From Escherichia phage vB_EcoP_B: a stretch of DNA of 44,018 nt. The translations under genes and the position numbers were made by a program. How positions within the stretch are numbered: the first letter of the stretch is position 1; each line of letters begins with the position of its first letter. The stretch is taken from sequence record NC_047806.1. The stretch is one strand, 5' to 3'. This document shows positions 1 to 44,018 of this stretch, piece after piece. The notes under the pieces are model-generated. The model did not search any database, was not told the origin of the DNA, and saw only the letters and a program-made list of their open reading frames with translations.

Positions 1-1128
1 TAACGCATCTCGCTGGATTTCTACAGCAGTAACACGTTCGGCATCACGGCGTGTCATCGTCTCCATCATGAATACGACACCGATACGGCGAGTGTACACC
101 TCTAGAACCGCACTAATAGGTGTGAGGTCTGCATACTTACCTAACTGTACAATATGGATGTCTTCTTCTACACCAGTAACAACCTCACCAGTGCCAGAGT
201 TAACAAAGTGGTCAACATCAGTCTGAGCACCCGGACGAATCAAGTACTTAATATCTGCCATCAGTGCAGCACCACGGGCAACTGCTTCAGACAGGAATTG
301 GATAACGAATAAATCACCGGAGTAATCCTCTGCTAAAGGACGACCCCAATCCTCACCATAGCTTCGCTTCCAAGTTAGCGGGATAAATGGTAGCTTTTCT
401 GATTTGATTTTACTTACCTTACCAACAGGGATATCATCAGCAGATTGCTTGAGTTCCCAAAAACCCTCACCAAGATACTTAGCATGTGTGTACAGCTTAA
501 TGCTGTCATCTTCCTTGCATTTCTTACCTTTCAAGCCCACCTCTACCACAGCACGGGTAGCGGGGTCAAATGTACGCAAGGACTTTTCTTGCAGTAAGAT
601 AATGTCTAACAGGTCGCCATTGGTATCACGGTTAACTACGTAGTGATGCATTGGTATTGCACTGATTGCACCTTTGCTCGGCTTGTATAGCATACAGCTG
701 CCAGCAACAATAAGATGCTTGAATGCTTCTACTACAGCAGGCCGGAATTGACGTTGCTCTAACTCTTTCATTGCCCGTGTTTCCACTTGAGCAAAGATAG
801 TAGCTAGCTCTGTCTTCTTCAGGCCACGCTGATTAAGAATCTTCTCACCTTGTGCAGTTAGGTCTACACGGAAGAAGGAGCGCTGTGCAGGGAATAGCAC
901 TTGCGCTAGCTTGTTGGCTAGGTGGTTAGTTGCCTGAGCACCTACACCTTGCCATCCGTTCTGCGAAGTCTCGTTATCACCTTTGTCATTCATCAGATAG
1001 GGCAAGGTTAATTTGGAGTAATGCTTCGCCCTATCAAGGAAAGAGCTACGTTTAGTGGAGAACTTCTCCCATAGCTTAGGTATCTTAGACCGCTTACCTC
1101 CATACTCCAAATCTGTGCTCTGTTTCAT
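1..1128 (-). CDS. portal (head-tail connector) protein, N-terminal 376 codons; partial, continues at the window end
   Basis: ATG at 1126-1128 with AAGGTG SD; frame open to position 1 (absent from ORF track because no stop in window); translation MKQSTDLEYGGKRSKIPKLWEK...ERVTAVEIQRDAL resembles T7 gp8 (from memory). Confidence 0.75.
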   Translation of the reverse strand, partial: MKQSTDLEYGGKRSKIPKLWEKFSTKRSSFLDRAKHYSKLTLPYLMNDKGDNETSQNGWQGVGAQATNHLANKLAQVLFPAQRSFFRVDLTAQGEKILNQRGLKKTELATIFAQVETRAMKELEQRQFRPAVVEAFKHLIVAGSCMLYKPSKGAISAIPMHHYVVNRDTNGDLLDIILLQEKSLRTFDPATRAVVEVGLKGKKCKEDDSIKLYTHAKYLGEGFWELKQSADDIPVGKVSKIKSEKLPFIPLTWKRSYGEDWGRPLAEDYSGDLFVIQFLSEAVARGAALMADIKYLIRPGAQTDVDHFVNSGTGEVVTGVEEDIHIVQLGKYADLTPISAVLEVYTRRIGVVFMMETMTRRDAERVTAVEIQRDAL

Positions 1129-1129
1129 A

Positions 1130-1339
1130 TTACACCTTCAAGCTAGAAGCTACCGGACGGACAAGCCCGCGCTTACCTTTTGCAGATGCAGTCGCATCAT
1201 CACCACCTGCACCAATCTGTATATCTTCAGCTTCAGTCTCAGGCTTACGCTCAAGCTGCTGAGCAGGAACCTTGGCTTCAATACGCGGTGCATCTTGAGC
1301 AAGACCGACAGCCTTAAATGCTTTCTTTACAATACCCAT
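1130..1339 (-). CDS. small hypothetical protein (69 aa), possibly gp6.7-like virion protein
   Basis: ORF track; ATG with strong SD CTAAGGAG; sits immediately upstream of portal; composition resembles T7 gp6.7 (weak). Confidence 0.5.
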   Translation of the reverse strand: MGIVKKAFKAVGLAQDAPRIEAKVPAQQLERKPETEAEDIQIGAGGDDATASAKGKRGLVRPVASSLKV

Positions 1340-1348
1340 GTGATCTCC

Positions 1349-1810
1349 TTAGAACTTCAGGTTATACACAGTGCCAAACTGTTCAAAGCCAAGTCGCTTA
1401 TACATACGTCCGACACGTTCTTCATTAATACCAGAAGCGATAGACAGGCGAACCTCGGAACACCCACTATCGTTAGCCCATTGCTTCAAGGCTTTGATGA
1501 GGCGCATACCGAGCAGTGTCCCTCGCTTCTCTGGTACAATATAAAAGAGAATGTCAGATGCAACTCTTACAGGTGTCCAAGGGGCTAACTCGTGATAGCC
1601 AGCCCACAGAAAACCTACAATCTGCCCTTCATCTACAGCAACCCATAGGAATAAATCTTCTCTACTAAGAGATGCACAAAGGTTATGTGCGCTTTGTTCT
1701 GCATTCCATGAGGCTGAGTGGTGGGCTACAATCTTGACTTCTTCTTCCACATATTTATTCCCAAGGTTTATAATCTCAGGAATATCTAGGAATGAAGCTG
1801 GACGTATCAT
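1349..1810 (-). CDS. GNAT-family N-acetyltransferase (153 aa)
   Basis: ORF track; GNAT-like pattern (WVAVDEGQIVGF ... VPEKRGTLLGMRLIKAL ... YKRLGFE); ATG 1808-1810. Confidence 0.6.
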   Translation of the reverse strand: MIRPASFLDIPEIINLGNKYVEEEVKIVAHHSASWNAEQSAHNLCASLSREDLFLWVAVDEGQIVGFLWAGYHELAPWTPVRVASDILFYIVPEKRGTLLGMRLIKALKQWANDSGCSEVRLSIASGINEERVGRMYKRLGFEQFGTVYNLKF

Positions 1811-1989
1811 TGGACCACCAGTTGTGCTCTAACACAATCCATAATGTAACGCTTCACTTCATCTACGATTAATTCTTCGTGAGTCTTAGTCACCTTCGGA
1901 GAAGAAGGCTTGAGAATCATCTCAAGCATCTCCATACCCTCAAATGAAATCGTCGGTTTCTTCTTCGTCTGTACCATAGAGTTCTTCAA
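1807..1989 (-). CDS. hypothetical protein (about 56-60 aa)
   Basis: ORF track; listed start is TTG, first ATG at 1975-1977 with weak SD; stop overlaps GNAT start. Confidence 0.3.
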   Translation of the reverse strand: MKNSMVQTKKKPTISFEGMEMLEMILKPSSPKVTKTHEELIVDEVKRYIMDCVRAQLVVQ

Positions 1990-2155
1990 CCTTCTCTTGG
2001 ATAGCTTCTACAGAAAGACCAAGCTCTTCTGCATCAGCTAGTAAGGTATATGGCACTTCCATGCCACAGGATAAAGTTTCAAAGATAGCTTCTGCTACCT
2101 CAACTGCACGAGTTGCCTTCATGCTATCAAAAGAAATCTGGTTCATCTTTGTCAT
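1940..2155 (-). CDS. hypothetical acidic protein (71 aa)
   Basis: ORF track; ATG 2153-2155; acidic C-terminus EEETDDFI. Confidence 0.4.
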   Translation of the reverse strand: MTKMNQISFDSMKATRAVEVAEAIFETLSCGMEVPYTLLADAEELGLSVEAIQEKVEELYGTDEEETDDFI

Positions 2156-3074
2156 GTCTTAATTCTCCAGCTTTGGGCAGACGAATGTTGCCCTTGCTTG
2201 AATCCTGAAGACCTTTTACTTCAAAGATTTTACCAATGACATTCAATCGTCCACCGTGTTTAATATCGTGGAACATCTGTTCTGCATCTGCATGAGTCCA
2301 CCCTTTACCTAACATAGCTTTGATTGTCTTGCCTCCTTTCCATTTGAAAATGAGGTTAGCTACCTTACCTTTGTACTTACCTTTGCCTTCTTCAAAGCCA
2401 ATACAAGTAAGGTCATAAGTTACCTTACGGACTTCTTTAGTCTGACGATAACCTTTGTGGCCTGCTTCATAATCACAGTCCAGTTTAAACACAGCACCCT
2501 CTCGGCCTGCGTCTATTTGCTCTTGCGCAAACGCTTCAACTTCTCGCTCATTATGGCAAGGAGTAATAGGAAGGATAGCGTTGTACCCGCTAAGATGAGC
2601 GCCGATGCGACGATGTAAAGCATCGTAACGTTTGAGATAAGAAACATCAGTGAATCCATCATGGAATGCCTTAATAGTTAACATATCGAAGAAGTCAATA
2701 TACAGGTTGTCTTTAATCTGCTGGCCTATGAAATCAAGTGGCTCTGTGCGATTAGGGTTAACTACTCCAGAAAGTGCTTCAAGGTAGACATCAACAGCCA
2801 TAGATTGCAACTCACCGAGATAAATGCCAGTAGGGAAAGCTGAATAAGATTCTTCCAAGGTTTCCGTGTTAGCCAGTTTCTTTCCAGTGCGTCCAAAGAC
2901 ACCAACGACACCATCGTTGCGAACAACCACAGCACTAAATATCCCATCTCGTTTTACCTGTGCATAACATGGAAAAGTTAATTTCTTCTCAGGTACTTCA
3001 CCGCGATGTTTCACCAGCATGAATGGGTGATTGCGGTGGTCTTCTGGAAGACCTAGGAATTGGAAGATATTCAT
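2127..3074 (-). CDS. ATP-dependent DNA ligase (315 aa)
   Basis: ORF track; nucleotidyltransferase motif I KRDG; strong SD GAAGGAGGTG; size/content like T7-group ligase. Confidence 0.75.
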   Translation of the reverse strand: MNIFQFLGLPEDHRNHPFMLVKHRGEVPEKKLTFPCYAQVKRDGIFSAVVVRNDGVVGVFGRTGKKLANTETLEESYSAFPTGIYLGELQSMAVDVYLEALSGVVNPNRTEPLDFIGQQIKDNLYIDFFDMLTIKAFHDGFTDVSYLKRYDALHRRIGAHLSGYNAILPITPCHNEREVEAFAQEQIDAGREGAVFKLDCDYEAGHKGYRQTKEVRKVTYDLTCIGFEEGKGKYKGKVANLIFKWKGGKTIKAMLGKGWTHADAEQMFHDIKHGGRLNVIGKIFEVKGLQDSSKGNIRLPKAGELRHDKDEPDFF

Positions 3075-3244
3075 TTCACCTCCTTCATCACACCTTTAAC
3101 TATTGCCTCTTTAAAGTATGCTAAGTCAGAACCATAGGCACTTAGGAACCACATTGCACCTTCATCATTGGAGGTCAATACAAAACCAAGAGGGCTTACT
3201 CTATATAAGTTACCGAAGTACCCTCTATATAGTTTACCTTCCAT
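3071..3244 (-). CDS. hypothetical protein (57 aa from ATG; track shows TTG-extended 63 aa)
   Basis: ORF track 3071..3262; first two starts lack SD, ATG at 3242-3244 has GAGGA SD. Confidence 0.4.
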   Translation of the reverse strand: MEGKLYRGYFGNLYRVSPLGFVLTSNDEGAMWFLSAYGSDLAYFKEAIVKGVMKEVK

Positions 3245-3245
3245 A

Positions 3246-3716
3246 TTAAATATCCTCATCAATACATTCGTGACGATGCTTCTGGAATAGCTCTTTGTAG
3301 TAGTCTGCTTTCTTCAGATCTTCTTCCGTGTTGAATTTCTTCCCTGCACGCAGACGATACTTCAAAGCATTACCCATGCAATATCCAGCAAATTGCTTCT
3401 CGGTCATACTACGAGCAATGATAGTGATTGCCTCTACCCCATCGAAGAACTCGTAGTGCTTAGGCTTAGTAACCATATTGTTGTCCAACGTGCTAGGATC
3501 TTCACCTTGCAATGAGTCAACAACCTTGAAGTAAGGTGCATACCATTCGCGCTTCTCAACACCTTCTAACATGATAGAGTTATAATTAGGTTCTGCACGG
3601 GATACTTTGAATACCCCATCTGGTTTCTTGTCTAGGCTTTCACACAGTTTATTCCAGATGGCATCTCGGTAAGCTGCACGGCGTACGACGTATTCGCCAA
3701 TATAAATCTTTGACAT
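3246..3716 (-). CDS. hypothetical protein (156 aa), possibly DUF3310-like
   Basis: ORF track 3246..3731 trimmed to ATG 3714-3716 with GGAGGA SD; KPKHY...GNALKYRLRAGKK pattern (family assignment from memory, weak). Confidence 0.5.
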   Translation of the reverse strand: MSKIYIGEYVVRRAAYRDAIWNKLCESLDKKPDGVFKVSRAEPNYNSIMLEGVEKREWYAPYFKVVDSLQGEDPSTLDNNMVTKPKHYEFFDGVEAITIIARSMTEKQFAGYCMGNALKYRLRAGKKFNTEEDLKKADYYKELFQKHRHECIDEDI

Positions 3717-3769
3717 AATTAATTCCTCCATTCACTATACAATCAAGGGCAAGCTAATACCTACCCTTT

Positions 3770-3790
3770 GTTCTATAGTGTCAACTAAAT
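3770..3790 (-). promoter_or_regulatory. phage RNAP promoter (SP6-type)
   Basis: minus-strand ATTTAGTTGACACTATAGAAC; upstream of 3246..3716. Confidence 0.65.
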
Positions 3791-4792
3791 CTTACCAATC
3801 CAGCGATTGTCATTATTGGTCTGCATCGGGACAATGTGCGGCACACCCTCCAGAATAACCACACAACCTAATGCTGGCTTGTATTTGGACTCACGACCAT
3901 AGGCAAATGCACGAGATGACTCATCAATCAAACAGCCTCCCTGCACAGCCCAATACTGTTCATGGGTGTTACGTGCATACTCCACCGACATCTTCCCATG
4001 CAAGTGACCACACACTAAGTTCATGCGCTCATGTGCTGCATCTGCTAGGACAGCGCCAGCAGGTTGATGCTTGAACGCCACCTGCTCACCATTAGGTAGC
4101 TCAAGTACATGCGTATGCTGCCAGTCCCACTGGTCGCCACCTCCCTGCGGGAAGAAGACTTCACGGTATGTGCGCAGGTATTGCACAGGGATGCCATGAG
4201 CACTGGCCTTACGGAAATGTAAGGAGCCATGATTAGAGTGGCAGATGCGCATTACAGGGAACATCTTATGTAATTTACGCATGAAGATACGAGCCTTCTC
4301 TAACTCCATACCAGCCGAATCCAGATTAGGATCTGACGTATGGAATGAAAGTGCGTGCTTGTCCGCCTCATCACCAAGATGAACTACAGTGTCTGGACGG
4401 TAACGTGCTGCCACCGCTGCCAGAAACTCTAATGTATCTGGATGCTCATAAGGTGCATGGGTGTCAGGTATTACCAGTACACTTCGATGAGGCGAGTCAG
4501 GCAATGGTACAATAGCCAAATCCTCGTAGCGGTCAGGAGTCCTGAGCTTACGTTCTTCTTTGATAGCACGGTTCGCAATAGCCAAGGTTTCATACGCCTC
4601 GCCATTCTTCTTCCGCTTTTCAAATTGTTTGGCCCAATACTTTGCAAGCTGCCTTGTAACTGTAGTCCCGTGTGTGTTATCTGAGAGAATAGACGCCATC
4701 AGGCGATAGTTGATAGTGCCATCATCCCGCTTTGCACTTTCAACTGCTTCTTCTACCTCCTTATTAGTAAACAAGTTTCTAATCTTACCCAT
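3785..4792 (-). CDS. calcineurin-like metallophosphoesterase (about 335 aa)
   Basis: ORF track 3785..4804 (TTG start) trimmed to first ATG; motifs IPDTH, HLGDEADKH, CHSNHG, CGHLHG in canonical order. Confidence 0.7.
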   Translation of the reverse strand: MGKIRNLFTNKEVEEAVESAKRDDGTINYRLMASILSDNTHGTTVTRQLAKYWAKQFEKRKKNGEAYETLAIANRAIKEERKLRTPDRYEDLAIVPLPDSPHRSVLVIPDTHAPYEHPDTLEFLAAVAARYRPDTVVHLGDEADKHALSFHTSDPNLDSAGMELEKARIFMRKLHKMFPVMRICHSNHGSLHFRKASAHGIPVQYLRTYREVFFPQGGGDQWDWQHTHVLELPNGEQVAFKHQPAGAVLADAAHERMNLVCGHLHGKMSVEYARNTHEQYWAVQGGCLIDESSRAFAYGRESKYKPALGCVVILEGVPHIVPMQTNNDNRWIGKI

Positions 4793-4846
4793 TATTCTTT
4801 CCAAACCCTCCCGCTTACAATATCACTAATGGTAGCAGGTGAGACA

Positions 4847-5221
4847 TTATAGCTTAGCTAGTCGTAACCTCTCACCTTTCTTATTAGCAACATATGTTGC
4901 CCTGATAGCACGTACAACATCCCAAGTTAGTTTAGCACGATTATTATTTTCTCCTGCAAAGCTAGCACGTCTGCCTCGATCTATCATATCTTGTATGTTG
5001 TCCTGCTGTGTACCAGATATTAAGTGTGCAGGGTTTATACACCTTGCATTATCACAAGTGTGTCTAATCACTACATCCTTTATATCCTCTATAGAAAGGC
5101 CGTGGTGCTCTGCATAGACCACGCGATGAAGTAATTGTAACCTCTTACTAGGTTTATGCCACGACCTGTAGTAACCTAATTGATTTAAGCATTTATAATG
5201 CCCGTGGTCTATACAGTCCAT
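4847..5221 (-). CDS. HNH endonuclease (124 aa), possible homing endonuclease
   Basis: ORF track 4847..5353 trimmed to ATG 5219-5221 with AAAGGAG SD one nt after upstream stop; HNH core HHGLSIEDIKDVVIRHTCDNARCINPAHL. Confidence 0.65.
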   Translation of the reverse strand: MDCIDHGHYKCLNQLGYYRSWHKPSKRLQLLHRVVYAEHHGLSIEDIKDVVIRHTCDNARCINPAHLISGTQQDNIQDMIDRGRRASFAGENNNRAKLTWDVVRAIRATYVANKKGERLRLAKL

Positions 5222-5222
5222 A

Positions 5223-5624
5223 TCATACTCCTTTCTTTCTTGCATAAGCAAGGCGTGCCTTACGGTTCTTAGCCTCGCGCTTCTCTGCCTCCGTTTGATG
5301 TTTGTGATATAACTTATCTGTCTGAGGCGTACTATGTAACTTCCAGTATTCATACAGTCGTTCTAACCATTGAAGCTGGAAGTAACGGTTATTACCTGCC
5401 TTGCCATAACCAGAGATAACACCCTTAATCTTCCCTTCCGCACCATTGCAGCCTCGGCATACAACAGCGCGGCAGAATCCTGTCTCATGGTCATGGTCAA
5501 GTACACGGTTTACAGGTGTGACAGCTTTGAGACTGCCGCCACACAGAGGGCATTTCCAGCCTTGCTTATCCAGCAATTCCTTCTTATAAGCTGCCACCTC
5601 CGATGCTTTTAATTTGCTAACCAT
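5223..5624 (-). CDS. endonuclease VII-like Holliday-junction resolvase (133 aa)
   Basis: ORF track; CPLCGG ... DHDHETGFCRAVVCRGCNGAEG resembles T4 endo VII zinc/HNH region. Confidence 0.65.
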   Translation of the reverse strand: MVSKLKASEVAAYKKELLDKQGWKCPLCGGSLKAVTPVNRVLDHDHETGFCRAVVCRGCNGAEGKIKGVISGYGKAGNNRYFQLQWLERLYEYWKLHSTPQTDKLYHKHQTEAEKREAKNRKARLAYARKKGV

Positions 5625-6637
5625 TCCGCATCATCTCCCCACAAGATTGGGTTCTTATCGGCTCGCCATATATCACCTTTGAATCTAGCCATGTGAGCTA
5701 GGCGACCACATTCAAGCATCAGGTCAAAGGCTTTGCCGATACGATAACCACCTCGGTAATTCTTAATCTTAACTTGTCCATGCCCGAACTTAGCCTTGTA
5801 AGCACCCAGCACTGCCATGTACAACTCTTTCTCTGTCTTACAATCTTTGAGAAGATCATAGGCATATTTAGCACCACGACCTGGTATGCCAGCATAGTTA
5901 TCAATATCATCACCGATAATCATCTGTGCATAGTGGAACATGAGGCCAGCACCTTTTAGATCTTTGACTTGCCCATTAGCCTTACGGCGTAGCTCAAGCC
6001 AGCCCATAGGCTCTACCCACTTCTTCTCTTGACCCGGCTGTAGATGCCAACCGGGAACAATCATCAAATCCTTATCCAAGGAAACGATGCAAGTATCAGA
6101 GAATGATTTATGCTCTGGACTACCGATAGGGAACTCGTTACCTGTATCTTGCTGGAAGCGGCGGTGGCTGTCCCATTGTGCGATACTCATGAGGTCGTCT
6201 GCTTCCTCTCCATCTGCCAAGATTGCACCGTGAACCTCTAAGAGATGCTCTCGCAATTCATAGAAGAATGGAGGCTTCTCGGTCTTACGTTGACCTTTAT
6301 AAGGCTTGGTGAATGCTAGGCGGACACGGAAGTTAGCTTCTGATTTCGTCATGAATAACTTAGCTGCATCACATTCTGCTGCATACACCCAAGAGTTAAG
6401 CAAGGAGTTCACACGGTCACACGCTTGCTTACACTCAGGCGTATCTTTGATTGATGGGACTTGTCCTGACTTAACACGAGTTGTGGCTCGTACATAAGTC
6501 ATGTCGCTGATTGTATACGCGACGATGTAAGGCAACATATCGGCATCTATTAAAGCGATTCGATTACCTTCAGTCGGCCACAGGATGAGATTATTGTCTT
6601 CCGATACTGTAGCTCCGAAGTCGAAGTTTGGTCGCAT
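5609..6637 (-). CDS. 5'-3' exonuclease (gp6-like), about 342 aa
   Basis: ORF track 5609..6646 (GTG start) trimmed to ATG with AAGGAG SD; LIDADMLPY and DKDL/GIPG blocks like T7 gene 6 exonuclease. Confidence 0.75.
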   Translation of the reverse strand: MRPNFDFGATVSEDNNLILWPTEGNRIALIDADMLPYIVAYTISDMTYVRATTRVKSGQVPSIKDTPECKQACDRVNSLLNSWVYAAECDAAKLFMTKSEANFRVRLAFTKPYKGQRKTEKPPFFYELREHLLEVHGAILADGEEADDLMSIAQWDSHRRFQQDTGNEFPIGSPEHKSFSDTCIVSLDKDLMIVPGWHLQPGQEKKWVEPMGWLELRRKANGQVKDLKGAGLMFHYAQMIIGDDIDNYAGIPGRGAKYAYDLLKDCKTEKELYMAVLGAYKAKFGHGQVKIKNYRGGYRIGKAFDLMLECGRLAHMARFKGDIWRADKNPILWGDDAEWLAN

Positions 6638-6822
6638 GTAGGCCACTCCTTCAAGAAGGAGGACACCGCATCATGGAGGTTCTGTCTTAACCAATAGTCA
6701 TCCCATTGTCTCACCTCCACTAGCTTCTCACCAGTTTTGTAATCATAGGCAACCCCAATATACTGTCTGGTGATTGCATTGTAGCTAATGTCCAGTTCAA
6801 TTCGAGATTCAATAGTCGGCAT
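6550..6822 (-). CDS. hypothetical protein (90 aa)
   Basis: ORF track; ATG 6820-6822 with GGAG SD; 3' end overlaps exonuclease start by about 90 nt. Confidence 0.35.
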   Translation of the reverse strand: MPTIESRIELDISYNAITRQYIGVAYDYKTGEKLVEVRQWDDYWLRQNLHDAVSSFLKEWPTCDQTSTSELQYRKTIISSCGRLKVIESL

Positions 6823-6939
6823 AATTCATTCTCCAATAACTATTACGCAAAAGACCCTGCCTACACTAAGGCAGACAGGGCATTAGATGAGGTGAGCGTG
6901 ATAGTCAACTAGGACTAACAGAGGCTACACCTGCTATTA

Positions 6940-7311
6940 TCAAAACTCTTCCTCTTCGCTAACCGGAGCTTCCGGTGCAGACACTTCTACTGCCGGAGCT
7001 TCAGCTTCTTCAGCAGCTTTGACTTCTTTCACTGGTTTACCAGCAGCAATCCAATCCAGATATTCAGCTACGATGTTAGCCTTACCGATCTGGGCTTTGT
7101 CAGCCTGCTCAGGGAAGCAAGCACGAGCGAACTCCAGACCAGCAGCGAAGTTACCCATGCTGTCAATCTTAGCCTGAGCTTCTTCACGGGTATCGTAAGC
7201 CTTAGTACCAGCTACCAGTTGATCAGCTTCATCGACGATAATGAAAGACTCAACGGATACCAGAGCAGCACCTTTAACAACACGGTTTACGATAGTTTCA
7301 ATCTTGAACAT
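6940..7311 (-). CDS. hypothetical protein with acidic C-terminal tail ending in Phe (123 aa)
   Basis: ORF track; AAGGAG SD; C-terminus ...PEAPVSEEEEF; directly downstream of phage promoter at 7364-7384. Confidence 0.55.
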   Translation of the reverse strand: MFKIETIVNRVVKGAALVSVESFIIVDEADQLVAGTKAYDTREEAQAKIDSMGNFAAGLEFARACFPEQADKAQIGKANIVAEYLDWIAAGKPVKEVKAAEEAEAPAVEVSAPEAPVSEEEEF

Positions 7312-7363
7312 ATTAAATTCTCCTTTTGTTGGTTATGGCATTATCGCCGATTAAAATTCTTCT

Positions 7364-7384
7364 CTTCTATAGTGTCCAGTAAAT
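7364..7384 (-). promoter_or_regulatory. phage RNAP promoter
   Basis: ATTTACTGGACACTATAGAAG. Confidence 0.7.
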
Positions 7385-7399
7385 ACCGGACACCGATTT

Positions 7400-7415
7400 G
7401 TCTCACACGTGAGAC
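7400..7415 (-). other. GTCTCAC..GTGAGAC palindromic hairpin element
   Basis: gtctcacacgtgagac; between gene end 7417 and promoter 7364-7384. Confidence 0.5.
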
Positions 7416-7416
7416 T

Positions 7417-7635
7417 TTATAAAACTGTGTTCACCTGAGCAATGTCATGCGCCGGAAGCGATACGCCGTGGCGTTTCCCCGTAGCTGGGTCGCTGTAGTT
7501 CACCACGTGCTGTCCGTCGCGCCAGATGTAGTGCAGGTCGGCATATGTGTCCCCTTCAGAGAAGGAGTGAAAAGTGTTGCCGCCAAGAGTTGTAATTCCT
7601 TTCTTGCAGTGCAGGGTTACGATTTGTACTTTCAT
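7417..7635 (-). CDS. hypothetical protein (72 aa)
   Basis: ORF track; ATG with TTAAGGAG SD. Confidence 0.5.
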   Translation of the reverse strand: MKVQIVTLHCKKGITTLGGNTFHSFSEGDTYADLHYIWRDGQHVVNYSDPATGKRHGVSLPAHDIAQVNTVL

Positions 7636-7644
7636 CCTTTCTCC

Positions 7645-8451
7645 TTAATATTCCGCGTCCTCATCCATCTCCGGTGCAGGAGTATCTTCTGCTTCAGGTA
7701 CTTCCTGTGGAACAGACTCACCAGTATCCAGAGATTTACGATTAGCTGGGGTAGCATCTTCCTCGTCTTTCTTCTTAGCCTTCTTCCATTCAGGGTCTTC
7801 TTCACGAGCAGCTTTGATAATAGCTTCTACGTGAGAGCCAGCAACAGACAGGTTCTTACCACGAGGTGTCTCGTTCAGGAAGTATTGACGTACCAAGTTA
7901 GCTGGGATGTCATCAAGGATTTCTTTGGTCAGCTTGTCGAAGGTGATATGACCTGTCATAGACAGACCTTCCTCTTCTACCTGAGCCAGTACAAGCTTCT
8001 TCAACTTATCAGGCATACCGCCAAAGCCTTTCCAGTTAACATACTTGAAAGTACCATCATCATTCTTGTCGCCAGAGCCAACCATAGTTGCAGTCAGACA
8101 TTCACCGATAAAATCATCGAAGCCACCCAGCAACTCTTTAGGGTCAACTGCATTCAGGAACTTAGTCAGTGTTGCCTTATCACCAGACTTCAGAGGCACA
8201 GCCATCCATTGTTCCATGCGAGAATCATCTTCATTCTTATCGTCGTCACCCATCAGGATAATCTTAACAAGAACAAAGTTTGCTGGCTTCTTAACTTCAG
8301 TGGTATTACCTTTCTTAAAGATATCTTGGAAGGAACCAACATGAATGATGCCAGAGATTACTGCTTCATGATCACCAACTTCAGGGTTCTTAAATACTTT
8401 ACCTTCAGCTTTAGTAACCTGAGCACCAAAATCAAAATCACCACGTGCCAT
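7645..8451 (-). CDS. single-stranded DNA-binding protein (gp2.5-like), 268 aa
   Basis: ORF track; long acidic C-terminal tail ending ...EMDEDAEY (acidic tail with terminal aromatic, as in T7 gp2.5); promoter at 8510-8530 upstream. Confidence 0.65.
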   Translation of the reverse strand: MARGDFDFGAQVTKAEGKVFKNPEVGDHEAVISGIIHVGSFQDIFKKGNTTEVKKPANFVLVKIILMGDDDKNEDDSRMEQWMAVPLKSGDKATLTKFLNAVDPKELLGGFDDFIGECLTATMVGSGDKNDDGTFKYVNWKGFGGMPDKLKKLVLAQVEEEGLSMTGHITFDKLTKEILDDIPANLVRQYFLNETPRGKNLSVAGSHVEAIIKAAREEDPEWKKAKKKDEEDATPANRKSLDTGESVPQEVPEAEDTPAPEMDEDAEY

Positions 8452-8509
8452 TTATTTAGTCTCCTATTGTTACACTACACAATCATAGGCAGAACTAAGC
8501 CGACCTATT

Positions 8510-8530
8510 GTTCTATAGTGTCCAGTAATT
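8510..8530 (-). promoter_or_regulatory. phage RNAP promoter (upstream of SSB)
   Basis: AATTACTGGACACTATAGAAC. Confidence 0.65.
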
Positions 8531-8828
8531 ACTTATGAACTACCTTAATACGTGCAATAGTATCGAGAGGGTAGACATAACTAACACATTCACCATCTTC
8601 AACCTCTTGTACATTTACACTAGCCATAGTGTCACAAAGTGAAAGGCTCAATTGATGACAAGTTTCACCTTGAGTAAACTCTGGACCACGATAGGCATCT
8701 GCTTGTTCCACAGTAGTGATTGCTGTATCGTCTTCTTTAGCCAGACGAGTGTGACCTGCAACTTTACGCTGCTCTAGATCACGAAAGATGATACCTACAT
8801 GTTTAGCTTGAATCACTTCTTCCATCAT
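8529..8828 (-). CDS. hypothetical protein (99 aa)
   Basis: ORF track; AAGGAG SD. Confidence 0.45.
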   Translation of the reverse strand: MMEEVIQAKHVGIIFRDLEQRKVAGHTRLAKEDDTAITTVEQADAYRGPEFTQGETCHQLSLSLCDTMASVNVQEVEDGECVSYVYPLDTIARIKVVHK

Positions 8829-8834
8829 AACTCC

Positions 8835-9212
8835 TTATTTAGTCAAGTTGTCCAGTTCTATTTCCAGCATAACAATCTCTTTCTTCAGGCTGTCAGATGC
8901 AGCTTGATTTACAAGAGCAATTGATGCCTTGTTCTCTTCAAATTCAGCTTTCAGGCTGTCACGCTCTTGCTGGTGACGTGCCAGCATATCTTCTACCTCT
9001 TTGACTTGACGTGCATTTAGTTCATCACGAGATGCATAGTAGCGGTTATGACAGTCAATCATTTGAGAACTACGATGTTCTTCAACTTTAACTTGCTCTG
9101 CCTGTACTGCTTCGATGCGAGCCTCAATAGCTTTGATAGCCTTGGACTTGAACTTATTAGCAAGACCACGAAAGTATTGAGCCACGAATACCAGAGTAGT
9201 TACCATAGACAT
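8835..9212 (-). CDS. hypothetical protein with N-terminal hydrophobic segment and coiled-coil-like remainder (125 aa)
   Basis: ORF track; ATAGGAG SD; promoter at 9278-9299 upstream. Confidence 0.5.
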   Translation of the reverse strand: MSMVTTLVFVAQYFRGLANKFKSKAIKAIEARIEAVQAEQVKVEEHRSSQMIDCHNRYYASRDELNARQVKEVEDMLARHQQERDSLKAEFEENKASIALVNQAASDSLKKEIVMLEIELDNLTK

Positions 9213-9277
9213 ATTTATATCTCCTATATTTATTTAATTACCTATACTACCTTATAAACCTAGATTACCTAGGCTTT

Positions 9278-9299
9278 CCTTCTATAGTGTCCAGTAAAT
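9278..9299 (-). promoter_or_regulatory. phage RNAP promoter
   Basis: ATTTACTGGACACTATAGAAGG. Confidence 0.7.
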
Positions 9300-9581
9300 C
9301 ATGTTAGACTAAATAAGTAGGAATAAGTTATTCATAAAGGCCACTCGTAAGTGACCTTGAGTATAACTCAGTCGTAGTTACCATCACAATCTGGGTCAAT
9401 GCCAGAGAAAGCCCAGAATACTACCATAAATAATATGACTCCAAGAATAATAAAAGATGCCTGCATCAATCGTAACCCTCCTCTTCATCAGGTATATCTA
9501 ATCGCATACTTCCATAGCAAGCAAGCATAAGGAATATAAGAAAGAAGGTGGAGAATAGGCAAACAATATCAAACCTGTCCA

Positions 9582-12128
9582 TCAGTGTGTTTCCTTCCAA
9601 CTTGCACCAATCTTATACTCACCTGCCATCGGACAACGCATCTTCAGGTACTGACCTGCCCAAGTCATTGCATCGGCAATGATATGCCCTGCACGGTGAT
9701 AACGACGCTGGCAATGAAGTACACCAGCATCAGCATCAACACTAACGAGATTTGCAGCAGACCACATACGTCCTTCAGAATCCACATGAACACGTTTCTC
9801 CTCTGCATCGAACACTGCTTTCACAGCAGCCTTCTCTGTTTCGAACCCTTCTAAGGTGAAAGGCAAGTCGTAGTTGAGATACAAGACCTCATCTTCAGGG
9901 ACTTCCATCTGGATTTCATCGTGCACGTTAGCTATACCGCAAGGGTTTCCCATGCTATCTAAGGCCACACCTTCCTTGCGCATCACTGCAAACGCTCTGA
10001 CCAATGCGTATTTCATACACAGAGAACCAGTCATCTGGAGTAGTACGTTAAGCATAGTGTGCTCTTTAAGTTCACCACCAGACATACGGATGCGACCCCA
10101 ATGACCATCAGGTGCTTGTAGGTAGCCAAACTTGTTACCTTGTGCGATAACATTCTCACGAAGACGTGCAAGAGATGGTAGTTCAACCTCAAATCTTGCC
10201 ACAACTTCCTCCATTTCTTCCTCAGTAACACCACATACTGCTGCAAGGTTAGCTATACCAGACCCATATAGGAAGGCATATATAAATGTCTTCGCCATGT
10301 CACGCTTAGGAAGACCAGCCTTCATTTGATTATGGGTGTGAATGTCACCATGCAGTACAATATCTTGATATTCAGGGTCATTCATGAAGTGAGACAGTAC
10401 ACGTAGTTCAAGACCAGCACCATCACAACCAAGGATTAGCTTACCTTTACCGGCTATGAATAAATCACGTAAAGGATACAAACCACGGGCAGGAATATTA
10501 ACCACGTTACGATGACGCATACGGAACGTAGAAGTTCCAATACTAATAGCAATAGCTGGCACACGCCATTCTCCGTCATCCTTGTCTGACGTAGGCCAGC
10601 ATCCGTACCTTTCGTAGTATTGCTGCGCATTGATTCCTAACTCCTTGTTAAATGCTACAGGTACAAGGCCGCGACACTTTCGTATACCAGCTTGCGAAGG
10701 CCACACCCCCTTCTGGTCGAAGGCTTCAACGTCACCACGGTTGAGGATCTGACCACGACGGGATACGAGTATGTACCATGCAGCGATACCCAAGCACCAA
10801 TCAGGGACTGTTTTACCTTCACGTGCGGCTCTCTCTTGCCATAAAGTAAGGGACTTTTCATTTATCTTCCCACTCCAAGGCTTGGGTAATACGCCATGCT
10901 CATCGAGATGCGCTTGCTCGGTATCGTTAAATTCAACACCTTTCCATCCATAATCATAGAGCACTTGCTTAACTGTATCCCTGTTACCCAAGGGAATCTC
11001 TTCGAAAGTAACAGGCGAGTAAGCGCCAATCCACTTGATGCTTGGCGTGTCATTACGGTTTCCTCTAAGGTGAGGAAAGTCTTTCTTGACGCTAGCCGAC
11101 CAATCACCAGACTTAGTAGTGACACTCCATACTGTCTTGCGATCTCCTCGTCTCTCTGCGTGAAGAAAGTGAGAGGGGTCAAGGACAGTAGGTATATTGT
11201 TGCTAGCTCCATACTCATTTGCGCGTTGGCATACTTCATTCTTTTCTTCCGGTTTAAAAGGTTTAGACTTGATACGCATAGGCATGTGCGGACGGAACGC
11301 TGCGACTGTCTCATCAATCTTAGCGTCCAATTCCTCGCATCGTGCTAATGCTTTATCTATATCCAGACGGAATCCACGCTCGGCCTGACGGCTCATCTCC
11401 AGCGCCACAATGGACTCCATGTGGAAGGCTGTCTCAATACCTAGGCCAGTGCGTTTATTCACGCCACGGCGTTTGTGCTCCGTCCATTCTCCGTTAAATA
11501 GCCAGAGGAATAGGTCACGGCCTATCGCCACGTCCTCGCGTACACGATGTACCATGTGGTCAGTTAGTTTAGACCAATCCTCGTTCTCCGGCTTATAACG
11601 GCCTATACGAATGCCGTGCGCCTCAATTGAGTGAGGGGCTACGTTACCCATGCCTTTGGCGTATGCTTGCGGAGGGAGGCGTCTATCGGGGTTTAACAGG
11701 CGACTCATGACCAGCGTATCCATGACGCGTACCGGACACAGGTCAGCGCGGAGTCTGCCCTTGCCGCGTCTCTCGGTATAGTTAAAGCCTTTCCAGATAT
11801 CAGGGAATGCTTTCTCAAATAGAAGGCCGTCGTACCCTAGGAAGTTCTGTGAGACGATGGCTTCGCAGTGCTTAAGGAAGTTAACACCGTCAACCAATGT
11901 TCCATCTTGATGGCCTTCCCATTCTTTTAGGCGTTCTCTTGCTTCAGGGTCACGCATCTCGTATGGGTCAAAGAAGAGGAACTCCTCTGTAGTAAGCAAA
12001 TCCATGCAGCAAATGATGTGCACATCTTCGCGGTGGCCATATCGGATAGCATCCAGCAGGCCTTTAGCCTCAGAATCCATCACTAAGATGCGGCCTTCTG
12101 CTTCCTTCTTCCAATCAATTGATTTCAT
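9582..12128 (-). CDS. DNA polymerase (family A, T7 gp5-like), 848 aa
   Basis: ORF track 9582..12161 trimmed to ATG 12126-12128 with GGAG SD; motifs GCDGAGLELRVLSHF, KTFIYAFLYGSG, VHDEIQMEV match T7 DNA polymerase motifs A/B/C. Confidence 0.85.
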   Translation of the reverse strand: MKSIDWKKEAEGRILVMDSEAKGLLDAIRYGHREDVHIICCMDLLTTEEFLFFDPYEMRDPEARERLKEWEGHQDGTLVDGVNFLKHCEAIVSQNFLGYDGLLFEKAFPDIWKGFNYTERRGKGRLRADLCPVRVMDTLVMSRLLNPDRRLPPQAYAKGMGNVAPHSIEAHGIRIGRYKPENEDWSKLTDHMVHRVREDVAIGRDLFLWLFNGEWTEHKRRGVNKRTGLGIETAFHMESIVALEMSRQAERGFRLDIDKALARCEELDAKIDETVAAFRPHMPMRIKSKPFKPEEKNEVCQRANEYGASNNIPTVLDPSHFLHAERRGDRKTVWSVTTKSGDWSASVKKDFPHLRGNRNDTPSIKWIGAYSPVTFEEIPLGNRDTVKQVLYDYGWKGVEFNDTEQAHLDEHGVLPKPWSGKINEKSLTLWQERAAREGKTVPDWCLGIAAWYILVSRRGQILNRGDVEAFDQKGVWPSQAGIRKCRGLVPVAFNKELGINAQQYYERYGCWPTSDKDDGEWRVPAIAISIGTSTFRMRHRNVVNIPARGLYPLRDLFIAGKGKLILGCDGAGLELRVLSHFMNDPEYQDIVLHGDIHTHNQMKAGLPKRDMAKTFIYAFLYGSGIANLAAVCGVTEEEMEEVVARFEVELPSLARLRENVIAQGNKFGYLQAPDGHWGRIRMSGGELKEHTMLNVLLQMTGSLCMKYALVRAFAVMRKEGVALDSMGNPCGIANVHDEIQMEVPEDEVLYLNYDLPFTLEGFETEKAAVKAVFDAEEKRVHVDSEGRMWSAANLVSVDADAGVLHCQRRYHRAGHIIADAMTWAGQYLKMRCPMAGEYKIGASWKETH

Positions 12129-12334
12129 AGATTGCTCCAAAGTATTTAACCCTATAACCAAGTCCTAATAAAGAATTAGGTGTTAGATGAGGATAGTTAT
12201 ATGCTAATTCATTGTGGTACTTATCAAACAAAGCAGCCTCTTTCTTAGACCTGCAATGCCCACACTTACCATCAATACGACTGCGATAACCTTTACCGCA
12301 AGAGCAAACCTTACTGACTTTAATAGCTTTCATA
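12115..12334 (-). CDS. small zinc-ribbon-like protein (about 72 aa)
   Basis: ORF track 12115..12360; better SD before internal ATG 12332-12334; CSCGKGY...CGHC cysteine pairs. Confidence 0.4.
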
Positions 12335-12456
12335 CATTGCCTCTGTTTCGTAGTAGTCATCTGAACGTTCAGGTTTTGAGTTCATTGAATCTTGGAAATC
12401 CCAATCAGAATCATAATCACGTGGCATAATGCACCTCCAATCAATATGATGAAAGG

Positions 12457-12474
12457 CTGTCTCACGTGTGAGAC
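12457..12474 (-). other. GTCTCAC..GTGAGAC palindromic hairpin element
   Basis: tgtctcacgtgtgagaca; intergenic. Confidence 0.5.
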
Positions 12475-12504
12475 AACCCTTTACTTATCGACTGCGTGTT
12501 ACAG

Positions 12505-12693
12505 TTAATTTCTGGCCCATGTATTTGCCTTGGTGTGGCTCCAAGTTGCCTCTTTGATAACTTGCTCGCGCGTCAGGCTATTCTTCTTTGCTTCAGCCAT
12601 AGTTAACTGTGCAAACAGGAAGGCTTGGTTAGTAATTTGTGCTTGCAGGTCTTCGTGACCATCAAACATCTTAAGACTGTGTTTATTTTGCAT
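12505..12693 (-). CDS. hypothetical protein (62 aa)
   Basis: ORF track; ATG start, weak SD. Confidence 0.35.
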   Translation of the reverse strand: MQNKHSLKMFDGHEDLQAQITNQAFLFAQLTMAEAKKNSLTREQVIKEATWSHTKANTWARN

Positions 12694-12901
12694 GTTTCAC
12701 CATAAAGCTGCCGATTACATTAAACTCCTCACGGAACTCTTTTTCAGTCCAATGACCGAAAAGTTCCATCTGAAAACTTGCACTAAGACTGGCACCTATT
12801 AATGCAAACCCCTTTGAAGTACCATATGTCTTGACACCATCTGGTGCTACAACTGCATAGCATTTATGAGGTCCACGCATATAAATTAATACCTTAGTCA
12901 T
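12683..12901 (-). CDS. hypothetical protein (72 aa)
   Basis: ORF track; strong SD CTAAGGAG. Confidence 0.5.
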   Translation of the reverse strand: MTKVLIYMRGPHKCYAVVAPDGVKTYGTSKGFALIGASLSASFQMELFGHWTEKEFREEFNVIGSFMVKHAK

Positions 12902-12911
12902 GATTAACTCC

Positions 12912-13595
12912 TTAGATATTCACGTAGGTTTCTTCAGTAACGATAGGTAGGTACAGTAATTCTTCACCATTTAAGATGTGAAGACCCTTCAACCCTTGCT
13001 TACGAATAATACCTTCTATAGTGTCGGCGAAATGATTATTAGCTACACGCCGTGGTGTGCCATGCTCTGTGATTGCATGGTCAACATCCAAGATTCGCAC
13101 AGGCACATTTGGGTGCATCATAGCTTCACCAATTTTCACCATAGCTTGCCCTGTGGATTTACCCAATGCACGAGTATTGAACTGTGTAACACCTAATGCA
13201 GTGCCACATTGCTTAATCATTTCACTTTGAGTCTTACCAGTGATTACATTGCGACGCTCTTTCTTGAGTGTGGTTTTCTTTTCTGCCATGTACTCTGCTA
13301 GTGTTTGAGGACCAGCACCATAATAAAGAGGAGCTAGGAAATTCTTAAGCATCTGGCGAGCACATTTATCGCAAACCTCATCATGTATGCACTTACATTG
13401 ATTGTTTATCTCTACAATCTTTTCAAGATATTTATGTGCTGTTTTCTTGTGGTAAGAAGCCTTAATACCATCCTCATATTCTACATGATACATGTTCTCA
13501 CTTATACGATCCACTACACCACGGCAACGATAACGACGTGAGGCTTCATTGATGTTACGAACATAATCACCTGCATTCAATACTAATTTATACAT
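12912..13595 (-). CDS. hypothetical protein (227 aa) with Cys cluster
   Basis: ORF track 12912..13670 trimmed to ATG 13593-13595 with GGAG SD (the track's N-terminal extension covers an intergenic hairpin); CKCIHDEVCDKC cluster. Confidence 0.5.
   Translation of the reverse strand: MYKLVLNAGDYVRNINEASRRYRCRGVVDRISENMYHVEYEDGIKASYHKKTAHKYLEKIVEINNQCKCIHDEVCDKCARQMLKNFLAPLYYGAGPQTLAEYMAEKKTTLKKERRNVITGKTQSEMIKQCGTALGVTQFNTRALGKSTGQAMVKIGEAMMHPNVPVRILDVDHAITEHGTPRRVANNHFADTIEGIIRKQGLKGLHILNGEELLYLPIVTEETYVNI
13013..13033 (-). promoter_or_regulatory. phage RNAP promoter-like sequence inside coding region (divergent -17..-8)
   Basis: ATTTCGCCGACACTATAGAAG. Confidence 0.4.
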
Positions 13596-13635
13596 AATCA
13601 ATCTCCAGTTATTTAATATATACTTAATAAGAGCC

Positions 13636-13653
13636 TGTCTCACATATGAGACA
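13636..13653 (-). other. GTCTCAC..GTGAGAC palindromic hairpin element
   Basis: tgtctcacatatgagaca; between helicase stop and next gene. Confidence 0.5.
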
Positions 13654-13673
13654 AGCCCCGATAAATACACTAA

Positions 13674-15662
13674 TCAGAACTCACTTTCTTCATCGAAGTT
13701 AGTCTCTTCTATAGTGTCTGGTAAATCAGGTACTTCTTGTTGCCTTGCTTCACCTGTATCAAATGACTTAGTACGAGCTTGTGGTTCCATTAAACGTCCG
13801 GTTTGAATGTCACCCTTGAGCATGACCTTGGTTCCAGTGTAGATACCTTGGTCGCGGTCTTTGACACATGAGATGTACGTGGTAGTCCTTTCATCAAGCG
13901 TTTCAGCTCTTGTATTACGCTCAATCCCCAAGGCGTAAGATGCCCAGAATCCGATAGCGCCTGAGCCTCGGAAGTCAGAAAGGATAACTTCGCCACCTTC
14001 TTCGTGTTGGGTACGGTTTGCCGGAGGACGTGTAAGGTGAGAGACAAGGAAAATCGTAACCGCATGTCGATCTTTGATAGTACCAATTCGTTTGACGCAT
14101 TCATCAAGTGCACCAACCTTCCCACCAAAAGCACGCTCATCTAATTTAATCCCCGTTAAGTTATCAATGATGATATTAGAAATGCCCATAGCCTCAAACT
14201 CTAGGCAAGTTTGCTCTACCTTCTCCATAGAATAGTCACCCTCTAGGTCAGCTACAAACAGCTTCCCTGTATCAGCTACATAATCAATGGCGGCATTAGC
14301 CTCTTCCTCAGTATAGTCGAACACCTCACGGTATCCGTCTTCTTTCGGGTCATTGGTTGGCGGTAACTCAATGCGCTTATCAATCCACTTACCGATAAAA
14401 GCACGGGACACCTTGACCATCGGGTCTTCTGTAGAAATGATGCCTACAGATTCACCATGTTCTTCAATAAGATGTTTAACCACTTCGCGGAGGAACTCAG
14501 TCTTACCTACACCAGAGCCTGCACCTACAATGATAAGCTGGTTCTTACGAATACCTAGCGTTACCTTGTTCAGCTTAGGCCAAGGCCATGATAGCCCTTG
14601 CTCTGGACGTGCAGCCTTGAGCTTATCCCTTTGAGATGCGATAGATTTAATATGGCTACCAAAGACTTCATCAGATGACTTGGCATTAAACCAAGCATCA
14701 ACAAACTCTTTAGCCTTGCCAGCCATCAATGCCTTGTTAGCATCTTTGCAACCAGAAGGGTATTCAAGGATATAGGATTTGCCAGGAAACAGGCGAGCCG
14801 CTTGCTGATTCTGCTTCTGCCCTACCTCATCTCCATCAAAACCCCATATAATCTTCTTAAATTGGGCGATGTGTTCACGGTTCTGTACTATCTCTTCAAG
14901 GCAAGACTCACCTTTATTGACAGACCATACATGGTAAGGCTGGCCTTCCCACTTAGTACCCTTGGCAGAATCAAGGAGCATTTGCTGTGCTGCTAGTGCA
15001 TCCAGTTCGCCGCCGACAATGAGCAAGTGATCCTTTCGTCTTCCCTTGTCTAACACGTGAGACAAAGTATTCATCCCGAAAAGATCTTGCATACCAAAGA
15101 GTTTACCTAAATGACCAAACTTAAAGTCTTTAGGTAATGTGCGACACTTAGCGCCTACTAGTTCACCTTTCTCGAAGCGTGGATAGTAATGCCGTGAGAC
15201 TCTACCCTCTTCATCGTGTCCGACACGTACATCATACAATGCGCAAATGTCGCCGCGAATGTGTCGGGAAACAAGATTCTTACGCTTAAGCGTGAGGAAC
15301 CATTCAACATCAAGTTTCCACTCTGCTTCTTGGTCTGCCCTTTCTTGCTCATTCATGACCTCCCATCGGTCTTTCATACGCATGCCACCAAGTGCGATGG
15401 CGCGTAACTTAGGGTCGCTTATCTTCCCTTCCTTCTCCATCTCTTTGAATTGAGAAGGTGTATATTTGATATTGCCAGTAATAGGCAACTCGGTGATCTC
15501 GATGCCACCATCTGGCTTATGATAGTAAGGCTTGCCGTTATCGTGGAAATGACCACGGTTACAATAGCCAGCACCATCATCAAATATCATGAGATGATTG
15601 CCGGATTTATCGTGTCCATTCTTCTGGCAGGCAGGGCACGGGATGTTATTAATAATAGCCAT
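13674..15662 (-). CDS. bifunctional DNA primase/helicase (gp4-like), 662 aa
   Basis: ORF track; N-terminal zinc ribbon CPACQ...CNRGH, Walker A GAGSGVGKT, acidic C-terminus ending ...FDEESEF; AAGGTG SD. Confidence 0.85.
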   Translation of the reverse strand: MAIINNIPCPACQKNGHDKSGNHLMIFDDGAGYCNRGHFHDNGKPYYHKPDGGIEITELPITGNIKYTPSQFKEMEKEGKISDPKLRAIALGGMRMKDRWEVMNEQERADQEAEWKLDVEWFLTLKRKNLVSRHIRGDICALYDVRVGHDEEGRVSRHYYPRFEKGELVGAKCRTLPKDFKFGHLGKLFGMQDLFGMNTLSHVLDKGRRKDHLLIVGGELDALAAQQMLLDSAKGTKWEGQPYHVWSVNKGESCLEEIVQNREHIAQFKKIIWGFDGDEVGQKQNQQAARLFPGKSYILEYPSGCKDANKALMAGKAKEFVDAWFNAKSSDEVFGSHIKSIASQRDKLKAARPEQGLSWPWPKLNKVTLGIRKNQLIIVGAGSGVGKTEFLREVVKHLIEEHGESVGIISTEDPMVKVSRAFIGKWIDKRIELPPTNDPKEDGYREVFDYTEEEANAAIDYVADTGKLFVADLEGDYSMEKVEQTCLEFEAMGISNIIIDNLTGIKLDERAFGGKVGALDECVKRIGTIKDRHAVTIFLVSHLTRPPANRTQHEEGGEVILSDFRGSGAIGFWASYALGIERNTRAETLDERTTTYISCVKDRDQGIYTGTKVMLKGDIQTGRLMEPQARTKSFDTGEARQQEVPDLPDTIEETNFDEESEF
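13706..13726 (-). promoter_or_regulatory. phage RNAP promoter inside 3' end of helicase gene
   Basis: ATTTACCAGACACTATAGAAG. Confidence 0.6.
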
Positions 15663-15880
15663 TAGTTCACCTTAATAGTTCTGGGTTGGTAAGAGTCAGC
15701 TTTTCTACGCTTAGAGATAAACTTCTTTGCATCCCTTTCGGTGCAGAAGATAGCCTCTGTATCAGTATAGCCAATAGGCATCATACACGTGACCCATATT
15801 AAGCCTAATACTTTACGTTGCACTATGTAGCACTCTTGCCCGTGACTATTTAAACAGGTCTTGATTCTGTATTTAGCCAT
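15662..15880 (-). CDS. hypothetical protein (72 aa)
   Basis: ORF track; ATG 15878-15880; stop overlaps helicase start (TAATG). Confidence 0.45.
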   Translation of the reverse strand: MAKYRIKTCLNSHGQECYIVQRKVLGLIWVTCMMPIGYTDTEAIFCTERDAKKFISKRRKADSYQPRTIKVN

Positions 15881-15883
15881 AAC

Positions 15884-16012
15884 TTAGAACCCCCACGCAG
15901 CGCGTTTAGATGCACGGTCACGGACAGGTTTATTCAGCTTCTTGCCTTTCTTCTGCCCTTCTTCCATGTCAAAACGGTTAGCTTTACGGGTCATCTTCTC
16001 AAAGTTACGCAT
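15884..16012 (-). CDS. gp1.1-like small basic protein (42 aa); not in ORF track (<60 aa)
   Basis: ATG 16010-16012 with GGAG SD just downstream of promoter 16038-16060; translation MRNFEKMTRKANRFDMEEGQKKGKKLNKPVRDRASKRAAWGF resembles T7 gp1.1 (MRNFEKMT..., from memory). Confidence 0.5.
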   Translation of the reverse strand: MRNFEKMTRKANRFDMEEGQKKGKKLNKPVRDRASKRAAWGF

Positions 16013-16037
16013 GGTTAAATCTCCAAAGTGAGTTAAT

Positions 16038-16060
16038 CTTATCTATACTGTCCGGTAAAT
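16038..16060 (-). promoter_or_regulatory. phage RNAP promoter variant (upstream of gp1.1-like ORF)
   Basis: ATTTACCGGACAGTATAGATAAG (C-to-G change in core). Confidence 0.5.
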
Positions 16061-16065
16061 ACGAA

Positions 16066-16081
16066 GTCTCACATGTGAGAC
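16066..16081 (-). other. GTCTCAC..GTGAGAC palindromic hairpin element
   Basis: perfect 16-bp palindrome gtctcacatgtgagac, 5 nt upstream of promoter 16038-16060. Confidence 0.55.
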
Positions 16082-16084
16082 AAC

Positions 16085-16223
16085 CTAGGTCTGCCCTTCC
16101 TCTAAGTGGTAATAAGAGGAAGGAAGAAGGTAATAGGTATTCCTAGATAACCTATATAACCTTTAATACCTATTACTTCCTTTATATCCTTTATCTTCCC
16201 TTTCTTTCCCGTCTCCGACGGCT
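16085..16223. other. AT-rich repeat-containing spacer between tandem phage promoters; candidate primary replication origin
   Basis: non-coding, AT-rich, repeated AGGAAG/TATTACC/AGGTTAT motifs; flanked by promoters 16224-16244 and 16038-16060 (T7 origin sits in the analogous place). Confidence 0.35.
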
Positions 16224-16244
16224 ATCCTATAGTGTCCGGTAAAT
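16224..16244 (-). promoter_or_regulatory. phage RNAP promoter (first after RNAP gene)
   Basis: ATTTACCGGACACTATAGGAT. Confidence 0.6.
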
Positions 16245-16247
16245 AAA

Positions 16248-16263
16248 GTCTCACATGTGAGAC
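16248..16263 (-). other. GTCTCAC..GTGAGAC palindromic hairpin element
   Basis: perfect 16-bp palindrome, 3 nt upstream of promoter 16224-16244. Confidence 0.55.
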
Positions 16264-16298
16264 ACGTTTTATGTTAATGAAATGTTACAGGTAGTAGG

Positions 16299-16327
16299 TA
16301 AAAGAAAGCCACTCCCGAAGGAATGGC
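16299..16327 (-). terminator. intrinsic terminator after RNAP gene (early terminator candidate)
   Basis: RNA GCCAUUCC-UUCG-GGAGUGGC (8-bp stem, UUCG loop) followed by CUUUCUUUU. Confidence 0.55.
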
Positions 16328-16336
16328 CTATTAATA

Positions 16337-18964
16337 TTATGCGAAACAATAGTCTGAAACTAAGATTTCGTTAAGGTCAAACTCCCCTTGCTCTGGTACT
16401 TGGATTCCGGTGTCTACTAACCAACGCTCTTCGTGCACATCTAGCAGGTTTTGCAGGGCATTATGGTTTTGATACATCTTAACCATTTCTTCCCTTAAGC
16501 TATCCCGCAGGTCTGCGGTACGTCCTGCATGAGTACCGAAAGAATCATGGATGACTGCAATGGATGTAATACCTTTATCCACTAGGTCACATACAGTCAG
16601 AATCAGGTGGCTAGCATCGTGACCATGGACGAAGTTAGGAGCAGCCGCACCCATCATTGCCGTTTCATCAACTACATCTGTTTCAATCTGGAGACTCATC
16701 TTGATTTCACCCATCAAGCAAGTGGATACGCGGAGCATATCTGTAGCCATTATCTTTTGTTGCAAGATGAAGCCAGTTGGTAAGGGATATTCTAAGCCTT
16801 CGTTTCTTTTAGCTGCGAAACGTGCAAGCTGACGAATCATTTTCATTGCCACTATAGGAGCTTTAACCACTTCCGAGATAGAAGGCCAGATTAAAGCTGT
16901 CATATAGTTATAAGCTGCGCTAGGTGTCAGGCTGTCTTTACGGTCATTATCAAAAGGGTGTACAGGATTGGCGGTACGCCCTTCCGCAATAGCCCGTTGG
17001 GCCTCTTTTTCTTCTAAATCAACGATATAATCAATCACTGACTCACGGCAGGTTAGACGTGTGCTGCCATAAGGTAGTGTCATTACGGGCTTTTTGGTCA
17101 GGCCGCGAGTGATTCCTATCATATCCCACGCACTAGCCATACTACGCAGTTCCGCACCTGTTAAAGTCACGCTGCCAGAAGTGAAGGTTTCCGCATCCTC
17201 TGCATTCATGTATGCATAATTCTTCTGAATTACTACCTGCGCAACGGCACCATAAATATCTTGAGGAGAGTCAGAGGGCTTAAGGTTTACTGCTTTCGCA
17301 CCTACTGCATCGCGTAGCATAGCACTGTAGTGCTGGATACCAGAACAACTACCATCTTGATGGACTGGGAGGTGCGTCATGAATTGGTCTTGCGTGCCTT
17401 CATCCAGTGCATCCAGATAACGCGCATATTCAAAGCACCATGCAAGGAAGCCGTAAGGGGAGTCGGCATTTACCCATTGAGTGAAGGTCAGCGGATCCGC
17501 TGCAATGTCGCGGCACATGTCTTGAAATTCACCATCCAGCACGTTAGCGGTGCGCACGTCAAAAGTTTTCTTATCCCAACCCCAGTTATTAGCCCCGTTC
17601 ACCAAAAACCACTTAAGCGCCTCAGCGCTATCAAGACGCTGCCCTTCGGTAAAACGGAGCAATGCCTTGCCTAAGTCGTTTGATTGCGGAGAGAGCGTGC
17701 TAGATTGCGCGTAGACGCGGCTGCGGCTGTCCAGAGCATACACGAAGTATATTGCGTCAAATTGGCTGTATTTACGGGCCTGCCCTACCATGCGGACGGT
17801 CGCCGCCGATTTGCTGCCGCGCTTAGTCTCAGCGGTATACAGCTTGGTGCATTCACCTTTCCAGTTGATGAAGGCTTGCCATTGTTCCGGTGTTAACATT
17901 TCTTTCAGTTCACGTCCTCGCAGGTGCTGGAACTCTAACGGCACCGGATTAGCTGGCTTGTTCTCACGGTCGATGAGTGGTTTAAAGGAAGGTACACCAT
18001 AGCCGAGGTCTAGACGTATAACGTCCTCCACAACCTGTAAAACCTCTTTATTAACCTGCCACTTAGTTGCCTGCAAAGCGTTAACAGCCTTATAAACGGC
18101 TGGCATTTGCTTTTTGGTCAGCTTGCGGACGTGCTCACGATTGCCTTTTACCAGACGAATACGGCTTGCTACTTTCTCAGTATGAAACCCACCGTTAAAA
18201 GGTGATACCCAAGGGCGGGGAGGTATAACGCAAGGTGCATAGGCAGGGCTGAGCTGCGCTACATGTTCCTTAAATGCAGTTATCCACTCTCCAACATGTT
18301 CACTGGTCTGTAAATAGTAAACACCATGCTTTCCGCCGTTAGTGCGCAAGGTACGAAGGAAGACAGGTTGACCATTGAAGAATACACTATTCTCCAATAT
18401 TTCGAGCAAGGTCATACCGATTTGCAGCAAGGTGTCTTTAGGCCATGCCTCCCAACGGGAGAAATCCGCGTCACGGTCAGCAACAGATTTCTCAGCTACT
18501 ACCGCTACGTTGTGCGCATGACGATAAGATTTAGTCTTGCTAGCCTTAAGCGACTTCTTCACTTTCTCAAAGTACTTAGCTGCGTGACCTTCCAGCTTGC
18601 TAAAACGTACTTGGTCTTCGATGCGGTCCGCTACATTCATAGCGATGGCTTGTAAGGTAACGTCTGTATTCAGCATGTCCATAACGATTTTCATGGTGAT
18701 ATATGCTGCTACTTCGTTTTCTACGCAGTTAATGAAAGCTAATGCACGCGGTGCGCGGCCTCTTTTACCTTCGTACTCTTCCTTATAAGCCTGAATACCT
18801 TCCGCCATAGGTGCGATTAGTTCGGACAATAAGCGGCGATTCCATGCCGTGTCTGATTCATTACCGGATGCAATCTGGCGTTGTTGGTCCGCTTCAAAGC
18901 GACGGATACCGCCGTTAAACATTTCTTCTTCAAGTTGAAGTTGAATAGCGTGTAGGTCTTGCAT
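16337..18964 (-). CDS. single-subunit DNA-directed RNA polymerase (T7/SP6-like), 875 aa
   Basis: ORF track; [18 protein letters not shown] and C-terminal ...DYCFA match T7 RNAP catalytic and foot motifs; length close to SP6-group RNAP; AGGAG SD. Confidence 0.9.
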
Positions 18965-19027
18965 CTTGTTTACTCCTAGTGAAAGAAACCTTAATAGGTG
19001 ACACCTAAGAAGATGCCACCGATAAGG

Positions 19028-19912
19028 TTACTTAGTCAACTCTTCTACTGCCTCAGAGATTAAGGGCCATGCTTCATGGCCTTCACCGTAGCCTAGCTTA
19101 ACCAGTTCGCGGCGTGCCTTGTTAACTGCTGTTTTCTTCGTTGCCTCCTCAGCGCTTAAACCTAAGCGAGCATAGAAGCAGGAAGATTTGAATTGCGGCA
19201 GCATAGGCGCGGCTGCCTTCTTGCTTTCGCGTGCGCTACTTAAGGAGGCGATGCGGTCATTGGCTGCCTGTAATTGCTCAGTCAGTGCTTTAATTTGTGC
19301 CAGCAGACCAGCAATAGCGGCATTCTCAGTATTAGCCGTGTTATCCAGCGGCGCGGCCTTCGGTGCCTCCGGCTTGCTTTCCTCTCCCCATGGTGCTGAT
19401 TCGTCGGCCTCCTGCTCGCTCGCGGGTGGCACTACCTGCGGCGCTTGCATTTCCTGTGATTCTGCGGCCTCAGTCGCGTTCTCCTGCGGTTTTACTGTCT
19501 CAGCCTTAGATTGTACCGTTTCGGCCTTTATCTCTTTCTTAGGCTCAATCAAGGCGTTTACGGAGTTAGTGTCCAGCTTGCCATCTGCGGCGAGTTCTGC
19601 GGCCTTCTCCATGATTATATTTTCATCAGCGAAAGGAACAAGCGCCAGCATTACACGCATAGCCACACCTTTAAAGCGTTCGTCTCCTTTAAAGACACGG
19701 GCTACACTCATCAGCTTGTAGCATTGTGCCTTCTTGATGCCGAACTCTGATTCTACATAAGCTAAAAAGTCTTTTTGACCTTCGAAATCACCGCGTAATT
19801 CATTCAGACAAGCGCCAACTTTGATGTAAGAAGTGCCGATATTGTCTAAGTGCTGCTTGATTTCAGCGGTTGCAGCTTCACGAACAGACAGGAGGATGTT
19901 TTCAGTAGTCAT
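19028..19912 (-). CDS. early protein of unknown function (about 294 aa) with acidic low-complexity linker
   Basis: ORF track 19028..19921 (GTG start) trimmed to ATG with AAGGTG SD. Confidence 0.55.
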   Translation of the reverse strand: MTTENILLSVREAATAEIKQHLDNIGTSYIKVGACLNELRGDFEGQKDFLAYVESEFGIKKAQCYKLMSVARVFKGDERFKGVAMRVMLALVPFADENIIMEKAAELAADGKLDTNSVNALIEPKKEIKAETVQSKAETVKPQENATEAAESQEMQAPQVVPPASEQEADESAPWGEESKPEAPKAAPLDNTANTENAAIAGLLAQIKALTEQLQAANDRIASLSSARESKKAAAPMLPQFKSSCFYARLGLSAEEATKKTAVNKARRELVKLGYGEGHEAWPLISEAVEELTK

Positions 19913-19976
19913 AATAGTCACCTTATATAGTGGTAAGTAAATATCACATAGCCCACACAGGCAGGCTATAGGCTAG

Positions 19977-20204
19977 TTACTTGATGTAATGCCACGTCTC
20001 TATAAATGCATCCTTACTTAATACGCACTCCATGCCTCCCGGTGTAACATATTCTACTAAGCCACCTCTCACACGAAGGTAATTACCGCCTTCCTTTCTT
20101 AGTTTGCGTTTAGCTTTATCGAATAAAAACTCACGGTAAAGGTGATAGGAGCACCAGCTTAAGCCAATAAGAGCAAATGCCATAATGATGCTATCTAAAT
20201 CCAT
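19977..20204 (-). CDS. early small membrane protein (75 aa)
   Basis: ORF track; N-terminal hydrophobic helix IIMAFALIGLSW; AGGAG SD. Confidence 0.5.
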   Translation of the reverse strand: MDLDSIIMAFALIGLSWCSYHLYREFLFDKAKRKLRKEGGNYLRVRGGLVEYVTPGGMECVLSKDAFIETWHYIK

Positions 20205-20269
20205 AGTCTTAACTCCTAGTAAGTGAAAGTTTAATCAGGCGCTACCGTAGCAACGCCTTGTTAAGCCTT

Positions 20270-20290
20270 CTCTTATAGTGTCAGCTAAAT
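20270..20290 (-). promoter_or_regulatory. phage RNAP promoter-like sequence in early region
   Basis: ATTTAGCTGACACTATAAGAG (SP6-like TGACAC, TATAAG instead of TATAGAAG). Confidence 0.4.
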
Positions 20291-20398
20291 AGTTTGTATG
20301 TAGTACCTAGCACTTCCTCACGAATCTGCGCAAATCGTAAGGAACATTTCAGGGTTACACCGTCTGAGAAGATGAAGTTATATTGCCTTTCCATCTTA

Positions 20399-20728
20399 TT
20401 ATTCCTCTTCTCCGCCTTCATACCAAACTACATCGCTGTCATTTGGTACATCATTATAAAGAGCTTCATAGATGCGAGCTTGTAGAATCTTGGTTACATC
20501 CTTCGTATCAGGAATCAAACCAGCATCTTCAAAATCAACATCAATGCCATCAGCAGCCATCACAGTAAAAATCTCACTGTAATAAACTGGCACCATGCTA
20601 TCTACAACCTCATGCAGTGCATCAGAGTAATCATCATCTTCACGAATCTCATCGTACTTGATGCGCTCGTTGAATGCTTCAACAGTTGCAGCCAGAAGGT
20701 TGTAGTAAGCGTTAGCGTTGCGTTCCAT
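20399..20728 (-). CDS. ocr: Ocr-like antirestriction DNA-mimic protein (gp0.3-like), 109 aa
   Basis: ORF track; block ERIKYDEIREDDDYSDALHEVVDSMVPVYYSEIFTVMAADGIDVDFEDAGLIPDTKDVTKILQARIYEAL closely parallels T7 Ocr as remembered; highly acidic. Confidence 0.7.
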   Translation of the reverse strand: MERNANAYYNLLAATVEAFNERIKYDEIREDDDYSDALHEVVDSMVPVYYSEIFTVMAADGIDVDFEDAGLIPDTKDVTKILQARIYEALYNDVPNDSDVVWYEGGEEE

Positions 20729-20818
20729 GATTTAATCCTCATTAGTTAGGTTACATTATAGGACACTCAAAGAATACCCTAGGTTTAACCTATCCAGACT
20801 AAGAAGCGACTACCCATA

Positions 20819-20864
20819 TTGTTAAAGAGCGTGGCTTGTGCCTTGATAGGCTGGCTAGTGCCAG
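20819..20864 (-). promoter_or_regulatory. early-mRNA processing-site candidate (hairpin + GCTCTTTAACAAT)
   Basis: exact 13-mer shared by three early intergenic sites, each next to an inverted repeat. Confidence 0.4.
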
Positions 20865-20872
20865 CAACTATT

Positions 20873-21037
20873 TTATAAGATACTATTCACAAGTTTATCT
20901 ATTTTAGCATTAATTGCAACCACTTTACTATAAAGTTTATCGTGTTTGCTCTTATCTGTGTTAGCTTGCCAAGCGGCATAAGCAACAGCAAGTTTCTCTT
21001 GCAATGCATCATAGCGTTTACGTTGTGCGTTAGTCAT
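20873..21037 (-). CDS. early small protein (54 aa); not in ORF track
   Basis: ATG 21035-21037 with AAGGTG SD; translation MTNAQRKRYDALQEKLAVAYAAWQ... Confidence 0.4.
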   Translation of the reverse strand: MTNAQRKRYDALQEKLAVAYAAWQANTDKSKHDKLYSKVVAINAKIDKLVNSIL

Positions 21038-21082
21038 GATAGTTCACCTTTGTTAGTAAGCCTATCAAGACACAAACCAGAT

Positions 21083-21119
21083 TGTTAAAGAGCGGGATGT
21101 TTAAAGACGTCGCCGTCTT
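21083..21119 (-). promoter_or_regulatory. early-mRNA processing-site candidate (hairpin + GCTCTTTAACAAT)
   Basis: palindrome AAGACGTCGCCGTCTT adjacent to the 13-mer. Confidence 0.4.
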
Positions 21120-21126
21120 GATGCTT

Positions 21127-21155
21127 AATGTAGCCTTGTATGCCGTGGTTGTCAA
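21127..21155 (-). promoter_or_regulatory. candidate host sigma70 early promoter
   Basis: minus strand TTGACA - 17 nt - TACATT, same architecture as 21822-21850. Confidence 0.45.
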
Positions 21156-21163
21156 TAGTTAAT

Positions 21164-21388
21164 TTAGAGATTTGTCGTGATTACTTCATCGTAATCATAA
21201 TCTTCACTGCCTAGATACTCAGTAATGACTTGGTTGTCATACTCAGATACTAAGGTAACTCGGTGATATTCAGTGTCGTAATCTATCAAATAGTGATACA
21301 CATCAACACCTACGCCAGCTTGCATCATATCATCATGGAAGCGGATAGCTTCACTAGCTGATTCGAAGAAAACCTCATGCTGATACAT
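21164..21388 (-). CDS. early very acidic small protein (74 aa)
   Basis: ORF track; 17 Asp/Glu vs 2 Arg/Lys; strong SD AAGGAGG. Confidence 0.5.
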   Translation of the reverse strand: MYQHEVFFESASEAIRFHDDMMQAGVGVDVYHYLIDYDTEYHRVTLVSEYDNQVITEYLGSEDYDYDEVITTNL

Positions 21389-21530
21389 CCTCTTTAACCT
21401 CCTTTAATGTAGAACGTGCATATCTGTTAGCATCGCCGTAAGCGTTAGGCGTGTATTGCGAGGTTTCATGGCCAGCAAACCACGCATCGACTAAGAGTTG
21501 CTTTAGTTGGTCTTCAGTCAACTGAATCAT
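21375..21530 (-). CDS. early small protein (51 aa); not in ORF track
   Basis: ATG 21528-21530 with AAGGAG SD; overlaps both neighbours. Confidence 0.35.
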   Translation of the reverse strand: MIQLTEDQLKQLLVDAWFAGHETSQYTPNAYGDANRYARSTLKEVKEDVSA

Positions 21531-21699
21531 TACTTAACTCCTTCATCAAGTCACGTTTCTTGTTAACTGTATCGGTCCAACTTTCGTTCAGGAAGCGGTG
21601 ATACAGTGCCAACTCGTCATCTGTAAGTAATTCGTTGTTACGAATCATGTAGCATAACAGAGTGAAGAGAACGGACAGTTCACGGTTATTTAATGTCAT
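21514..21699 (-). CDS. first early protein (about 61 aa)
   Basis: ORF track 21514..21741 trimmed to ATG 21697-21699 with GAGGTG SD. Confidence 0.45.
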   Translation of the reverse strand: MTLNNRELSVLFTLLCYMIRNNELLTDDELALYHRFLNESWTDTVNKKRDLMKELSNDSVD

Positions 21700-21758
21700 A
21701 GTTAACACCTCATTCAATAAGTAATTAACCACGGCATACATAGGTTACACTAAGCAAA

Positions 21759-21808
21759 TTGTTAAAGAGCAAGGCAACATAAGTCACCTACCGTTTGGCT
21801 ATGTTGCC
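21759..21808 (-). promoter_or_regulatory. early-mRNA processing-site candidate (hairpin + GCTCTTTAACAAT)
   Basis: inverted repeat GGCAACAT/ATGTTGCC adjacent to the 13-mer. Confidence 0.4.
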
Positions 21809-21821
21809 TCCCGATGGCTGT

Positions 21822-21850
21822 AATGTACTACTAGCTTTTGCCTGTGTCAA
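21822..21850 (-). promoter_or_regulatory. candidate host sigma70 early promoter
   Basis: minus strand TTGACA - 17 nt - TACATT, upstream of first early gene. Confidence 0.5.
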
Positions 21851-21915
21851 CACTAAGTTTCACTAAGATAGACTATTTATGTGATACATGTCACAACTAC
21901 TAAGACAAACCTAGG

Positions 21916-22085
21916 TTGTCTAACGTGTGAGACTAAGGAAAAAAAAAAAAAAAAAAAAGCAATAGATACAGAGCTAGGATAGGCTAGATTGGCTAGGTAT
22001 TCCAAACGTGAAGGGGAGAAAAAGGAAAAAAAAAAAAAAAAAAAAGCAATAGATACAGAGCTAGGATAGGCTAGATTGGCTAGGT
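21916..22085. repeat. tandem direct repeat (two about 87-bp units) each containing an A20 tract; probable genome-terminus / terminal-repeat junction
   Basis: 62-bp exact repeat GG-A20-GCAATAGATACAGAGCTAGGATAGGCTAGATTGGCTAGGT at 21937-21998 and 22024-22085; lies between last late gene and first early gene. Confidence 0.7.
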
Positions 22086-22185
22086 TTCTGGTGTTCCTCC
22101 TACTGCATCTTATCACTATTACCTACTCTCAGCGGTCTACCGACCGCGACCTAATTGCATCTTATAGCTTTAGCTATGCAATCAC

Positions 22186-22320
22186 TAAGGTCTGGCACTA
22201 AGACTAACTAAGGTACACTACTAAGTTGATACTAAGCTAAGCACTAAGGCTTTAACTAAGGCAACCCACTAAGGCTAACCTAAGCCATCCATCAAGGAAT
22301 AACCTAAGGTACACGTGAGC
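22186..22320. repeat. dense array of CTAAG-containing short repeats (11 copies in 135 bp)
   Basis: cactaagg, cactaaga, aactaagg, ... ; further copies scattered 21845-23060. Confidence 0.7.
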
Positions 22321-22847
22321 GAGTGAACGGAGCGCAAGCGGAGTGAGGAGCAGTGAGTGAAGCGTAGCGAAACGAACAGATAGCCCACACCCTCATGCCC
22401 TGTCAAACGCTCAGGAATGGCCCTAAAACGGCCTGTGTAAGCCCTAAGCGGTTGCACTAAGGCAATCACCTTGTCCAATACTAAGGCGCGCCCTAGCGCT
22501 TCCTAGGTGTTCTCCTTGTGCAGCCACTAAGAGCAGACCTCGGCAAGCTCTAGGCCACCCGTCGAGCTTCCTGCGGCAGCAGGTTGAAGACGGACCAGCC
22601 CAGCCCAATTCCCAAGCCAACCGCAGCGCGGCCCCATATGGGGGAAATCCGGCGAGGGCGAGGGCGAGAGAGCTGACACACGCCTATATCAAAATTTTGA
22701 CTTTGGTTACTTTGTGACCACCTTTGGTCTGCCCTTTTGGTTACACTAAGATTATTCCTGCTAAGTACAGGTACACCAGCAGTGGGCCATAGATACATGC
22801 TGTGCATAAGAGGGCTAACAGTAGGTCTTTCATGTTACCTCATTTGA

Positions 22848-23003
22848 TTACACTAAGTCGAATCCATTGGGTTGCTTCAGGTAAGCCTGTACAGTTCCAC
22901 CAAGAACCTTCTGGCTAGCCAGTGCAGACTCTTCAGTGTCATGTATCTTCCTGAGTACCTTACGTTTGAATGGGCCGACTCCATAAGTATGAATCCAAAT
23001 CAT
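22848..23003 (-). CDS. small ORF (51 aa) downstream of tailspike; tentative
   Basis: ATG 23001-23003 with strong SD AAAGGAGG; stop lies in a TTACACTAAG repeat. Confidence 0.3.
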   Translation of the reverse strand: MIWIHTYGVGPFKRKVLRKIHDTEESALASQKVLGGTVQAYLKQPNGFDLV

Positions 23004-23196
23004 CAAACCTCCTTTGGGTTGCACTAAGGGCCAACCTAAGCCAGCCCTTGTGCAGACTAAGTGTTACTGCTTCGCAGACGATGCAGAGGCCTTACTCAAT
23101 ACTCTACGTTGAACATCCTTGGCAATGGCATATGCCTGCTTAGGGTCACGTCCTGATTGAATAAGCTCTTCTGTGTTCTGGAGTACAGCAGCTTGC

Positions 23197-25632
23197 TTAA
23201 CTGGTTTTATTAGTGGCATACATCTCCTCTAACTTGTCTAAACGATAACGAGTATAAGCAGCCTCCAAGATTAAGATTTCACTATATCTAACACCAAACT
23301 GACCTTCTTCGAAGGAGACAATGCCGAAGTCGATTGCATCTAACCCTTCGGATGCAAAAGCAGCTACAATGTCTTGTGCCAATACACCAAAGTGAGTGTG
23401 ATGCACACCACTAGACATCTCTCCAATCAACTTGTACTGCTTGAAGGCAACCTTGCCCCATGCCTTTAGTACACCCTCATCAATACCTTGTGATCCATAC
23501 TTATGAGTGGCATCAGACGTAATAATAGGGTCACTTGTAAGATGGATAGTAGTGAATCTATTACGAGGGCCGCCAGCAGGATACACGTTATCATTGTATG
23601 GCATGATAGCCCCGCTTTGGAACAAGTGCTCATTGGCATTATATACTGCGCGTCTAGAAGTACTAGAACCTGCTCCATGTAAGGTAATTTGCGCACCGGT
23701 ATCTGCTGCTGTACCCTCTCCACCAGAGATGATGACACGTTGGGCAGTTGGGTTATCCGTTGGTATAGTCTTACCAATGAACCCATATTCACCTTCCATC
23801 AGCATCTCTGAGCGAATATTAGCACTTGTACTTGCCTTCAGGGTAAGGTGTTCGACAGTCATATCTGCGGCAACTACCTCTCCTGATAAGTGAAGTGGAG
23901 CAGGAATAGTACGAATACCATCAGTACCCATGAAGGTAGGTATAGCCTGACCCGGAGTTGCACCATATGTAAACTTACGAGATACACGATTGTCATTTGC
24001 AATCTGCATCTTATAGCAGTATATATCAGTGGGGTGTCCATGACCTTTAAATGGGTCTTTATCTTTGTTGTCACCATAAGTCATTGGGTTGAAATGGTTT
24101 TCTCCACCAAAGATATAGTAAATGTAGCTGTCTTTAACTACTACCGAACCTACACCTACACTAGAGTTCACAATGTCACCCTGATAGATTTGGTCTGTGA
24201 TGTTAACCCATTCAATGTCATCTGCATTCCACTTGTTTACATTCAATCGTGCATAGAAGGTACGAGGATAAGATGCCTTGTAACGATCATCGGGTGCACC
24301 TGCTTCCCATTCATTTTCTGCACGTTCTGAACCAAACATAATAAGGTCATCTCCTACTTTAGCAAAAGGTAAGGTAGTATGATGAACATTATGTGGAAAT
24401 CTTAGTGACTCCCAAGTTTGACCTATATCTCTACTACGATGCAGAGAGCTTCCTAGTCGATCGCCACGAGTACCACGAGTGATAAGGTACAATACACCGT
24501 CATAGTACTTGATGCATGGCTCTGCCGCATCTGGTTCATACTCAGATGGTATCTGACGACGAACATAATTAGATGGGCTATTGAAAGCATCAGGGAAGTA
24601 GAAAAGCCCAACTTCTCGTGGAGCTACATCACCTTGATGATAGCCCATAACAAAGCCATTGTTATCAATAGTAGCAAAGCTATGCACCTCTGTGACACGA
24701 GTGATTAGACCAAGATCTGTCTTACGCCAAGGAGATTTATGGAAAGAAGTACCCATGTGCCAACTCTTTCCAGCGTTATTCAAATCTGAAGTCTGCTGGT
24801 TAGGTGTAAGAACCGTGAAGTTGTCCTTATCTATTACTGTTGCAACCTTCATATCACCAGATACACCTGTTACCGCAGAGTTAGAGAAGTTAACAAAATC
24901 ACCAACGAAGAGTCCGTGATCAGGTACATGGATTGTTGCATATCTCTGATTTGCAGCCTTAGTGATACCACCAGTAAGATGCAGACTACGAGACATAGGG
25001 CGATCCCACAATGCACAATTGGTTAGTGCGTTCTTGGCTAAAGTACGTGTTTCAATCATGGCAAACAGACGGTTGCGACATACACCCATACTCATACAAT
25101 GATAGTTCACTGTAGGGTAATCTGGATGCAGATCAGTTAACCACTCTGGAGTAGACCATGTTTGACCATCGTCACCAGACTTAACCCATGATACATGCAG
25201 ACGACTAACACCATGACGGTCGCTACCCATGTAAGGTGCATATATCACGTTCTCATATACAAACGCTTTGTCTTGAGGCCAAGCATTGTAATAAGGGTTA
25301 TCCGTGATTTTATAGAGTTCACCATTGATAAAACCTTTACTCACATAGTAAAGAGGTTGACCTGCTAAACGTTCCCATACGAAGCGGGTGTTATAGAATC
25401 GCTCCATATCAGGTAAAGATGATACTTTGTAAGTAGCACCAGCACCGTCAATTCTCTTACCTGAAGCCATCGCTGCATTTACTGCATCTTGGTCGTTTGT
25501 CTTACCATCACCTTTGGCTCCAAAATCTTTAAGCGATACAACCTCGGTGAGCTTGTCATCCAAGTTACGCCAGATTGCACCTGCTATTTTACTCTTGAAT
25601 TTAACTAATGAAGAACCTAGTCTTTGAATCAT
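23197..25632 (-). CDS. tailspike with endosialidase (endo-N-acetylneuraminidase) catalytic domain, 811 aa
   Basis: ORF track; two sialidase Asp-boxes SGDDGQTW and SRDIGQTW; C-terminal chaperone-like segment; AAAGGAGG SD; last structural gene before genome end as in K1E/K1-5-type phages (from memory). Confidence 0.8.
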   Translation of the reverse strand: MIQRLGSSLVKFKSKIAGAIWRNLDDKLTEVVSLKDFGAKGDGKTNDQDAVNAAMASGKRIDGAGATYKVSSLPDMERFYNTRFVWERLAGQPLYYVSKGFINGELYKITDNPYYNAWPQDKAFVYENVIYAPYMGSDRHGVSRLHVSWVKSGDDGQTWSTPEWLTDLHPDYPTVNYHCMSMGVCRNRLFAMIETRTLAKNALTNCALWDRPMSRSLHLTGGITKAANQRYATIHVPDHGLFVGDFVNFSNSAVTGVSGDMKVATVIDKDNFTVLTPNQQTSDLNNAGKSWHMGTSFHKSPWRKTDLGLITRVTEVHSFATIDNNGFVMGYHQGDVAPREVGLFYFPDAFNSPSNYVRRQIPSEYEPDAAEPCIKYYDGVLYLITRGTRGDRLGSSLHRSRDIGQTWESLRFPHNVHHTTLPFAKVGDDLIMFGSERAENEWEAGAPDDRYKASYPRTFYARLNVNKWNADDIEWVNITDQIYQGDIVNSSVGVGSVVVKDSYIYYIFGGENHFNPMTYGDNKDKDPFKGHGHPTDIYCYKMQIANDNRVSRKFTYGATPGQAIPTFMGTDGIRTIPAPLHLSGEVVAADMTVEHLTLKASTSANIRSEMLMEGEYGFIGKTIPTDNPTAQRVIISGGEGTAADTGAQITLHGAGSSTSRRAVYNANEHLFQSGAIMPYNDNVYPAGGPRNRFTTIHLTSDPIITSDATHKYGSQGIDEGVLKAWGKVAFKQYKLIGEMSSGVHHTHFGVLAQDIVAAFASEGLDAIDFGIVSFEEGQFGVRYSEILILEAAYTRYRLDKLEEMYATNKTS

Positions 25633-25699
25633 GTAACCTCCTTTTCTGAAAGGCTACCATCATGATAACCTTTAAGAAAAGTTGCGCGAAAAGCAGTGC

Positions 25700-26035
25700 T
25701 TACGCACTGACAATGTGTTTACCTAGAATGTAAACATCTACATCTATGTCTATTTCAACTTGTGCTGTATGGAATACATGTACTTCTAATCTAGTATCTG
25801 ACACTTTAGTAATCCAAGCTGTACAAAGTGTAGGTGTACTTAATGATACAAGTGATGCCCACGAAGAATCTAAATCTCCTGTTGCAGGTACTTCTATCTC
25901 AATTTTAGTATCTTCACTTGGAACTACACCTTCAAATGTAACACGCCTTTTAGATAGTAAATTATCCAATAATGTAGCTAGTACAGTATCTCTATGTAGT
26001 AAGCCAGTTGTCTTGGGTTTAGTTAACTTAGCCAT
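25700..26035 (-). CDS. short ORF upstream of tailspike (111 aa); possible remnant or adaptor of a second tail protein
   Basis: ORF track 25700..26095 trimmed to ATG 26033-26035 with AGGAG SD; phage promoter 26117-26137 directly upstream. Confidence 0.5.
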   Translation of the reverse strand: MAKLTKPKTTGLLHRDTVLATLLDNLLSKRRVTFEGVVPSEDTKIEIEVPATGDLDSSWASLVSLSTPTLCTAWITKVSDTRLEVHVFHTAQVEIDIDVDVYILGKHIVSA

Positions 26036-26116
26036 ATACTCTCCTATTACTTCCCAACCCTCCCTATGAAGATTGGCTAGTAATAGGCCGCTCAAAAGAA
26101 CGGCACTATCTTATCT

Positions 26117-26137
26117 CTTCTATAGTGTCCAGTAAAT
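26117..26137 (-). promoter_or_regulatory. phage RNAP promoter (upstream of tailspike operon)
   Basis: ATTTACTGGACACTATAGAAG. Confidence 0.7.
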
Positions 26138-26166
26138 CGTAAGACACTGATACATAAAACTATGTA

Positions 26167-26364
26167 TTAATTATACCCGCGTTCTAGCGAGAGAATGTAC
26201 ATACCTAATTTTGTAGCGTCAGGCTTACTGAAGCAGACTTTATCGTCCACCTCGTAGACTGCCGTAAGCGTCGGCTTCAGAGGCTTCACCTTTGGATTCT
26301 CTGGTAACGCCGTCTGACACCCTGAAGTGATCAGCGAACCAATCAGCAGGATTGTCGCTAGCAT
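26167..26364 (-). CDS. outer-membrane lipoprotein, o-spanin (Rz1-like), 65 aa
   Basis: ORF track 26167..26427 trimmed to ATG 26362-26364 with GTGAGG SD; signal peptide plus lipobox LITSGC, Pro-rich mature part. Confidence 0.55.
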   Translation of the reverse strand: MLATILLIGSLITSGCQTALPENPKVKPLKPTLTAVYEVDDKVCFSKPDATKLGMYILSLERGYN

Positions 26365-26711
26365 GATTCGCCTCACTTTGTGCCTCCTTCTCTTCCTTCT
26401 TCTTCTTAGCGGCAAGCAGCAGGCCAATAAGACCTGCTACCACCTCTAGCACCTTATTCACAGGTGATTACTTGGCATACCACGTCAGTGACGGAACCTT
26501 CAGTACCTTCACCTAGGTCTACGCCAAGACCTACAGAAACAAGAGCAATCACCAGTGCAACCAGTGCACCTACCACTTTCTTAGACTTAAACAGCTTTTT
26601 CATTACATCTCCCTTTCCATTGAGCTAATAAGTCCGAGTAGTTCTTCCAGTCATCATAGTTGCCACCCTCGGCAGCTTGAGCAACCATGCGCTCGCACCA
26701 TTCAATACATC

Positions 26712-27056
26712 TTACCATCGTGCACATCCCTCTCTTACATCAATGTGGGTGAAATTAGGATAAGACCCAATGCCATATTTATTGGGGTAGCGTGCTGTTA
26801 GATAGGACCATACACGGTAAGGTGTAATACCTTGTACCTTAATGTCAGCAGCCTTACCAGTAAGATGCATGGAGTTCTTAGCACCTCCCACATTAGCATT
26901 GTGCTTAGCACAGCGGTGTCCAGAAGTAATAACTACAGGAGCACCAAAGTGCTCACGTACATCTGTGACTACCTGTAGTAACTCAGCATCTACTGTGGAT
27001 GTACCGCACCCACAACGGCAAGCGAACTCACGGCGCTTGAAGTGTTTGTTAAGCAT
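26712..27056 (-). CDS. endolysin, peptidase M15-type (115 aa)
   Basis: ORF track 26712..27125 trimmed to ATG 27054-27056 with GAGG SD; zinc-peptidase signature SMHLTGKAADI (SxHxxGxAxD) and downstream FTHID. Confidence 0.7.
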   Translation of the reverse strand: MLNKHFKRREFACRCGCGTSTVDAELLQVVTDVREHFGAPVVITSGHRCAKHNANVGGAKNSMHLTGKAADIKVQGITPYRVWSYLTARYPNKYGIGSYPNFTHIDVREGCARW

Positions 27057-27076
27057 TATTGACCTCGTCTTTACAA

Positions 27077-27364
27077 TTAAGCCGCAGGTGTTACAGGGTC
27101 CGACTCCATAGTAGTTGCATCCCACTTGTCGGTGGGTTCACTCCCACGTGCAATAGCGATGTACAAGGATTGGTCTGTTTTCTCTACAGCAACCATGGCA
27201 CCTTTCTGTTTACCAGAGAGGTGTTTAATGTTGATAGGATGATCTTTCTTCTTAAGGTCTGCTTCAGCAACAATAGGCAAAGGGATTGCCGTTGCAGTGG
27301 TTTGTACAGTTTTTACTCGAAAAGCCTGACCAGTAACAGTACCTGCGGTTCCATATTTAGACAT
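27077..27364 (-). CDS. small protein, paralog B (95 aa)
   Basis: ORF track; strong SD AAGAGGAG; shares SGKQKGAMV...IAIA...TPA with neighbour. Confidence 0.5.
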   Translation of the reverse strand: MSKYGTAGTVTGQAFRVKTVQTTATAIPLPIVAEADLKKKDHPINIKHLSGKQKGAMVAVEKTDQSLYIAIARGSEPTDKWDATTMESDPVTPAA

Positions 27365-27376
27365 GTAACTCTCCTC

Positions 27377-27655
27377 TTAAGCTGGGGTAATAGTAGTGAC
27401 CGCTTTATTAGCTGTCAACCAATTGGAATCTTCTTTGCCATCAACTGCGATAGCAATAACCAGGTTATCATGTGTATCAAGACACACCATGGCCCCTTTC
27501 TGCTTACCTGATTTGGTGGCATCATTAATAACATCACCTTTCTTCTCAACAGTGTCCTCGTAAACTACAGGAAGCATCAGGGCTTCACTAACAGGTTGTA
27601 TCTGCTTACGAGCAGACTTACCTGTAAGGGGTTGTGTACTATAACTATTAGACAT
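27377..27655 (-). CDS. small protein, paralog A (about 92 aa)
   Basis: ORF track 27377..27715 trimmed to ATG 27653-27655 with AGGAGAG SD. Confidence 0.5.
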   Translation of the reverse strand: MSNSYSTQPLTGKSARKQIQPVSEALMLPVVYEDTVEKKGDVINDATKSGKQKGAMVCLDTHDNLVIAIAVDGKEDSNWLTANKAVTTITPA

Positions 27656-27788
27656 TCTCTCTCCTATTATGTAAGTATAGTAAGGAAGTAAGGAATAGGG
27701 TGTACAGGAGTACACCCATACTAAGGAATACCTATATAACCTAGGTTAACCTATATTATCCTTGTTATTCTCTTATTATCTGGGCCTT

Positions 27789-27810
27789 CCTTCTATAGTG
27801 TCCGGTAATT
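27789..27810 (-). promoter_or_regulatory. phage RNAP promoter (overlaps terminase stop)
   Basis: AATTACCGGACACTATAGAAGG. Confidence 0.65.
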
Positions 27811-29707
27811 AATAAGTCCTTGAAATCCTTGCAGAAAGTGTATTTCTGCTTGCCGATTTACTCCTGTAATTCTGACCGTATACTCTTTGCTGCATAGCCA
27901 CGGAAGTGTTGGTTACTCTTCGCTCAGTGCCATAATCTCCATAGAGCATTGCCCTACGGAGGTGAGGTGTGTTCATAGCATGGATGTAATCGCGCATCTC
28001 CTGCGCTCTGAGGCGATTAATCCGTGTAACCTCGTCATAGTCTATCTGAGAAGTTAATTGCCGTATAGCGCCATACAGAGCGTCTAAGCGGTCATCGTGT
28101 CGTAGGCTGTTCTTCTCAATCGTGATGTTCGACATTTGATTGAAAAGGCTGTATGACATGCGTAGTTCAAGCGGATAGTGCTGTACCGACTCAAAATCAG
28201 ACTTGACCATCTCTGCGTTGAAGATGAGCCTGTGGGCCGCCATTAGTGGCTCTAGTGTTTCAATGATACGCAACTCTTTCTGTCCGGTGGCGTAATCTTC
28301 CTCCAGAGTCACAGGCCACTCTCGTTCAAAGTATGGCTTTATAACGGCCTCAAACGCGCCATGACCAAAGTTCTTTTCAATGAATACCTCTTTAACACCT
28401 GCCTGCTTTGCGGCCTGCACAATGCGATTCAGGGACGATTCGCGGTATCCTCCCGGAACACCAAAGCACTGATACACATAAATGAATGTGCCGTGCAGGA
28501 AGACGATAGACACACCCGTTTCATCCCCGTTCTTACCGCCACCTGCGGGGTCAATATACATAATCTTTCGGGTAACAGCACCCCACTCATAAGGTCGGGC
28601 CACAGGGCGATACATAAAGTCTGTAGGCTTATTGCCATACTTCGGTGCATCGCCAATGATGTTAATAGAGTCGTTGCTCCATGTAGGCATCACAGGGACT
28701 TCCTCTGTACCGAATGAAGTGAAGATGAGGTTGTTCAGGCGTAGTGGATAGCGGTCAGCATCCATCATGCGAGTGTTAAGCATAAACTGAAGCTGGAACT
28801 TAGCCGCACCCTGCGAGATTTCCTTCTCGATCAGCACATCATCATCATACATTTCAGGTGCACAAGGTGCACCACTATTGCCATCCAAGCCATACCCTGA
28901 GCGAAGTGCTGGGTTGTCCTTCATATCCTGCACAATCATAGGTGCAAGGAAGTCACCATAGCATTGCTCCTGCTCCACTGAGGGATAACGTGCAGTCCAG
29001 ATACGAACAGAGTAACCACGAGCAGGTAGGTTATTGTAGATAGAGTTTACGTTCTGAGGAGTACCAAGGTAGATAATATCACCAAACTGGTTAATAGATT
29101 CAAACTCCTTGGTCAGTTCCTCAAGCAAGGCACGTCCTGCCGCTGTACGAGCATTCTGCATTGACTCAACGTCATCTGCTAGGATGATATCTGCACGCGC
29201 ACCCTGCATACCTGCTTCGATTGAGTAACAAGACACAGAAGGCGACTTGTCACTGCCACGTAGGGTGTAATGAATCTCAAATGCCTTAACTGAGGCACGG
29301 TCCCCTGCGTAGATGTCCGGTAGCATAAACTCAAGAAAGTCTAGGCCACGGAAGATTTTAACTACCCAACCTGCGATTTCCTCTGCTCGCTTGGCGTTTT
29401 GGGATACTACCATGATACGCTTATGGGGTTCATGGATGATACGGAAAACAGTATAGATTGCTGATAGTGTAGTTTTAGCGATACCACGGGGCGCTTCGAT
29501 GAGGCGATATTTATGTCCATAGAATAGAAACTTTAAAATATCGGCCTGCATACGAATCAGATGAGGGTTGCCTGCAATCAAGTTATGGATAACTGTATCT
29601 GCAAAGAGAAGCAAACCTTCCGCCGTATACTGAAAAGTCTGCTGTAACTCCTGTAGCATCTCCCATCTGGCAAGAGCCTCCGCTTGTGATTCTCTTGCCT
29701 TAGCCAT
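27809..29707 (-). CDS. terminase large subunit (gp19-like), about 632 aa
   Basis: ORF track 27809..29710 (TTG) trimmed to ATG with CTAAGGAGG SD; Walker A-like PRGIAKTT; size and position. Confidence 0.8.
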   Translation of the reverse strand: MAKARESQAEALARWEMLQELQQTFQYTAEGLLLFADTVIHNLIAGNPHLIRMQADILKFLFYGHKYRLIEAPRGIAKTTLSAIYTVFRIIHEPHKRIMVVSQNAKRAEEIAGWVVKIFRGLDFLEFMLPDIYAGDRASVKAFEIHYTLRGSDKSPSVSCYSIEAGMQGARADIILADDVESMQNARTAAGRALLEELTKEFESINQFGDIIYLGTPQNVNSIYNNLPARGYSVRIWTARYPSVEQEQCYGDFLAPMIVQDMKDNPALRSGYGLDGNSGAPCAPEMYDDDVLIEKEISQGAAKFQLQFMLNTRMMDADRYPLRLNNLIFTSFGTEEVPVMPTWSNDSINIIGDAPKYGNKPTDFMYRPVARPYEWGAVTRKIMYIDPAGGGKNGDETGVSIVFLHGTFIYVYQCFGVPGGYRESSLNRIVQAAKQAGVKEVFIEKNFGHGAFEAVIKPYFEREWPVTLEEDYATGQKELRIIETLEPLMAAHRLIFNAEMVKSDFESVQHYPLELRMSYSLFNQMSNITIEKNSLRHDDRLDALYGAIRQLTSQIDYDEVTRINRLRAQEMRDYIHAMNTPHLRRAMLYGDYGTERRVTNTSVAMQQRVYGQNYRSKSASRNTLSARISRTY

Positions 29708-30006
29708 CAATCCTCCTTAGTGAATTGGATGATCTTGCCACTTGATGCCTCTCGGATAGCCTTGAGGCGCTTAGATAGCTTGGACTCCTCCTGCTGTGCA
29801 GCGGGTGTAGCGGTAATACCATTATCAAGAACCCACTTACACATAGCTCCAATGTCTTTACCAGAGACTAAATGCAGTGCTGCATCTGGGTCTTCTTCTA
29901 TAGTGTCCAGTATTGCCTGTGCTTTCTTATTAAAGATTTTGGTAATAGCACCATGTAGAATGCCAACCTCGTCTTCCGTAGCTGCATGTTTATTGTGTAC
30001 GCTCAT
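29707..30006 (-). CDS. terminase small subunit (gp18-like), about 99 aa
   Basis: ORF track 29707..30051 trimmed to ATG 30004-30006 with GGAGGAGG SD; position between holin and large terminase. Confidence 0.55.
   Translation of the reverse strand: MSVHNKHAATEDEVGILHGAITKIFNKKAQAILDTIEEDPDAALHLVSGKDIGAMCKWVLDNGITATPAAQQEESKLSKRLKAIREASSGKIIQFTKED
29895..29915 (-). promoter_or_regulatory. phage RNAP promoter-like sequence inside small terminase gene
   Basis: CAATACTGGACACTATAGAAG (5' end diverged). Confidence 0.45.
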
Positions 30007-30184
30007 GGCTCCTCCTCCATAGTTTAATCTTGGTATAAAACCAGTCTCCAATTTGCAACACGGTATAAATGAATGTTGCTATTAACACCCAATTATCCCA
30101 ACTGATACCGAGGAAGTACCCACCTGATACTAATGCAGGTGGCGCCAGCTTCACACCACTATCTACCAGTTCGGAGTTAATCAT
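29990..30184 (-). CDS. holin (T7 gp17.5-like class II), 64 aa
   Basis: ORF track; strong SD AAGGAGGTG; hydrophobic core IATFIYTVLQIG parallels T7 holin ...AIAYTVVQIG... (from memory). Confidence 0.6.
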   Translation of the reverse strand: MINSELVDSGVKLAPPALVSGGYFLGISWDNWVLIATFIYTVLQIGDWFYTKIKLWRRSHERTQ

Positions 30185-30193
30185 TGCACCTCC

Positions 30194-31156
30194 TTACACT
30201 AGTTGTAACTTCATACTTACGACACACTCAGGCAATGGCTCACTGAAAGTGATAGTAGAGCCTACGATTTCATAAGTATTATTAGGTTGATACAGTCCAT
30301 CCAAATATACATCAAGACGTTGGAAAGCCGTTACAATGTCGATAGATTGTGTACCTTCACTCACTGCTTGTGTAAAGAGGATAGTATCCGCACTTGTAGG
30401 TGGGGTTAAGCGACTACCGATAAGCACATAAACTTCATCTCCAGCCTGTAATGGCTCGGACAGGGTTATAACATCATACCCCACTGATACTGCACCTGCT
30501 AGCTCATGCTGGAATACACCGTTTATAAACACCATAGCATCATCAAATGAGTAAGGTGGTCGAATGATTTGCTCTCCACCGGAGGCGACCATATACCAAG
30601 GAATAGTGCGATGAGATACACCAGACACCATTCCTCTCTTAATACCAGCAATCTCTATATCTTGTGCAGAGTTCCAATCAGTATGCTTCTTGTCGATAGC
30701 ATCTAGCTGTGATTTATTTACTGCATCTTTTGGATTCTCACCATCAGCTAGGTCAGTAATCTTATTGCCGCCCCAGCTTACATTCTGCTTAATGAAGTAC
30801 CCTTCTGGATAAAACCCATCAAGTAACTCCTGTGTAATCTCCAGTATATGAATGAAAGAACCATTTAAAGACTTCATATCCAAGGTAACACCACGGTCAA
30901 ACTCAGCGTATGGATATTCTTTTTGTACTTCCCTTCGAATACGGAACTTCAAACCTGCAACGGGTGCTACATCAAAAGTGATTTGATGCGTACCAGTTAA
31001 TTGCCAGCCAGATGTAATCTCAATCCAAGTGTTACCTTGAAGAGATTCCACTATCACATCTGAGGCACGAAGATAGCCTTTATCCCTGCCAGCAAAGCTA
31101 AAGGGATAGGTTACTTGCGTACCGTTGGCTATATGTTCTGTGAAAGTATAACTCAT
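30194..31156 (-). CDS. tail-fibre-like adaptor protein, about 320 aa
   Basis: ORF track 30194..31159 (TTG) trimmed to ATG with GGAGGA SD; N-terminus resembles tail-attachment domain of T7 gp17; no receptor-binding-sized C-terminus. Confidence 0.6.
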   Translation of the reverse strand: MSYTFTEHIANGTQVTYPFSFAGRDKGYLRASDVIVESLQGNTWIEITSGWQLTGTHQITFDVAPVAGLKFRIRREVQKEYPYAEFDRGVTLDMKSLNGSFIHILEITQELLDGFYPEGYFIKQNVSWGGNKITDLADGENPKDAVNKSQLDAIDKKHTDWNSAQDIEIAGIKRGMVSGVSHRTIPWYMVASGGEQIIRPPYSFDDAMVFINGVFQHELAGAVSVGYDVITLSEPLQAGDEVYVLIGSRLTPPTSADTILFTQAVSEGTQSIDIVTAFQRLDVYLDGLYQPNNTYEIVGSTITFSEPLPECVVSMKLQLV

Positions 31157-34100
31157 CAATCCTCCAGTTCATCTAAGCCATAACGCAATGCGTTCTGGAT
31201 TCCTATTACATTAGTTAGAGGCACTAAGCGTAAAGCCCTACGTGCCACATCTACACCTTCTGTATCACCCTCTGCATATTTAGTTATAGAATCTGCTAAA
31301 CGATATGCATCTTGACCAACACCTACTAGTGGTATTTGGTCTATCAAACCCTTAGTCTGAAAGCCAGCCTCATAACGGGATTGTACTAACTCAGAAGGTA
31401 GAACACCTAGGCCACCCAAGAAATCTCCACCTAGACTAAATACAGCAGTTGTACTCATCATACCCATTGCACCAAAGGCCAACCCTTTAGGCGATAACTT
31501 CTCTTCCAAATATTCATCTTGGTCTTCTCGCCCAATAGAGTTCACATAGGCTTTTGCCGCATACACTATTGAACCCAAAGCAAACCCGTAAGCTGTCTTC
31601 TTAGCAAGACCAATTTTATCGTGGCGAATCCCTCGACCAAATTGCTTCTCACCAGATACAAGAGAGAATGACTTAAGCTGTGCAAATGTCTTACCTAGTG
31701 CTTTGTTCATCCAGATACCTTCATCACCAATGAAGTTACGTTGGATAATTAGACCTGACTTACGACGAATAGCATTAGCTAAAGTTTCACCCATGGCATA
31801 AGGCATTGTATCAAAGCCAAGCAAGCCAGAACCTTTAGAGTTAGCATCATAGTGCTTCTGTAGGTTAGTCATGAACTCCTGAGTAAGACCAAGTTCCTCC
31901 AGTTTCTTCTGAGGAATAATCTTCTTGCCTTCAAGGTGGTCAATGAAAGACAAAGCTATTTGCCTATTGGTCATTCGCTCCAGAGAACCCTGTGCCATGC
32001 GGAAGAGTGATAGGTTGGTTTGAGCACGACGTATTGAGTTCATGGATTGGTCAAAGTGAGCCATCATCCCTCTTACTGTGGTTACATCACCAAACTCATC
32101 TGGACGTGCACCCTTGGTTGTTAGCCAGTTATCCTCACCAATGTAACCTACCATCCTCTCTACTTCTGCCAAGTTCTTATCTCGGAAGAAGCCATCACCG
32201 CTCCGCAAAGCCTTAGATGTAAAGCGGAATTGCTTACCTAAAGCTATAGTGGTTGCAGCAATACCAAACTCACCCATGAAGTTAGCAAGTTCACCTAGCT
32301 GTGCGAAGCCCATCTGACCTAAGCGAAGTACACCTGTAATGTCACGACCACGACGCAGCATTTTAGTAGATAAAGCCTGTGGGTCTGCATCGATAGATTT
32401 ACCCATAATTAAGCGAAGCCCTTCTCGCATCTGACGGATTTCTTCATCAATAGCCAGACCCGCTGCTTCATCTTTCTCTTTCAATTTAAGTCGCTTCTTT
32501 AACTCTTCAATCTTCTCTTGTGCCTTCTTGTAATCAGGCTCTGATTGACGAATCTTAGCAGACTCCGCTTCAAATTGTGCGTGTGCTTTTGTATCTTTAG
32601 CTGCATTTCGTGCATTTCGCTCTACAAGGTCAATTGCATTAAGTGCAGCCTGATAGGTAGAGAAACCTTGACGAGCCAAGGCAGCACCACCTGCCGCTTC
32701 CTTCATGTAGTTATCTGTTAACTCTTCCACGTTAGTATTCATAAAGTCACGCATACGAATGCCATTGTACTCTTGAGTAACATCTAAGCCTAAACTCATC
32801 TTAGCTCGGTTAGAGATATTATCTCTGGTTTCTTTATTATCAAGAGCTTCTACCATCTTTTCAATTTCTTCATCACTGAAGCCTGCCTTGCGCATTATTG
32901 CTTCATACTCTGCTTTAGTCTGACCAGACATAGCCTTTTCGAAACTCATACGTCCTGTCAGAGTGGCATCCACAACACGGTTTACTTGTGCACGTGCAAT
33001 CTCATCAGCCACTTCCTTTGGAACCTTACGAGAACCATTCTGGTATGCACGAGAGAATAGCTCAATGATGTCCTCCTTATCGTGCATACTAAATTGACGA
33101 CGAGCCTTCATACTGTCAAAAATATCAGGCATGTACTTATCATCTGCTTTAACCTTTTCAAACCCAGCTTCACCAGAGCGCTTCCGTAAAGCTAAGGCTT
33201 CTCGATACATAGCTTGCTGCCCCCCTGCTGCCATACGGATAGACTTAGGCGTAGACTCATCCATACCGATGCGTACAGCTTCCCATACCTTCTCATTATA
33301 TTGCTGCACATAGTGAGAGTTAGTATGACCTGCAACCGGATTGATATTATTCTCTTTGAGCCATAAATCGAACCCATCATTGAAACGGTTCATATCAGCA
33401 GATTTCAGACGATTCAAGTTAGTATTCTGCATGAGACTAGCCGATGCCTTCTGTGCACCTAAGCCTTGCGGGGACTCAAACAGGCGAGCACCAAGACCAC
33501 GTACACTTGCATCCTGAGAGGAGTGCACGACAGTACCAAGGGCAGACATAGTTCCGGCCCAGCGGCGAGGTGTCATATCAATTGCATTACCTTCCCGCTG
33601 TAGGGTTTTCAGCAAATCTTCACCTTTGCTAGAGATATCGAATGCACCCTCAGTGAGTACCTCTTCACCCTTAACACGCATCGCACCGATACTGTCATCA
33701 GCAACAGCACGCACATAGCGGTCCCCTGCGTCTGCACTGCGCACAATGCTTGCCGCTCTGTCATCCCCTTGCTCACTGAGCTTAGTGGCCCTACCACGCG
33801 CTACAGCGCCGATAACGCCACCCATCGCCATGCCCGAGCCTAGTGCCACCATAATGTCATCTAAATCACGAGTCATGTCACCTTGGACCAATACGGACTC
33901 AATAGCGGCATTACTCACGCCAGCGGCGATAGCACCACGCACAGCACGGCCTACAAGCCCAACTTTAGCTGCACCACCGGTTGGAATAGAGGCAACCCAG
34001 CCAACAGGGTCGAGCACAGCAGCACCAATCGTTGCCACAGAGCCAACCCAGCCAGCCTGCGCAATACGTTTATTACGCTCAAGGTCTTCATCAGCATTCT

Positions 34101-34464
34101 GAATACGGAAGTTCAATTCATCCTCAGAACGAACACCCTCAATGATTGTCTGCATCATATCCGTGCCGTATTTGAAGCGAAGAGCTTCACGTTGCTCCGG
34201 TTGGATTTCAAAGTCAGGTTGAGGTGTGAAATCAGCAGTGGCACGGTCATACCATCGCTTACCTCCAAATGCCAACCATTCATTCTGGAAGGCAGCACCT
34301 ACAGCACCTAAGATGTCCGCATCAGCTTTGGCTTCAAGAACTTGCTCTTGTAACTCATTACGCTGGCGTATCGTAGGAGCCGATACCGGAGCCGCCTCAA
34401 TAGAAAACGGCTCAGGAGTAGACTGGACATATCCAGCCCAATTAGTCTTAATATCTTGTTCCAT
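31156..34464 (-). CDS. internal virion (ejection) protein, large (1102 aa)
   Basis: ORF track; GGAGGA SD; size and position after two other internal proteins as for T7 gp16. Confidence 0.7.
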   Translation of the reverse strand: MEQDIKTNWAGYVQSTPEPFSIEAAPVSAPTIRQRNELQEQVLEAKADADILGAVGAAFQNEWLAFGGKRWYDRATADFTPQPDFEIQPEQREALRFKYGTDMMQTIIEGVRSEDELNFRIQNADEDLERNKRIAQAGWVGSVATIGAAVLDPVGWVASIPTGGAAKVGLVGRAVRGAIAAGVSNAAIESVLVQGDMTRDLDDIMVALGSGMAMGGVIGAVARGRATKLSEQGDDRAASIVRSADAGDRYVRAVADDSIGAMRVKGEEVLTEGAFDISSKGEDLLKTLQREGNAIDMTPRRWAGTMSALGTVVHSSQDASVRGLGARLFESPQGLGAQKASASLMQNTNLNRLKSADMNRFNDGFDLWLKENNINPVAGHTNSHYVQQYNEKVWEAVRIGMDESTPKSIRMAAGGQQAMYREALALRKRSGEAGFEKVKADDKYMPDIFDSMKARRQFSMHDKEDIIELFSRAYQNGSRKVPKEVADEIARAQVNRVVDATLTGRMSFEKAMSGQTKAEYEAIMRKAGFSDEEIEKMVEALDNKETRDNISNRAKMSLGLDVTQEYNGIRMRDFMNTNVEELTDNYMKEAAGGAALARQGFSTYQAALNAIDLVERNARNAAKDTKAHAQFEAESAKIRQSEPDYKKAQEKIEELKKRLKLKEKDEAAGLAIDEEIRQMREGLRLIMGKSIDADPQALSTKMLRRGRDITGVLRLGQMGFAQLGELANFMGEFGIAATTIALGKQFRFTSKALRSGDGFFRDKNLAEVERMVGYIGEDNWLTTKGARPDEFGDVTTVRGMMAHFDQSMNSIRRAQTNLSLFRMAQGSLERMTNRQIALSFIDHLEGKKIIPQKKLEELGLTQEFMTNLQKHYDANSKGSGLLGFDTMPYAMGETLANAIRRKSGLIIQRNFIGDEGIWMNKALGKTFAQLKSFSLVSGEKQFGRGIRHDKIGLAKKTAYGFALGSIVYAAKAYVNSIGREDQDEYLEEKLSPKGLAFGAMGMMSTTAVFSLGGDFLGGLGVLPSELVQSRYEAGFQTKGLIDQIPLVGVGQDAYRLADSITKYAEGDTEGVDVARRALRLVPLTNVIGIQNALRYGLDELED

Positions 34465-34494
34465 AGTTCCTCCATAGTGCCTATCATAAAGACC

Positions 34495-34512
34495 TGTCTC
34501 ACATGTGAGACA
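34495..34512 (-). other. GTCTCAC..GTGAGAC palindromic hairpin element
   Basis: perfect 18-bp palindrome tgtctcacatgtgagaca between internal virion protein genes. Confidence 0.55.
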
Positions 34513-34528
34513 AGCCTTGAGTTAGGTA

Positions 34529-37477
34529 CTACAATTTAACTTTACCTACCTTAGAATCTTTAGCTAACTTGGTAGGTGCAGCATCATAAACCTGATACCA
34601 ACCATCCGCGCCAATACGTTTATGAGTCCATGCCGAGACAGAACCTGCTGGCATAGGGCCACCAAATCTAACCCACATGGAGCCATCTTCACGAGTCTCC
34701 ACTTCGGTAATCTTAGGCACACCACCAGCAGATGCCATATTGTAAGCCTCAGCACGTCGCTTCAGTAAGCCAGAAACACGTTTACCTTCACTAGATGCAG
34801 TACCCAGCATTTCGATAAAGCCTTCCGTAAGTTTACCAGCTTTGAATGCAGCAAGAGCACGCGGTGAGTTCTGGATTCCACCTTTACCTAAATTGTAGGT
34901 TAAATCCATCAAGCCACGTTGCTGTGCAGGATGCATCTGGTCAAACGGAATCTTCCAGTCACGAGTAGGAGGCACATGCTTCTTAGCATCTTGCTCCATA
35001 AGAGCGCGAGCCTTACTCTCTGTAAGCTGAGACATAGACCCTCGATAGGGAACTAGTTCATCGCCAATCTTAATATACCCGTTTCGCTTCTCTTCTTCCG
35101 TTAAGAAATGACCGTAACCGATAGACTCACCGTGAGCGTCTTTATATGGAGTAAAGGTTCCAGTTGCCTTATTAAAGCCAACTTTATCTTTATTCTCATC
35201 CATAGCTAGCTTGTCATAGAATTGTTGCATATTACCTCGATAGTTAATCTCGAAGTTAGAAGGCAGATTCTCACCAGAAGCAAAAGCAGAAGACATGAGG
35301 AAGTTAGCTAGTCCAAATTTACCAATATCTTTGGCAGTTGGCTTAGCTGGCATTGGTTCTTGTGCACCGATACCTGTACGATAGGGATGAACATACTCGC
35401 CTTTGTCTCGTTCTTCTACTTTCTTCTGATAGGCAGAATCCAGTAGTGAAGTGGTATCCAAAGAAGTTACAGGGATTACTCCAGAAAGAGGGCGACCTGC
35501 TGCACCAGCACGAATCACAAAAGTTCCTTTCTGTTCATTGTAATCAATGTACACATCATCCTTAGTTTCCCACTCTTGAAGCTCCTTCTTCAATTCTGGC
35601 ATCTGTGTTTCTACATACCTACCAAGCGCCAGAGGGACATCGGTAGGGTTTACACCTTTCCCAACTGACATAAGCATATCAGATGCAGAAGTGTAATCAC
35701 CTTTAATGAAATAGCCACCTGAAGTCTTTGCATCCTCTGATTGAGTGTAGCGTTTATTGCCCCAAGTAATTAAAGCCTTCTTGATAGAATCCATGTTACG
35801 CATACCGCTAGACCACAGCATATTGGCCTTAGCTCGTAACTCTTCTTCCGCAATAGCTTTACCTAAGTCTGACACTTCGGTTTTACCATCAAACCAGCCA
35901 GCACCAGATACCTCATCCAGTGCATCTCCAATAGCTGAGTTGAACTTCTTGTTTTCCTTCTCAGTACGAGAGAATTTATGCTGTGCTTCACGCGCAAACC
36001 TTGCAGCCTGCAAAGGTGTCTCTCCCATTTGTAGTGCAGTATTGTAGTTATCCATGTAGCCATTCACCGTGTCACCAAAGACACCTCGGCTCTCTTCTGG
36101 CAACTGTTCCCACAACTGACGAATAGTCATCAACTCCTGTGGTTCGCCCTTGGCAAAGTGCTCAGGAGATAGCATAGATTCCATGGCTTTGATACGAGAC
36201 TCAAAGGTATCATCCACTAAGCCTTTGGAGTTCATGAATTGCAGGCGCTGCACTTCCACTGCACCACGAATAGCTTCAGCCTCTTGACTGTAAGGGTCCA
36301 AGCCACGTTGTTTGATTTGCTGGTCTGCATAAAGTTGGCTATCCTGTTTGATAACATCAATGTAAGCCTTCTTCTCTTTATCAGTCTTACCTTGGAAGCC
36401 AGTCAGGCGGTCGGAGTAAAGCTCACGTCGCATATCCTGCATTGCACCTAGCTCTGCATTCTGCTTAGCCCGTTGGCGCATCAGTGCCTCTAGCTCTGGA
36501 TTAGAGAAGACAGAGTTACCTGTCAGATTATTAATGTGCTGTGCTCGTTCCAATAATTCTTTATCAGTTAAATCGCCTGCAAGGTATGATTCTTTAACTT
36601 CGAAAGACATACGAGTTACATCAGCTACATTATTCCTAGCCCAAACTGCATTACCACTAGTGATGGCTGTGATAAGCTGTGGATTCTTAGCATAAACAGA
36701 AACGCCCTTATCGTCCTTCACATACTTCAGGGCTTCAGCCATGCTAACATCCCCACCTTGTGCAAGTGAAATTGCCCGCTGGACTAACTTCTTGTACATC
36801 TGTTCAGGTAGTAATCCTTGAGTCAGACCTTCGCGGATTCGTTCCTGTAAAGCATAGCCAGAGGCCTCAGGGTCAATATTAGAATCCCAAGTAGAAGCCA
36901 CTCGCCCGTCAAAGGTATCCTCACGGTCTGCTTGTTCACGGTCAAGTTTATGCTTGGTTCGTGTAGCCCAAATCTGAGGCTGCTGTTCTTGGAAGACATT
37001 AGTGACCATACGCATAGTATCTTTGTCACCTTGCAACTCAGGGTATTGCTGGAACAGCTTATTCTGCATCTCATTACGAGAGTCAACCATAAGTTGTGTC
37101 CACTCGTCATCCGTCCCTTGGAAACGAGTAGCCATGTTTTTCATTCGTGCTGCTTCATCATTAGCTAGCAGTTGAGCTTTGACAAGCATGTTAGCACGAG
37201 CGCCACCACGAGTTGCATCCTCAGAAGGCATTAATCCGTTATATGCCCGTTCCATTTGAACAACCTTATCTTCCTCAATCTTCTGATTAAGGATACCAGT
37301 GGTAACATCAGCCACGCTGCTTGCTGCACGAATAAGGTCTTCGATAAACCCACTACCGGAGGTAGAAGCCACGCCAGCCTCCACACCTCCCACTTGTTGA
37401 GGTGCAAAGGTCATGACATTAGGAGAAGTGGCCTGCACTTGTGGCAGACCTTGTACTGCTTGTCGCTCAATTGCCAT
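34529..37477 (-). CDS. internal virion protein with C-terminal lysozyme-like domain (982 aa)
   Basis: ORF track; ATG overlaps upstream stop (TAATG); residues around YKDAHGESIGYGH...DLTYNLG resemble T4-lysozyme-type fold. Confidence 0.7.
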   Translation of the reverse strand: MAIERQAVQGLPQVQATSPNVMTFAPQQVGGVEAGVASTSGSGFIEDLIRAASSVADVTTGILNQKIEEDKVVQMERAYNGLMPSEDATRGGARANMLVKAQLLANDEAARMKNMATRFQGTDDEWTQLMVDSRNEMQNKLFQQYPELQGDKDTMRMVTNVFQEQQPQIWATRTKHKLDREQADREDTFDGRVASTWDSNIDPEASGYALQERIREGLTQGLLPEQMYKKLVQRAISLAQGGDVSMAEALKYVKDDKGVSVYAKNPQLITAITSGNAVWARNNVADVTRMSFEVKESYLAGDLTDKELLERAQHINNLTGNSVFSNPELEALMRQRAKQNAELGAMQDMRRELYSDRLTGFQGKTDKEKKAYIDVIKQDSQLYADQQIKQRGLDPYSQEAEAIRGAVEVQRLQFMNSKGLVDDTFESRIKAMESMLSPEHFAKGEPQELMTIRQLWEQLPEESRGVFGDTVNGYMDNYNTALQMGETPLQAARFAREAQHKFSRTEKENKKFNSAIGDALDEVSGAGWFDGKTEVSDLGKAIAEEELRAKANMLWSSGMRNMDSIKKALITWGNKRYTQSEDAKTSGGYFIKGDYTSASDMLMSVGKGVNPTDVPLALGRYVETQMPELKKELQEWETKDDVYIDYNEQKGTFVIRAGAAGRPLSGVIPVTSLDTTSLLDSAYQKKVEERDKGEYVHPYRTGIGAQEPMPAKPTAKDIGKFGLANFLMSSAFASGENLPSNFEINYRGNMQQFYDKLAMDENKDKVGFNKATGTFTPYKDAHGESIGYGHFLTEEEKRNGYIKIGDELVPYRGSMSQLTESKARALMEQDAKKHVPPTRDWKIPFDQMHPAQQRGLMDLTYNLGKGGIQNSPRALAAFKAGKLTEGFIEMLGTASSEGKRVSGLLKRRAEAYNMASAGGVPKITEVETREDGSMWVRFGGPMPAGSVSAWTHKRIGADGWYQVYDAAPTKLAKDSKVGKVKL

Positions 37478-38199
37478 TAAATACCTCTTGTTCCAGATGA
37501 ATATGTGCGAGAATCAGTTAAGGCTTTACCCAATGCCTTGCCAGACTTACTACCAGTTACATAGGCAGATGCCAGACTTGGAATACCTTTAACCAAGGTA
37601 TTCATAGCAGAAGGCTTCTTAAACTCACGCATCTGCATCTGACCACCACGTTGGATAGACTTAAGCTGGTTGGTGAAATTAATCTTCTGATTCTCATAGT
37701 TATCAATGATAGTACTCTGGTTTCTGCCGCCATCTGCTGCTAAGTCATTAAGCATAGAGGACACAGAATTACCACCAGTACCAGTAGCCCCAGCAAGTAA
37801 TGCAACCTGTGCTCGCTGCTGTAGCAGTGAAGCCTGATTACTGATTGCATCTGCATGATATTGTTTAGCAGCAGAACGTTCTGCGTCTGCCACTGTCTTG
37901 TACGCCTCTTGTGTAGCAATAAGCTGCTGCCGCCATTGCTCTTCTTGTGCTTTCTTCATCGCCTTGGCTTCATCACTTCCACCAAAGAGATCACCAATCA
38001 AGCCTAACCCTTGAAGGCCAGCACCAAGAAGGCCAGCATTAGAGAAACCAGCAGTGGAGCCACTTAGGAATCCACCTAGTGAACCTAGCAAACCTCCGCC
38101 ACCTGCGGCAGCACCTCCAGCAGCGGCTGCTGCACCGCTGCCTGCAAACATACTACCAATAGAAGACATACCAGACATAACGGCTGAACCTATAGCCAT
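37477..38199 (-). CDS. internal virion protein, Gly/Ala-rich (about 240 aa)
   Basis: ORF track 37477..38238 trimmed to ATG 38197-38199 with AGGAGG SD overlapping tail-tube B stop. Confidence 0.6.
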   Translation of the reverse strand: MAIGSAVMSGMSSIGSMFAGSGAAAAAGGAAAGGGGLLGSLGGFLSGSTAGFSNAGLLGAGLQGLGLIGDLFGGSDEAKAMKKAQEEQWRQQLIATQEAYKTVADAERSAAKQYHADAISNQASLLQQRAQVALLAGATGTGGNSVSSMLNDLAADGGRNQSTIIDNYENQKINFTNQLKSIQRGGQMQMREFKKPSAMNTLVKGIPSLASAYVTGSKSGKALGKALTDSRTYSSGTRGI

Positions 38200-40601
38200 T
38201 AGACCCTCCTTTTGGTTGGATTGTAGCTCCCTTCCCACTCAATATCGCGGAGCTGGAATGTGTGAGGTGATTCTACAATAATACGATAAACAGCATCCGT
38301 ACTCTTAGCTCTCAGTGGGAATCTGAAGACACCTTCTCTTGGTTCAACATAACCTACTGTATTGTTGAGAGCACCACCTATACGGTTTGACGCTAGCACC
38401 CTGCGTACTTTACCACTCTTCACATTCTTAACCTCCACGGAGAAATCAGGATACATATCAAGATTAAGGTGAACCAACCCCACAACAGGTACATCAATAT
38501 AGGATACACGGTCTTGCCTATCTCTGATAACTACAGGTGTTGGTTCAAACTCTTGAGGGTAAATCTGACCAACAATAACCTTCGCTTTTACGTGGCTATC
38601 ATCATGCATATCAAAGGTTGTAGACAAGGTGTTATCACCGGGATTATATTTGAATAGGAAAGAACCACCAATATATGAATCCCACCCGTCTATTAAGATG
38701 CAATCCAAAAGCTCTGGGTTAGTAGGAGTCCAAGGAAGCGGTTCAGACACCCATTCATCTTCTGCTTTAAAATGCTTGAAGACTAACTCTGCTTGCCTAT
38801 CCATCCTAATGCGGTCATTCAAACCATAGGTTAATGCATCACCCATGTCCATCTTCTCCAGATATACGCCATCCCCTCGCTCAAGGAGTAGGTAAAGTAA
38901 TTCACCAGAATAAAATAGACCTCGCACCTTTGTACCTACAGGCCACTTCCATACATGCCATGCTGATTGTACACGGTCTGTTCCTTGCCATAACCAATCA
39001 TAGCAGTAGATTATGTTACGGTACTTATCGGTAGTGACAAGTAACCTGTTGACATTGGTGCTTGCTGCCATGTTGGTAATGTTACCTTCGATGAGTTTAT
39101 TCACATGACTTGTGATTGCTTGTGCCTTCTTAGTGTCACTATAAGAGTCTGTATAGAACTCTCGTACACCAGAGTAATAACCATCATTAGTGGCAAACAT
39201 TACCGATTCACCAGTTACTACTGGCTTCACTTTATTGTTCACTTCAAATGTTGTAACAGGCTTAAGCAATGCATTTGACTTCTCTAAAGGCTTATCGCCT
39301 GGCAGTATGAATTGTGACTTATCAGAGAACAATACGGTAGCTCCATCTAAGGTCACTGCATGTTTTAGCTGGTAAACTTCACTCGCATCTGAGAAAATAT
39401 CAAATGGGTCAGTTGCCAATGCAGAGATAACCGTATAACGAAAGAAATCGAAGAAATATGATGTACGAGAAGCAATAACCGCTTCACCTGCTGTAAAGCA
39501 TAGGCGGTTCTGCACCATGAACATTCCACCTATTGTCTGGGGTACTTCCTCATCAATAAAAGAGGGCATAGGGTTAGTCAAGTCATCCCCTACTTTACGG
39601 TCTTCCCAATCCCCTTGTCTTATCTTGAATTGAGCTATGCCGTCAATGATACCTGTACGTTCAATAATGTAAGGCATTGTGCCTTTATCAAACCCAAGTA
39701 ATACATCAGCAGCTATTGTTTCTTTCCAAGACACAAGGTTTCCCTCTTTAGGCTCAGCTTGCAGCCAGTAACGAGACTCAGGTTTGCTGCCAGTAGGCCA
39801 CACTTGTACTTTATAACCAGCAGGCGCACGAGAAGGGAGTAGGTCAGTAGAGCTAACTTTATTCTTGATAGCCACTAAGTCCTTACCTTTTGCACCATCG
39901 GTAGTTGTTACTGTGAAACTTTTACCATCGCGTCTCTCTATAAATATGCTCGTACCATCTCTTTGTATTTCATAGTCATTCACACCACTCCATTGCTGCA
40001 ACTTGGAGTACAATTCAGAAGTGATACGTTCCGTTCGTATTTGTTCAACATGTTCTGCACTTCCCCCATCTGGTGTTTTAAAACTAGCAGCTGTAGTTCC
40101 ATTAATTATGATAGAATAAGATGTACCGTATTGACCATATGCACAAAACACAATGGCTTTATCTCCAACTTTAGGTGACTTCCTATTACTAACTTTAACC
40201 ACTTTCCTACGGTTAAGCATAAAAGTAACATCAGCTATAGTCATGAATTGCACATCTTCCCTAGGGTTAACAACTTCAGAAAGGTAGGTCATAGGTGCAT
40301 CTTGAGAGGTGACATTGCACTTGCGTCCATGCTTATCAAATATCTCTGGCACTTGCCCCTTCTTTAAGGTGAAGAAATACTCTTCATCCCCCTCACCCCT
40401 GCGATAATGGTGCGTTGCCATATTATCTGTACCTTCATCCAAGAGCTTAGCAATGTGAGTTGTACCCATGCGGGATTGAGTCCCATTCACTACATCAGGG
40501 ACCATGTTCACCATAGTCGTACATTGGCCATCAAGACGTACCGCTGGTGGTTGCTGGCTAATCCCTTGGATTTGCCTCCCTAATGAACCTTGTACTTCCA
40601 T
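38199..40601 (-). CDS. tail tubular protein B (gp12-like), about 800 aa
   Basis: ORF track 38199..40631 (TTG) trimmed to ATG with GGGAGGA SD; size like T7 gp12 (794 aa); position. Confidence 0.7.
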   Translation of the reverse strand: MEVQGSLGRQIQGISQQPPAVRLDGQCTTMVNMVPDVVNGTQSRMGTTHIAKLLDEGTDNMATHHYRRGEGDEEYFFTLKKGQVPEIFDKHGRKCNVTSQDAPMTYLSEVVNPREDVQFMTIADVTFMLNRRKVVKVSNRKSPKVGDKAIVFCAYGQYGTSYSIIINGTTAASFKTPDGGSAEHVEQIRTERITSELYSKLQQWSGVNDYEIQRDGTSIFIERRDGKSFTVTTTDGAKGKDLVAIKNKVSSTDLLPSRAPAGYKVQVWPTGSKPESRYWLQAEPKEGNLVSWKETIAADVLLGFDKGTMPYIIERTGIIDGIAQFKIRQGDWEDRKVGDDLTNPMPSFIDEEVPQTIGGMFMVQNRLCFTAGEAVIASRTSYFFDFFRYTVISALATDPFDIFSDASEVYQLKHAVTLDGATVLFSDKSQFILPGDKPLEKSNALLKPVTTFEVNNKVKPVVTGESVMFATNDGYYSGVREFYTDSYSDTKKAQAITSHVNKLIEGNITNMAASTNVNRLLVTTDKYRNIIYCYDWLWQGTDRVQSAWHVWKWPVGTKVRGLFYSGELLYLLLERGDGVYLEKMDMGDALTYGLNDRIRMDRQAELVFKHFKAEDEWVSEPLPWTPTNPELLDCILIDGWDSYIGGSFLFKYNPGDNTLSTTFDMHDDSHVKAKVIVGQIYPQEFEPTPVVIRDRQDRVSYIDVPVVGLVHLNLDMYPDFSVEVKNVKSGKVRRVLASNRIGGALNNTVGYVEPREGVFRFPLRAKSTDAVYRIIVESPHTFQLRDIEWEGSYNPTKRRV

Positions 40602-41338
40602 TAACGATCCTCCCACGGACGAAGTGCCCAACTGTCATATGGTGAATGAGAGTAAGCAGGTACATTCTGAGAACCACCTGCCATAATACCGAACTGACGC
40701 TGCGTAGGATTATGCACAAGCATATTCAATCGCTTTTGTGACATTTGTTCTGATTGCACATCCATTAGAAGCTGAGTGGCAATCTGCTGTGCAGTGGCTA
40801 GCTTAGTCTGATCTGCATCCTTAGACACAATAAACTCTACAGCAGCTTGATAGGCAATAGCCTGCATTACACTAGTAGGTAGATGCTCATATGGAAGTAA
40901 GGTAAGTAAGGTAAGACGAATCATACCATTAGCATTCACATGCTTACGCATATCAAAGGTATGACTCCATGTAGAGTAGAGCTTACCTGCTCGCATAGTC
41001 ATGGGTACTTTCTTCTCACCCAAAGCATAACACTGCAATACTGCTAGGCAGTTGTTAGGTAGATTGACTTCACCATTGGTATCAGGTGCAATCTGCCAGT
41101 TTGGTTCACGATTGAACCACCAGCCACCTCCTTTGTTGTACTGGAATCGCTGGGATACGATGTCGATCATCTTGCTTGCATCTTCTGCGTCCAAGTCACC
41201 TGAGTCGAGAGAATCCACACCCTCACGACCAATAGCTCGCATACACAAGTTTACCGCTTCCAGCTTACTATCAATAATCTGGAAGGCCACATCTTCCATC
41301 ATATGACCTACTTTACTGGTTTGTCTAATTACAGGCAT
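40601..41338 (-). CDS. tail tubular protein A (gp11-like), about 245 aa
   Basis: ORF track 40601..41389 trimmed to ATG 41336-41338 with AGGAGGG SD; the track's extra 17 codons are the terminator hairpin/T-run; GGGWWFN resembles T7 gp11 GWTFN. Confidence 0.65.
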   Translation of the reverse strand: MPVIRQTSKVGHMMEDVAFQIIDSKLEAVNLCMRAIGREGVDSLDSGDLDAEDASKMIDIVSQRFQYNKGGGWWFNREPNWQIAPDTNGEVNLPNNCLAVLQCYALGEKKVPMTMRAGKLYSTWSHTFDMRKHVNANGMIRLTLLTLLPYEHLPTSVMQAIAYQAAVEFIVSKDADQTKLATAQQIATQLLMDVQSEQMSQKRLNMLVHNPTQRQFGIMAGGSQNVPAYSHSPYDSWALRPWEDR

Positions 41339-41349
41339 GAACCCTCCTA

Positions 41350-41386
41350 ACAAAAAAAGAACCCTACCTACGCAAGGTAGATAGGG
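41350..41386 (-). terminator. intrinsic terminator after capsid gene (T-phi analog)
   Basis: 10-bp stem CCCUAUCUAC/GUAGGUAGGG with 5-nt loop followed by UUCUUUUUUUG; overlaps leader/SD of tail tube A. Confidence 0.6.
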
Positions 41387-41394
41387 CATAGGTA

Positions 41395-42600
41395 TTACTC
41401 AGCAGGTTTCATTGCAGTCGGCTTAATGTCATTAGCCATCACTGCACGAACAGCAGCAACCAAATCTTCAGCAGGCAAGCTAGCAGCGGCAGCAGCACCT
41501 GCCGGGGCAGCATTCTTGACGTATACAGCTTTACGCTGTGCACGGTTCAGAACCTGAGTGTGCTGTGCTCCACCAGTACCCTCAGCCTCCCCAGTAGATG
41601 TGCTACGCTTAGTTGTCACAACAGACACTGCTTCCCATCGATCAGGGATTGCACCTTCAGACATGAAAGTATCAATGTAGTAGGTCTTCTCTTTCTTCTC
41701 ATAGAAGATATCACCGGTTACATCAATAGAACGACCCACAAGCAGAGCGTCAGATGTGAACAGTACAGCGATAGCACCATTCATCTCTGCGGTCGGGTCA
41801 TAACGATAACCGTTGTCTTCATTGGACAGCAGGTGATGTTTCTGACCCTGAGAGAATTTAGGGAAGCGGTTAGACGGGATAACAGGACAGTTGTAAGAAG
41901 ACAGAACAAAACCATGAATGGTTGCACCGGACTGGCTGATGGTGTAGCTCTTGTCAACGATACGGTCTGCATCACGCAGTACGTTGAAGTAGCGCCACGG
42001 CATCAGGATAGCTACATCAGAGATGTCTACTTCCTGCTCAAGCTGCTGCTCCAGAGCAAACTCTACAGCCGCCATTACATACTGCGGGTTAACCAGTGCT
42101 TCGCTTTCATTGACCTCCACGTTGACAGAGAAGCCATGACCTTTCACACGAGGGTTAGTACGCTTAGCCTGAGTGTTAGCAATACCACCCAGCAGCATCT
42201 GCTGAATCAGCATTTCATCTTCCATCTTCTTAAGCTGCTTAGCTTGGTTGGTAGCCAGCTTAGGTTTCAGGCTGTCAATATCACCCTGTACATCATGCAG
42301 GTGTGCAACGGTGTTACGAGCAATAACAGTGGCATCAATTACCAGCTGGTTTTTATCGGCCTGAGTAGAGGTTGCAGCCGGAGACTGACCCGGTGCCAGA
42401 ACCTGCAACTCTGTTTCACCCAAGTATTTGTTGCTTACCGTGTTAGTACCAGTAACAGTCTGAACATCGAAGTAGGACATGATGTTCTCACCTTTCAGGT
42501 ACTGCTCATTTACCTTACCATTGAATTTCTCAATGAGCAGGCTGTCTACCTCACCGGAAGCGGAGACTGCAACGTTGGTCAGAGTGTTCGGTGTAGACAT
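41395..42600 (-). CDS. major capsid protein (401 aa)
   Basis: ORF track; strongest SD in window AAGGAGG; promoter 42651-42671 upstream; terminator immediately downstream; size typical of SP6-group capsid. Confidence 0.8.
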   Translation of the reverse strand: MSTPNTLTNVAVSASGEVDSLLIEKFNGKVNEQYLKGENIMSYFDVQTVTGTNTVSNKYLGETELQVLAPGQSPAATSTQADKNQLVIDATVIARNTVAHLHDVQGDIDSLKPKLATNQAKQLKKMEDEMLIQQMLLGGIANTQAKRTNPRVKGHGFSVNVEVNESEALVNPQYVMAAVEFALEQQLEQEVDISDVAILMPWRYFNVLRDADRIVDKSYTISQSGATIHGFVLSSYNCPVIPSNRFPKFSQGQKHHLLSNEDNGYRYDPTAEMNGAIAVLFTSDALLVGRSIDVTGDIFYEKKEKTYYIDTFMSEGAIPDRWEAVSVVTTKRSTSTGEAEGTGGAQHTQVLNRAQRKAVYVKNAAPAGAAAAASLPAEDLVAAVRAVMANDIKPTAMKPAE

Positions 42601-42650
42601 TAATAAACCTCCTTATAAATCAAATTGATAATTTAGGGAGACATTTCTCC

Positions 42651-42671
42651 CTTCTATAGTGTCCAGTAAAT
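42651..42671 (-). promoter_or_regulatory. phage RNAP promoter (capsid promoter)
   Basis: ATTTACTGGACACTATAGAAG between scaffold and capsid genes. Confidence 0.75.
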
Positions 42672-42676
42672 ACTGA

Positions 42677-43597
42677 TTAAAGTCCGCGAGCCATACCAGC
42701 GCGGCGGCGAGCATCCAGTCTAGCCTGATACTCAGCAGCAGCTTTCTTGTCTGTGCCGAAGCGAGAGCTAAGGGTCATCATCTCACGCAGGTACTGCTCA
42801 CGCGAGAGTGGGCCGTTGTCTTCTGATGCGGCAGCAGGTGCAGATGGTTCAATCAGGCTTGGCTTGTCATCACCTTGTGCAGCCTTACGGCGGCTCTCCA
42901 GTTCACGCACAGCGTATTGCTGAAGGTACTGGTTGCCAGACCCCATCACCGCATTGAATGCCATTAGTTCGTCATCAGACAGCGCTTCAAGTGCCCACGC
43001 CTCAAGACGGGACCACCCTTCTTCACCACCAATTTCCTTAGAAACATCAGAGAAGCGTTGGGTATTAGCTGCTTCCAACTCTTTAGCTGCGTTGGCTTCT
43101 TTTAGGAAGAAGGCTTCATTTTGAGCCTTAAGGCCTGACAGGTAAGCATCTACCGCAAACTTGCCAAAAGCATCATACAGTTTCTGCTTGGTTGCATCAG
43201 ACAGCTCAAACTTGCCATCTTTGGCATAGAGTTCCTTGGCAACCTGCTTAGCATCAATACCTTTCTCTTTAAGGCTATCAGTAACATCCTGTGGTATATC
43301 TACTGTTACTTCATAGTCTCCGAAGAAGTATTGCACTTCCTCAGTGTCGGTCGTGGTATCATCTGGCTTAGATTCACCATTCTCTCCGTCATTGTCTCTC
43401 GCTTCTGAAGGTTGTCCAGAAGTTTCTCCTCTGGTGTCTTCAGCAGATTGTGTACTAGCATTGTCATCTTGTACATTAGTTCTAGTATCAGCATGAACAT
43501 CATTAGTAGTAGCATCAGTTGATACCTCCTTGGTTTCTACCGGATTGTCTTCAGCAATAGGATGAGTGGTTGACGGTTCAGTAAATGAGAAAGACAT
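42677..43597 (-). CDS. scaffolding protein (gp9-like), 306 aa
   Basis: ORF track; acidic helical protein between portal and capsid; AAGGAGG SD. Confidence 0.65.
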   Translation of the reverse strand: MSFSFTEPSTTHPIAEDNPVETKEVSTDATTNDVHADTRTNVQDDNASTQSAEDTRGETSGQPSEARDNDGENGESKPDDTTTDTEEVQYFFGDYEVTVDIPQDVTDSLKEKGIDAKQVAKELYAKDGKFELSDATKQKLYDAFGKFAVDAYLSGLKAQNEAFFLKEANAAKELEAANTQRFSDVSKEIGGEEGWSRLEAWALEALSDDELMAFNAVMGSGNQYLQQYAVRELESRRKAAQGDDKPSLIEPSAPAAASEDNGPLSREQYLREMMTLSSRFGTDKKAAAEYQARLDARRRAGMARGL

Positions 43598-44018
43598 TAC
43601 GCCTCCTTAAGTTCTTGTTGAATTACACCCGGAATGGCCTTAGCCACACCCTCTTCAAGCATCTGTGCTTGCTGTGCTTGCATCTGCGCTTCCTGTTCTT
43701 GCTCCATCTCTTCAGTCGATTTAAGGAATGGCAGTTCAGCAGAGATTTGACCACGTACCCAATCCATGTAATCAGGCCACTTCACAGCAGCTAGGACAGG
43801 CTCAGGCCATTGCAAAGGCAGTGACATGTACTGAGCGAAGTTTGCCAGCTTATCCAGTTCAGCCATGCGCCCTAATGCTTCAATGCCTGTGATAATCACA
43901 GGGTCAACTAGGTCACTAGTGAATGAATCACCTGCCTCCAGCAGACCCCACATCGCTACTGGCGATTGCATAGTAGTAGCAAAGAGGGAATATACACCGC
44001 CCATGTTCTGCTCAATCT
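43597..44018 (-). CDS. portal protein, C-terminal about 140 codons; partial, 5' part is at the window start
   Basis: ORF track 43597..44004; frame open to window end; GGVYS...TGIEALGRMAELDKL resembles T7 gp8 C-terminal region. Confidence 0.75.
   Translation of the reverse strand, partial: IEQNMGGVYSLFATTMQSPVAMWGLLEAGDSFTSDLVDPVIITGIEALGRMAELDKLANFAQYMSLPLQWPEPVLAAVKWPDYMDWVRGQISAELPFLKSTEEMEQEQEAQMQAQQAQMLEEGVAKAIPGVIQQELKEA

Follow-up and report, generated by a model that had tools for sequence, protein, structure and literature searches.

The window, which is the whole 44,018-nt stretch of DNA analysed here, very probably represents the entire unique part of a lytic K1E-like podovirus genome in the form of a circularised assembly, with the 289-bp direct terminal repeat (DTR) collapsed to one copy, an arbitrary start and one base lost. 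The portal gene is split across the two edges of the record. This split is an artefact of assembly layout rather than biology, and neither new biology nor a novel reading follows from it.

Gene content and relationship to other phages

The window holds an essentially complete phage genome of the K1E-like type (SP6 group), reverse-complemented and rotated. Its genes are all on the minus strand, where 54 of the 59 K1E proteins queried were found in order (nested ORFs 13.1, 13.2 and 30.5 were left out of the query set). Genes assigned by homology, named after their K1E counterparts, include the following.

2127–3074, minus strand: DNA ligase, gp24 homologue
9582–12128, minus strand: DNA polymerase, gp13 homologue (848 aa, 100%)
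13674–15662, minus strand: DNA primase/helicase, gp9 homologue
16337–18964, minus strand: single-subunit phage RNA polymerase, gp7 homologue (875 aa, 99.7%)
23197–25632, minus strand: endosialidase tailspike (predicted activity), gp47 homologue (811 aa, 90%)
27809–30006, minus strand: small terminase (gp39 homologue) and uninterrupted large terminase
30194–31156, minus strand: tail fibre/endosialidase adaptor, gp37 homologue (99.4%)
31156–38199, minus strand: internal virion proteins, gp34, gp35 and gp36 homologues
38199–41338, minus strand: tail tubular proteins A and B, gp32 and gp33 homologues
41395–42600, minus strand: major capsid protein, gp31 homologue
42677–43597, minus strand: scaffolding protein, gp30 homologue, whose ATG overlaps the portal stop (TAATG)

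Ten SP6-type promoters were observed on the minus strand, compared with 0.03 expected by chance, and their consensus (ATTTA..GACACTATAGAAG) is SP6-like. Rfam and tRNA scans of the whole window returned no hits.

Judged from its sequence, the window is a K1E-like phage of E. coli K1, belonging to the genus Vectrevirus (Molineuxvirinae, Autographiviridae; SP6 group of the T7 supergroup). It is strictly colinear with the type member K1E (AM084415) at about 96% nucleotide identity over the whole length, in ordered blocks of 89–99.6% identity that cover ∼95–97% of the window. It encodes its own RNA polymerase (the gp7 homologue) with ten matching promoters and one-strand transcription, a predicted K1 endosialidase tailspike with its adaptor (the gp47 and gp37 homologues), and a homologue of the short DTR of its relatives, with the same boundaries (22381–22669). 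The preliminary description had proposed a rotated, reverse-complemented, near-complete SP6-like genome, and the whole-window colinearity with K1E bears this out and places it in Vectrevirus.

K1E has the same gene order, and the window proteins are mostly 90–100% identical to its own. The two phages share the endosialidase tailspike and adaptor as well as SP6-type promoters, and the end sequences of their terminal repeats are identical. The K1E record is in the conventional orientation and contains both repeat copies (45,251 bp), whereas the window contains one. K1E also carries a terminase intron with a homing endonuclease gene (HEG), gp2.5 and gp9.5, all of which are lacking in the window; the K1E gp40A/40B exon junction falls at window positions 28541/28540, and no intron is present there. 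Conversely, an HNH endonuclease ORF located between the gp21 and gp22 homologues of the window is not found in K1E; this ORF shows an apparent 1-nt frame change near position 4850. Salmonella phage SP6 and coliphage K1-5 have the same overall architecture as the window, at much lower nucleotide identity, and the SP6 tailspike module, specific for the Salmonella O-antigen, differs from that of the window.

The sister phages vB_EcoP_R, C and D (KY295899, KY295892 and KY295893; Vectrevirus cee) are strictly colinear with the window at ∼98% nucleotide identity over the whole length, and contain an equivalent of the 289-nt repeat (93% identity). Compared with them, the window has no group I intron with homing endonuclease in the large terminase and no gp9.5 homologue. 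It contains an additional 87-nt duplication that includes T20 runs, and the helicase genes of the window and vB_EcoP_R share only 91.6% identity.

The circular appearance of this 44-kb element would also suit a prophage or phage-plasmid from an E. coli genome assembly. Its genes are those of a strictly lytic phage of the T7 supergroup, and the 20.5–24 kb region had no megablast hit among 5,426 complete E. coli genomes and 72,556 plasmids. A prophage or plasmid origin was rejected on account of this lack of matches, and we give it practically no weight.

The split portal gene

The two parts of the portal gene are located at opposite ends of the window.

1–1128, minus strand: portal (head-tail connector, K1E gp29 homologue), codons 1–376, cut by the window start (tblastn, Pfam/structure match)
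43597–44018, minus strand: portal codons 378–516, stop codon TAA at 43599–43597, and two bases of codon 377 (reading frame, tblastn)

The minus-strand frame beginning with the ATG at 1128–1126 is open to base 1 and comprises 376 codons (ending ...ERVTAVEIQRDAL), exactly as previously described. The second frame, described as stopping at 43597 and open to 44018, indeed extends to the window end, with 139 sense codons from 44016 (IEQNMGGVYS...LKEA) and two leftover bases at 44018–44017 ('AG'), which are positions 2–3 of the split codon 377; the first base of this codon is missing. As 1128 is a multiple of 3, the number of bases needed between window end and window start is exactly 1 (mod 3). Translation of an end-to-start join without insertion runs immediately into stops, while insertion of C, G or T on the plus strand at the join produces a single 516-aa ORF, and insertion of A produces a stop. 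The sister phages have C at this position (plus strand), giving GAG (Glu) as codon 377 and a restored plus-strand junction of ...CTCAATCT-C-TAACGCAT... The window edges map to positions with exactly one base between them in six independent relatives (vB_EcoP_C, D, R and K, ACG-C91 and mutPK1A2). The earlier estimate of 1 missing nt (1 mod 3) and a portal of ∼516 aa can therefore be sharpened to exactly 1 nt and 516 aa, in agreement with these relatives.

In a tblastn search with K1E gp29 as the query, residues 1–376 matched 1128..1 (99.7% identity) and residues 378–516 matched 44016..43600 (98.6%), both on the minus strand; judged from these alignments, the matches of the portal halves are near-identity homology and not chance. 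With the C restored, the portal is identical to those of vB_EcoP_R (R_3), C (C_31) and D (D_2) at 516/516 residues, and to K1E gp29 at 513/516; codon 377 is GAG in the three sister portals and GAA in K1E gp29. The restored protein matches Pfam family PF12236 (Head-tail_con) in one stretch across the join (residues 13–472, E = 3.7e-87, 293.2 bits against a curated cut-off of 27 bits), covering profile positions 1–486 of 489. The connector protein in PDB 7y22 matches residues 8–515 (E = 9e-256), and the T7 portal 6r21 matches residues 18–509 of 516 (E = 3.6e-59). T7 gp8 (PDB 6r21, 6qwp and others) belongs to PF12236 like the window portal and is a distant homologue of it, its match being far weaker than that of the 7y22 connector. 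The view that both pieces derive from one T7 gp8-type portal is thus upheld by unbroken matches to PF12236 and to T7 gp8 structures across the join, and the check that had been proposed, joining the ends with one nucleotide and aligning the product to portals, yields a single portal protein. The gene order gp27-gp28-portal-scaffold-capsid is likewise retained across the window edge.

Taken at face value, the raw split could indicate that the edge ORFs are separate genes, or that the portal is genuinely frameshifted or truncated in the phage, and it offers nothing further in this direction. The two parts agree at every residue with the uninterrupted portals of vB_EcoP_R, C and D (376/376 and 139/139), the sole gap is the first base of codon 377, and the break coincides with the record edge; moreover, the portal is an essential protein. 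A frameshift in the phage was rejected, the break sitting at the record edge with flanks identical to intact sibling portals, and the probability of either form of this explanation is negligible.

Terminal repeat and genome ends

The DTR is represented in the window by one segment.

22381–22669, minus strand: direct terminal repeat, single collapsed copy, 289 nt (homology to the K1E repeat and to the termini of relatives)

In K1E, the terminal repeat is 288 bp (positions 1–288 being the same as 44964–45251), and window positions 22381–22669 align end-to-end with both copies. K1E position 1 corresponds to window position 22669, and K1E position 45251 to 22381. The repeat boundaries coincide with record termini or annotated DTRs in at least 8 relatives, including mutPK1A2, KAW1A4500, Mt1B1_P10, fTuEco01, ACG-C91, EC120 and K1-5. 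The K1-5 repeat, which ends at position 234, can be aligned over its distal half only, and its end matches that of the window repeat. A terminal repeat of 266 bp was independently reported for KAW1A4500 (PMC6563267). By homology, and read along the minus strand, the genome would run from a left end at 22669 (TCTCGCCCTCGCCCTCGCCGG...) to a right end at 22381 (...GAGGGTGTGGGCTA), and these are the probable ends of the virion DNA.

The preliminary description had judged the physical ends more likely to lie near 21.9–22.1 kb than at the window edges, and this location is off by 0.3–0.7 kb. The interval 21.93–22.09 kb was rejected as the location of the ends because K1E positions 1 and 45251 map to 22669 and 22381; it corresponds to K1E ∼580–630, internal to the left arm, and is occupied by the 87-nt tandem duplication described below. 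The accompanying proposal of a circular or circularised representation of a linear T7-like genome fits the presence of a single 289-nt terminal-repeat equivalent within the window.

A truly circular or circularly permuted genome (headful packaging), with no fixed ends, would account for the window closing on itself to within 1 nt. Against this, the single 289-nt segment is homologous end-to-end to the repeat found at both termini of K1E and of other linear relatives, and a collapsed DTR is the expected assembly outcome for a T7-like genome. In addition, the window terminase is 99.6–99.7% identical to K1E gp40A/B, which belongs to the short-DTR class (PMC5582158). We consider a circular or permuted genome very improbable.

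Origin of the record layout

We infer the following assembly history for the window. The virion DNA would be linear with a 289-bp DTR, and short-read assembly would merge the two repeat copies, producing a contig that closes on itself like a circle. The closed contig would then be broken at a random place and emerge in a random orientation. In this case the break would have fallen in portal codon 377, with one base, C on the plus strand (the G of GAG, Glu, on the coding strand), lost on trimming or closing of the contig ends. Once this base is restored and the sequence re-linearised at the repeat, the genome would measure 44,308 bp and be colinear with K1E. The two ends of the window were also checked for an overlap of 10–299 nt, of the sort usually left by assemblers as a k-mer repeat, and none was found.

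Published data on this group of phages are consistent with such a history. Baig et al. 2017 obtained SPAdes contigs whose ends were joined by Ns, with the gap filled from remapped reads. They gave a size of 44,307 bp for vB_EcoP_B (KY295891), a Smith and Huggins therapeutic phage, which equals 44,018 + 289. Their published sizes also exceed the record lengths by 289 for vB_EcoP_R (45,230 vs 44,941) and C (45,259 vs 44,970), and by 288 for D. The R, C and D records are reverse-oriented with an arbitrary start inside a gene, like the window; the break lies in the portal gene in the window, in tail tubular A in R, in gp6 in C, and in capsid/scaffold in D. The junctions of the sibling records are defective as well, R lacking 2 nt, D lacking 140 nt, and C lacking ∼10–12 nt with NNNN remaining.

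A less likely origin of the missing base, though one that retains some weight, is that it is present in a 44,019-nt circular-style source record and that the window was cut one base short on extraction. The offset of 288 in vB_EcoP_D favors this, since 44,307 could equal 44,019 + 288. However, two of the three full-length siblings give an offset of 289, the repeat equivalent in the window is itself 289 nt (44,018 + 289 = 44,307 exactly), and the sibling records deposited from the same pipeline demonstrably carry junction defects. We therefore favor loss of the base during assembly.

The layout matters for bookkeeping only: in an annotation of the record as it stands, the portal gene would be overlooked or shortened and the genome ends would be put in the wrong place. 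The correction consists of re-linearising at 22669 (reverse complement), restoring the base and adding the second copy of the 289-bp repeat, and the sister records R, C and D, cut at the genes named above, need the same correction.

Early region and the 87-nt duplication

Two features were identified in the early part of the left arm.

20796–21850, minus strand: early leader region among small early genes (K1E gp1–gp2.8 homologues; motifs, homology)
21929–22085, minus strand: 87-nt tandem duplication with 97% identity between the two copies and a minus-strand T20 run in each (sequence comparison)

The early leader contains predicted sigma-70-like promoters (TTGACA-17-TACATT) at 21850–21822 and 21155–21127 on the minus strand, together with three exact rrn-type boxA motifs. 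Nothing on boxA in SP6 and K1-5 emerged from a literature search. The duplication is ∼300–450 nt inside the left end of the genome, and the early promoters and boxA sites lie downstream of it. In K1E and vB_EcoP_R the 87-nt unit is single and has TTT in place of T20. It is improbable that the phage itself carries the duplication with its two T20 runs, as opposed to the assembly having created it; should the phage do so, early steps of infection, for example genome entry or early transcription, might be affected.

Genome identity and colinearity

In megablast searches with both halves of the window, the matches are K1-specific K1E-like podoviruses (Vectrevirus, Molineuxvirinae, Autographiviridae), with ∼98% identity to the sibling phages vB_EcoP_R, vB_EcoP_C and vB_EcoP_D and ∼96% to K1E; no identical sequence was found in the phage collection searched in this way. 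The window aligns with K1E in a strictly colinear, antiparallel manner, and 54 of 59 K1E proteins queried are matched on the minus strand in K1E order. These include the RNA polymerase (99.7%), DNA polymerase (100%), primase/helicase, ligase, scaffold, capsid, tail tubular proteins A and B, internal virion proteins, endosialidase adaptor, both terminase subunits and the endosialidase tailspike. The minus strand also carries 10 SP6-type promoters (ATTTAC..GACACTATAGAAG; 0.03 expected by chance). The SP6-like assignment of the preliminary description is correct at group level, K1E-like being the precise label. Scans of the window for tRNAs and Rfam families gave no matches, nor did a search of complete E. 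coli genomes and plasmids with its 20.5-24 kb region. The phage is of a known type, and its genome is almost certainly already published. The window counterparts of K1E gp41 and gp42 (27080-27364 and 27380-27655, minus strand) are adjacent paralogues with 37% identity over ∼94 aa, as they are in K1E.

The split portal gene

Both edges of the window fall within one gene. A minus-strand ORF starting with ATG at 1128-1126 is stop-free to base 1 (376 codons, ending ...ERVTAVEIQRDAL), and the minus-strand frame closed by TAA at 43599-43597 is open to the window end, with 139 sense codons from 44016 (IEQNMGGVYS...QQELKEA) preceded by bases 44018-44017 ('AG'), positions 2 and 3 of a codon cut by the edge. 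As 1128 is a multiple of 3, exactly one base (mod 3) lies between window end and start. Joining the edges without insertion gives immediate stops, while insertion of C, G or T on the + strand yields a single 516-aa ORF. The edges are likewise one base apart in vB_EcoP_C (25139/25141), vB_EcoP_D (1338/1340), vB_EcoP_R (3053/3055), vB_EcoP_K (35368/35370), ACG-C91 (22051/22053) and mutPK1A2 (22050/22052). The + strand base between them is C in vB_EcoP_R. Portal codon 377 encodes Glu in all four phages compared, as GAG in vB_EcoP_R, C and D and as GAA in K1E.

With C restored, the product is identical at 516/516 positions to the protein that the vB_EcoP_R, C and D records call 'head to tail connecting protein', and at 513/516 to the K1E portal gp29. 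It matches Pfam PF12236 (Head-tail_con, 293 bits) in one stretch, residues 13-472, across the join at residue 377, and also aligns in single stretches with the solved portal 7y22 (8-515, E=9e-256) and T7 gp8 structures (6r21 and 6qwp; 18-509, E about 4e-59). The two edge pieces are one portal. The split frames and 1-nt gap had been described exactly, and the predicted T7 gp8-type portal of ∼516 aa is borne out by the joined ORF and its alignments.

Terminal repeat and genome ends

The deposited K1E genome is linear and carries a direct terminal repeat of 288 bp (1-288 and 44964-45251, 100% identical). In the window, K1E position 1 falls at 22669 and K1E position 45251 at 22381, with conserved end sequences on the left (TCTCGCCCTCGCCCTCGCCGG...) and right (...GAGGGTGTGGGCTA). 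The intervening 289-nt segment is present in only one copy in the window, flanked by right-arm sequence on one side and left-arm sequence on the other, as at a concatemer junction or where a terminal repeat has been collapsed. The same boundaries are record termini or annotated repeats in KAW1A4500, fTuEco01, ACG-C91 and EC120, and recur in mutPK1A2 ('redundant repeat') and Mt1B1_P10 ('direct terminal repeat'); K1-5 position 234 coincides with the distal boundary. For KAW1A4500, an independent report gives a 266-bp repeat (PMC6563267).

A genome rebuilt as rc(1..22669) + G + rc(22381..44018) is 44,308 bp long with identical 289-bp ends, and is colinear with K1E from 1 to 45251. Homology, together with the terminase class, an argument for linear DNA with terminal repeats (PMC5582158), suggests a linear virion DNA whose ends, at 22669 and 22381, carry the 289-bp repeats. 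The view of the record as a circularised form of a linear genome agrees with the single repeat copy and with boundaries that are termini in relatives. The physical ends had been placed at 21.9-22.1 kb; given where the K1E termini map, this estimate is off by 0.3-0.7 kb and is ruled out, the locus corresponding to K1E ∼580-630, inside the left arm. It contains a tandem duplication:

21929-21998 and 22016-22085: two tandem copies of an 87-nt unit, 97% identical

Each copy has T20 on the minus strand (A20 on the + strand at 21939-21958 and 22026-22045), whereas K1E and vB_EcoP_R have a single copy of the unit with TTT in place of T20. The duplication may be a genuine expansion or may have arisen during assembly, and it is suspicious that both runs measure exactly 20.

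Record layout and junction defects

The Smith and Huggins K1 phages were sequenced by Baig et al. (2017), whose pipeline took one SPAdes contig per phage, joined its ends by Ns and closed the gap with remapped reads to 'circularize' the genome (PMC5582158). The sizes in their Table 1 exceed the GenBank record lengths by one copy of the repeat.

Published sizes (PMC5582158, Table 1) and record lengths (nt)
vB_EcoP_R: Table 1, 45,230; record, 44,941; difference, 289
vB_EcoP_C: Table 1, 45,259; record, 44,970; difference, 289
vB_EcoP_D: Table 1, 45,219; record, 44,931; difference, 288
vB_EcoP_K: Table 1, 38,025; record, 37,775; difference, 250
vB_EcoP_B (KY295891, probably the record of the window): Table 1, 44,307; window, 44,018; difference, 289

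The vB_EcoP_R, C and D records are reversed like the window and start inside genes, each with its own junction defect relative to the window. vB_EcoP_R (KY295899) lacks 'CC' (window 40967-40968) in the tail tubular A gene, whose annotated CDS is truncated to 351 nt. vB_EcoP_D (KY295893) lacks 140 nt (window 42540-42679), leaving the capsid truncated and the scaffold unannotated. vB_EcoP_C (KY295892) starts 'TTNNNNAGTC', and its gp6 homologue has lost ∼10-12 nt. The 1-nt loss in the window belongs to the same class of artefact, and the split portal is an artefact of record layout: the assembler would have collapsed both terminal repeat copies, and the resulting circle would have been broken at a random place. 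A minor alternative is a source of 44,019 nt that lost a base when the window was cut, which the 288-nt offset of vB_EcoP_D allows.

Gene content differences

What distinguishes the window from its closest relatives is mosaic variation of an ordinary kind. Its large terminase gene (27809-29707) is continuous across the exon junction at 28541/28540, whereas K1E has at exactly this site (38525-39303) an intron of group I (RF00028, 63.6 bits, 38525-38732) and the homing endonuclease gp40.5, and the annotations of vB_EcoP_R, C and D show this 40A/HEG/40B split as well. The window has the intron-less allele, which accounts for ∼747 nt of its smaller size relative to the siblings. No counterpart was found in the window for K1E gp9.5 (locus 13672-13678; present in vB_EcoP_R as R_27) or gp2.5 (locus ∼21039-21093), small-gene differences that are typical of the group. 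One ORF is present in vB_EcoP_R but absent from K1E:

4795-5221, minus strand: HNH endonuclease ORF, between the gp21 (endonuclease VII) and gp22 homologues

It is 100% identical to the vB_EcoP_R protein R_12, but a 1-nt frame change near 4850 puts its last 19 residues in another frame; this is either an error in sequencing or a sign that a homing endonuclease gene is in decay.

Early region

In the early region the rrn-type boxA antitermination motif GCTCTTTAACAA occurs three times without mismatch (0.01 expected by chance):

21759-21770, minus strand: boxA
21082-21093, minus strand: boxA
20819-20830, minus strand: boxA

Sigma-70-like promoter sites of the form TTGACA-17-TACATT (21850-21822 and 21155-21127) are located ∼50-60 nt upstream of two of the three. 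This placement suggests that early transcripts of the host RNA polymerase may be made termination-resistant; boxA-like elements have been noted in the early regions of SP6-group phages. Directly inside the left repeat, 11 CTTAG/CCTTAGT motifs occur within 120 nt (22189-22308, minus strand), against an expectation of ∼0.7 per 500 nt, an array reminiscent of the short-repeat arrays that adjoin the T7 terminal repeat.

Follow-up and report, generated by a model that had tools for sequence, protein, structure and literature searches.

The window analysed here, i.e. the whole stretch of 44,018 nucleotides in sequence record NC_047806.1, belongs to Escherichia phage vB_EcoP_B, a Vectrevirus of the K1E/K1-5 lineage within the SP6 group (Autographiviridae, Molineuxvirinae); this agrees with the placement in the SP6 group made in a preliminary description of the locus. 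Over its first 6 kb, the window shares 99.9% identity with Escherichia phage vB_EcoP_C. Near the start of the window, a gene for a GNAT N-acetyltransferase lies on the minus strand between DNA ligase and portal. The features of this region are, in ascending coordinates:

1..1128, minus strand: portal (head-tail adaptor) gene, 5' part only, as the gene runs off the start of the window; assigned from the RefSeq annotation of vB_EcoP_C
1130..1339, minus strand: gene 28, a basic protein of 69 aa (pI 9.5) and relative of T7 gp7.3 (PHROG 9033, E 1.1e-12; PHROG 1320, E 3.9e-11)
1349..1810, minus strand: GNAT N-acetyltransferase gene (153 aa, 17.4 kDa, pI 6.1), based on ORF, Pfam, PHROG, RefSeq annotation, AlphaFold2 model and dN/dS
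1499..1546, minus strand: GNAT motif A region, FYIVPEKRGTLLGMRL, codons 89-104, which run from the last part of strand b4 through the loop into helix a3; acetyl-CoA pyrophosphate loop
1807..1977, minus strand: small ORF, equivalent of gene 26 (PHROG 6507), whose stop overlaps the GNAT start (ATGA)
1940..2155, minus strand: small acidic ORF, equivalent of gene 25 (PHROG 5860, pI 4.05)
2127..3074, minus strand: ATP-dependent DNA ligase, the last gene before the GNAT gene with a recognisable role in DNA metabolism
3770..3790, minus strand: match to the SP6-type phage promoter, ATTTAGTTGACACTATAGAAC, the nearest one upstream of the GNAT gene; 0 chance matches are expected for this long pattern

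The interval 1349..1810 corresponds to exactly one ORF on the minus strand, with an ATG start, 153 amino acids and the stop codon included, and a Shine-Dalgarno-like motif (GGTGG) precedes the start codon. Membership in the GNAT superfamily (Pfam clan Acetyltrans) was defined by a score above the curated gathering cut-off, and the protein exceeds it for three models: PF00583 (41.1 bits, E 2.4e-10; cut-off 20.7), PF13508 (39 bits, E 1.1e-9; cut-off 27) and PF13673 (26.2 bits; cut-off 23.6). It also matches PHROG 1249, annotated as 'acetyltransferase', with an E-value of 4.9e-54, as well as PHROGs 3810 and 6472. The dN/dS ratios of the gene against its orthologs in VEc3, CrRp3 and SP6 range from 0.06 to 0.16; this strong purifying selection indicates a functional gene rather than a fortuitous ORF. 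The GNAT identification proposed in the preliminary description is thus confirmed by three Pfam models, PHROG 1249 and a model of the full GNAT fold (see below), and the profile search that it had recommended finds PF00583 significant, so that the objection of a missing GNAT hit falls away.

The gene is not new, being already annotated as an acetyltransferase in relatives. Its equivalents are HOR58_gp33 of vB_EcoP_C and gene 27 of K1E, both of which carry the RefSeq label 'acetyltransferase', and gp27 of SP6, after which we call the product gp27 where convenient. These are the same gene (PHROG 1249) with identical neighbours, labelled by similarity only. In Era103, gp33 is described as "similar to gp27 of phage SP6", and in an alternative SP6 numbering the protein is gp28 and labelled "unknown". 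The literature that we searched mentions the SP6/K1E gp27 family in annotation tables only, and we found no experimental work on it.

Along the direction of transcription, the promoter (3790..3770) is followed by a nucleotide kinase gene, a 63-aa ORF, the DNA ligase gene, the two small ORFs, the GNAT gene, the gene of the 69-aa basic protein and the portal gene. The GNAT gene is thereby the third-to-last ORF before the portal gene and lies downstream of DNA ligase, i.e. at the end of the replication module, where it had originally been placed. Between this promoter and the portal gene, we found neither a further promoter match nor a convincing terminator; the GNAT gene is therefore predicted to be co-transcribed with the kinase and ligase genes, gene 28 and the portal gene, that is, with the last DNA-metabolism and the first virion genes. 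In the direction of transcription, the promoter pattern is next matched exactly at 42663..42651, probably just upstream of the major capsid gene, as estimated from how long the portal and scaffold genes are. The ATGA overlap of the gene 26 equivalent with the GNAT gene suggests translational coupling. On the other side, gene 28 starts 9 nt after the GNAT stop codon. PHROG 1320 is the family of T7 gp7.3, a tail-channel or tail-assembly protein, and the gene 28-type protein is a short relative of it that is paired with the GNAT in every locus examined. In T7, the lysine-rich gp7.3 occupies the junction of adaptor and nozzle and touches the end of the DNA in the tail channel (PMC11784390).

Some further observations concern the surroundings of these genes. 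A terminator-like hairpin with a stem of 8 bp is situated at 1908..1927 (minus strand) inside the small ORF upstream of the GNAT gene. It was rejected as a terminator and is probably due to chance, given its poor T-run (CTTCTTCTCC) and a scan that returned 9 such sites where 4.9 are expected. The area 4847..5353 (minus strand) contains an ORF for an HNH endonuclease. The first 6 kb of the window are covered completely (100%) by vB_EcoP_C, D, R and K, and to 85-86%, in three pieces, by most other Vectrevirus genomes; this pattern would fit the insertion of a homing endonuclease specific to the vB_EcoP_C/D/R/K sub-lineage. A small early or middle gene of vB_EcoP_C, HOR58_gp47 (L001:11837-12002, corresponding to vB_EcoP_B from about 8837 onward), is labelled 'polysaccharide chain length determinant protein' in RefSeq, an odd label for a capsule-targeting K1 phage. 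The label 'putative acetyl-CoA acetyltransferase' is given in relatives to a protein of 95 aa, 'gp42' of K1E and UAB_Phi78, which is encoded between the terminase and endolysin genes (PMC4837284).

The AlphaFold2 model of the GNAT, built on 20 homologs, reaches a mean pLDDT of 89.1 and a pTM of 0.85. Its topology, b1-a1-a2-b2-b3-b4-a3-b5-a4-b6-b7, is the full canonical GNAT order, helix a4 included. A Foldseek search against the PDB returned 663 matches at E<=1e-3, and the 50 matches listed are all GNAT enzymes. In an alignment with SSAT2 (2bei), the segment FYIVPEKRGTLLGMRL falls on the motif A region. Compared with the reference motif A, Q/R-x-x-G-x-G/A after strand b4, the protein possesses the variant R96-G97-T-L-L-G101 (R96-G97-x-x-x-G101), in which the arginine and the last glycine are kept and the central glycine is replaced by leucine. 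R96 and G97 are invariant in alignment A1, and they are conserved in 98% and 88%, respectively, of 64 family sequences. Binding by the motif A loop relies on backbone amides, so that the variant may well be functional. The region of the b4 bulge reads VASD..FY, Glu119 in b5 is invariant among close relatives, and motif B in a4 has the form SGINEER...(Y/F)..LGF, which includes Tyr/Phe137 (...Y.RLGF). Such features in b5 and a4 are typical of active GNATs. The protein thus appears to possess the sequence features that an active GNAT needs, from which we infer enzymatic activity.

What is more difficult is the assignment to a subfamily. NCBIfam yields 21 weak matches, all far under their cut-offs, and none of its models comes near enough for an assignment, which we therefore rejected. 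The models of aminoglycoside AAC(6') enzymes are not reached (AAC_6p_group_E is best with 29.8 bits against 140; the others score 13-21 against 225-325), so that the aminoglycosides proposed as possible substrates in the preliminary description are not borne out. The same applies to RimI, the ribosomal protein S18 alanine acetyltransferase (TIGR01575, 25.4 bits against 86.4), to the phosphinothricin/arsinothricin (ArsN1) models (30.3 against 170 and 26.6 against 210), and to MshD and the other characterised subfamilies, whose curated cut-offs the protein misses throughout. By sequence, the best PDB match is 4j3g (E 4.4e-6), a chain deposited as ribosomal-protein-alanine acetyltransferase; further matches include diamine acetyltransferase 2 (E 2.4e-5), PA4866, phosphinothricin-type enzymes, SSAT1 and the polyamine acetyltransferase DpA. 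By fold, the Foldseek matches listed are led by PAT, Bar and ArsN and also contain Naa60 and 4j3g. These PDB neighbours, with TM-scores of about 0.75-0.79 and identities of 15-24%, are a mixture of small-molecule enzymes and protein N-acetyltransferases. Hence, the small cellular GNATs (PAT/Bar/ArsN1, SSAT/thialysine acetyltransferase, RimI, AAC(6')) have the fold and the layout of motifs A and B in common with the phage protein, but differ from it by the low identity of 15-24% and by curated scores far under the cut-offs. Two other routes to a function were followed and rejected. Longer relatives are merely tandem GNAT-GNAT proteins, so domain fusions are not informative. Among the PADLOC defence models, the sole match is PDC-M11A at chance level (11 bits, E 0.034), and the neighbours of the gene, which were checked for a defence or toxin partner, are phage core genes; membership in a defence or anti-defence system was rejected since PADLOC returned nothing meaningful.

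A tblastn search with the GNAT recovered 248 phage records. The protein identity is 99.3% to vB_EcoP_C and mutPK1A2 and 95-99% within Vectrevirus; it decreases to 74.5% in SP6, 66-73% in Klebsiella phages, 62% in Proteus phages, 44% in PP1, 39% in Era103, about 38% in Vibrio phages, 34-36% in Pseudomonas syringae phages (Colwellvirinae) and 28% in the roseophage SIO1. For the gene order, we used a query of 1.9 kb that comprises the portal start, gene 28, the GNAT gene, the two small ORFs and the ligase end. All SP6-like records that cover at least 80% of this ligase-to-portal query (134 out of 134) match it as one place and in the same order; a few carry small insertions, and no variant lacking the GNAT gene was seen among them. 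Thus, ligase, small ORFs, GNAT, small gp7.3-like protein and portal follow each other in every SP6-like genome sampled, and the same order is present in Era103, Njord and ECBP5. The gene is a core gene of SP6-like phages and not an accessory one; the comparison of presence and absence across the SP6 group, which had been suggested at the outset, bears this out.

At a larger scale, a profile search among 1.84 billion cluster representatives gave 1234 clusters at E<=1e-10, and relaxing the threshold to E<=1e-3 raised this number to only 5927; the family is large, yet discrete. Of ten cluster representatives that were looked up, several come from contigs with lengths of 31 to 90 kb and most others from short fragments, while the tandem-GNAT relative P0109 is found on megabase contigs. 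A pattern scan of 185,579 bacterial genomes, which reaches close relatives only, detected no close relative. The family member of SIO1 (Zobellviridae; L006:2974-3435) occupies a different place: it is encoded between a tail-appendage gene and gp26.1/gp26, inside the structural module and not beside the portal gene.

The position of the gene can be followed beyond the SP6 group. At the slot upstream of the small virion protein and the portal, every Autographiviridae lineage sampled (SP6/K1E, Era103, Colwellvirinae, ECBP5, phiKMV, gh-1, LIMEzero and T7) encodes a GNAT-fold protein, the fold being predicted in the case of T7. In the phiKMV and gh-1 phages the slot is occupied by Rac, its only studied occupant. 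Rac is gp28 of LUZ19, a GNAT whose gene is flanked on one side by the phage RNA polymerase region and on the other by the gene of a small virion protein, which is followed by the portal gene. The order GNAT, small virion protein, portal is common to LUZ19, LIMEzero, KNP, Henninger, phiB1_1, Axy23 and MR8, whose GNATs belong to the Rac family (PHROG 3986). KNP and Henninger are true T7-like Ghunaviruses with a Rac-family protein in the slot; in KNP, a gp6.5-like gene and one small ORF precede the GNAT gene, a gp7.3-like gene and the portal gene follow it, and the GNAT is thus exactly at the place of T7 gene 7. In phiPsa17, the authors named the GNAT of the slot "gp7", and their listed virion proteins include gp6.7 and gp7.3, but not the slot occupant (PMC4517105); its absence from this list fits an intracellular enzyme. 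Rac raises lysine acetylation in vivo and causes host proteases to cut the C-terminal domain off the alpha subunit of RNA polymerase, whereas its homolog in LKA1 leaves alpha intact, so that the phenotype is genus-specific (PMC7552054).

Rac resembles the GNAT of vB_EcoP_B in its GNAT fold, its length of about 150 aa and its position after the last middle gene, overlapping or abutting the gene of a small virion protein and followed by the portal gene. According to the alignment, the Rac family ends with b5-hairpin-b6 and appears to differ from the vB_EcoP_B protein in having neither helix a4 nor its motif B, SGINEER...Y.RLGF. The sequence relationship is less clear. We aligned the family of the vB_EcoP_B GNAT (64 members) with a 7-member Rac alignment, built from phage records because a word-index search with Rac gave one cluster only, and hhalign reported a probability of 96% and an E-value of 3e-9 over 122 columns. 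BLASTP finds no similarity between the two proteins (E 4.7), and PHROG 3986 is not matched by the vB_EcoP_B GNAT. As a control, the Rac profile was compared with PDB sequences and with the vB_EcoP_B GNAT family at the same database size. Its best PDB matches are thialysine and diamine acetyltransferases, with E-values from 3e-6 to 3e-4; the best member of the vB_EcoP_B GNAT family reaches 5e-6, and the vB_EcoP_B protein itself 23 bits and 6e-4. Since cellular thialysine/SSAT enzymes are matched at least as well, orthology with Rac on the grounds of sequence was rejected, and the link to Rac is one of position and superfamily, not of demonstrated orthology. Common descent of the slot occupants is possible.

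In T7, the slot holds gene 7 (L010:2131-2532, 133 aa), which is labelled 'host range' and lies between 6.7 and 7.3, upstream of the portal gene in the class III region. Its product has no Pfam match. Based on an AlphaFold2 model with a pLDDT of 90.6 and the order b1-a1-a2-b2-b3-b4-a3-b5-b6, T7 gp7 is predicted to adopt a GNAT fold without helix a4. The top 50 PDB matches of this model are all GNATs, among which SpeG recurs. In BFVD, the structures closest to it are 'host specificity protein A' of CR8 and ICP3, K1F gp6.8, a GNAT of Lidtsur and, from the Rac family, the proteins of Axy23 and PPpW-4; these viral neighbours occupy the equivalent slot of other Autographiviridae. The T7 gp7 family corresponds to PHROG 2746, which includes 'host specificity protein A' of CR8 and ICP3; ORF36 of LIMEzero matches this PHROG with an E-value of 4.8e-6 and links T7 gp7 to the Rac family. 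The statement of the preliminary description that T7 has no such gene is therefore right at the level of sequence, where Pfam finds nothing, but not by predicted fold and position, for which gene 7 is the counterpart.

With the vB_EcoP_B GNAT, T7 gp7 has the genomic slot and the predicted fold in common; it differs in having no Pfam GNAT match, no helix a4 and a degenerate motif A (PEADSKGL), because of which it may have no catalytic activity. We rejected a direct profile link between the two, for which hhalign gave probabilities of 1.8% and 1.0%. Its links from the T7 gp7 family to the vB_EcoP_B GNAT family and to the Rac family are both insignificant, and PHROG 2746 is not matched by the vB_EcoP_B GNAT; the ties of T7 gp7 are those through LIMEzero ORF36, fold and position. 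In the literature searched for a phenotype of T7 gene 7, we found annotation tables only, and the mentions of 'gp7' in PhageMaP refer to other genes. A far-reaching hypothesis, which we regard as possible though doubtful, is that the gene-7 slot always holds a descendant of one ancestral GNAT, whose lines of descent, no longer recognisable as related by sequence, number three families or more (SP6/K1E gp27, Rac, T7 gp7). A single conserved acetylation, either of the host RNA polymerase or protease machinery or of ejected virion proteins, would then be near-universal in T7-type infections, and the T7 'host range' gene 7 would encode either an acetyltransferase or a derivative that has lost catalysis.

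As the best explanation for the gene in vB_EcoP_B, we tentatively propose, with somewhat less than even confidence, that gp27 is an acetyl-CoA-dependent acetyltransferase with a protein target and acts as a host-reprogramming factor like Rac at the switch from middle to late infection. We infer the enzymatic activity, the protein substrate and the role in host takeover from the fold, the motifs, the timing and the analogy of position. If catalytically competent, gp27 would transfer the acetyl group of acetyl-CoA to an amine of a target that is conserved across many Gram-negative hosts. It would be read from the phage-promoter transcript that is common to ligase and portal, and because of this shared transcript it would appear when DNA metabolism gives way to particle assembly in the course of infection. 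The target would most likely be a protein lysine or N-terminus, and the most likely consequence would be the reprogramming of a host machine at the switch, as by Rac; cleavage of alpha is not assumed. Several observations count against this proposal. The protein has no pairwise similarity to Rac, whose profile matches cellular enzymes as well as or better than the gp27 family and whose phenotype is genus-specific; the best PDB matches comprise small-molecule GNATs as often as protein acetyltransferases; and the central glycine of motif A is changed to leucine. The gene had initially been regarded as a candidate for host takeover or anti-defence. Host takeover is plausible by analogy with Rac, an analogy of position and not of specific sequence relatedness, while the fixed presence as a core gene argues against a strain-variable anti-defence function.

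An anti-defence or resistance factor, i.e. a protein that acetylates either a host immune protein, like AcrVA5, or aminoglycosides, seems very unlikely to us. A precedent exists in AcrVA5, a GNAT of mobile elements that inactivates Cas12a (cited in PMC7552054), and some records label relatives of gp27 as 'aminoglycoside acetyltransferase'. But the gene keeps a fixed core position in phages of very different hosts, unlike the variable anti-defence genes of early regions, a distribution that also argues against an AcrVA5-type protein, and the PADLOC match at E 0.034 is at chance level. Resistance is disfavoured by the AAC(6') models, which score 13-30 bits against cut-offs of 140-325, and would be of no obvious use to a lytic phage. 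An acetyltransferase for small molecules such as polyamines, diamines or an amino-acid analogue, which would alter the pool of polycations or metabolites at the time of DNA packaging, has more in its favour, although we still consider it improbable. A ubiquitous substrate of this kind would explain the conservation of the gene in phages of Enterobacterales, Vibrio, Pseudomonas, Rhizobium and Roseobacter. In addition, the matches in the PDB include diamine acetyltransferase 2, PA4866, phosphinothricin-type enzymes, SSAT1 and DpA by sequence and are led by PAT, Bar and ArsN by fold; the profile of the Rac family matches thialysine and SSAT enzymes best, and the T7 gp7 model repeatedly finds SpeG. 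These scores are, however, all at the generic level of the superfamily (30 bits in NCBIfam against 170-210 for ArsN1 and 140 for AAC(6')), TM-scores of about 0.78 are equally common to Naa60 and 4j3g, and Rac raised the acetylation of protein lysines in vivo.

The third alternative keeps a protein as substrate and moves it into the particle: gp27 would be a virion-maturation enzyme that modifies a phage structural protein during assembly. Candidates are the lysine-rich gp7.3-like neighbour, the gp6.7-like core protein and the ejected internal proteins. Without the modification, particles would infect some hosts less well, and this would agree with the label 'host range' given to T7 gene 7, a gene with a predicted GNAT fold in the same slot. 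The tight linkage of the GNAT gene to the gp7.3-like and portal genes in all sampled subfamilies is in line with such a role, as are the location of the SIO1 family member among genes for tail and internal proteins and the nature of T7 gp7.3, a lysine-rich protein in contact with the DNA end in the tail channel (PMC11784390). Yet no acetylated virion protein has been reported, and the term 'acetyl' is absent from PMC11784390; moreover, T7 gp7 may be no enzyme in view of its degenerate motif A (PEADSKGL), and its profile link to the gp27 family is insignificant (hhalign 1.8%). We judge virion maturation to be unlikely and prefer a Rac-like factor directed at the host.

In summary, the identification of the gene is correct but ordinary. 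The GNAT gene itself adds nothing new; the value of the finding lies in the context of its slot across the sampled Autographiviridae, and this GNAT-fold slot, with T7 gene 7 included, is a modestly interesting lead. K1E, K1-5 and SP6 are easily manipulated genetically and are candidates for phage therapy. Gene 27 could thus reveal effects of phage-directed acetylation in E. coli and Salmonella, and work on it could clarify the 'host range' label of T7 gene 7.

Follow-up and report, generated by a model that had tools for sequence, protein, structure and literature searches.

Introduction

The genome of Escherichia phage vB_EcoP_B (NC_047806.1) carries a 23-base motif in many copies, which raises the questions of what this motif is and why some of its copies depart from the common form. 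The window analysed, i.e., the whole stretch of 44,018 nucleotides, is a complete K1E-like coliphage genome that is about 96% identical to phage K1E along its full length; compared with K1E, this Vectrevirus genome is circularly permuted and reverse-complemented. In an earlier note on the sequence, the copies were described as SP6-type promoters that fall into two sequence subclasses, and the variants were proposed as weaker or temporally distinct promoters or as promoter relics. The repeated motif is almost certainly the known set of 13 promoters for the phage's own RNA polymerase. This finding is correct but ordinary, and it adds little that is new: both the promoters of the K1E type and the polymerase that reads them have been characterised, the promoters are in published use as expression tools, and a known set is repeated here. 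What is added is a reason why natural copies deviate, namely overlap with a stop codon or a coding position; the observation that a promoter within coding sequence fixes the encoded residues as D-T-I-E and, in the helicase, even determines the C-terminal tail; a distinction between conserved functional variants and one truly decaying site; and a conserved promoter with an A start, located ahead of the polymerase gene, as a candidate feedback element, which could also help to tune orthogonal expression systems.

Results and discussion

Motif copies in the window

Scanning the window with a 23-nt PWM recovered all 13 sites that had been listed before, with scores of 21.7-38.5, where shuffled sequences reached at most 13.6, which confirms that the repeated sites are real. 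The sites with +1 at 26120, 7367, 42654, 9282, 27793, 13709, 8513, 16227, 3773, 29898, and 13016 scored 27.7-38.5, and the two sites with a variant core scored 24.1 (20273, TATAAG) and 21.7 (16043, CAGTATAG). The intervals by which the copies had been located correspond to the stretch from -17 to about +4 in every copy. The core CACTATAGRA has 12 exact matches in the window, against 0.22 expected from shuffles; 11 of these lie on the minus strand and are promoters, in agreement with the description of the core as unchanged in 11 of the 13 copies. Thus, the 23-nt consensus ATTTACTGGACACTATAGAAG occurs far above chance and in gene direction: all 13 sites resembling it are on the minus strand, the direction of every gene, a shared orientation on which the earlier note was silent.

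Two further matches were set aside. The single plus-strand match to the core (16850-16859, antisense within the polymerase gene) was attributed to chance, as it consists of the core only and has a PWM score of 7, below 13.6. A weak ATTTAGATGACATTATGG site within gp36 was dismissed with a PWM score below 5, and it is conserved because of coding sequence only. No Rfam families were found in the window, and the GenBank records of K1E, K1-5, and SP6 hold no promoter features.

Polymerase and promoter type

The single-subunit RNA polymerase gene (16337..18964, minus strand) encodes 875 amino acids with three differences from K1E gp7 (99.7% identity), and its specificity loop is the same as in K1E and K1-5, so that a polymerase gene with a K1E-type loop is present in the same genome as the sites. 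The 23-nt consensus is likewise identical to that of K1E and K1-5, with strain-level differences only, e.g., A here for G in K1E/K1-5 at -10 of site 13709, and C here for T in most relatives at -11 of site 27793. The promoter reading is strongly supported by this consensus and this polymerase. The K1E promoter and the K1E polymerase have been used to drive expression in cells (PMC6412113), and K1E and SP6 have been assigned to separate specificity clusters, with 12 promoters in SP6 (PMC11880802).

The label "SP6-type" is to be replaced by K1E-type, the sites being SP6-like in a broad sense only. The promoter of SP6 (Zindervirus; ATTTAGGTGACACTATAGAAG) shares -17 to -13 and -8 to +4 with the sites in the window, but has GGT in place of CTG at -12 to -10. 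At the position equivalent to T7 N748, K1E-type polymerases, including this one, have Ser, and SP6-type polymerases have Arg. The true SP6 tetramer, GGTG, is present in none of the 13 copies, GTTG and GCTG being the nearest to it. Promoters of T7 class II/III (TAATACGACTCACTATAGGGAGA-type) differ from the sites at -17 to -8, and the polymerase shares only about 32% identity with that of T7.

Conservation and orthology

Each of the 13 sites is matched in K1E, K1-5, CC2, and CrRp3 by a positional orthologue that carries the same variant bases, and for 11 of the 13 an orthologue bearing SP6-type bases at -12 to -9 exists in SP6 and K1-ULIP33. Among the sites with an SP6 orthologue are the early TATAAGA copy, both tandem promoters that follow the polymerase gene, and the copies within the helicase gene and gp10; SP6 lacks the promoter internal to the small-terminase gene, which was found only in Vectrevirus, and carries one more site within gene 36. 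A protein-only locus search returned only close relatives, and the more distant genera were therefore picked individually. Across up to 16 Vectrevirus genomes, 23 of 299 footprint columns (7.7%) were variable versus 321 of 1560 flanking columns (20.6%), with a nearly invariant core from -9 to +3; the difference held with a decaying fourteenth site included (Fisher p = 4e-5), although conservation within coding regions derives in part from protein constraint. Together with the positional orthologue found for every site, this purifying selection on the footprints also backs the promoter reading.

Promoter positions and transcription units

All features below lie on the minus strand and are given in the direction of transcription from the polymerase gene onward. 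A terminator-like hairpin with a T-run (16296..16329) directly 3' of the polymerase gene marks the end of the early unit, and it lies upstream of two tandem promoters. The first of these (+1 at 16227; 16222..16244; ATTTACCGGACACTATAGGATAG) is preceded by a 16-bp palindrome, and its transcript opens with a small conserved hairpin. The second (+1 at 16043; 16038..16060), preceded by the same palindrome, has the core CAGTATAGATAAG with G at -5 and lies 31 nt upstream of gp8. Next is the promoter with +1 at 13709 (13704..13726) in the 3' end of the primase/helicase gene gp9, whose stop codon occupies +34 to +36, followed by the one with +1 at 13016 (13011..13033; ATTTCGCCGACACTATAGAAGGT) inside gp10, 115 nt upstream of gp10.5. 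A perfect-consensus copy (+1 at 9282; 9277..9299) is intergenic, 70 nt upstream of gp15, and the site with +1 at 8513 (8508..8530; AATTACTGG to GAAC) lies 62 nt upstream of gp16. The perfect copy with +1 at 7367 (7362..7384), 56 nt upstream of gp18, has a palindrome 16 nt upstream of it; a second terminator-like hairpin with a T-run (6844..6881) separates gp18 and gp19. The promoter with +1 at 3773 (3768..3790; ATTTAGTTGACACTATAGAACAA) is 42 nt upstream of gp23.

In the circularly permuted remainder, a perfect copy (+1 at 42654; 42649..42671) precedes the major capsid gene gp31 by 54 nt, and directly 3' of this gene is the third terminator-like hairpin with a T-run (41351..41387). The promoter with +1 at 29898 (29893..29915; CAATACTGGACACTATAGAAGAA) lies in the small-terminase gene gp39, 191 nt upstream of the large-terminase gene. 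The copies at 13016, 13709, and 29898 are thus within coding sequence, as had been reported. The last two are the site upstream of gp41 (+1 at 27793; 27788..27810; beginning AATTACCGG) and a perfect copy (+1 at 26120; 26115..26137) situated 85 nt ahead of gp46 and gp47, the latter being the gene for the endosialidase tailspike.

The likeness to T7 is one of organisation only. T7 has off-consensus class II promoters, consensus class III promoters, and the tandem pair phi1.1A/phi1.1B after gene 1. Here, perfect copies precede structural genes and off-consensus copies occupy the DNA-metabolism region, and two tandem promoters with an AT/purine-rich stretch come directly after the polymerase gene and the terminator.

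Judging from its homology with the T7 and SP6 enzymes, the polymerase is expected to bind -17 to -5 as duplex DNA, with the AT-rich recognition loop reading about -17 to -13 and the specificity loop about -12 to -7, after which the TATA would be melted and transcription would start at the G (or A) that follows it. The sites would split the genome into nested co-directional units that end at the three hairpin terminators following the polymerase gene, gp18, and the capsid gene. Promoters that overlap the end or the interior of an upstream gene carry the bases demanded by its stop codon or codons, and three conserved variants, namely the early copy with AGA after TATA and the tandem pair, one member of which has G at -5, are probably tuned in strength. 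From sequence and conservation we infer initiation at each site, including the A-start and G(-5) variants, as well as the relative strengths and the autoregulation.

Departures from the consensus

Overlap with genes distinguishes the perfect copies from most of the others. The promoters that do not overlap an ORF are all perfect (4/4), and seven of the nine off-consensus copies either overlap an upstream stop codon (TAA, TAG, or TGA) or are intragenic. At 3773, the G at -12 is the final base of the gp22 stop codon TAG (-14 to -12), and at 20273, the GCT at -12 to -10 comes from the last codon of gp4, AGC, and the first base of its TGA stop. The A at -16 belongs to a TAA stop codon (-18 to -16) both at 8513 (gp15.5) and at 27793 (terminase). 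All three intragenic sites read GAC ACT ATA GAA, encoding Asp-Thr-Ile-Glu, within His-Phe-Ala-Asp-Thr-Ile-Glu-Gly in the case of 13016 in gp10. The A at -10 of 13709 gives a synonymous CCA for CCG, and the differences between the small-terminase site and its relatives fall mainly at synonymous positions. In the helicase, the C-terminal residues track the promoter specificity of the genus: L-P-D in Vectrevirus, L-G-D in SP6, and L-E-T in PM93. Most off-consensus copies are thus shaped by overlap with neighbouring genes, but overlap does not account for every deviation: no overlapped codon covers the T at -10 of 3773, the C that 16227, 16043, and 27793 have at -11, or the exchange of the +1 and +2 bases in the early site.

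The early A-start promoter

The early promoter (+1 at 20273; 20268..20290, minus strand) reads ATTTAGCTGACACTATA followed by AGAGAA, so that +1 is A and +2 is G. In line with its earlier description as a TATAAG copy among the early genes, it is found where the gp4 and gp5 homologues adjoin, at a distance of 1.3 kb from the polymerase gene and upstream of it; gp5 begins 69 nt downstream and is followed by gp6 and the RNA polymerase gene. The leader carries a conserved 5' hairpin. The TATAAGA copy is invariant in 16 genomes, and the same form occurs, each time with recognition bases particular to the lineage, in SP6, K1-ULIP33, K22PH164C1, and Erwinia phage S2, in the last of these at another early position. 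T7 is not known to carry a promoter of this kind for its polymerase gene between the early genes and gene 1, unlike the arrangement found here. The TATAAG was also considered as a host sigma-70 -10 element and rejected, as the consensus scan was empty there and no suitable -35 element lies upstream.

One paper remarks that a phage promoter ahead of the polymerase gene, present in a Vibrio relative, is missing from K1E (PMC4099482), and earlier annotators may therefore not have accepted the early site as a promoter. The early TATAAGA copy probably drives positive feedback on the polymerase gene; this feedback would be weak and would set in once host transcription has made the first polymerase. 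The view that this copy and the CAGTATAG copy are weaker or temporally distinct is plausible on sequence grounds. More tentatively, and with some doubt, the A start at the gp4/gp5 junction may represent a dedicated, anciently conserved autoregulatory promoter of the Molineuxvirinae polymerase operon, in which the non-G start is kept and the recognition half co-evolves with the polymerase specificity of each lineage. If so, the A start could confer distinct kinetics (low strength or ATP dependence) that time the switch from host to phage transcription, and the A-start promoter may be under-appreciated, since at least one paper denies such a promoter in K1E (PMC4099482).

Alternative readings of the variants

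At -12 to -9, the copies read CTGG (six), CCGG (three), CCAG (one), GTTG (3773), and GCTG (20273), as assigned before, but the GCCG of 13016, with C at -13, had been missed and fits neither proposed class. It is unlikely that CYGG and SP6-like GYTG are two real subclasses of different affinity, selected as temporal or strength classes in the manner of T7 class II and III. Such a division would be in keeping with perfect-consensus copies standing before the capsid and tailspike genes, and with GTTG and GCTG being invariant or nearly so in 5-16 genomes; the SP6 orthologues of these two sites are also off-consensus at -12/-11 (ATGTG, AAGTG), so that the off-consensus state at these positions is conserved across genera. 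However, the distinguishing bases are those of the gp22 stop codon and of the last codon and stop of gp4, and the gp4 homologue of Proteus phage PM93 ends in the same TTATTTAGTTGA with no promoter core after it; the GTTG and GCTG bases therefore exist for coding reasons. With GCCG as a third variant and several single-base variants besides, the copies form a continuum. Furthermore, a polymerase from a genome with the consensus TATTTACTGGACACTATAG and 14 candidate sites transcribes in vitro from the variant TATTTACTGGACACTATAGGAGGA and also from the SP6 promoter (PMC13029058); as a polymerase of K1E-type consensus accepts the SP6 promoter, the bases at -12 to -9 may barely matter. The sequence variation is that of one consensus with position-specific variants, not of two specificities.

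An even less probable alternative is that the early TATAAGA copy is recognised by the polymerase but has a role other than mRNA synthesis, i.e., in replication priming or like the left-end phiOL of T7. Left-end phage promoters upstream of the polymerase gene do occur in T7, PM93 (387), and Pseudomonas phage Nerthus (764), and those of T7 are linked to replication or packaging. Against this, gp5, gp6, and the polymerase gene downstream and the conserved 5' hairpin make up an ordinary mRNA promoter context, and no AT-rich, origin-like stretch adjoins the early site. Least credible of all is the idea that the variants TATAAG (20273), CAGTATAG (16043), and GCCG (13016) are decaying, functionless relics. 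Each of them does deviate where the other copies are invariant, and a truly decaying site exists nearby, at 19925. Yet 16 genomes share TATAAGAG without any change and 14 share CAGTATAGATAAG, with flanks that vary at 15-31% of columns; TATAAGA recurs in the four phages named above, and PM93 likewise has G at -5 in the site at this position. The 13 listed copies are thus not the promoter relics that had been suggested, and conserved promoters, some with position-specific variants, remain the preferred reading.

Real decay looks different. The degenerate promoter-like site with +1 at 19925 (19920..19942, minus strand; ATTTACTTACCACTATATAAGGT), a fourteenth site absent from the earlier note, lies 13 nt upstream of the gp6 start and has a PWM score of 15.9, with mismatches at -10, -9, -8, and +1. 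In relatives, 13 of its 23 columns are variable, with indels, and it is judged to be a relic or a chance resemblance rather than a working promoter.

Promoter set and cognate polymerase

Using a 23-nt weight matrix, exactly the 13 sites of the earlier note were recovered, all on the minus strand and with scores of 21.7-38.5 against a best score of 13.6 in shuffled sequence. Both the observation and its reading as promoters hold up. The core CACTATAGRA has 12 exact matches in the window versus 0.22 expected; the twelfth, on the plus strand at 16850 and with no match in its upstream half, is due to chance. One additional site (+1 at 19925) scored 15.9. Named by the coordinate of +1, the promoters follow one another on the phage map in the order 20273, 16227 and 16043 (in tandem), 13709, 13016, 9282, 8513, 7367, 3773, 42654, 29898, 27793 and 26120. 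This arrangement is T7-like, with off-consensus sites in DNA-metabolism genes and consensus sites ahead of structural genes. Terminator-like hairpins with a T-run occur after the polymerase gene (16329-16306), gp18 (6881-6854; gp numbers are those of K1E homologues) and the capsid gene (41387-41361).

The polymerase gene, an 875-aa minus-strand ORF (16337-18964), has 99.2% DNA identity to that of coliphage K1E, and its more than 80 close relatives all belong to Vectrevirus or their kin. The specificity loop, which in T7 reads -12 to -7, matches the K1E and K1-5 loops exactly, and the residue equivalent to T7 N748 is Ser versus Arg in SP6. Each loop type pairs with its own promoter type, Arg being present also in K1-ULIP33, a Klebsiella phage with SP6-type promoters. 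In T7 and T3, N748 is known to take part in reading -10/-11; by analogy, this role probably carries over to the window polymerase. The 13 sites are the known K1E-type promoters. In published work, the K1E promoter has been used together with the K1E polymerase (PMC6412113), K1E and SP6 are treated as separate specificity clusters, with 12 promoters counted for SP6 (PMC11880802), and TATTTACTGGACACTATAGGAGGA was transcribed in vitro by a polymerase whose genome gave 14 candidate sites and which also accepted the SP6 promoter (PMC13029058). The set was already known for K1E and K1-5.

Conservation and origin of the variant bases

The same scan yielded the same 13 sites in K1E and K1-5, at the same map positions and with the same variant bases, and likewise the same 13 sites de novo in the more distant Vectrevirus genomes CC2 and CrRp3. 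Orthologues with GGTG-type recognition bases occupy 11 of the 13 positions in SP6 and K1-ULIP33, while Proteus phage PM93, Klebsiella phage K22PH164C1 and Erwinia phage S2 carry consensus sequences of their own at many of them. Among up to 16 Vectrevirus sequences, 7.7% of columns vary in the 13 footprints versus 20.6% in 60-nt flanks, and positions -9 to +3 are almost invariant. CrRp3, with otherwise K1E-type promoters, also has one SP6-type site (ATTAGGTGACACTATAGGAG; +1 at ~24304 on the reverse complement) inside the gene for an internal virion protein with a lysozyme domain. Its counterparts lie at the same place in SP6 (29411) and K1-ULIP33 (30334), with none in the window, which suggests a recombinant segment or retention by coding constraint.

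The earlier note had sorted the copies into two subclasses by positions -12 to -9 and considered the variants possible relics. Its base calls are correct, and so is its description of three copies as intragenic, of the early one as carrying TATAAG and of another as carrying CAGTATAG. Neither idea, however, is supported for the listed copies: GCCG at 13016 lies outside both classes, the true SP6 sequence GGTG is found at -12 to -9 in none of the 13, and most deviant bases are owed to overlapped stops and codons, as seen when K1E genes were mapped onto the window and each upstream stop was placed in promoter coordinates. Four promoters (42654, 26120, 9282 and 7367) have no ORF reaching into their recognition half, and each matches ATTTACTGGACACTATAGAAG perfectly. 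A TAA stop of the upstream gene covers -18 to -16 at 27793 and 8513, which accounts for their A at -16; likewise, the gp22 stop TAG, at -14 to -12, supplies the G at -12 of 3773. In the case of 20273, the last codon AGC and stop TGA of gp4 fill -13 to -8 and so dictate G at -12, C at -11 and T at -10; the PM93 gp4 homologue has the same TTATTTAGTTGA ending with no promoter core after it, hence they are part of the gene. Overlap accounts neither for T at -10 of 3773 nor for the C found at -11 in three sites or the changes in the start region. As for relics, the early and 16043 variants are invariant in 16 and 14 sequences, respectively.

All three intragenic promoters (13709, 13016 and 29898) are read in frame as GAC ACT ATA GAA (Asp-Thr-Ile-Glu), and a second reading frame would hold a TAG stop. 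At the helicase tail, the residues preceding D-T-I-E (L-P in Vectrevirus, L-G in SP6, L-E-T in PM93) vary with the promoter specificity of each genus; here the protein is constrained by the promoter. The small-terminase promoter is confined to Vectrevirus; most of its differences from the matching codons in relatives are synonymous.

Early promoter with an A start

In site 20273, A occupies +1 and G occupies +2 (TATA|AGAG); gp5 begins 69 nt downstream, with gp6 and the polymerase gene after it. Its TATAAGAG shows no variation in 16 Vectrevirus sequences. At the gp4-homologue junction, the same TATAAGA start is shared by SP6, K1-ULIP33 and four SP6-like metagenome contigs; K22PH164C1 combines it with recognition bases of its own, GGCGAG, and S2, where it lies at a different early position, with CACCC. 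That the recognition half tracks each polymerase while the start is fixed as AGA argues for a functional promoter whose start differs by design. Such a promoter would exert weak positive feedback on polymerase synthesis and may be a conserved A-start autoregulatory promoter. PM93 lacks the early site; a left-end promoter of consensus sequence is present instead. The leader (20200-20273) contains a conserved GGCG..CGCC hairpin, also present in PM93 without the promoter core.

Tandem promoters and a degenerate site

Site 16043, the downstream member of the tandem pair that follows the polymerase gene, is invariant (CAGTATAGATAAG) in 14 sequences; the PM93 site at the equivalent position likewise carries G at -5. 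Each post-polymerase promoter lies within a ~45-nt direct repeat of palindrome plus promoter (16038-16263), the two being spaced by ~130 nt of AT/purine-rich sequence, a layout recalling the T7 primary replication origin at phi1.1A/phi1.1B. A small 5' hairpin (CCGUCGGAGACGG) is predicted in the transcript from 16227 (16190-16227) and conserved in SP6, K1-ULIP33 and PM93.

Site 19925 has mismatches at -10, -9, -8 and +1, and 13 of its 23 columns are variable, with indels, making it the only credible candidate relic. The gp6 start is 13 nt downstream of this decaying site (19920-19942). Immediately before the site, between gp5 and gp6 and downstream of the early phage promoter, is a terminator-like hairpin (19947-19970; -14.3 kcal/mol).

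Palindrome family and genome layout

The 16-bp palindrome GTCTCACATGTGAGAC, for which no open paper containing the sequence was found, has eight copies with up to two mismatches versus 0.21 expected (7400-7415, 12459-12474, 13637-13652, 15048-15063, 16066-16081, 16248-16263, 21918-21933 and 34496-34511). Seven are intergenic, and three precede promoters by 4-16 nt. Orthologues at corresponding positions are present in K1E, K1-5, SP6, PM93, K22PH164C1, K1-ULIP33, S2 and Nerthus, and in some lineages the arms change jointly to GTCCAAC..GTTGGAC. SP6 has six copies of GTCTAAC..GTTGGAC in constant orientation, which fits U-G wobble in sense-strand RNA, and the copy in 34480-34520 has a predicted fold of -17.6 kcal/mol (z = -4.3). 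The palindrome may be a terminator or pause site, an RNA stability element or a protein binding site.

By whole-window BLAST, the window gives a single collinear match to K1E, K1-5 and SP6 (~96%, ~92% and ~75% identity), reverse-complemented and circularly permuted; all its genes are on the minus strand. The K1E left end, the true genome end, corresponds to ~22669, and the terminal repeat, with this end, is present in single copy in mid-window (about 22381-22709). Both ends of this permuted assembly fall within the portal gene (1-1128 with 43600-44016). Relative to K1E, gp9.5 and gp2.5 are missing (13674 region; 20728-21037). Also absent is the homing endonuclease whose insertion divides the large-terminase gene of K1E, so that the large terminase (27809-29710) is a single intact 633-aa ORF.

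Follow-up and report, generated by a model that had tools for sequence, protein, structure and literature searches.

Why does a second nuclease gene stand directly behind that of a junction resolvase in Escherichia phage vB_EcoP_B, a K1-capsule E. coli phage and SP6/K1E-like podovirus of the genus Vectrevirus (Autographiviridae, Molineuxvirinae)? A preliminary description of its DNA had proposed that the first gene encodes a relative of T4 endonuclease VII (endo VII), and that the second, coding for an HNH nuclease, may be a mobile insertion. We followed up both proposals in the window, i.e., the whole stretch of DNA analyzed (44,018 nucleotides, NC_047806.1), and in related phages. The two open reading frames were found where they had been placed, on the minus strand, in the gene order exonuclease, endo VII, HNH, metallophosphoesterase, and nucleotide kinase:

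5609-6646, minus strand: 5'-3' exonuclease gene, located upstream within this closely spaced run of genes
5223-5624, minus strand: endonuclease VII gene, 133 aa (ATG 5624-5622, stop TGA 5225-5223)
4847-5221, minus strand: HNH_3 (His-Me finger) open reading frame, truncated, 124 aa (ATG 5221-5219, stop TAA 4849-4847)
3785-4792, minus strand: metallophosphoesterase gene, 335 aa (ATG at 4792)

The first 16 nt of the endo VII gene also form the 3' end of the exonuclease gene. Both nuclease genes are already named in the RefSeq record of vB_EcoP_B, and the 124-aa product is identical at every residue to YP_009788966.1/AQN31593.1, "HNH endonuclease [Escherichia phage vB_EcoP_B]"; to this extent, the finding is correct but ordinary and already known. 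The vB_EcoP phages of this set are the Smith and Huggins K1 phages (PMC5582158). A 3-kb region around the two nuclease genes was 99.8% identical to that of phages vB_EcoP_C, D, K, and R (hereafter named by their last letter, as is vB_EcoP_B) and 90 to 96% identical to that of many K1E/K1-5-like Vectrevirus genomes. Upstream of the exonuclease/endo VII/HNH/phosphoesterase string, a terminator-like hairpin with an 11-bp stem followed by a T-run was observed on the minus strand (6854-6881). Scanning for sigma-70 promoters yielded 8 candidates versus 6.6 ± 2.4 expected, which is not above chance, and we therefore postulate no independent promoter.

The product of the first gene matched Pfam PF02945 (Endonuclease_7) with 47.6 bits (cut-off, 23.6; E = 1.6e-12) and phrog_423 "endonuclease VII" at 3e-47, and was aligned by phmmer to T4 endo VII (PDB 1e7d) at E = 9.6e-9. 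Its segments CPLC, LDHDHE, and CRGCNGAEG aligned with C23/C26, D40/H41/H43, and C58/C61, N62, and E65 of T4, all T4 equivalents being kept: C25, C28, C56, and C59 as zinc ligands and D43, H44, H46, N60, and E63 as catalytic residues. The zinc ribbon and DHDH signature read from the sequence in the preliminary description were thereby borne out. With T4 endo VII (gp49; PDB 1e7d/1en7/2qnc), the protein shares the PF02945 domain, the four zinc cysteines, and the D-H-x-H, N, and E residues, and the helical region beyond the catalytic core aligns too. In contrast to the T4 enzyme with its 157 aa, it comprises only 133 aa, and the alignment is limited to the first ∼100 residues.

The endo VII gene occupied the same genomic position in every relative examined, as do K1E gp21 and K1-5 gp24, which are annotated as endonuclease VII. 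A homolog of T7 gene 3 (endonuclease I) was detected in the window neither by tblastn nor by phmmer (all E > 2), and no other resolvase is listed in the annotation of the sister phage C. Judged by sequence, endo VII is the only recognizable junction-resolving enzyme of the window. Since no T7 gene 3 homolog is found there and the position of endo VII is kept among relatives, its earlier designation as the likely functional analog of T7 endonuclease I is reasonable. Our search of the literature for papers on endo VII of SP6 or K1-5 found none; presumably, endo VII takes over the part of T7 gp3 in SP6-like phages. The protein would be a conserved junction-resolving and debranching enzyme, a zinc-stabilized His-Me finger dimer of the T4 gp49 type, and its role may be to resolve the branched intermediates of replication and recombination ahead of packaging, as endonuclease I does in T7.

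Across Vectrevirus, the 5' half of the endo VII gene (5351-5600) was observed in two allelic types. Identity to the window in this segment was 36 to 64% in K1E, PDP21P6, and PDP21P3 and 90 to 100% in K1-5, UTI89UKE2, and T145P2, while the 3' end (5251-5300) was 100% identical in all of these phages. DNA identity to K1-5 gp24 was likewise 100% across the 3' part; however, the last residues before the stop are KKGV here and KKEVKVG in K1-5, since the HNH block starts there. In the record of phage UTI89UKE2 (L007 586-1869), endo VII is unannotated and the phosphoesterase coding sequence is extended upstream through it (1143 bp). This is likely a mis-annotation, made possible because the phosphoesterase frame is open across the endo VII gene in phages without the HNH gene.

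The second protein matched Pfam HNH_3 with 33.6 bits (cut-off, 24.8) and phrog_6254 "HNH endonuclease" at 2e-24, in agreement with its earlier classification as a compact HNH nuclease. Its catalytic motif RHTCDNARCINPAHL at 5062-5021 was intact, and the H…N…H metal-finger motif was kept. Both nucleases lie within one His-Me finger superfamily. A paralogous relationship between them was considered and rejected (BLASTP E, 1.7); they fall into two different sequence families. As noted before, the HNH gene begins 1 nt after the resolvase stop (base 5222 lies between this stop and the HNH ATG) and has its own Shine-Dalgarno sequence:

5228-5233, minus strand: AAGGAG Shine-Dalgarno sequence of the HNH gene, within the last endo VII codons, 6 nt before the ATG at 5221

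Its homologs share the N-terminus M-x-C-I-D-H-G. Since their N-termini coincide at this motif and the Shine-Dalgarno sequence precedes 5221, we assigned the start to this position. On the same grounds, two longer versions were rejected: the mechanically called 168-aa open reading frame (start 5353) and the 151-aa protein of the phage G9 annotation.

A word-indexed protein search gave only 15 HNH homologs, and the structure alignment is correspondingly shallow. By tblastn, 1229 phage records were found to contain relatives of the wider family, which lie among many different genes and include T7 gene 7.7. With T7 gene 7.7 and the gene 5.3-type HNH proteins of Autographiviridae, the protein has the HNH_3 family and size in common, and identity to gene 7.7 was 37% over 99% of the protein. 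However, the gene occupies another genomic slot and is polymorphic here, whereas the T7 HNH genes (7.7 and 5.3-type) are fixed in T7.

This polymorphism was apparent from the distribution of the gene among relatives. While 101 phage records matched the 3-kb region, it was covered to at least 80% in only 10 of them; the rest aligned in two pieces, with 76 to 78% coverage. With the HNH gene alone as the query, it was present between endo VII and phosphoesterase in the same 10 records only, namely, those of C, D, K, and R (for C and K, RefSeq copies are included), G9, two Klebsiella phages, and PDP21P6, whose HNH allele was 73% identical. In contrast, K1-5, K1E, UTI89UKE2, T145P2, PDP21P3, and most other Vectrevirus records lacked the gene, with sharp breakpoints, and in K1-5 and K1E endo VII directly meets the phosphoesterase gene with an 8-bp overlap. 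Aligned with related phages, the open reading frame at 4847-5221 thus behaved as an indel and not as a syntenically conserved gene, which agrees with the mobile insertion that the preliminary description had thought possible. Since the HNH-less T145P2 was as near to the window in the flanks (95.6% identity) as the HNH-positive G9 (95.7%), presence of the gene does not simply track relatedness.

HNH proteins of 59 to 70% identity were encoded in the same slot of more distant phages (L012, L014, and PDP21P6), and other HNH genes lay in the slot between exonuclease and endo VII and upstream of the exonuclease gene (PDP21P3, L010, and L014). Different HNH genes at these latter positions were noted at 1809-2294 and 3255-3731 of L009, 1489-1926 of L010, and 612-1082 of L014; in L010, HNH genes bracket endo VII on both sides. 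Given that HNH genes occur in several slots near exonuclease and endo VII, the neighborhood constitutes an HNH insertion hotspot.

Linked to the presence of the HNH gene was a stretch of its downstream neighbor:

4565-4792, minus strand: divergent 5' tract, phosphoesterase codons 1-76 (228 bp); proposed co-conversion tract and candidate cleavage-resistant allele

By sliding-window comparison and base-level alignment, identity was 100% in K1-5, UTI89UKE2, and T145P2 for endo VII up to the HNH start. Within the tract, identity of K1-5, K1E, and T145P2 to the window was only 50 to 51% at the nucleotide level and 34 to 35 of 75 residues at the protein level, and directly beyond it identity was 97% in these three phages. 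HNH-positive E. coli phages, in contrast, were 94 to 100% identical within the tract, even PDP21P6 with its diverged HNH gene, and the HNH-positive Klebsiella phage matched at 75% of nucleotides and 64 of 75 residues. When the tract alone was used for blastn, matches of at least 90% were obtained only in HNH-positive records. The tract is therefore perfectly linked to the HNH gene, which suggests an inserted unit of ∼657 bp that consists of the HNH gene and a foreign phosphoesterase 5' allele; nearby mosaic blocks without an HNH gene, however, show similar sharpness. Intron-less homing would be expected to leave such a combination of an HNH gene and a divergent flank, the latter being co-converted and also carrying the cleavage-resistant allele. 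Two sources (PMC2790892 and PMC10448857) provide precedent for free-standing phage homing endonuclease genes with co-conversion of flanks near essential genes.

Compared with phage free-standing HNH homing endonucleases (T4 mobE and its relatives, with I-HmuI as the structural archetype), the HNH gene has several features in common: a His-Me finger with a C-terminal helix-turn-helix (HTH), an intergenic site beside essential DNA metabolism genes, sporadic occurrence in close relatives, and a linked divergent flank. It differs in that the protein is much smaller (143 aa when intact), has a single HTH and no NUMOD repeats, and belongs to the HNH_3 subfamily with its Cys-rich H-x-C-D-N…C-x-N-P-x-H-L motif. 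Moreover, the copy here is truncated.

Sharp mosaic blocks without an HNH gene were located at 3501-3700, 5351-5600, and 6651-6800, of which the first and the last were 40 to 66% identical to some relatives and ∼100% identical to others. Since such blocks lie nearby, ordinary recombination could also yield a linked divergent flank. The primase/helicase gene (13678-15662) represents another exchanged block, with 91.6% identity to phage C versus 98 to 99% for most of the genome. Farther away, the large terminase gene of phage C is split by a ∼750-bp insertion annotated as "homing endonuclease" (L015 8894-9647), whereas that of the window (27809-29710) is uninterrupted at the insertion point (28537-28592). 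Beside the empty site, eight substitutions spaced at multiples of 3 nt were counted in 50 bp (28544-28592). A second polymorphism of the homing type, with a tract of co-conversion or immunity, seems to be present here.

The extent given for the HNH gene in the preliminary description, 4847-5221, holds for the open reading frame of this phage, but its end is set by a 2-bp deletion, and the gene measures 432 bp in the nearest relatives. In phages C, D, K, R, and G9 it codes for 143 aa, and its stop codon shares a TAATG with the phosphoesterase start. In the window, we found the following:

4848-4851, minus strand: site of the 2-bp (TA) deletion, (TA)3 in C, D, K, R, and G9 and (TA)2 here; premature TAA at 4849-4847
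4792-4851, minus strand: out-of-frame HNH 3' remnant, encoding YNVSPATISDIVSGRVWKE, 100% identical to phage C (tblastn)

The deletion shortens the protein from 143 to 124 aa, with the last 19 residues gone. The 19 lost codons remain intact out of frame, and the original stop (TAA, 4794-4792) still overlaps the phosphoesterase ATG. Between 2332 and 6105, the window differs from phage C by one single-nucleotide polymorphism (SNP) and the TA deletion only, which indicates that the deletion is recent. An exact-pattern scan of viral contigs in IMG/VR revealed no second occurrence of the deletion junction, and contigs looked up by the exact 124-aa protein gave no hit either, this product having been identified through its protein cluster. 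Programmed frameshifting as a means of rescuing the C-terminus was rejected, as no supporting signal was found and the relatives all encode the HNH protein in one frame.

Within the lost part lies the segment GVSxxTIxxIxxGxxW, which is kept in all 14 of the 14 HNH homologs retrieved. An AF2 model of an 89%-identical protein (P0001; pLDDT, 82.7) showed a His-Me finger domain that is joined by a linker of low confidence to three helices (residues 100-109, 117-125, and 129-137), and a weak match to Pfam HTH_3 was obtained at residues 121-139. According to this model, the truncation removes the third helix of the C-terminal HTH. An intact reading frame including the DNA-binding module is thus absent from the window copy and present in its nearest relatives. 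Among intact HNH alleles, dN/dS was 0.05 to 0.12, pointing to purifying selection and, in turn, to a protein that has been functional, including its C-terminal domain. Most likely, the window copy represents an impaired or dead homing endonuclease that has just begun to decay.

Loss of frame was also seen elsewhere in the family. In two contigs from the same sequencing run (L010 2322-2758 and L011 785-1221), the gene is broken into open reading frames of 66 and 85 aa by an independent frameshift: its catalytic CINPAHL motif has lost 1 bp (AAA to AA). The 66-aa product, however, is recorded on 7 contigs. In addition, a 112-aa allele (P0027) was present in the same 90% cluster. These alleles fit the invasion-then-decay cycle of homing endonuclease genes. 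A comparable case is the defunct I-TevIII of phage T4, described in PMC2790892 as a homing endonuclease gene that was inactivated by truncation and is still in its site. The T4 enzyme, however, is intron encoded and long decayed, whereas the HNH gene here carries a single fresh 2-bp deletion, with all remaining codons intact.

Taken together, we consider it probable that the two genes encode unrelated nucleases, a conserved endo VII and a free-standing homing endonuclease, the latter decaying in the window. The HNH gene sits between the endo VII and metallophosphoesterase genes and in its intact form would be translationally coupled on both sides. During mixed infection, the intact 143-aa enzyme would bind DNA via its C-terminal three-helix HTH and cut the allele without the HNH gene, either directly at the junction of endo VII and phosphoesterase or close to it. 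When the break is repaired off the HNH-positive genome, the HNH gene would be copied in along with the donor's first 76 phosphoesterase codons, a diverged allele that presumably escapes cutting. In vB_EcoP_B, the very recent TA deletion ends the protein after residue 124 and takes away the third HTH helix, most likely with loss of function. The direction of the event would be gain by insertion rather than loss.

Four other explanations were weighed. It is unlikely that the truncated 124-aa protein is still an active nuclease, of weaker or relaxed specificity, and the gene hence not dead. The His-Me finger domain is complete, invariant residues included (H, C, D, C, N, P, and H), and of the C-terminal domain helices one and two would remain according to the model, but the missing third helix and GVSxxTIxxIxxGxxW segment are the part that no retrieved homolog lacks, and the low dN/dS of the lost region (∼0.1) marks it as functionally important. 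A nuclease that without its HTH had gained a new, less specific activity is a more distant possibility.

Rather improbable, in our view, is a domesticated accessory nuclease, which would, for instance, exclude competing phages or work on DNA ends together with the exonuclease and endo VII, patchiness and linked flank then stemming from modular recombination. Strong purifying selection, tight translational coupling inside the exonuclease-endo VII-phosphoesterase string, comparable HNH-free mosaic blocks nearby, and the lack of a separate promoter signal above chance are all compatible with such a role. On the other hand, the gene is dispensable in ∼90% of relatives, it has been lost by frameshift in the window and L010/L011 as well as in the 112-aa P0027, and members of its family reside in many different slots. 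Despite its truncated copy, phage B was among the best performers of its collection (PMC5582158). Excluding competitors by cutting HNH-less genomes would, moreover, be mechanistically the same as homing.

We likewise see little probability that an error in sequencing or assembly produced the 2-bp deletion and that the gene of phage B is really intact, with 143 aa. The deletion allele is restricted to a single record and assembly, its junction has no exact match in viral contigs, and it falls in a short (TA)n repeat. However, the genome was sequenced by Illumina MiSeq (2x250) at ∼200x with reads re-mapped (PMC5582158), which rarely miscalls a dinucleotide indel in (TA)3, and the other frameshifted alleles of the same gene in independent assemblies show that decay in the family is real. 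Least probable of all is an ancestral HNH gene that was deleted from most Vectrevirus genomes instead of inserted into a few: the same slot is filled in Klebsiella Molineuxvirinae phages and in a more distant 43.7-kb phage, and decay alleles exist, but HNH-less genomes have ∼50% diverged first 76 phosphoesterase codons and no deletion scar, the cassette lies on different endo VII backgrounds (K1-5-type in B, C, and G9 and K1E-type in PDP21P6), and the window tract groups with the Klebsiella-phage allele (64/75 aa) amid surrounding genes that are 97 to 100% K1-5-like, which points to import of a foreign block.

Returning to homing as the preferred explanation, a more specific version can be put forward tentatively. 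The intact alleles of C, D, R, K, and G9 may be active intronless homing endonucleases with a target site in the HNH-less junction or in the first 76 phosphoesterase codons; the 228-bp tract might then be a cleavage-immune allele dragged along, and phage B a natural near-isogenic knockout.

The fundamental significance is small, as endo VII is familiar from SP6/K1E-like phages and small HNH homing endonuclease genes from Autographiviridae. New relative to the preliminary description are the frameshift truncation of the HNH gene, the inclusion of 228 bp of the downstream gene in the mobile block, the prior public annotation of both genes, and the HNH hotspot. The added value lies in the truncated state of the HNH gene, by which the annotated "HNH endonuclease" of phage B is a truncated allele, in the extent of the mobile block, and in the natural B-versus-C pair. 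Vectrevirus, whose members serve in phage therapy against K1 E. coli, would offer a clean homing endonuclease cassette with a defined 228-bp linked flank, and phages B and C, which over a 3.7-kb span differ by one SNP and the TA deletion, a natural pair for homing and for competition between co-infecting therapeutic phages. If the more specific version is true, they would be a ready-made pair for studying homing, marker exclusion, and what carrying a homing endonuclease costs SP6-like therapeutic phages in fitness.

Follow-up and report, generated by a model that had tools for sequence, protein, structure and literature searches.

In bacteriophage T7, which provides the textbook minimal replisome, the acidic tails of the helicase and of the protein that binds single-stranded DNA (SSB) are the known glue of the complex. 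The tail of the T7 SSB, gp2.5, also binds the ssDNA-binding cleft of gp2.5 itself, and host thioredoxin serves the T7 polymerase via a thioredoxin-binding loop. The C-terminus of bacterial SSB (...DFDDDIPF in E. coli) is a hub for SSB-interacting proteins, a short linear motif with many partners. T7 furthermore makes gp5.5, an abundant class II protein that counteracts H-NS. The SP6 group, sister to that of T7, includes besides SP6, K1E and K1-5 many therapeutic phages of Klebsiella, Salmonella and Vibrio and has, to our knowledge, hardly been studied biochemically. The tails of T7 gp2.5 and of the helicase gp4 bind to basic surfaces of the polymerase, including the front basic patch K587/K589/R590/R591; the gp2.5 tail docks on the helicase as well, and the terminal Phe of gp2.5 is essential (PMC12339929; bioRxiv 10.64898/2026.02.22.705581). 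The gp2.5 tail is moreover needed for stimulation of the gp6 exonuclease (PMC4124056).

The window, i.e. the whole stretch of 44,018 nucleotides that was analysed (Escherichia phage vB_EcoP_B, NC_047806.1), is 96-99.9% identical to K1E, K1-5 and many other Vectrevirus genomes by megablast of the region, and is a K1E/K1-5-like Vectrevirus of the SP6 group (Autographiviridae, Molineuxvirinae). Its genes lie on the minus strand, and the window is permuted compared to the K1-5 record. The gene under study, gp18 (6940..7311, minus strand), encodes a protein of 123 aa (13.2 kDa, pI 4.4) with 24 acidic versus 12 basic residues, corresponding to K1-5 gp18 and SP6_20. The open reading frame starts with ATG, is preceded by a ribosome-binding site AAGGAG (7320..7325, minus strand, 8 nt upstream of the ATG) and ends in ...PEAPVSEEEEF, the end that a first-pass annotation of this DNA had read. 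That annotation regarded the protein as unannotated; it is in fact annotated, under the label hypothetical protein throughout the public records, as gp18 in K1-5 and K1E and as SP6_20 in one SP6 annotation. The protein matches the phrog_4429 profile over its full length (E = 2.3e-58, residues 1-123), as do 24 of the 24 divergent family members compared with that profile. Searches of Pfam, NCBIfam and PDB sequences with gp18 gave no family match, leaving phrog_4429, a profile without assigned function, as the sole one.

An AlphaFold2 model, built on an alignment of divergent homologues (a run with a shallow alignment reached a pLDDT of only 66), predicts a globular domain for residues 1-95 (7027..7311, minus strand; pLDDT ~90) that is also apparent from the alignments. 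It would consist of a β-hairpin (residues 3-13 and 16-26) followed by three helices (42-51, 55-65 and 71-89), is negatively charged overall (net charge ~-3) and carries its conserved core residues at K37, A45, G58, K77-A78-N79, A82, W87 and G91. The domain is followed by a flexible linker of ~22 residues rich in Ala, Glu, Pro and Val (residues 96-117; 6961..7026, minus strand; pLDDT <50, with indels in the alignments) and by the C-terminal motif S-E-E-E-E-F, which together with the stop codon occupies 6940..6960 (minus strand). Residues 96-123, comprising 10 acidic residues and 1 basic one, are predicted to be disordered (pLDDT below 50-55). A fold search with the model returned no significant or informative structural neighbour, and we found no enzyme-like or nucleic-acid-binding features in gp18. 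The N-terminal β-β-α part weakly resembles DUF1508/UPF0339 (YegP-like), below significance and without a Pfam match; as a likeness to a family without assigned function, it is uninformative on what gp18 does. That gp18 could be a gp2.5-like ssDNA-binding protein with an OB-fold was rejected, the model being a β-hairpin with three helices and no SSB occurring among significant fold matches.

In an alignment of 16 close relatives, the globular domain is near-invariant and the linker shows substitutions and indels, with S-x-E-E-E-F fixed at its end; a variable linker with a fixed tip is the pattern expected of a tethered short linear motif. The sequence S[EA]EEEF forms the C-terminus in 120 of the 120 close homologues listed (78-99% identity). 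A profile search against 1.84 billion cluster representatives yielded 29 matches, of which 25 (87-149 aa, 26-58% identity to gp18) were retained after removal of three spurious repeat proteins and the chimeric P0145; P0142 and P0146, both large repeat proteins, proved to be spurious, repeat-summed matches. An acidic stretch with a terminal Phe is found in 17 of these 25 representatives (with ends such as EEVDF, EEETF, GETF, EVEF, DEAF, EESF, DETF, GEQF, DENF, GEDF and VEEF), four have the Phe 1-6 residues before the end and four have none. Most divergent relatives, from phages of Vibrio, Pseudomonas, Aeromonas, Marinomonas, Erwinia and others, thus keep the acidic Phe tail, which bears out the conservation in homologues that the first-pass annotation had proposed to check. 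Judged from these alignments, the gp18 tail is under selection.

The four homologues that lack the Phe end in ..GDVEVA, ..GAPEAT, ..AGKASE and ..DTFTSSTD, each coming from a single short metagenome contig on which the adjacent gp16-like gene still ends in ..ATEEF, ..DEDEEF, ..DDSKDF or ..DEDEDFS. Because of these four, the gp18 tail appears to be dispensable in some lineages, and since the globular domain is kept there without it, this domain must have a tail-independent role. The earlier idea of gp18 as a competitive regulator of replisome contacts is therefore unlikely to hold in the form of a pure tail-only role.

Three other proteins of the window carry comparable ends. The primase-helicase (13674..15662, minus strand; 662 aa), a true T7 gp4 homologue (tblastn E = 9e-28), ends in NFDEESEF, and gp16 (7645..8451, minus strand; 268 aa), which has its own promoter at 8508-8530 and which we presume to be the SSB, ends in EMDEDAEY. 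Both ends had been reported in the first-pass annotation and were verified in the sequence. The same annotation had counted gp18 as the third protein with an acidic, aromatic-ended tail; gp18 does carry one, but a fourth was missed, namely the ATP-dependent DNA ligase (2127..3074, minus strand), whose acidic C-terminus HDKDEPDFF is of the Asp-Phe type. Among ~55 open reading frames in gene sense, the helicase, gp16, gp18 and the ligase are the only ones that combine at least four acidic residues in the last eight with a terminal aromatic residue. As ~0.03 such open reading frames are expected per genome from composition, four exceed chance. At their other end, gp16 and the 5'-3' exonuclease, encoded beyond the gp18 terminator on its downstream side (5609..6646, minus strand), have an N-terminal motif in common (DFDFGAQV in gp16, NFDFGATV in the exonuclease).

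We compared the tails of the orthologues in ~20 distinct genomes, taken from GenBank and from IMG/VR loci found with sub-family alignments and representing phages of at least ten host genera. The helicase nearly always ends in ..xEF (or Y), gp16 in ..xEF, the gp18 homologue in ..EExF and the ligase in HDKxxxDF/Y. When the family profiles of gp18 and gp16 are aligned, the last four residues (eEeF versus d~Ef) are the sole segment that aligns. With these four residues only, the two tails represent a shared motif on unrelated bodies, with no evidence of common ancestry, and homology between gp18 and gp16 was accordingly rejected. With few exceptions the helicase and gp16 have E as the penultimate residue, while the gp18 homologues have E, S, T, A or D; because of this systematic difference, the receptors of the tails need not be identical.

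Among the known proteins that come closest to gp18, some share its type of tail and differ in their bodies. T7 gp2.5 (...EADEDGDF) has, like gp18, a disordered and strongly acidic C-terminal segment with a final Phe. Unlike gp18 it has an OB-fold body and a D-x-D-F motif, whereas gp18 combines a net-negative domain of a hairpin and three helices with E-E-x-F and has no sequence or profile similarity to gp2.5. T7 gp4 (...SNDTDF) and the helicase of the window (...FDEESEF) have the same kind of acidic, Phe-ended terminus, which in T7 holds the polymerase at the fork; gp18, by contrast, is neither a helicase nor an NTPase, and its small, separate gene has a promoter and a terminator to itself.

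The protein with the EMDEDAEY end that the first-pass annotation called the SSB is a more difficult case: the tail is there, whereas the identity as an SSB finds no support in hhalign, PDB or Pfam searches. With a gp16 profile of 20 sequences, hhalign detected no similarity to T7 gp2.5, and searches for a Pfam family, a PDB relative or an OB-fold or SSB signature were negative, as was a search for an informative name in 46 clusters. The lone NCBIfam signal of gp16 is a sub-threshold match (E = 0.0015) to the model 'replication initiation protein NGO0469'. No homologue of T7 gp2.5 was detected by tblastn in the whole window. We nevertheless presume gp16 to be the best SSB candidate of the phage, judging by how large it is and where it lies, by its promoter, codon bias and tail, and because no other SSB candidate was found.

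A change in the tails of gp16 and gp18 that occurred jointly is seen in the clade around Pseudomonas phage BUCT553 (genomes L004, L007, L008, L009, L011 and L012). Here one or two further residues stand after the Phe, both in gp16 (EFGE, VFE, TFD) and in the gp18 homologue (TFE, SFEG, AFEG, SFS). The non-terminal Phe is present in both proteins in 6/6 genomes and in the helicase in 2/5 (L009, ..TFD; L011, ..TFE); the helicase, gp16 and the gp18 homologue of all other complete loci examined have the aromatic residue as their very last one. A joint shift of the Phe off the C-terminus suggests, at the level of sequence, a receptor shared by gp18 and gp16. Because a single clade is concerned, the change represents one or few events rather than independent replication.

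By analogy with T7, a candidate receptor for these tails is the DNA polymerase (9582..12122, minus strand), which is distantly homologous to that of T7 (34% identity over palm and fingers). The segment aligned to the T7 front basic patch, DGHWGRIRMSGGELKE, falls where the alignment has gaps and identity is low; in an alignment of 18 sequences it is conserved as DG[RH]WGR[IV]R[KRM]..GK, and the clade with extended tails is exactly the one in which it is most basic (RR[ST]GKKIKV). As evidence for this basic segment as the tail receptor, the alignment is suggestive only. We note that an abundant competitor at the polymerase docking site would, on the face of it, harm replication if it did not also act positively there.

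The gp18 gene forms a transcription cassette of its own. Its promoter for the phage RNA polymerase, ATTTACTGGACACTATAGAAGAG, lies at 7384-7362 on the minus strand (7362..7384) and matches the consensus perfectly, in agreement with the promoter ascribed to it in the first pass. The window holds seven matches to the phage promoter, with none expected by chance; two are perfect, the gp18 promoter being one of these. Within 100 nt upstream of the gp18 homologue, a promoter-like ..TATAGA.. element occurs in 19 of 22 lineages, and in Vibrio phage phi-A318 the element before this gene is annotated as promoter phiA54. Between the stop codon of gp17 and the gp18 promoter lies a palindromic hairpin element, GTCTCACACGTGAGAC (7400..7415), which is a copy of a repeated intergenic element.

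Directly after gp18, a terminator is formed by an 11-bp GC-rich hairpin and a T-run (6848..6881, minus strand; dG ~-18 kcal/mol). Strong terminators of this hairpin/T-run kind occur only three times on the gene strand of the whole window, after the genes for the RNA polymerase, the major capsid protein and gp18, and the gp18 terminator resembles that of the capsid gene. In 22/22 lineages the gp18 homologue is followed, 37-87 nt past its stop codon, by a hairpin (dG -16 to -25 kcal/mol) with TTTTG, the sequence of which differs between lineages. In the SP6-like phage UAB_Phi78, one of four terminators is located directly 3' of a gene of unknown function (PMC4837284). Our promoter search of the window found no further promoter between the gp18 terminator and the downstream genes for the exonuclease and the ligase, which therefore probably need read-through.

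Codon usage points in the same direction as the cassette. The fraction of host-optimal codons is higher in gp18 (0.76) than in any other of 26 genes (capsid gene, 0.70; gp16, 0.64). Corrected for amino-acid composition, the capsid gene has a z-score of 7.5, gp18 one of 4.8 and gp16 one of 4.6, the next gene reaching 2.8. Because of the perfect promoter, the terminator and this capsid-level codon optimisation, we predict that gp18 is probably among the most abundant proteins of the phage. Such high predicted abundance favours a stoichiometric over a catalytic role.

The gp18 family was found by tblastn in ~200 phage records, all of them 42-47-kb SP6-like Autographiviridae (Molineuxvirinae, Colwellvirinae and unclassified), with hosts including Escherichia, Klebsiella, Salmonella, Proteus, Erwinia, Pectobacterium, Vibrio, Pseudomonas, Aeromonas, Marinomonas, Edwardsiella and others. 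The gp16 family is found in 215 records with a near-identical distribution, genus by genus. Comparison of gene order in Marinomonas phage CB5A, Vibrio phage phi-A318, Pseudomonas phage BUCT553, Aeromonas phage Aer_P220 and Edwardsiella phage WCT72P1 revealed a conserved succession of DNA polymerase, small open reading frames, gp16, zero to two small open reading frames, the gp18 homologue, exonuclease and endonuclease VII, with the ligase further downstream. The conservation across the SP6 group that had been proposed as a check is thus found for both the family and its syntenic locus in these ~200 SP6-like records, and by this gene order gp18 is a syntenic core gene of SP6-like phages within the replication/recombination module.

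The reading that we prefer, with a probability of roughly 0.42 and largely by analogy with T7, is that gp18 may be an abundant replication/recombination accessory protein of the replisome, tethered to it by an SSB-type tail. In this reading its compact domain of 95 residues is joined by an acidic, flexible linker (~22 residues) to a C-terminal peptide ...E-E-x-F, which would be a short docking motif of the type present on the tails of the helicase and gp16, presumably directed to the same receptor site. As in the case of T7 gp2.5 and gp4, the most likely receptor would be a basic surface on the phage DNA polymerase, with the exonuclease or gp16 as possible additional ones, so that the globular domain would be held by its tail at the replisome or on DNA coated with SSB. 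For the job of the globular domain itself we can offer a guess, a stoichiometric, non-enzymatic adaptor or regulator, because of the apparently SSB- or capsid-like amounts and the lack of enzyme-like features.

Possible, albeit on the unlikely side, is a role directed at the host, in which gp18 made in bulk would titrate an abundant host factor as a decoy or inhibitor, its acidic tail mimicking ssDNA or an SSB tail. A reader of the SSB tail (the partners of the E. coli ..DDDIPF end), a nucleoid protein, a nuclease, a defence sensor or the RNA polymerase of the host could be the target, and gp18 would then correspond in function to gp2, gp5.5 and gp5.9, abundant class II takeover proteins of T7. 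The small size, the very high predicted expression and the strong acidity (pI 4.4, 24 acidic versus 12 basic residues) fit such a role, as do a domain in which neither enzyme-like or nucleic-acid-binding features nor a fold neighbour were found and which persists where the tail is lost. Position within the genome fits as well: T7 carries gp5.5, gp5.7 and gp5.9 in the slot between polymerase and exonuclease where gp18 sits, and tblastn with T7 gp5.5 and gp5.9 (T7 gp2 was not a query) detected no homologues in the window. Like gp18, T7 gp5.5 is small (~100 aa), is encoded between the polymerase and exonuclease genes and ends in Phe (…REVF); what gp18 has and gp5.5 lacks is a disordered linker with an acidic tail. 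Membership of gp18 in the gp5.5 family (DUF2675) was rejected, with an hhalign probability of 0.1% and no match to Pfam DUF2675, and this absence of profile similarity to T7 gp5.5 argues against the analogy.

The tail itself also bears on a target in the host. Of the features of the E. coli SSB end, gp18 has the acidic residues, the C-terminal Phe with its free carboxylate and the flexible linker; it differs in having no Ile-Pro before the Phe and in carrying the tail on a body that is not an SSB. In one clade, moreover, the Phe is followed by one or two residues, and because it is not terminal there the host SSB pocket would be a poor fit for gp18 of the BUCT553-like phages. In this clade the Phe of gp18 shifted jointly with that of the gp16 tail of the phage, which argues for a phage-internal receptor and against a host decoy. 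In addition, the globular domain is conserved over phages of Enterobacterales, Vibrio, Pseudomonas and Marinomonas hosts, and would need a target that is equally conserved.

Improbable in our view is a function of gp18 as a co-factor or chaperone of the SSB. The gp18 tail would insert in trans into the ssDNA cleft of gp16, or the globular domain would bind gp16, and gp18 would act stoichiometrically to tune the loading of gp16 on ssDNA or its removal. It is consistent with this that, among the non-structural genes, codon optimisation is strongest in gp18 and gp16, that these two are near neighbours with a promoter each, that their phyletic distributions coincide and that the gp18 tail follows the gp16 tail more closely than it does the helicase tail (non-terminal Phe in 6/6 for both, versus 2/5). 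However, the identity of gp16 as the SSB is presumed, no OB-fold or SSB signature having been detected, and co-distribution is expected of any two core genes within one phage group.

We would likewise give little weight to a more elaborate, hub-type replisome, in which at least four proteins, the helicase, gp16, gp18 and possibly the ligase, would compete via their acidic/Phe peptides for a common receptor on the polymerase. There gp18, as a dedicated protein without enzymatic activity present in capsid-like amounts, might serve as a 'tail buffer' or hand-off switch that sets the occupancy, or as an accessory subunit that replaces thioredoxin.

Quite improbable is that gp18 would act as a processivity or accessory subunit of the polymerase, taking over the role of host thioredoxin in T7. 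The thioredoxin-binding domain of the T7 polymerase (region 262-338) is unalignable, and all SP6-like polymerases compared have a distinct conserved insertion of ~100 residues. Such a replacement of the thioredoxin-binding region would leave room for another partner, and gp18 resembles thioredoxin in being acidic and of ~13 kDa and co-occurs with an SP6-type polymerase in every locus examined. A 1:1 partner, however, needs no capsid-level expression, the predicted fold of gp18 is not thioredoxin-like and the tail is lost in some lineages. Finally, that the tail is a partnerless appendage for solubility or an 'entropic bristle' with an incidental terminal Phe would agree with its absence in four lineages and the poor conservation of the linker sequence, but is highly improbable given the terminal EEEF in 120/120 close homologues beside that variable linker, the recurrence of an aromatic terminus in family members at 26-58% identity, the presence of the motif on the helicase and gp16 in every complete locus examined and the ~0.03 such proteins per genome expected by chance.

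Acidic, aromatic-ended tails as replisome glue are known from T7. In the literature that we searched we found no study of gp18, nor a description of what would be new here: a third carrier of such a tail that is neither SSB nor helicase, that is predicted to be made in bulk from its own cassette and that occurs across the SP6 group. An anonymous core open reading frame thereby gains an SSB-type tail, a promoter-terminator unit of its own, a signature of abundance and a tail that changes together with that of the presumed SSB, which makes for a concrete and cheap experiment. If gp18 binds the polymerase or gp16, it would represent a fourth type of component for the minimal replisome, and it could then also matter for the in vitro use of SP6-type polymerases. 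If it binds a host protein instead, it would be a new host-takeover factor.

A motif close to the N-terminus, F-[DN]-[FY]-G-[GA]-x-[VI], was found to be common to gp16 (268 aa, 7645-8451, minus strand) and the 5'-3' exonuclease, being located on the minus strand at 8416-8439 in gp16 (MARGDFDFGAQV..) and at 6605-6628 in the exonuclease (..RPNFDFGATV..). Among the SP6-like phage loci used for comparison, it is present in the gp16 and exonuclease orthologues of L002-L024, L030 and L031. When the ORFs of L001-L024 were scanned, 44 out of 772 carried the motif near their N-terminus, which is the count expected from the gp16 and exonuclease families alone. The variants co-vary between both proteins, K1E-like phages having FDFGA in each of them and Colwellvirinae FDYGG. 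In T7 gp6 the motif is absent. It may represent a second shared docking peptide or, alternatively, an N-terminal module that both proteins share.

The first-pass annotation designated gp16 as the SSB, a claim that gains no support from our comparisons: since neither T7 gp2.5 nor any Pfam family or solved structure showed detectable similarity to it, gp16 is to be considered only a presumed candidate for the SSB of the SP6 group. Its family is labelled 'hypothetical' in each of 215 phage records, and the sole signal obtained came from NCBIfam, where the model 'phage replication initiation protein, NGO0469 family' matched below threshold (E = 0.0015). The small ORFs on either side of gp16, gp17 (72 aa, 7417-7635, minus strand) and gp15.5 (99 aa, 8529-8828, minus strand), match the same family, phrog_8057, be it weakly for gp17, and Colwellvirinae possess a single 91-aa homologue, positioned between gp16 and the gp18 homologue; together this suggests that gp17 and gp15.5 are a small paralogous pair.

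The ATP-dependent DNA ligase (2127-3074, minus strand) also has an aromatic C-terminus (...HDKDEPDFF). Its orthologues end nearly always in HDKxxxDF or DY, with a different ending in two of the loci examined. The docking site for aromatic C-termini may have the ligase as its fourth user; alternatively, this ending may simply belong to the ligase fold. A further small acidic-tailed protein of the gp18 module is gp25 (71 aa, 1940-2155, minus strand; ...TDEEETDDFI), homologues of which have likewise very acidic ends (..EDEDD, ..DEQDY, ..EEETDY). As to the polymerase itself (9582-12122, minus strand), it lacks an equivalent of the thioredoxin-binding loop of T7 and carries at that position, within residues ~270-420, a different insertion of ~100 residues with the pattern …R[IV]GKR.T.W…T.K.GDYSA.[LV]KK.[FY]PEM.GN.NDT…, conserved among the SP6-like lineages examined.

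On the gene strand (minus) of the 44-kb genome, only three strong terminators consisting of a hairpin and T-run were identified, namely after gp18 (6848-6881), after the RNA polymerase gene (16303 region) and after the major capsid gene (41358 region). Because no promoter was found in the window to separate the exonuclease-to-ligase genes from the gp18 terminator, these genes probably depend on read-through of this terminator.

A palindromic hairpin element of 16-17 nt, GTCTCAC-N2-3-GTGAGAC, is repeated in intergenic regions of the window, with exact copies at 7400-7415, 12459-12474, 16066-16081, 16248-16263 and 34496-34511 and one-mismatch copies at 13637-13652, 15048-15063 and 21918-21933; chance alone would give 0 copies. 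It is frequently situated directly 3' of a stop codon, with a ribosome-binding site or phage promoter following shortly after. SP6-like phages of Vibrio, Pseudomonas-type and Erwinia-type lineages (L001, L003-L012, L020 and L021) carry the identical sequence as well, with 1-6 copies in each locus of 10-20 kb. Its preservation in lineages whose polymerases are only ~50% identical suggests that the element serves as a recognition site, e.g. for protein binding or RNA processing.

Follow-up and report, generated by a model that had tools for sequence, protein, structure and literature searches.

The palindromes that recur in the genome of Escherichia phage vB_EcoP_B form a family of 16-17-bp sites that is old and widely conserved among SP6/K1E-type phages, and the change of their sequence in step between lineages suggests that a factor reads them. 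The window, i.e. the whole stretch of 44,018 nucleotides that was analysed (NC_047806.1), represents a K1E-like Vectrevirus whose genes lie on the minus strand. Our preferred reading, to which we assign a probability of roughly 0.5, is that of an ancient palindrome family of the form GTCY..AC - RY - GT..RGAC, which occupies fixed positions and serves two layers of function.

With up to two mismatches allowed, GTCTCACNNGTGAGAC yields exactly eight matches in the whole window versus 0.15 expected from 100 dinucleotide shuffles, none of which gave as many as eight (0/100), confirming the original prediction that the palindromes recur far above chance. The half-site GTCTCAC is not additionally enriched (5 isolated copies versus approximately 5.5 expected in total). 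The longer, 18-bp intervals initially given for three copies (12457-12474, 13636-13653 and 34495-34512) contain the same cores plus flanking T/A and are off by 1-2 nt. The open reading frame list and the K1E annotation place the six main copies between genes, as had been proposed, and two of these are indeed located 3-5 nt upstream of phage promoters. The copies at 15048 and 21918 had been regarded as degenerate; their positions were right, but both have conserved counterparts at these positions in other genera and are therefore true members of the family, not chance look-alikes. Three of the eight copies (12459, 13637 and 34496) cap two-part RNA hairpins at gene junctions, while five are bare: three reside 3-15 nt upstream of middle promoters, one within the helicase gene and one at the left end.

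Table. Palindromes and associated features in the window, with the quality of the match to the 16-mer.
Feature	Position	Strand	Sequence	Match	Context
Phage RNA polymerase promoter	7365-7384	-	ATTTACTGGACACTATAGAA		Downstream of palindrome 7400
Bare palindrome	7400-7415		GTCTCACGTGTGAGAC (sense)	perfect	Begins 1 nt past stop of gp17-like ORF; 15 nt upstream of phage promoter
Palindrome-free RNase III-type hairpin	9321-9373	-	ACUCAAGGUCACUUACGAGUGGCCUUUAUGA		Near-identical to T7 R1.1
Two-part RNA hairpin	12430-12503	-			Upstream of DNA polymerase gene block; palindrome forms top 6-7 bp
Junction palindrome	12459-12474			perfect	Within 12430-12503
Two-part RNA hairpin	13605-13683	-			Helicase/gp10 junction; palindrome on top
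Junction palindrome	13637-13652		GTCTCATATGTGAGAC (sense)	1 mismatch	Within 13605-13683
In-gene copy	15048-15063			1 mismatch	Primase/helicase ORF, codons 200-205 (L S H V L D)
Bare palindrome	16066-16081			perfect	5 nt upstream of second promoter after RNA polymerase gene (16041-16060, minus strand)
Bare palindrome	16248-16263			perfect	3 nt upstream of first phage promoter (16225-16244, minus strand)
Left-end copy	21918-21933		GTCTCACACGTTAGAC (sense)	1 mismatch	About 70 nt upstream of first host-type promoter (TTGACA)
Two-part RNA hairpin	34465-34541	-			Junction of the two large internal virion protein genes (gp35/gp36); palindrome on top
Junction palindrome	34496-34511			perfect	Within 34465-34541

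At the three junctions, folding is more stable for the sense than for the antisense RNA (-29.3 versus -19.8 kcal/mol for 12430-12503, -27.3 versus -11.3 kcal/mol for 13605-13683 and -29.1 versus -23.2 kcal/mol for 34465-34541). Covariation points in the same direction: among 12 sequences of the hairpin at 12430-12503, 97.9% of the cells are paired and 9 pairs have changed on both sides (0/500 shuffles), and among 8 sequences of that at 34465-34541, 98.9% are paired with 7 pairs changed on both sides. The slot of 13605-13683, whose palindrome contains one U.G pair, is filled in 20+ genomes; the record of Pm5460 labels the counterpart of this hairpin a rho-independent terminator. The lower part of the junction hairpins consists of AAGG.../...CCUUUAUGA, an invariant U-A and U.G pair, an internal loop and a lower stem of 9-10 bp. 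The flanks of 12430-12503 are similar to T7 R4.7/R1.1, and those of 34465-34541, CUCAAGG...CUUUAUGA, match the flanks of T7 R1.1; overall, the junction flanks come close to identity with those of T7 R1.1, R4.7 and R1.3. In addition, the distal box of the hairpins is the canonical UA/UG, and more than 11 bp separate the loop from the cleavage region, as defined for E. coli RNase III (PMC1540722). Based on this match to T7 R1.1/R4.7 in sequence and architecture, the three hairpins are most likely RNase III processing signals. The proposal of RNase III-type processing thus stands for the junction copies but not for the five bare ones, whose stem of just 6 bp falls short of the 11 bp that the E. 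coli enzyme requires (PMC1540722).

The R1.1-like module is complete beneath the palindrome stacked on it, and a hairpin of this kind also occurs on its own at 9321-9373, approximately 20 nt upstream of the promoter at 9280-9299 and identical in K1E, K1-5, KAW1A4500 and SP6. The palindrome is therefore a separate module. Conversely, Vibrio phage BD5 carries a bare palindrome at the gp35/36 slot that lacks RNase III flanks.

The bare copies, too, are found at corresponding sites in other phages. The slot of 7400, where the spacer to the promoter (7385-7399) repeats the promoter core in inverted orientation and forms the hairpin GGUGUCCGG/CUGGACACU, is also filled in SP6, Klebsiella, Proteus, Pectobacterium and Erwinia phages. 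The promoters next to 16248 and 16066 read ATTTACCGGACA(C/G)TATAG on the minus strand. Copy 16248 follows the early terminator hairpin (16306-16329) at a distance of about 40 nt, and this order of terminator, palindrome and promoter is repeated in phiEa100, ZK1, PP1, BD5 and Achelous. The core of 16066 is invariant in 14 Vectrevirus genomes, with 9 of 40 upstream positions being variable. A left-end copy is present in K1E, K1-5, SP6, Klebsiella, Proteus, Pectobacterium and Erwinia phages, Achelous and PP99. Within the helicase gene, the right arm reads GTTAGAC instead of GTGAGAC; this copy cannot be perfect because the latter arm would create a TGA stop codon. It is unchanged across 15 Vectrevirus genomes, and the position is also filled in SP6, Klebsiella, Pectobacterium and Vibrio phages, where Asn (AAC) replaces His (CAC); this replacement and the synonymous Ser and Leu codon positions of the in-gene copies match the arm type of the lineage.

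All SP6-group phages examined carry the same palindromes at the same genome positions, and so do Pseudomonas, Vibrio, Pectobacterium and metagenomic phages whose helicases are only 43-56% identical; the search of relatives that had been suggested as a test accordingly found the sites to be kept across genera. The arms are lineage-specific, namely GTCTCAC/GTGAGAC (TC), GTCTAAC/GTTAGAC (TA) and GTCCAAC/GTTGGAC (CA), with SP6 combining a TA left arm with a CA right arm and with GTCTACA, GTCTGAC and GTCTAGT as additional types, and the type switches together in all copies of a genome. Single CA-type copies in otherwise TC-type genomes were observed in K1-5 and two metagenomic Vectreviruses, indicating that strict type matching is dispensable, at least at junction slots. 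The two central bases are R-Y throughout (AC 53, GT 57), arm wobbles of bare copies have no strand bias (19 versus 14), and all 16 positions are constrained, including the would-be loop bases. Versions of 16 and 17 bp occur together within one genome in Proteus phages and in L173. In the SP6 lineage, 6-7 copies have a U.G at arm position 4 in one orientation, always on the sense strand, whereas the ZK1 lineage has the opposite asymmetry; the left-end copy of SP6 is likewise opposite to the copies on its right. Two of the points reported here, namely that the family, with its lineage-specific arms, is conserved well outside this genome and that the palindrome is separable from the RNase III signal, were absent from the original prediction.

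In the first of the two proposed layers, which is largely established, the palindrome forms the apical 6-7 bp of the two-part sense-mRNA stem-loops at the three junctions; host RNase III most likely cuts these, which would split the cistrons and leave a protective 3' hairpin. The second layer, which we infer, is that the 16-mer acts as a module of its own that RNase III does not need and that is read sequence-specifically by a diffusible, most likely phage-encoded factor, most likely a two-fold symmetric (dimeric) protein on duplex DNA. Such a factor would account for the bare copies next to middle promoters, past the early terminator, at the left end and within the helicase gene, and copies on RNA hairpin tips or in tolerant codons would simply mark where a compact genome can fit such a site. 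As a best guess, it might control middle transcription or origin-proximal events. The strictness of the two-fold symmetry and the concerted change of the arms speak for a reader that recognises the sequence, probably a DNA-binding protein that acts as a dimer, so that an operator for such a protein, one of the roles originally suggested, appears to be the most likely reading of the 16-mer itself. The lack of strand bias and the poor transcription of some copies (directly past the early terminator or, at the left end, ahead of every promoter) agree with this role, but no reader was found: neither residues tracking the arm type in core proteins, except in internal virion proteins and terminase, where mosaic ancestry is the probable source of the signal, nor ORFs specific to palindrome-bearing phages were detected.

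It is conceivable, if clearly less probable, that all copies instead act as hairpins in the sense transcript, as punctuation for an RNA-binding factor or nuclease or as 3'-end stabilisers, with RNase III flanks added at some junctions and the DNA palindrome being only the footprint of the hairpin. The junction copies clearly are RNA structures, and the coexistence of 16- and 17-nt versions in one genome would be a change of loop length, which a hairpin would accommodate more readily than a rigid dimer site. Similarly, the shared U.G orientation in the SP6 lineage suggests single-strand pairing and speaks against the second layer. A palindrome 0-3 nt ahead of a Shine-Dalgarno sequence in BD5 and L173 and the modest enrichment of such motifs downstream (24 versus 13.7) might be added. 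However, a bare copy folds into a weak hairpin (about -7 kcal/mol) whose stability does not differ between the strands, CACG and CGUG loops occur equally often under a centre rule that is symmetric to reverse complementation, bare copies accept C.A as often as U.G on the sense strand, and the asymmetry in the ZK1 lineage runs the opposite way. Moreover, little sense RNA is expected at the copies past the early terminator or upstream of every promoter, and the promoter-adjacent copies are outside the transcripts that begin at those promoters. We consider it unlikely that there is no dedicated reader, i.e. that the copies are ordinary structural hairpins (RNase III tops, weak terminators) whose identity within a genome arose by common descent and by gene conversion or recombination among copies and between phages. 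Mosaic exchange would explain mixed arm types in single genomes (K1-5 at 9570, and the metagenomic L141 and L143), copying would yield the single orientation that asymmetric variants tend to have per lineage, and the approximately 30 nt of similar flanks at junction copies possibly support conversion. The bare and in-gene copies, though, have only the 16-mer in common, which is too short for efficient homologous conversion. A type switch also costs the in-gene copies an amino-acid change and fixed synonymous sites, the constraint extends to would-be loop bases, and RNase III has no need of the cap.

Quite improbable, in our view, is a role as single-stranded DNA hairpins in replication, comparable to plasmid single-strand initiation sites, in which the copies would be loading or priming signals for the primase-helicase and mark origins, both at the left end and close to the promoters that follow the RNA polymerase gene. 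Copies do flank these two promoters and the left end, which correspond to the primary and secondary origins of T7; a palindrome gives the identical hairpin on both strands, and the reversed asymmetry of the SP6 left-end copy would fit. Yet this asymmetry rule is broken in K44, PP1 and the ZK1 lineage, no residues of the primase-helicase correlate with the arm type, SP6 primase reportedly recognises 5'-GCA-3' and not GTC, and the late-gene junction and in-gene copies have no obvious link to an origin. Least probable is a role in pausing or terminating the phage or host RNA polymerase. In a terminator scan, 16248 and 16066 come up as weak hairpins that resemble terminators and have T-rich tails, and the Pm5460 label would agree, but these tails are the upstream AT tracts of the promoters, the other six copies lack a U-rich tail, and a terminator within the helicase and RNA polymerase genes would be harmful. 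The class II signal HATCTGTT (as defined in PMC11347151) is not adjacent to any of the eight copies. The suggestion of pause or termination hairpins thus finds no support as a general role.

Among known systems, class I intrinsic terminators of T7-type RNA polymerases have in common with the palindromes a hairpin and, after two copies, a T-rich stretch; the U-rich tail by which the class is defined (PMC11347151) is, however, missing from most copies, the palindrome hairpin is short and weak, and copies reside within essential genes. Operators of dimeric repressors are likewise short perfect palindromes directly upstream of promoters, and the symmetric R-Y rule at the centre resembles cases in which a protein reads DNA shape and not bases. 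In contrast to such operators, the palindrome adjoins only 3 of about 12 phage promoters at distances varying from 3 to 15 nt, and other copies in these phages are in genes or on RNA hairpin tips; to our knowledge, no repressor is known in the SP6-like group. The parS and Noc-binding sites are centromere-like 16-bp palindromes read by dimers of the ParB family. The phage sites may be likened to them in their two-fold symmetry over 16 bp, in numbering some 8-10 copies per genome with some in genes, and in coordinated, lineage-specific half-site changes. They differ in sequence and in the 17-bp versions of the phage family, Pfam and PHROG scans of small conserved proteins detected no ParB-like protein in the window, and spreading or partition functions are without support in these lytic phages. 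The RNase III sites R1.1, R1.3 and R4.7 of T7 have the same two-part architecture as the junction hairpins, with flanks CUCAAGG.../...CCUUUAUGA and the U-A/U.G pair set, and are similarly positioned at gene junctions and beside phage promoters with sense-strand-specific folding. The differences are that RNase III-like flanks are absent altogether from five of the eight palindromes and that the upper stem of the junction hairpins comprises 13-14 bp, compared to about 10 bp in T7, with an extra 6-7-bp lineage-specific palindrome cap above the part that RNase III requires.

Eight sites in the window match GTCTCACNNGTGAGAC with up to two mismatches, at the places named in the original prediction, compared with a mean of 0.15 and never eight in dinucleotide-preserving shuffles; the recurrence is thus indeed beyond chance. 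Outside the palindromes, single half-sites are no more frequent in the window than expected. The record is circularly permuted, carries its genes on the minus strand and shares 98% identity with coliphage K1E (Vectrevirus, Molineuxvirinae, SP6 group). Sequences are quoted as the sense (minus) strand, and the copies are named by their first position in the window, with 12459, 13637 and 34496 referred to as junction copies and the other five as bare copies. Only three of the approximately 12 phage promoters in the window are accompanied by a copy. Among the palindromes of the family, an adjoining stop codon, although conspicuous, is not enriched (60, compared with 59.5 in shuffled flanks). Palindrome 7400 is separated from its promoter by a spacer (7371-7394, minus strand) that repeats the promoter core in inverted form (GGTGTCCGG / CTGGACACT). 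This inverted repeat tracks each phage's own promoter sequence in SP6, PP1 and the Proteus phages and would yield a hairpin or an anti-promoter element that incorporates the promoter. A few bases into the first middle transcript, a short hairpin, CCGUCGGAGACGG (16209-16221, minus strand), is preserved in other genera by compensating changes (PP1, CCAUCGAAGAUGG; ZK1, CCUUCGGAGAAGG) and is probably a 5' stabilizing stem-loop. Beside the left-end palindrome, a segment of about 50 nt with a terminal run of about 20 T occurs twice, about 85 nt apart (~21934-22072). The equivalent region of K1E and K1-5 has a short T run only. This doubling may stem from a terminal repeat that was collapsed or duplicated, or from misassembly of the circularly permuted record.

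Positions and contexts of the palindrome copies and associated features in the window.
Feature	Position	Strand	Context	Basis
Palindrome 7400	7400		1 nt past a stop codon, 15 nt before the third promoter	
Palindrome 12459	12459		gene junction, upstream of the DNA polymerase block	
Palindrome 13637	13637		helicase/gp10 junction	
Palindrome 15048	15048		primase-helicase codons 200-205	
Palindrome 16066	16066		5 nt before the second phage promoter	
Palindrome 16248	16248		~40 nt past the early terminator hairpin (3' of the RNA polymerase gene); 3 nt upstream of the first phage promoter	
Palindrome 21918	21918		left-end region, ~70 nt upstream of the first host-type promoter	
Palindrome 34496	34496		gp35/gp36 junction	
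Two-part hairpins of T7-type architecture	12430-12503, 13605-13683, 34465-34541	minus		folding; covariation
gp36 and gp35 homologues	31156-37477		many type-correlated columns	

The family is conserved in related genomes. K1E, K1-5 and KAW1A4500 carry identical copies at identical positions, and palindromes at homologous positions, the helicase and left-end copies included, are present in SP6, three Klebsiella phages, two Proteus phages and Pectobacterium phage PP1. In this latter set the arms read GTCCAAC/GTTGGAC (CA type), with SP6 and UAB_Phi78 having mostly GTCTAAC/GTTGGAC; Erwinia and Pantoea phages have the arms of the window (GTCTCAC/GTGAGAC, TC type), and those of Vibrio phage BD5 are GTCTAAC/GTTAGAC (TA type). 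A search seeded with the helicase alignment added 56 loci and revealed 4-8 copies per 19 kb in phages with just 43-56% helicase identity. Arms identical to those of the window recur in Pseudomonas phage Achelous (Colwellvirinae), and further arm types are GTCTACA/TGTAGAC, GTCTGAC/GTCAGAC and, in Pectobacterium phage PP99 (Gajwadongvirus), GTCTAGT/ACTAGAC. The family is absent from some of the relatives examined, namely Aeromonas phage P220, the loci L184 and L185 of a related uncultured phage, and T7. L185 (165-1650) and L184 (705) display a different short palindrome, AGCTT-ACAG-AAGCT, with close variants and about six copies near the left end, which may be an equivalent element of other sequence. 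Commonly, the copies reside in recurring contexts: between terminator and first promoter, right before a promoter or ribosome-binding site, or at the left end. Positions that are conserved from Vectrevirus to the Vibrio and Pseudomonas phages argue against mobile palindromic repeats (REP/MITE-like) and against homing-endonuclease targets. Nearly all copies within a genome share one arm type, and the lineages differ by compensating changes of both arms. However, a single CA-type copy occurs in otherwise TC-type Vectreviruses, i.e. K1-5 (at 9570) and the two uncultured phages L141 (at 3222) and L143, showing that type matching is not absolute. As these odd copies carry Vectrevirus-typical flanks, a short mosaic exchange with CA-type phages at conserved junction sequences is suggested.

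The copies located within genes are built by codon choice rather than by insertion. The helicase peptide is L-S-N-V-L-D where the arms are of the CA or TA type and L-S-H-V-L-D in the window, and the synonymous serine and leucine positions match the arm type of the lineage (TCC..TTG, TCT..TTA or TCT..TTG). The RNA polymerase genes of PP1, Nifs112, phiEa100, BD5 and UAB_Phi78 encode the same pentapeptide with the same codons at a conserved position, and several phages do so in the ligase or kinase region. Copy 15048 had been regarded as degenerate, and its right arm is indeed imperfect (GTTAGAC), but a perfect arm would create an in-frame TGA, which explains the deviation of an otherwise conserved member. 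In 15 Vectrevirus genomes this helicase copy is invariant, while its flanks vary at 13 of 80 positions. Together with the codon tracking, this indicates selection on the nucleotide sequence itself.

RNase III-type processing hairpins, one of the functions initially suggested, are supported for the junction copies but not for the bare ones when the minus-strand RNA is folded, as had been proposed. With 40-nt flanks, the sense strand at 12459, 13637 and 34496 folds into an upper stem of 13-14 bp with a tetraloop, a small internal loop and a lower stem of 8-10 bp (-27 to -29 kcal/mol, compared with -11 to -23 kcal/mol for the antisense strand), whereas each of the five bare copies lacks RNase III flanks and yields no more than a 6-bp hairpin (about -7 kcal/mol), whose stability is the same on both strands. 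Cross-genus alignments of two of the junctions strongly support the longer structure: at the gp35/36 position, 24 pairs were aligned with 98.9% of cells paired and both-sided changes at 7 pairs, and at the pre-polymerase position, 24 pairs with 97.9% paired and both-sided changes at 9. For both, none of 500 shuffles matched the observed paired cells, double-changed pairs or covariation score, and slid controls reached 29-47% pairing with 0-2 double-changed pairs. For E. coli RNase III, the loop must lie 11 bp or more from the cleavage site, and the enzyme also uses a distal box in which U-A and U.G pairs are canonical (Pertzev and Nicholson 2006, PMC1540722). Immediately beneath the palindrome, a U-A followed by a U.G pair is present in 12 of 12 aligned sequences at the pre-polymerase position and in 7 of 8 at the gp35/36 position, so that the junction hairpins possess both the distal box and, given their upper stem, the necessary length. 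A similar arrangement is found in T7: the sites R1.1, R1.3 and R4.7, folded from the T7 record, have ACUCAAGGUC and GGCCUUUAUGAUUGA on either side of a top, and like flanks (ACUCAAGGCUU..AGGUCUUUAUGAUAG at site 34496) surround the palindrome at the junction sites of the window. The coordinates of the T7 sites are reportedly those of Dunn and Studier 1983; that of R1.1 agrees with the annotated promoters phi1.1A/phi1.1B in the T7 record. Based on the folding, the covariation, the T7-like flanks and the distal-box pair set, RNase III processing at the three junction sites appears likely. No Rfam 15 model matched at its gathering threshold in the whole window.

At these junctions the palindrome sits on top of a complete R1.1-like unit, and several arrangements suggest that it is a module separate from the RNase III signal. 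Besides the bare copies in the window, the gp35/36 junction of BD5 has a bare palindrome without RNase III flanks. Conversely, a palindrome-free hairpin with a T7-like top, ACUCAAGGUCACUUACGAGUGGCCUUUAUGA (9321-9373, minus strand), is almost identical to T7 R1.1; it is located just upstream of the promoter at 9280-9299 and is 100% conserved in K1E, K1-5, KAW1A4500 and SP6. RNase III itself was rejected as the factor that discriminates between arm types, since the cap is positioned above the distal box, a palindrome-free site has a T7-like top instead, and enterobacterial hosts, which should all have nearly the same enzyme, nevertheless harbour phages of different arm types.

What, then, recognizes the 16-mer? 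A pause or termination function, which had also been considered, is unlikely. The definitions of class I (U-rich) and class II (HATCTGTT) terminators of T7-type polymerases were taken from PMC11347151. A lenient class I scan of 7000-17000 retained only 16248 and 16066, whose T-rich tails are the upstream AT tracts of the promoters; the tails of other copies read AAAUCGG, AGCCUUUCAU, AGGCUCUUAU and AAGGGAAG, and the palindromes are therefore not hairpins followed by an immediate U-rich tract. HATCTGTT followed by a T-rich stretch occurs seven times in the window compared with 6.0 expected, and none of these matches adjoins a palindrome. The terminal region contains TATCTGTT on the sense strand (22375-22382, minus strand), which matches the class II pause/termination signal. 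T7 uses such a signal at its concatemer junction.

Our leading interpretation is that the 16-mer is read by a symmetric DNA-binding protein (rough probability 0.4-0.45), as derived from the statistics of centres and arms at 243 distinct sites. All 163 two-base centres are R-Y (GT 57, AC 53, AT 40, GC 13), and 54 of 58 three-base centres are A-N-T; AC and GT are about equally frequent, which argues that orientation relative to transcription is irrelevant. Likewise, arm wobbles are unbiased between the strands in bare copies (19 versus 14), compared with 5 versus 0 in junction copies. The two-fold symmetry, which extends to rules for the variable positions and shows no dependence on the transcribed strand, resembles that of operators or parS-like sites, and the most widespread copies are located upstream of all promoters or right after the early terminator. 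Operators of a dimeric protein, as originally suggested, are hence plausible for the core, although no convincing cognate protein emerged. Versions of 16 and 17 bp share one genome in the Proteus phages and in the phage locus L173; this mixed spacing is tolerable only by a flexible dimer and would be readily accommodated if the 16-mer were instead read as RNA or as a single-stranded hairpin. The same is suggested by the SP6 lineage, in which the U.G arrangement has a single orientation in 6-7 copies, but three copies in the ZK1 lineage show the opposite arrangement; we regard recognition as RNA or as a single-stranded hairpin as the somewhat less likely alternative. A strand switch at the replication fork would fit the asymmetry in SP6, yet K44, PP1 and the ZK1 lineage do not conform to it. 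Primase sites were similarly discarded: the invariant outer GTC resembles the T7 primase site, yet the primase-helicase has no type-correlated columns. The SP6 primase reportedly uses 5'-GCA-3'.

Candidate protein readers were sought by way of alignment columns in which TC and CA phages differ. None were found in the polymerase, primase-helicase, DNA polymerase, endonuclease VII, gp18-like and gp25-like proteins or the small terminase subunit, and only 1-2 each in the ligase, exonuclease and the gp6-, gp16- and gp17-like proteins. Such columns are numerous in gp36 (26), gp35 (13) and the large terminase (9), compared with 0-3 in other conserved proteins, which probably reflects mosaic ancestry of the late region. 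Co-evolution with the phage polymerase is contradicted by its lack of type-correlated columns and by promoters that differ among phages of one palindrome type. A presence/absence search yielded no ORF confined to palindrome-bearing phages, and Pfam, PHROG and PDB sequence searches of conserved small proteins, the gp6-like protein included, were uninformative. For the gp6-like early protein, DUF3102 matches were weak and sub-threshold, its AlphaFold model was poor (pLDDT 50.8) and unfit for a fold search, and the homologues among the matches listed are relatives of at least 90% identity. The gene just upstream of the RNA polymerase gene (19031-19912, minus strand) encodes a conserved early protein whose helical N-terminal domain gives weak sub-threshold DUF3102 matches in orthologues. 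The protein also has a linker that is acidic and of low complexity, a long helix by prediction and, at the C-terminus, a very conserved LGLS..A..K..A.REL motif resembling a J-domain that lacks the HPD. Column, presence/absence and domain searches thus provided no convincing candidate; that the palindromes have no reader at all appears improbable to us.

The literature searched contained no match to the exact 16-mers of the three main types and nothing on RNase III sites, repeated palindromes or transcript ends in SP6-group phages; an earlier description in the original genome papers (Dobbins 2004; Scholl 2004) is possible. The initial observation is correct and stronger than supposed, its interpretation right in part. 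What is new is how widespread the family is, that its arms change in a coordinated, lineage-specific manner down to individual codons, and that the palindrome relates as a module to T7-type RNase III signals. The analysis allows four probable RNase III processing signals to be annotated; in one record checked, that of Proteus phage Pm5460, the helicase-junction hairpin is labelled as a rho-independent terminator. The SP6 group is the source of a standard laboratory RNA polymerase and includes many candidate therapeutic phages directed against K1/K5 E. coli, Klebsiella, Salmonella, Proteus and Erwinia. As the sites are conserved across genera, even where this entails an amino-acid change in the helicase, recoding, refactoring or rebooting of such genomes should keep or knowingly alter this fixed set. 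More tentatively, the SP6-like phages and their relatives (Molineuxvirinae, Colwellvirinae, Gajwadongvirus and uncultured phages) may possess, beside their polymerase promoters, another sequence code made up of a so far unrecognized sequence-specific reader and 8-10 cognate palindromes in each genome. Reader and sites would have co-evolved by coordinated half-site switches between TC, TA, CA and other types, similar to ParB-parS or Noc-NBS, and could govern middle transcription, origin-proximal events or the entry of the genome. Conceivable readers are the conserved proteins of unassigned function or an internal virion protein. Should a dedicated reader of the 16-mer exist, it would add a new regulatory layer to a phage group thought to be run almost wholly by its polymerase, and would provide a clean natural case of a binding site and its reader switching specificity together.

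Follow-up and report, generated by a model that had tools for sequence, protein, structure and literature searches.

Two very short genes, 13.5 and 14, lie directly behind the DNA polymerase gene of Escherichia phage vB_EcoP_B (NC_047806.1; the window analysed here is the entire stretch of 44,018 nucleotides). The analysis establishes the existence of both genes, the selection on their coding frames, the architecture of their products, their modular gain and loss among related phages, and their expression signals. Judged from the sequence, the two products are probably dispensable accessory peptides of the inner membrane, which display a conserved acidic motif for a partner or a cation to bind.

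Two annotated genes behind the DNA polymerase

The window is assigned to Vectrevirus (K1E/K1-5 type), in the K1E/SP6-type phage group; all features described here are located on its minus strand. Gene 13 (9582..12128) encodes a DNA polymerase of 848 residues and corresponds to the annotation of K1E gene 13 (2547 nt). On its homologue in the divergent relative L139, PF00476 (DNA_pol_A) is recorded. The first-pass annotation had described frames for a 38- and a 32-residue peptide behind this gene, and the translations are exactly as described: gene 13.5 at 9466..9582 (MDRFDIVCLFSTFFLIFLMLACYGSMRLDIPDEEEGYD, followed by a stop; phrog_15860) and gene 14 at 9368..9466 (MQASFIILGVILFMVVFWAFSGIDPDCDGNYD, followed by a stop; phrog_4539).

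GenBank entries for K1-5, K1E, and SP6 already annotate both genes—as hypothetical proteins—and one or both of them are skipped by several annotation pipelines. The product of gene 13.5 is 100% identical to gp13.5 of K1E (YP_424989) and of K1-5 (AAR90054); it is the same gene at the same position, starting on the polymerase stop, with no difference between the systems. Likewise, the product of gene 14 is 100% identical to gp14 of K1E (YP_424990) and of K1-5 (AAR90055), and it shares 87.5% identity with the SP6 protein and 75% with the orf21 protein of UAB_Phi78. The naming of this gene varies, as it is "15" or gp15 in the SP6 records AY288927 and NC_004831 and "14" in the SP6 record AY370673. 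The function of SP6 gp15 (AAP48754) is given as "Unknown" (PMC4837284).

On the family level, gp13.5 matches PHROG 15860 over residues 1–38 of 38 (E=2.8e-30) and gp14 matches PHROG 4539 over its full length (E=3.7e-17), both of which carry no assigned function. Literature searches returned no functional study of either peptide. Neither gp13.5 nor gp14 has a match in Pfam, NCBIfam, PADLOC, plasmids, or complete E. coli genomes, and a search of the PDB gave none for gp13.5.

Conservation of the reading frames

As the peptides are too short for a standard search, homologues were sought with degenerate DNA patterns and with a concatenated query of 70 residues. Full-length intact frames are present in 66 and 67 GenBank phage records (about 66 per gene), and the frame is intact and free of indels in 19 of the 21 distinct sequences of gene 13.5 and in 13 of the 14 of gene 14. 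The first-pass annotation had staked the two genes on conservation of their frames in related phages and on a synonymous-rate analysis, and both bear them out. The in-frame pN/pS is 0.22 for gene 13.5 and 0.23 for gene 14—compared with 0.17 for the polymerase tail in the same genomes—whereas the shifted frames give 0.82–1.20 and contain stops. An excess of synonymous alleles appears in the true frame only (P=3.3e-4 for gene 13.5 and P=4.2e-4 for gene 14), these statistics being drawn from short genes in phylogenetically related sequences. One deep pair, L139 and L140, shows a dN/dS of ~0.8. By these substitution patterns, genes 13.5 and 14 are genuine protein-coding genes under purifying selection, and they are presumably translated.

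Beyond the phage records, scans of metagenomes and bacterial genomes with the pattern FWAFSG.DP returned mostly chance matches. The true homologues among them are L105, L107, and L113, with none from bacterial genomes, and scanning IMG/VR with each tail motif alone gave no further carriers.

Hydrophobic helix and acidic tail

The peptides had been described as single-helix, hydrophobic, and acidic at the tail, and this description holds. Their Kyte–Doolittle maxima are 2.8–3.0 and AlphaFold2 predicts one helix each, comprising residues 3–29 of gp13.5 and 3–22 of gp14, from which we infer that both insert into a membrane. Among 100 gene-strand ORFs of 25–45 residues in the window, three reach a Kyte–Doolittle value of at least 2.7 over 17 residues. 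Two of these three are the adjacent pair 13.5/14, and the occurrence of such a hydrophobic pair is hence beyond chance. The last 12 residues carry a net charge of −5 in gp13.5 (tail ...IPDEEEGYD) and of −4 in gp14 (tail DPDCDGNYD), and the acidic tails of both peptides are invariant across relatives.

Selection is unevenly distributed along the peptides. In gp13.5, the dN/dS of C22–D38 is 0.07–0.19 versus 0.35–0.64 for the N-terminus and the helix. The conserved part of gp13.5 reads …AC[YC]G…EEG[YF]D-COOH and that of gp14 …WAFSG.DPDxDGNYD-COOH. Within gp13.5, EEG[YF]D at the extreme C-terminus is the most conserved element, and M19, A21, C22, Y23, G24, and S25 are invariant in Vectrevirus. The EEEG peptide of gp13.5 is retained even where gene 14 is absent, though its codons drift away from the Shine–Dalgarno (SD) sequence that they otherwise contain. 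On this comparison of sequences, selection is strongest on the helix end and on the acidic tail, while the helix itself varies in an anchor-like manner.

The membrane topology is ambiguous, since gp14 is devoid of basic residues and the only one that follows the helix of gp13.5 (R27 or K29) is replaced by Q in several variants. The ...YD-stop ending that both peptides share could partly stem from an RNA or DNA constraint at the hairpin junction described below; L139, however, keeps G-F-D despite a different sequence downstream. A tandem duplication as the origin of the pair is not supported: hhalign gives a probability of 1.4% and aligns only the 8-residue tail PD...YD, and the global score is reached in 689 of 5000 architecture-preserving shuffles and in 164 of 5000 tail shuffles.

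Expression signals and the end of the message

The polymerase stop (TGA at 9584..9582) and the ATG of gene 13.5 (9582..9580) share a single base as TGATG (...CAC TGATGG...), which corrects the ATGA overlap assigned by the first-pass annotation. The junction of genes 13.5 and 14 is also TGATG, with the stop at 9468..9466 and the ATG at 9466..9464. Both genes are preceded by an SD-like sequence within the gene upstream: AAGGA at 9592..9596, located in the last polymerase codons (W-K-E-T-H), forms an anti-SD duplex of −5.7 kcal/mol for gene 13.5, and the strong GAGGAGG at 9477..9483, located in the E-E-G codons of gene 13.5, forms one of −12.5 kcal/mol for gene 14. Random positions give a mean of −2.5 kcal/mol, and both values fall in the range of the large genes of the same phage. 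Hence, both junctions combine a stop/start overlap of one nucleotide with an SD inside the upstream gene; this architecture bears out the earlier suggestion of translational coupling in its outline, and the coupling of both genes to their upstream neighbours would be its expected consequence.

A programmed −1 frameshift fusing the polymerase to gp13.5 is an unlikely alternative for this junction. The ORF containing the frame of gene 13.5 spans 9466..9600, leaving it open for only six codons upstream of the ATG, and the last polymerase codons contain no slippery heptamer of the type X-XXY-YYZ.

Downstream, the UGA stop of gene 14 opens the lower stem of a bipartite 18-bp hairpin (9324..9370), whose minimum free energy is −18.6 kcal/mol (z=−3.3). 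This hairpin is near-invariant across all gene configurations and shows two compensatory base pairs. Its core, CTCAAGGTCA...GAGTGGCCTTTATGA, is also found in Vibrio phage N4 and recurs just after T7 gene 1, between the promoters phi1.1A and phi1.1B. We take this T7 element to be R1.1, which is cleaved near nucleotide 5887; the RefSeq record does not carry that annotation. The two sites share the core and the bipartite stem (ACTCAAGGTCACTTACGAGTGGCCTTTATGAATAAC in this phage and ACTCAAGGTCATTCGCAAGAGTGGCCTTTATGATTGAC in T7), and both have a phage promoter nearby. They differ in that the T7 site follows the RNA polymerase gene whereas the hairpin described here follows the polymerase module, and in that the lower stem here includes the stop codon of the preceding gene. 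By its core and fold, the hairpin represents a putative RNase III processing site of the T7 R1.1 type, at which cleavage would be expected. A search of Rfam over 8700–10000 gave only insignificant matches to miRNA models. A simple scan for terminators behind gene 14 returned no intrinsic terminator, and the hairpin lacks a U-tract; it is likely the 3' end of the pol-13.5-14 mRNA.

Behind the hairpin, the motif TTTACTGGACACTATAGAAG at 9279..9298 constitutes a phage RNA polymerase promoter for gene 15 and the genes downstream. The window contains ten copies of it, every one of them on the minus strand, versus 0.02 expected, and with this copy the next transcription unit begins.

Gain and loss of the two genes

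Related phages show four configurations at this locus—both genes, gene 13.5 only, gene 14 only, or neither—with exact boundaries, which are the polymerase stop codon on one side and the conserved hairpin on the other. An HNH endonuclease gene, an 86-residue gene, and a gene of ~194 residues are found as other inserts at the same locus. In SP6-type Salmonella phages, gene 14 starts on the polymerase stop because gene 13.5 is absent. Divergent 38-residue relatives of gp13.5, which retain 20 of 38 residues (e.g., those of L139 and L140), still begin on the polymerase stop. The exception to this position is NTNC80A, in which an HNH homing endonuclease gene lies between the polymerase gene and gene 13.5. 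Disrupted copies of genes 13.5 and 14 are present in otherwise viable isolates. On this distribution, the two genes are optional cassettes that are gained and lost independently, and the natural losses suggest that both are dispensable.

Small hydrophobic ORFs also occupy the same position in the lineage L034–L036; they are mutually too similar for a selection test.

A working model for the peptides

Genes 13.5 and 14 are located at the 3' end of the polymerase message. After finishing the polymerase gene, and subsequently gene 13.5, ribosomes would stop on a UGA in overlap with the following AUG (UGAUG), just past an SD, so that the peptides would be made alongside the polymerase during the middle phase of infection, that of DNA metabolism. 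This pol-13.5-14 message would terminate in the conserved RNase III-type hairpin, which takes in the last stop codon, and a new promoter follows. The helix of each peptide might serve mainly as an anchor that is free to vary, and the helix end and the acidic C-terminal tail would form the functional part. Displayed at the surface of the inner membrane, the acidic motif may bind a divalent cation or a specific protein of host or phage. In this manner, the two peptides might tune the infection on particular hosts rather than perform an essential step.

Small single-pass membrane proteins of bacteria—such as MgrB, AcrZ, MgtS, and KdpF—regulate larger membrane proteins and provide a picture for such an action. 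They resemble gp13.5 and gp14 in their size of 30–50 residues, in the single transmembrane helix with a short soluble end, and in acting by partner binding instead of catalysis. By this analogy, small-regulator action of the MgrB/AcrZ type is adopted as a working model for the phage peptides. The differences are that the two groups share no sequence similarity in Pfam or NCBIfam, that the phage tails are unusually rich in acidic residues and have no basic flank of the kind that normally sets the topology, and that gp13.5 and gp14 are phage-encoded and would be co-translated with the polymerase.

For gp14, the tail suggests a possible ligand. It aligns (AFSGIDPDCDGNYD) with all four EF-hand loops of lanmodulin (PDB 6mi5), the best match of this kind, for example with AFDKLDPDKDGTLD, over loop positions 1–9 including the Pro at position 2 and the Gly at position 6, at E-values of 0.77–1 that are not significant. 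The residues D24-P-D26-C-D28-G29-N-Y-D32 follow the pattern D-x-[DN]-x-[DN]-G and place a ligand at loop position 9, and the sole variable residue among them (C/Y27) falls on the non-ligand loop position 4. A complete EF-hand loop, however, has 12 residues, whereas gp14 ends at loop position 9 and hence has neither the bidentate Glu at position 12 nor the exiting helix; gp13.5 does not fit the DxDxDG motif. The gp14 tail could be a truncated loop of the EF-hand type, holding a divalent cation at the surface of the membrane.

As such, the finding matters little, as it confirms that existing annotations describe real genes. It adds a quantitative measure of the purifying selection that acts on both peptides, which several annotation pipelines still leave out, the placement of this selection on the helix end and the acidic tail and not on the helix, and the exact build of the cassettes from the polymerase stop to the R1.1-type RNase III site. 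Since K1E, K1-5, and SP6-type phages are used in therapy and biocontrol, optional membrane-active accessory genes could matter in such applications by affecting host range or fitness on particular strains. Both genes are small and easily deleted or synthesised.

Alternative readings

The acidic tails of the T7 helicase-primase gp4 and single-stranded DNA-binding protein gp2.5 dock with their C-termini on basic patches of the DNA polymerase. The tails of gp13.5 and gp14 might mimic such replisome C-termini and—if cytoplasmic—hold the polymerase or another tail-binding replication protein at the inner membrane, or serve as a competing decoy, for which translational coupling would supply the peptides together with the polymerase. 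The physical and probable translational linkage of both genes to the polymerase gene speaks for this proposal, as do the acidic-aromatic C-termini that recur in the module: the primase-helicase of this phage (identified by DnaB_C/Toprim and phrog_239) ends in ...NFDEESEF, gp16 in ...EMDEDAEY, and a 123-residue middle-gene product in ...VSEEEEF. The conservation of EEG[YF]D at the very C-terminus of gp13.5 fits as well, and the basic residue behind its helix weakly favours a cytoplasmic tail. However, the aromatic residue of gp13.5 and gp14 is the penultimate one (Y-D-COOH) and not the last, as it is in T7 gp2.5 and gp4 and in this phage's own primase-helicase (...EESEF) and gp16 (...DEDAEY). 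Moreover, the genes are lost independently in close relatives with nearly identical polymerases, which is unexpected for a replisome component, and the homing endonuclease gene of NTNC80A separates gene 13.5 from the polymerase. We consider replisome mimicry unlikely, and its specific form—membrane-anchored mimics of the helicase-primase and probable single-stranded DNA-binding protein tails that draw the polymerase to the inner membrane or sequester it there—improbable. If true, it would constitute a minimal, optional tether between replisome and membrane in a phage of the T7 supergroup.

There is likewise only an outside chance that the peptides are membrane effectors akin to type I toxins or (pin)holins, which would oligomerise and depolarise or permeabilise the inner membrane for host shut-down, for the exclusion of superinfecting phages, or for lysis timing. 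Their size of 32–38 residues and the one very hydrophobic helix fit the general shape of such proteins, and packing of the helices could be aided by small-residue motifs (A-x-x-G) near the helix end. Nevertheless, conservation resides in the acidic tail and the helix end instead of a helix face, and both peptides lack the basic C-terminal region that is typical of holins. The genes belong to the replication module (polymerase to gene 15) and lie on the polymerase mRNA, not in the late or lysis region in which a holin would be sought (type I toxins are instead paired with an antisense RNA), and depolarisation as early as polymerase expression would harm the phage. Pfam, NCBIfam, PADLOC, and the PHROG functional categories gave no toxin, holin, or defence match.

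Very improbable is a processed export product, in which gp13.5 is a lipoprotein precursor and gp14 resembles a signal peptide, with cleavage at ...FLMLA|C and A-F-S|G releasing or lipid-anchoring an acidic periplasmic peptide of 10–17 residues. A lipobox consists of a basic n-region followed by [LVI][ASTVI][GAS]C, and signal peptidase sites follow the −3/−1 rule. The F-L-M-L-A-C22 of gp13.5 fits the permissive PROSITE-type lipobox, with R3 within the first seven residues and the residues M19 and A21–S25 around the site invariant within Vectrevirus, and A19-F-S21 of gp14 fits the −3/−1 rule. However, this fit is confined to the permissive M-L-A-C, the N-terminus of gp13.5 carries a net negative charge (MDRFD, in which D5 is invariant), and gp14 lacks any basic residue that could form an n-region. 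The divergent relatives disfavour the reading for gp13.5 altogether: P0009 and P0010 lack an N-terminal basic residue (MATVD... and MAGFA...), and the I-F-C-C of P0010 breaks the lipobox. In addition, the hydrophobic stretches of 19 residues match transmembrane helices and not typical h-regions.

Hardly credible, finally, is that the ORFs are untranslated and form a conserved RNA or DNA element—such as a 3' untranslated stretch that stabilises the polymerase mRNA, or a portion of the processing site—as the strongly conserved hairpin overlapping the last stop and the omission of one or both ORFs by several pipelines might suggest. Against it, substitutions are frame-specific, 33 of 35 distinct copies are free of indels, an SD is present for both ORFs, and Rfam holds no significant match over the region searched. 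Moreover, at 58–72% nucleotide identity the hydrophobicity, the tail motif, and the length of 38 codons are all retained, and loss of a cassette removes precisely one whole gene.

Genes 13.5 and 14 and their relatives

Every gene around 9582..9368 of the window is encoded on the minus strand. Here, the ORF of the DNA polymerase (gene 13) ends at 9582 and is followed by gene 13.5 (9582..9466, minus strand; 38 amino acids, MDRFDIVCLFSTFFLIFLMLACYGSMRLDIPDEEEGYD) and gene 14 (9466..9368, minus strand; 32 amino acids, MQASFIILGVILFMVVFWAFSGIDPDCDGNYD). Both translations agree exactly with those of the first-pass annotation, which had proposed two small ORFs behind the polymerase gene with overlapping stops and starts. 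The overlaps hold, but at both junctions their sequence is TGATG rather than ATGA, with a single base common to stop and start.

The window belongs to a K1E/K1-5-type Vectrevirus; over 801 bp (9100-9900) it matches phage vB_EcoP_K at 100% identity and K1E and K1-5 at 98-99%. The annotations of K1E and K1-5 carry both ORFs as genes 13.5 and 14 directly behind gene 13, and the vB_EcoP_K record lists gene 14 and omits gene 13.5. SP6 records bear gene 14—as "15"/gp15 in AY288927 and NC_004831, as "14" in AY370673—and orf21 of UAB_Phi78 is gene 14 as well, entered as "Unknown" in the genome paper of this phage (PMC4837284). Profile searches place gp13.5 in PHROG 15860 (E=2.8e-30) and gp14 in PHROG 4539 (E=3.7e-17), both families of unknown function. 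Neither peptide matches Pfam, NCBIfam, PADLOC, or complete E. coli genomes and plasmids, gp13.5 has no match in the PDB, and our literature searches found no functional work on either gene. The feature is not new, being annotated as hypothetical proteins in K1E, K1-5, and SP6; what is added here is evidence of selection, an architecture of anchor plus acidic motif, and the exact cassette structure with a putative R1.1-type RNase III site as its boundary.

Coding evidence

The first-pass annotation had named conservation of both frames in relatives, together with synonymous-rate analysis, as a check, and its interpretation is supported. Translated searches yield full-length matches to gp13.5 in 66 phage records and to gp14 in 67, with identities down to ~74%; for comparison, a related polymerase C-terminus is encoded in 213 records. 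Among distinct DNA versions of uniform length within each gene (n=21 for gene 13.5, n=14 for gene 14), the frame is intact in 19 and 13, respectively. In the annotated frames, pooled Nei-Gojobori pN/pS comes to 0.22 (gene 13.5) and 0.23 (gene 14)—compared with 0.17 for the last 190 polymerase codons of the same genomes—and reaches 0.82-1.20 in the two shifted frames, which also contain stops. A site-based count finds 23/50 alleles synonymous in gene 13.5 (P=3.3e-4) and 19/39 in gene 14 (P=4.2e-4), each against 23% expected, and this excess is confined to the annotated frames. Two far more divergent gp13.5 relatives (20/38 identical) came from a profile search run exhaustively over 1.84 billion representative proteins; both have exactly 38 amino acids, and both start on the stop of a polymerase gene of SP6 type. 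Shine-Dalgarno pairing inside the upstream gene amounts to -5.7 kcal/mol for gene 13.5 and -12.5 kcal/mol for gene 14, with a mean of -2.5 at random positions. A hydrophobic stretch of such strength occurs in only three of the window's 100 gene-strand ORFs of 25-45 amino acids, and two of these three are the neighbours gp13.5 and gp14; because such ORFs are rare and two of them are adjacent, a chance origin of the pair is unlikely. From these sequence patterns we conclude with high confidence that both genes are protein-coding, and infer that they are translated.

Peptide architecture

As the first-pass annotation had expected, each peptide consists of a single predicted helix with an acidic tail: AlphaFold2 places the helix at residues 3-29 of gp13.5 and 3-22 of gp14, with tails of low confidence. 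Residues that are invariant within Vectrevirus are concentrated around the end of the helix and in the tail of both peptides: L18, M19, A21-S25, and D32-D38 in gp13.5; W18, F20-G22, and, position 27 apart, D24-D32 in gp14. In deep comparisons including the window, dN/dS of gp13.5 is 0.07-0.19 for C22-D38 versus 0.35-0.64 for the N-terminus and helix, while the mean hydrophobicity of the helix and the acidity of the tail are kept. All that the distant relatives retain is C8, a C-[YC]-G where the helix ends, and a C-terminal EEG[YF]D. Three phages without gene 14 have kept the EEEG peptide, but synonymous changes have moved its codons away from the Shine-Dalgarno sequence that they form in the window; constraint on the tail therefore acts at the protein level and not just on a ribosome-binding site. 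The picture is one of a variable, putative hydrophobic anchor followed by a conserved juxtamembrane and acidic C-terminal motif. The lone basic residue of gp13.5 after the helix, a glutamine in several variants, weakly favours a cytoplasmic tail; gp14 has no basic residues.

Cassette structure of the locus

One or both genes occur as exact cassettes between the polymerase stop codon and a hairpin, each cassette ending in TACGAYTGA. Gene 14 stands alone in SP6, UAB_Phi78, and Kenya-K30, and gene 13.5 in CrRp3, R4596, KMB14, and LF31P3; in relatives lacking both, the hairpin directly follows the polymerase stop (...CAC TGA, then GTTATACTCAAGG...). Disrupted copies of gene 13.5, each possibly a sequencing error, comprise a nonsense change at codon 35 in Mt1B1_P10 (GAG to TAG), a +4 nt slippage or expansion in the TTCTTTCTT run of ULINTec6, and a frameshift giving a 61-aa read-through product (P0006); they are found in isolates propagated as viable phages. 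A metagenomic gene 14 (L005) carries several single-base deletions, with the same caveat of sequencing error. The disruptions of some copies are natural or laboratory in origin. Sporadic presence, exact boundaries, and disrupted copies in viable isolates together suggest dispensable accessory cassettes in a hotspot, the dispensability being read from natural losses. A tandem duplication as source of the pair was not supported.

Other inserts share the locus. In NTNC80A an HNH homing endonuclease sits at the junction of the polymerase gene and gene 13.5, and other relatives bear an 86-aa or a ~194-aa gene 3' of the hairpin. More widely, relatives show a cassette hotspot at the 3' end of the polymerase gene, in loci L006, L125, L122, L013, and L009 (insert 3' of the hairpin), L010-L012, L017, L018, and L032, and L124. 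The inserts—the 86-aa gene (MIKYTAYQLTKD...), a gene of ~177-197 amino acids with a FPVGGAVRDALYG motif and nucleotidyltransferase-like appearance, and HNH—lie 3' of the hairpin or at the polymerase-gene/13.5 junction.

In the hairpin itself (9370..9324, minus strand; 18 bp in two stems, z=-3.3), the lower stem starts at the last gene's UGA. Over all gene configurations the hairpin is near-invariant, with two compensatory pair changes, and its conservation lies far above that of synonymous sites in the flanking genes. Its core (CTCAAGGTCA...GAGTGGCCTTTATGA) recurs in T7 (L141 107-145) just 3' of gene 1 in the phi1.1A-phi1.1B interval, the location of the R1.1 RNase III site, and in Vibrio phage N4 (L138 405-455), where it is intergenic between two internal virion protein genes with a T7-type promoter sequence just downstream. 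This suggests a mobile or strongly selected unit of processing site plus promoter across Autographiviridae. In the window, the next element is a phage promoter (9298..9279, minus strand), one of 10 copies; with hairpin and new promoter following gene 14, genes 13.5 and 14 would be the last cistrons of the polymerase message.

Possible function

In the best-supported model, to which we attach moderate confidence, ribosomes terminating at the polymerase stop would start anew on the AUG that overlaps it, that of gene 13.5, and afterwards on that of gene 14, so that the peptides would be made together with the polymerase in the DNA-metabolism phase. The single helix would insert in the inner membrane, so that the acidic motif would be displayed at the membrane surface and might bind a specific partner or cation there. 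Their patchy occurrence suggests that the genes tune fitness on certain hosts and do not perform an essential step.

In one rival reading, the gp14 tail might form an EF-hand-like loop: it aligns to positions 1-9 of the four lanmodulin loops (E about 0.8, not significant), but lacks loop position 12. It is improbable that the tails mimic those of the replisome. The tails of T7 gp4 and gp2.5 dock on polymerase, and they are resembled by the acidic-aromatic C-termini of three replication-region products: those of the window's primase-helicase (13674-15662, minus strand; ...NFDEESEF), of gp16 (7645-8451, minus strand; phrog_862, no assigned function; ...EMDEDAEY), which may be the phage SSB, and of a 123-aa protein (6940-7311, minus strand; phrog_4429, no assigned function; ...VSEEEEF). 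Gp13.5 and gp14, by contrast, carry their aromatic residue in the penultimate position, and dispensability also speaks against such mimicry. A pore-forming toxin or holin appears improbable, as the genes lie in the replication module, the tail is acidic, and the pattern of conservation also speaks against it. A lipoprotein or signal peptide is very improbable, as the N-terminus is acidic and the lipobox is broken in one divergent relative (P0010), and an untranslated RNA element is likewise very improbable in view of the frame-specific substitutions.

Neighbouring and related ORFs

On the metagenomic contig L140 (1721-1989), the polymerase tail is 97.5% identical to the window's and gene 13.5 shares 72% of nucleotides and 20/38 amino acids. 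In the place of gene 14 the contig has a Cys-rich ORF of 22 amino acids (MQDTSCPFYPYLEPDCNNCSLR) that is not hydrophobic but retains the ATGCAGG start and the CCAGATTGT (PDC) stretch. This is indicative either of a mosaic boundary lying sharply at the polymerase stop or of a gene 14 derivative without helix. Distant SP6-like lineages with polymerase tails 55-64% identical bear unrelated small hydrophobic ORFs at this position, none with an acidic tail: two of 28-32 amino acids in L034-L036 (+12..+206 of the polymerase stop; too little diversity for a selection test), one of 28 in L037 (-11..+75), and one of 84 with two hydrophobic stretches in L025 (+51..+305).

RefSeq and PHROG 7450 label gene 15 (8835-9212, minus strand; 125 amino acids) a 'polysaccharide chain length determinant protein'. 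Pfam gives nothing above threshold for it (best E=0.004, under cut-off), its sequence looks like that of a coiled coil behind a hydrophobic N-terminus, and the name is probably a propagated annotation without support. Further small hydrophobic ORFs, all on the minus strand and outside larger ORFs, are one of 27 amino acids (MRQPFIILIGGALCHVIMILIGISKIQ; 12382-12465) upstream of the polymerase gene, overlapping a 35-aa acidic ORF, one of 30 (22741-22833), and one of 49 (MKKLFKSKKVVGALV...; 26454-26603), whose single helix lies between a basic N-terminus and an acidic C-terminus. In the RefSeq record of K1E, genes 13.1 (125 aa) and 13.2 (68 aa) are annotated within the polymerase gene in a different frame (L001 162-746), and the ORFs of these putative genes are open in the window too (10655-10861 and 10862-11317, minus strand).
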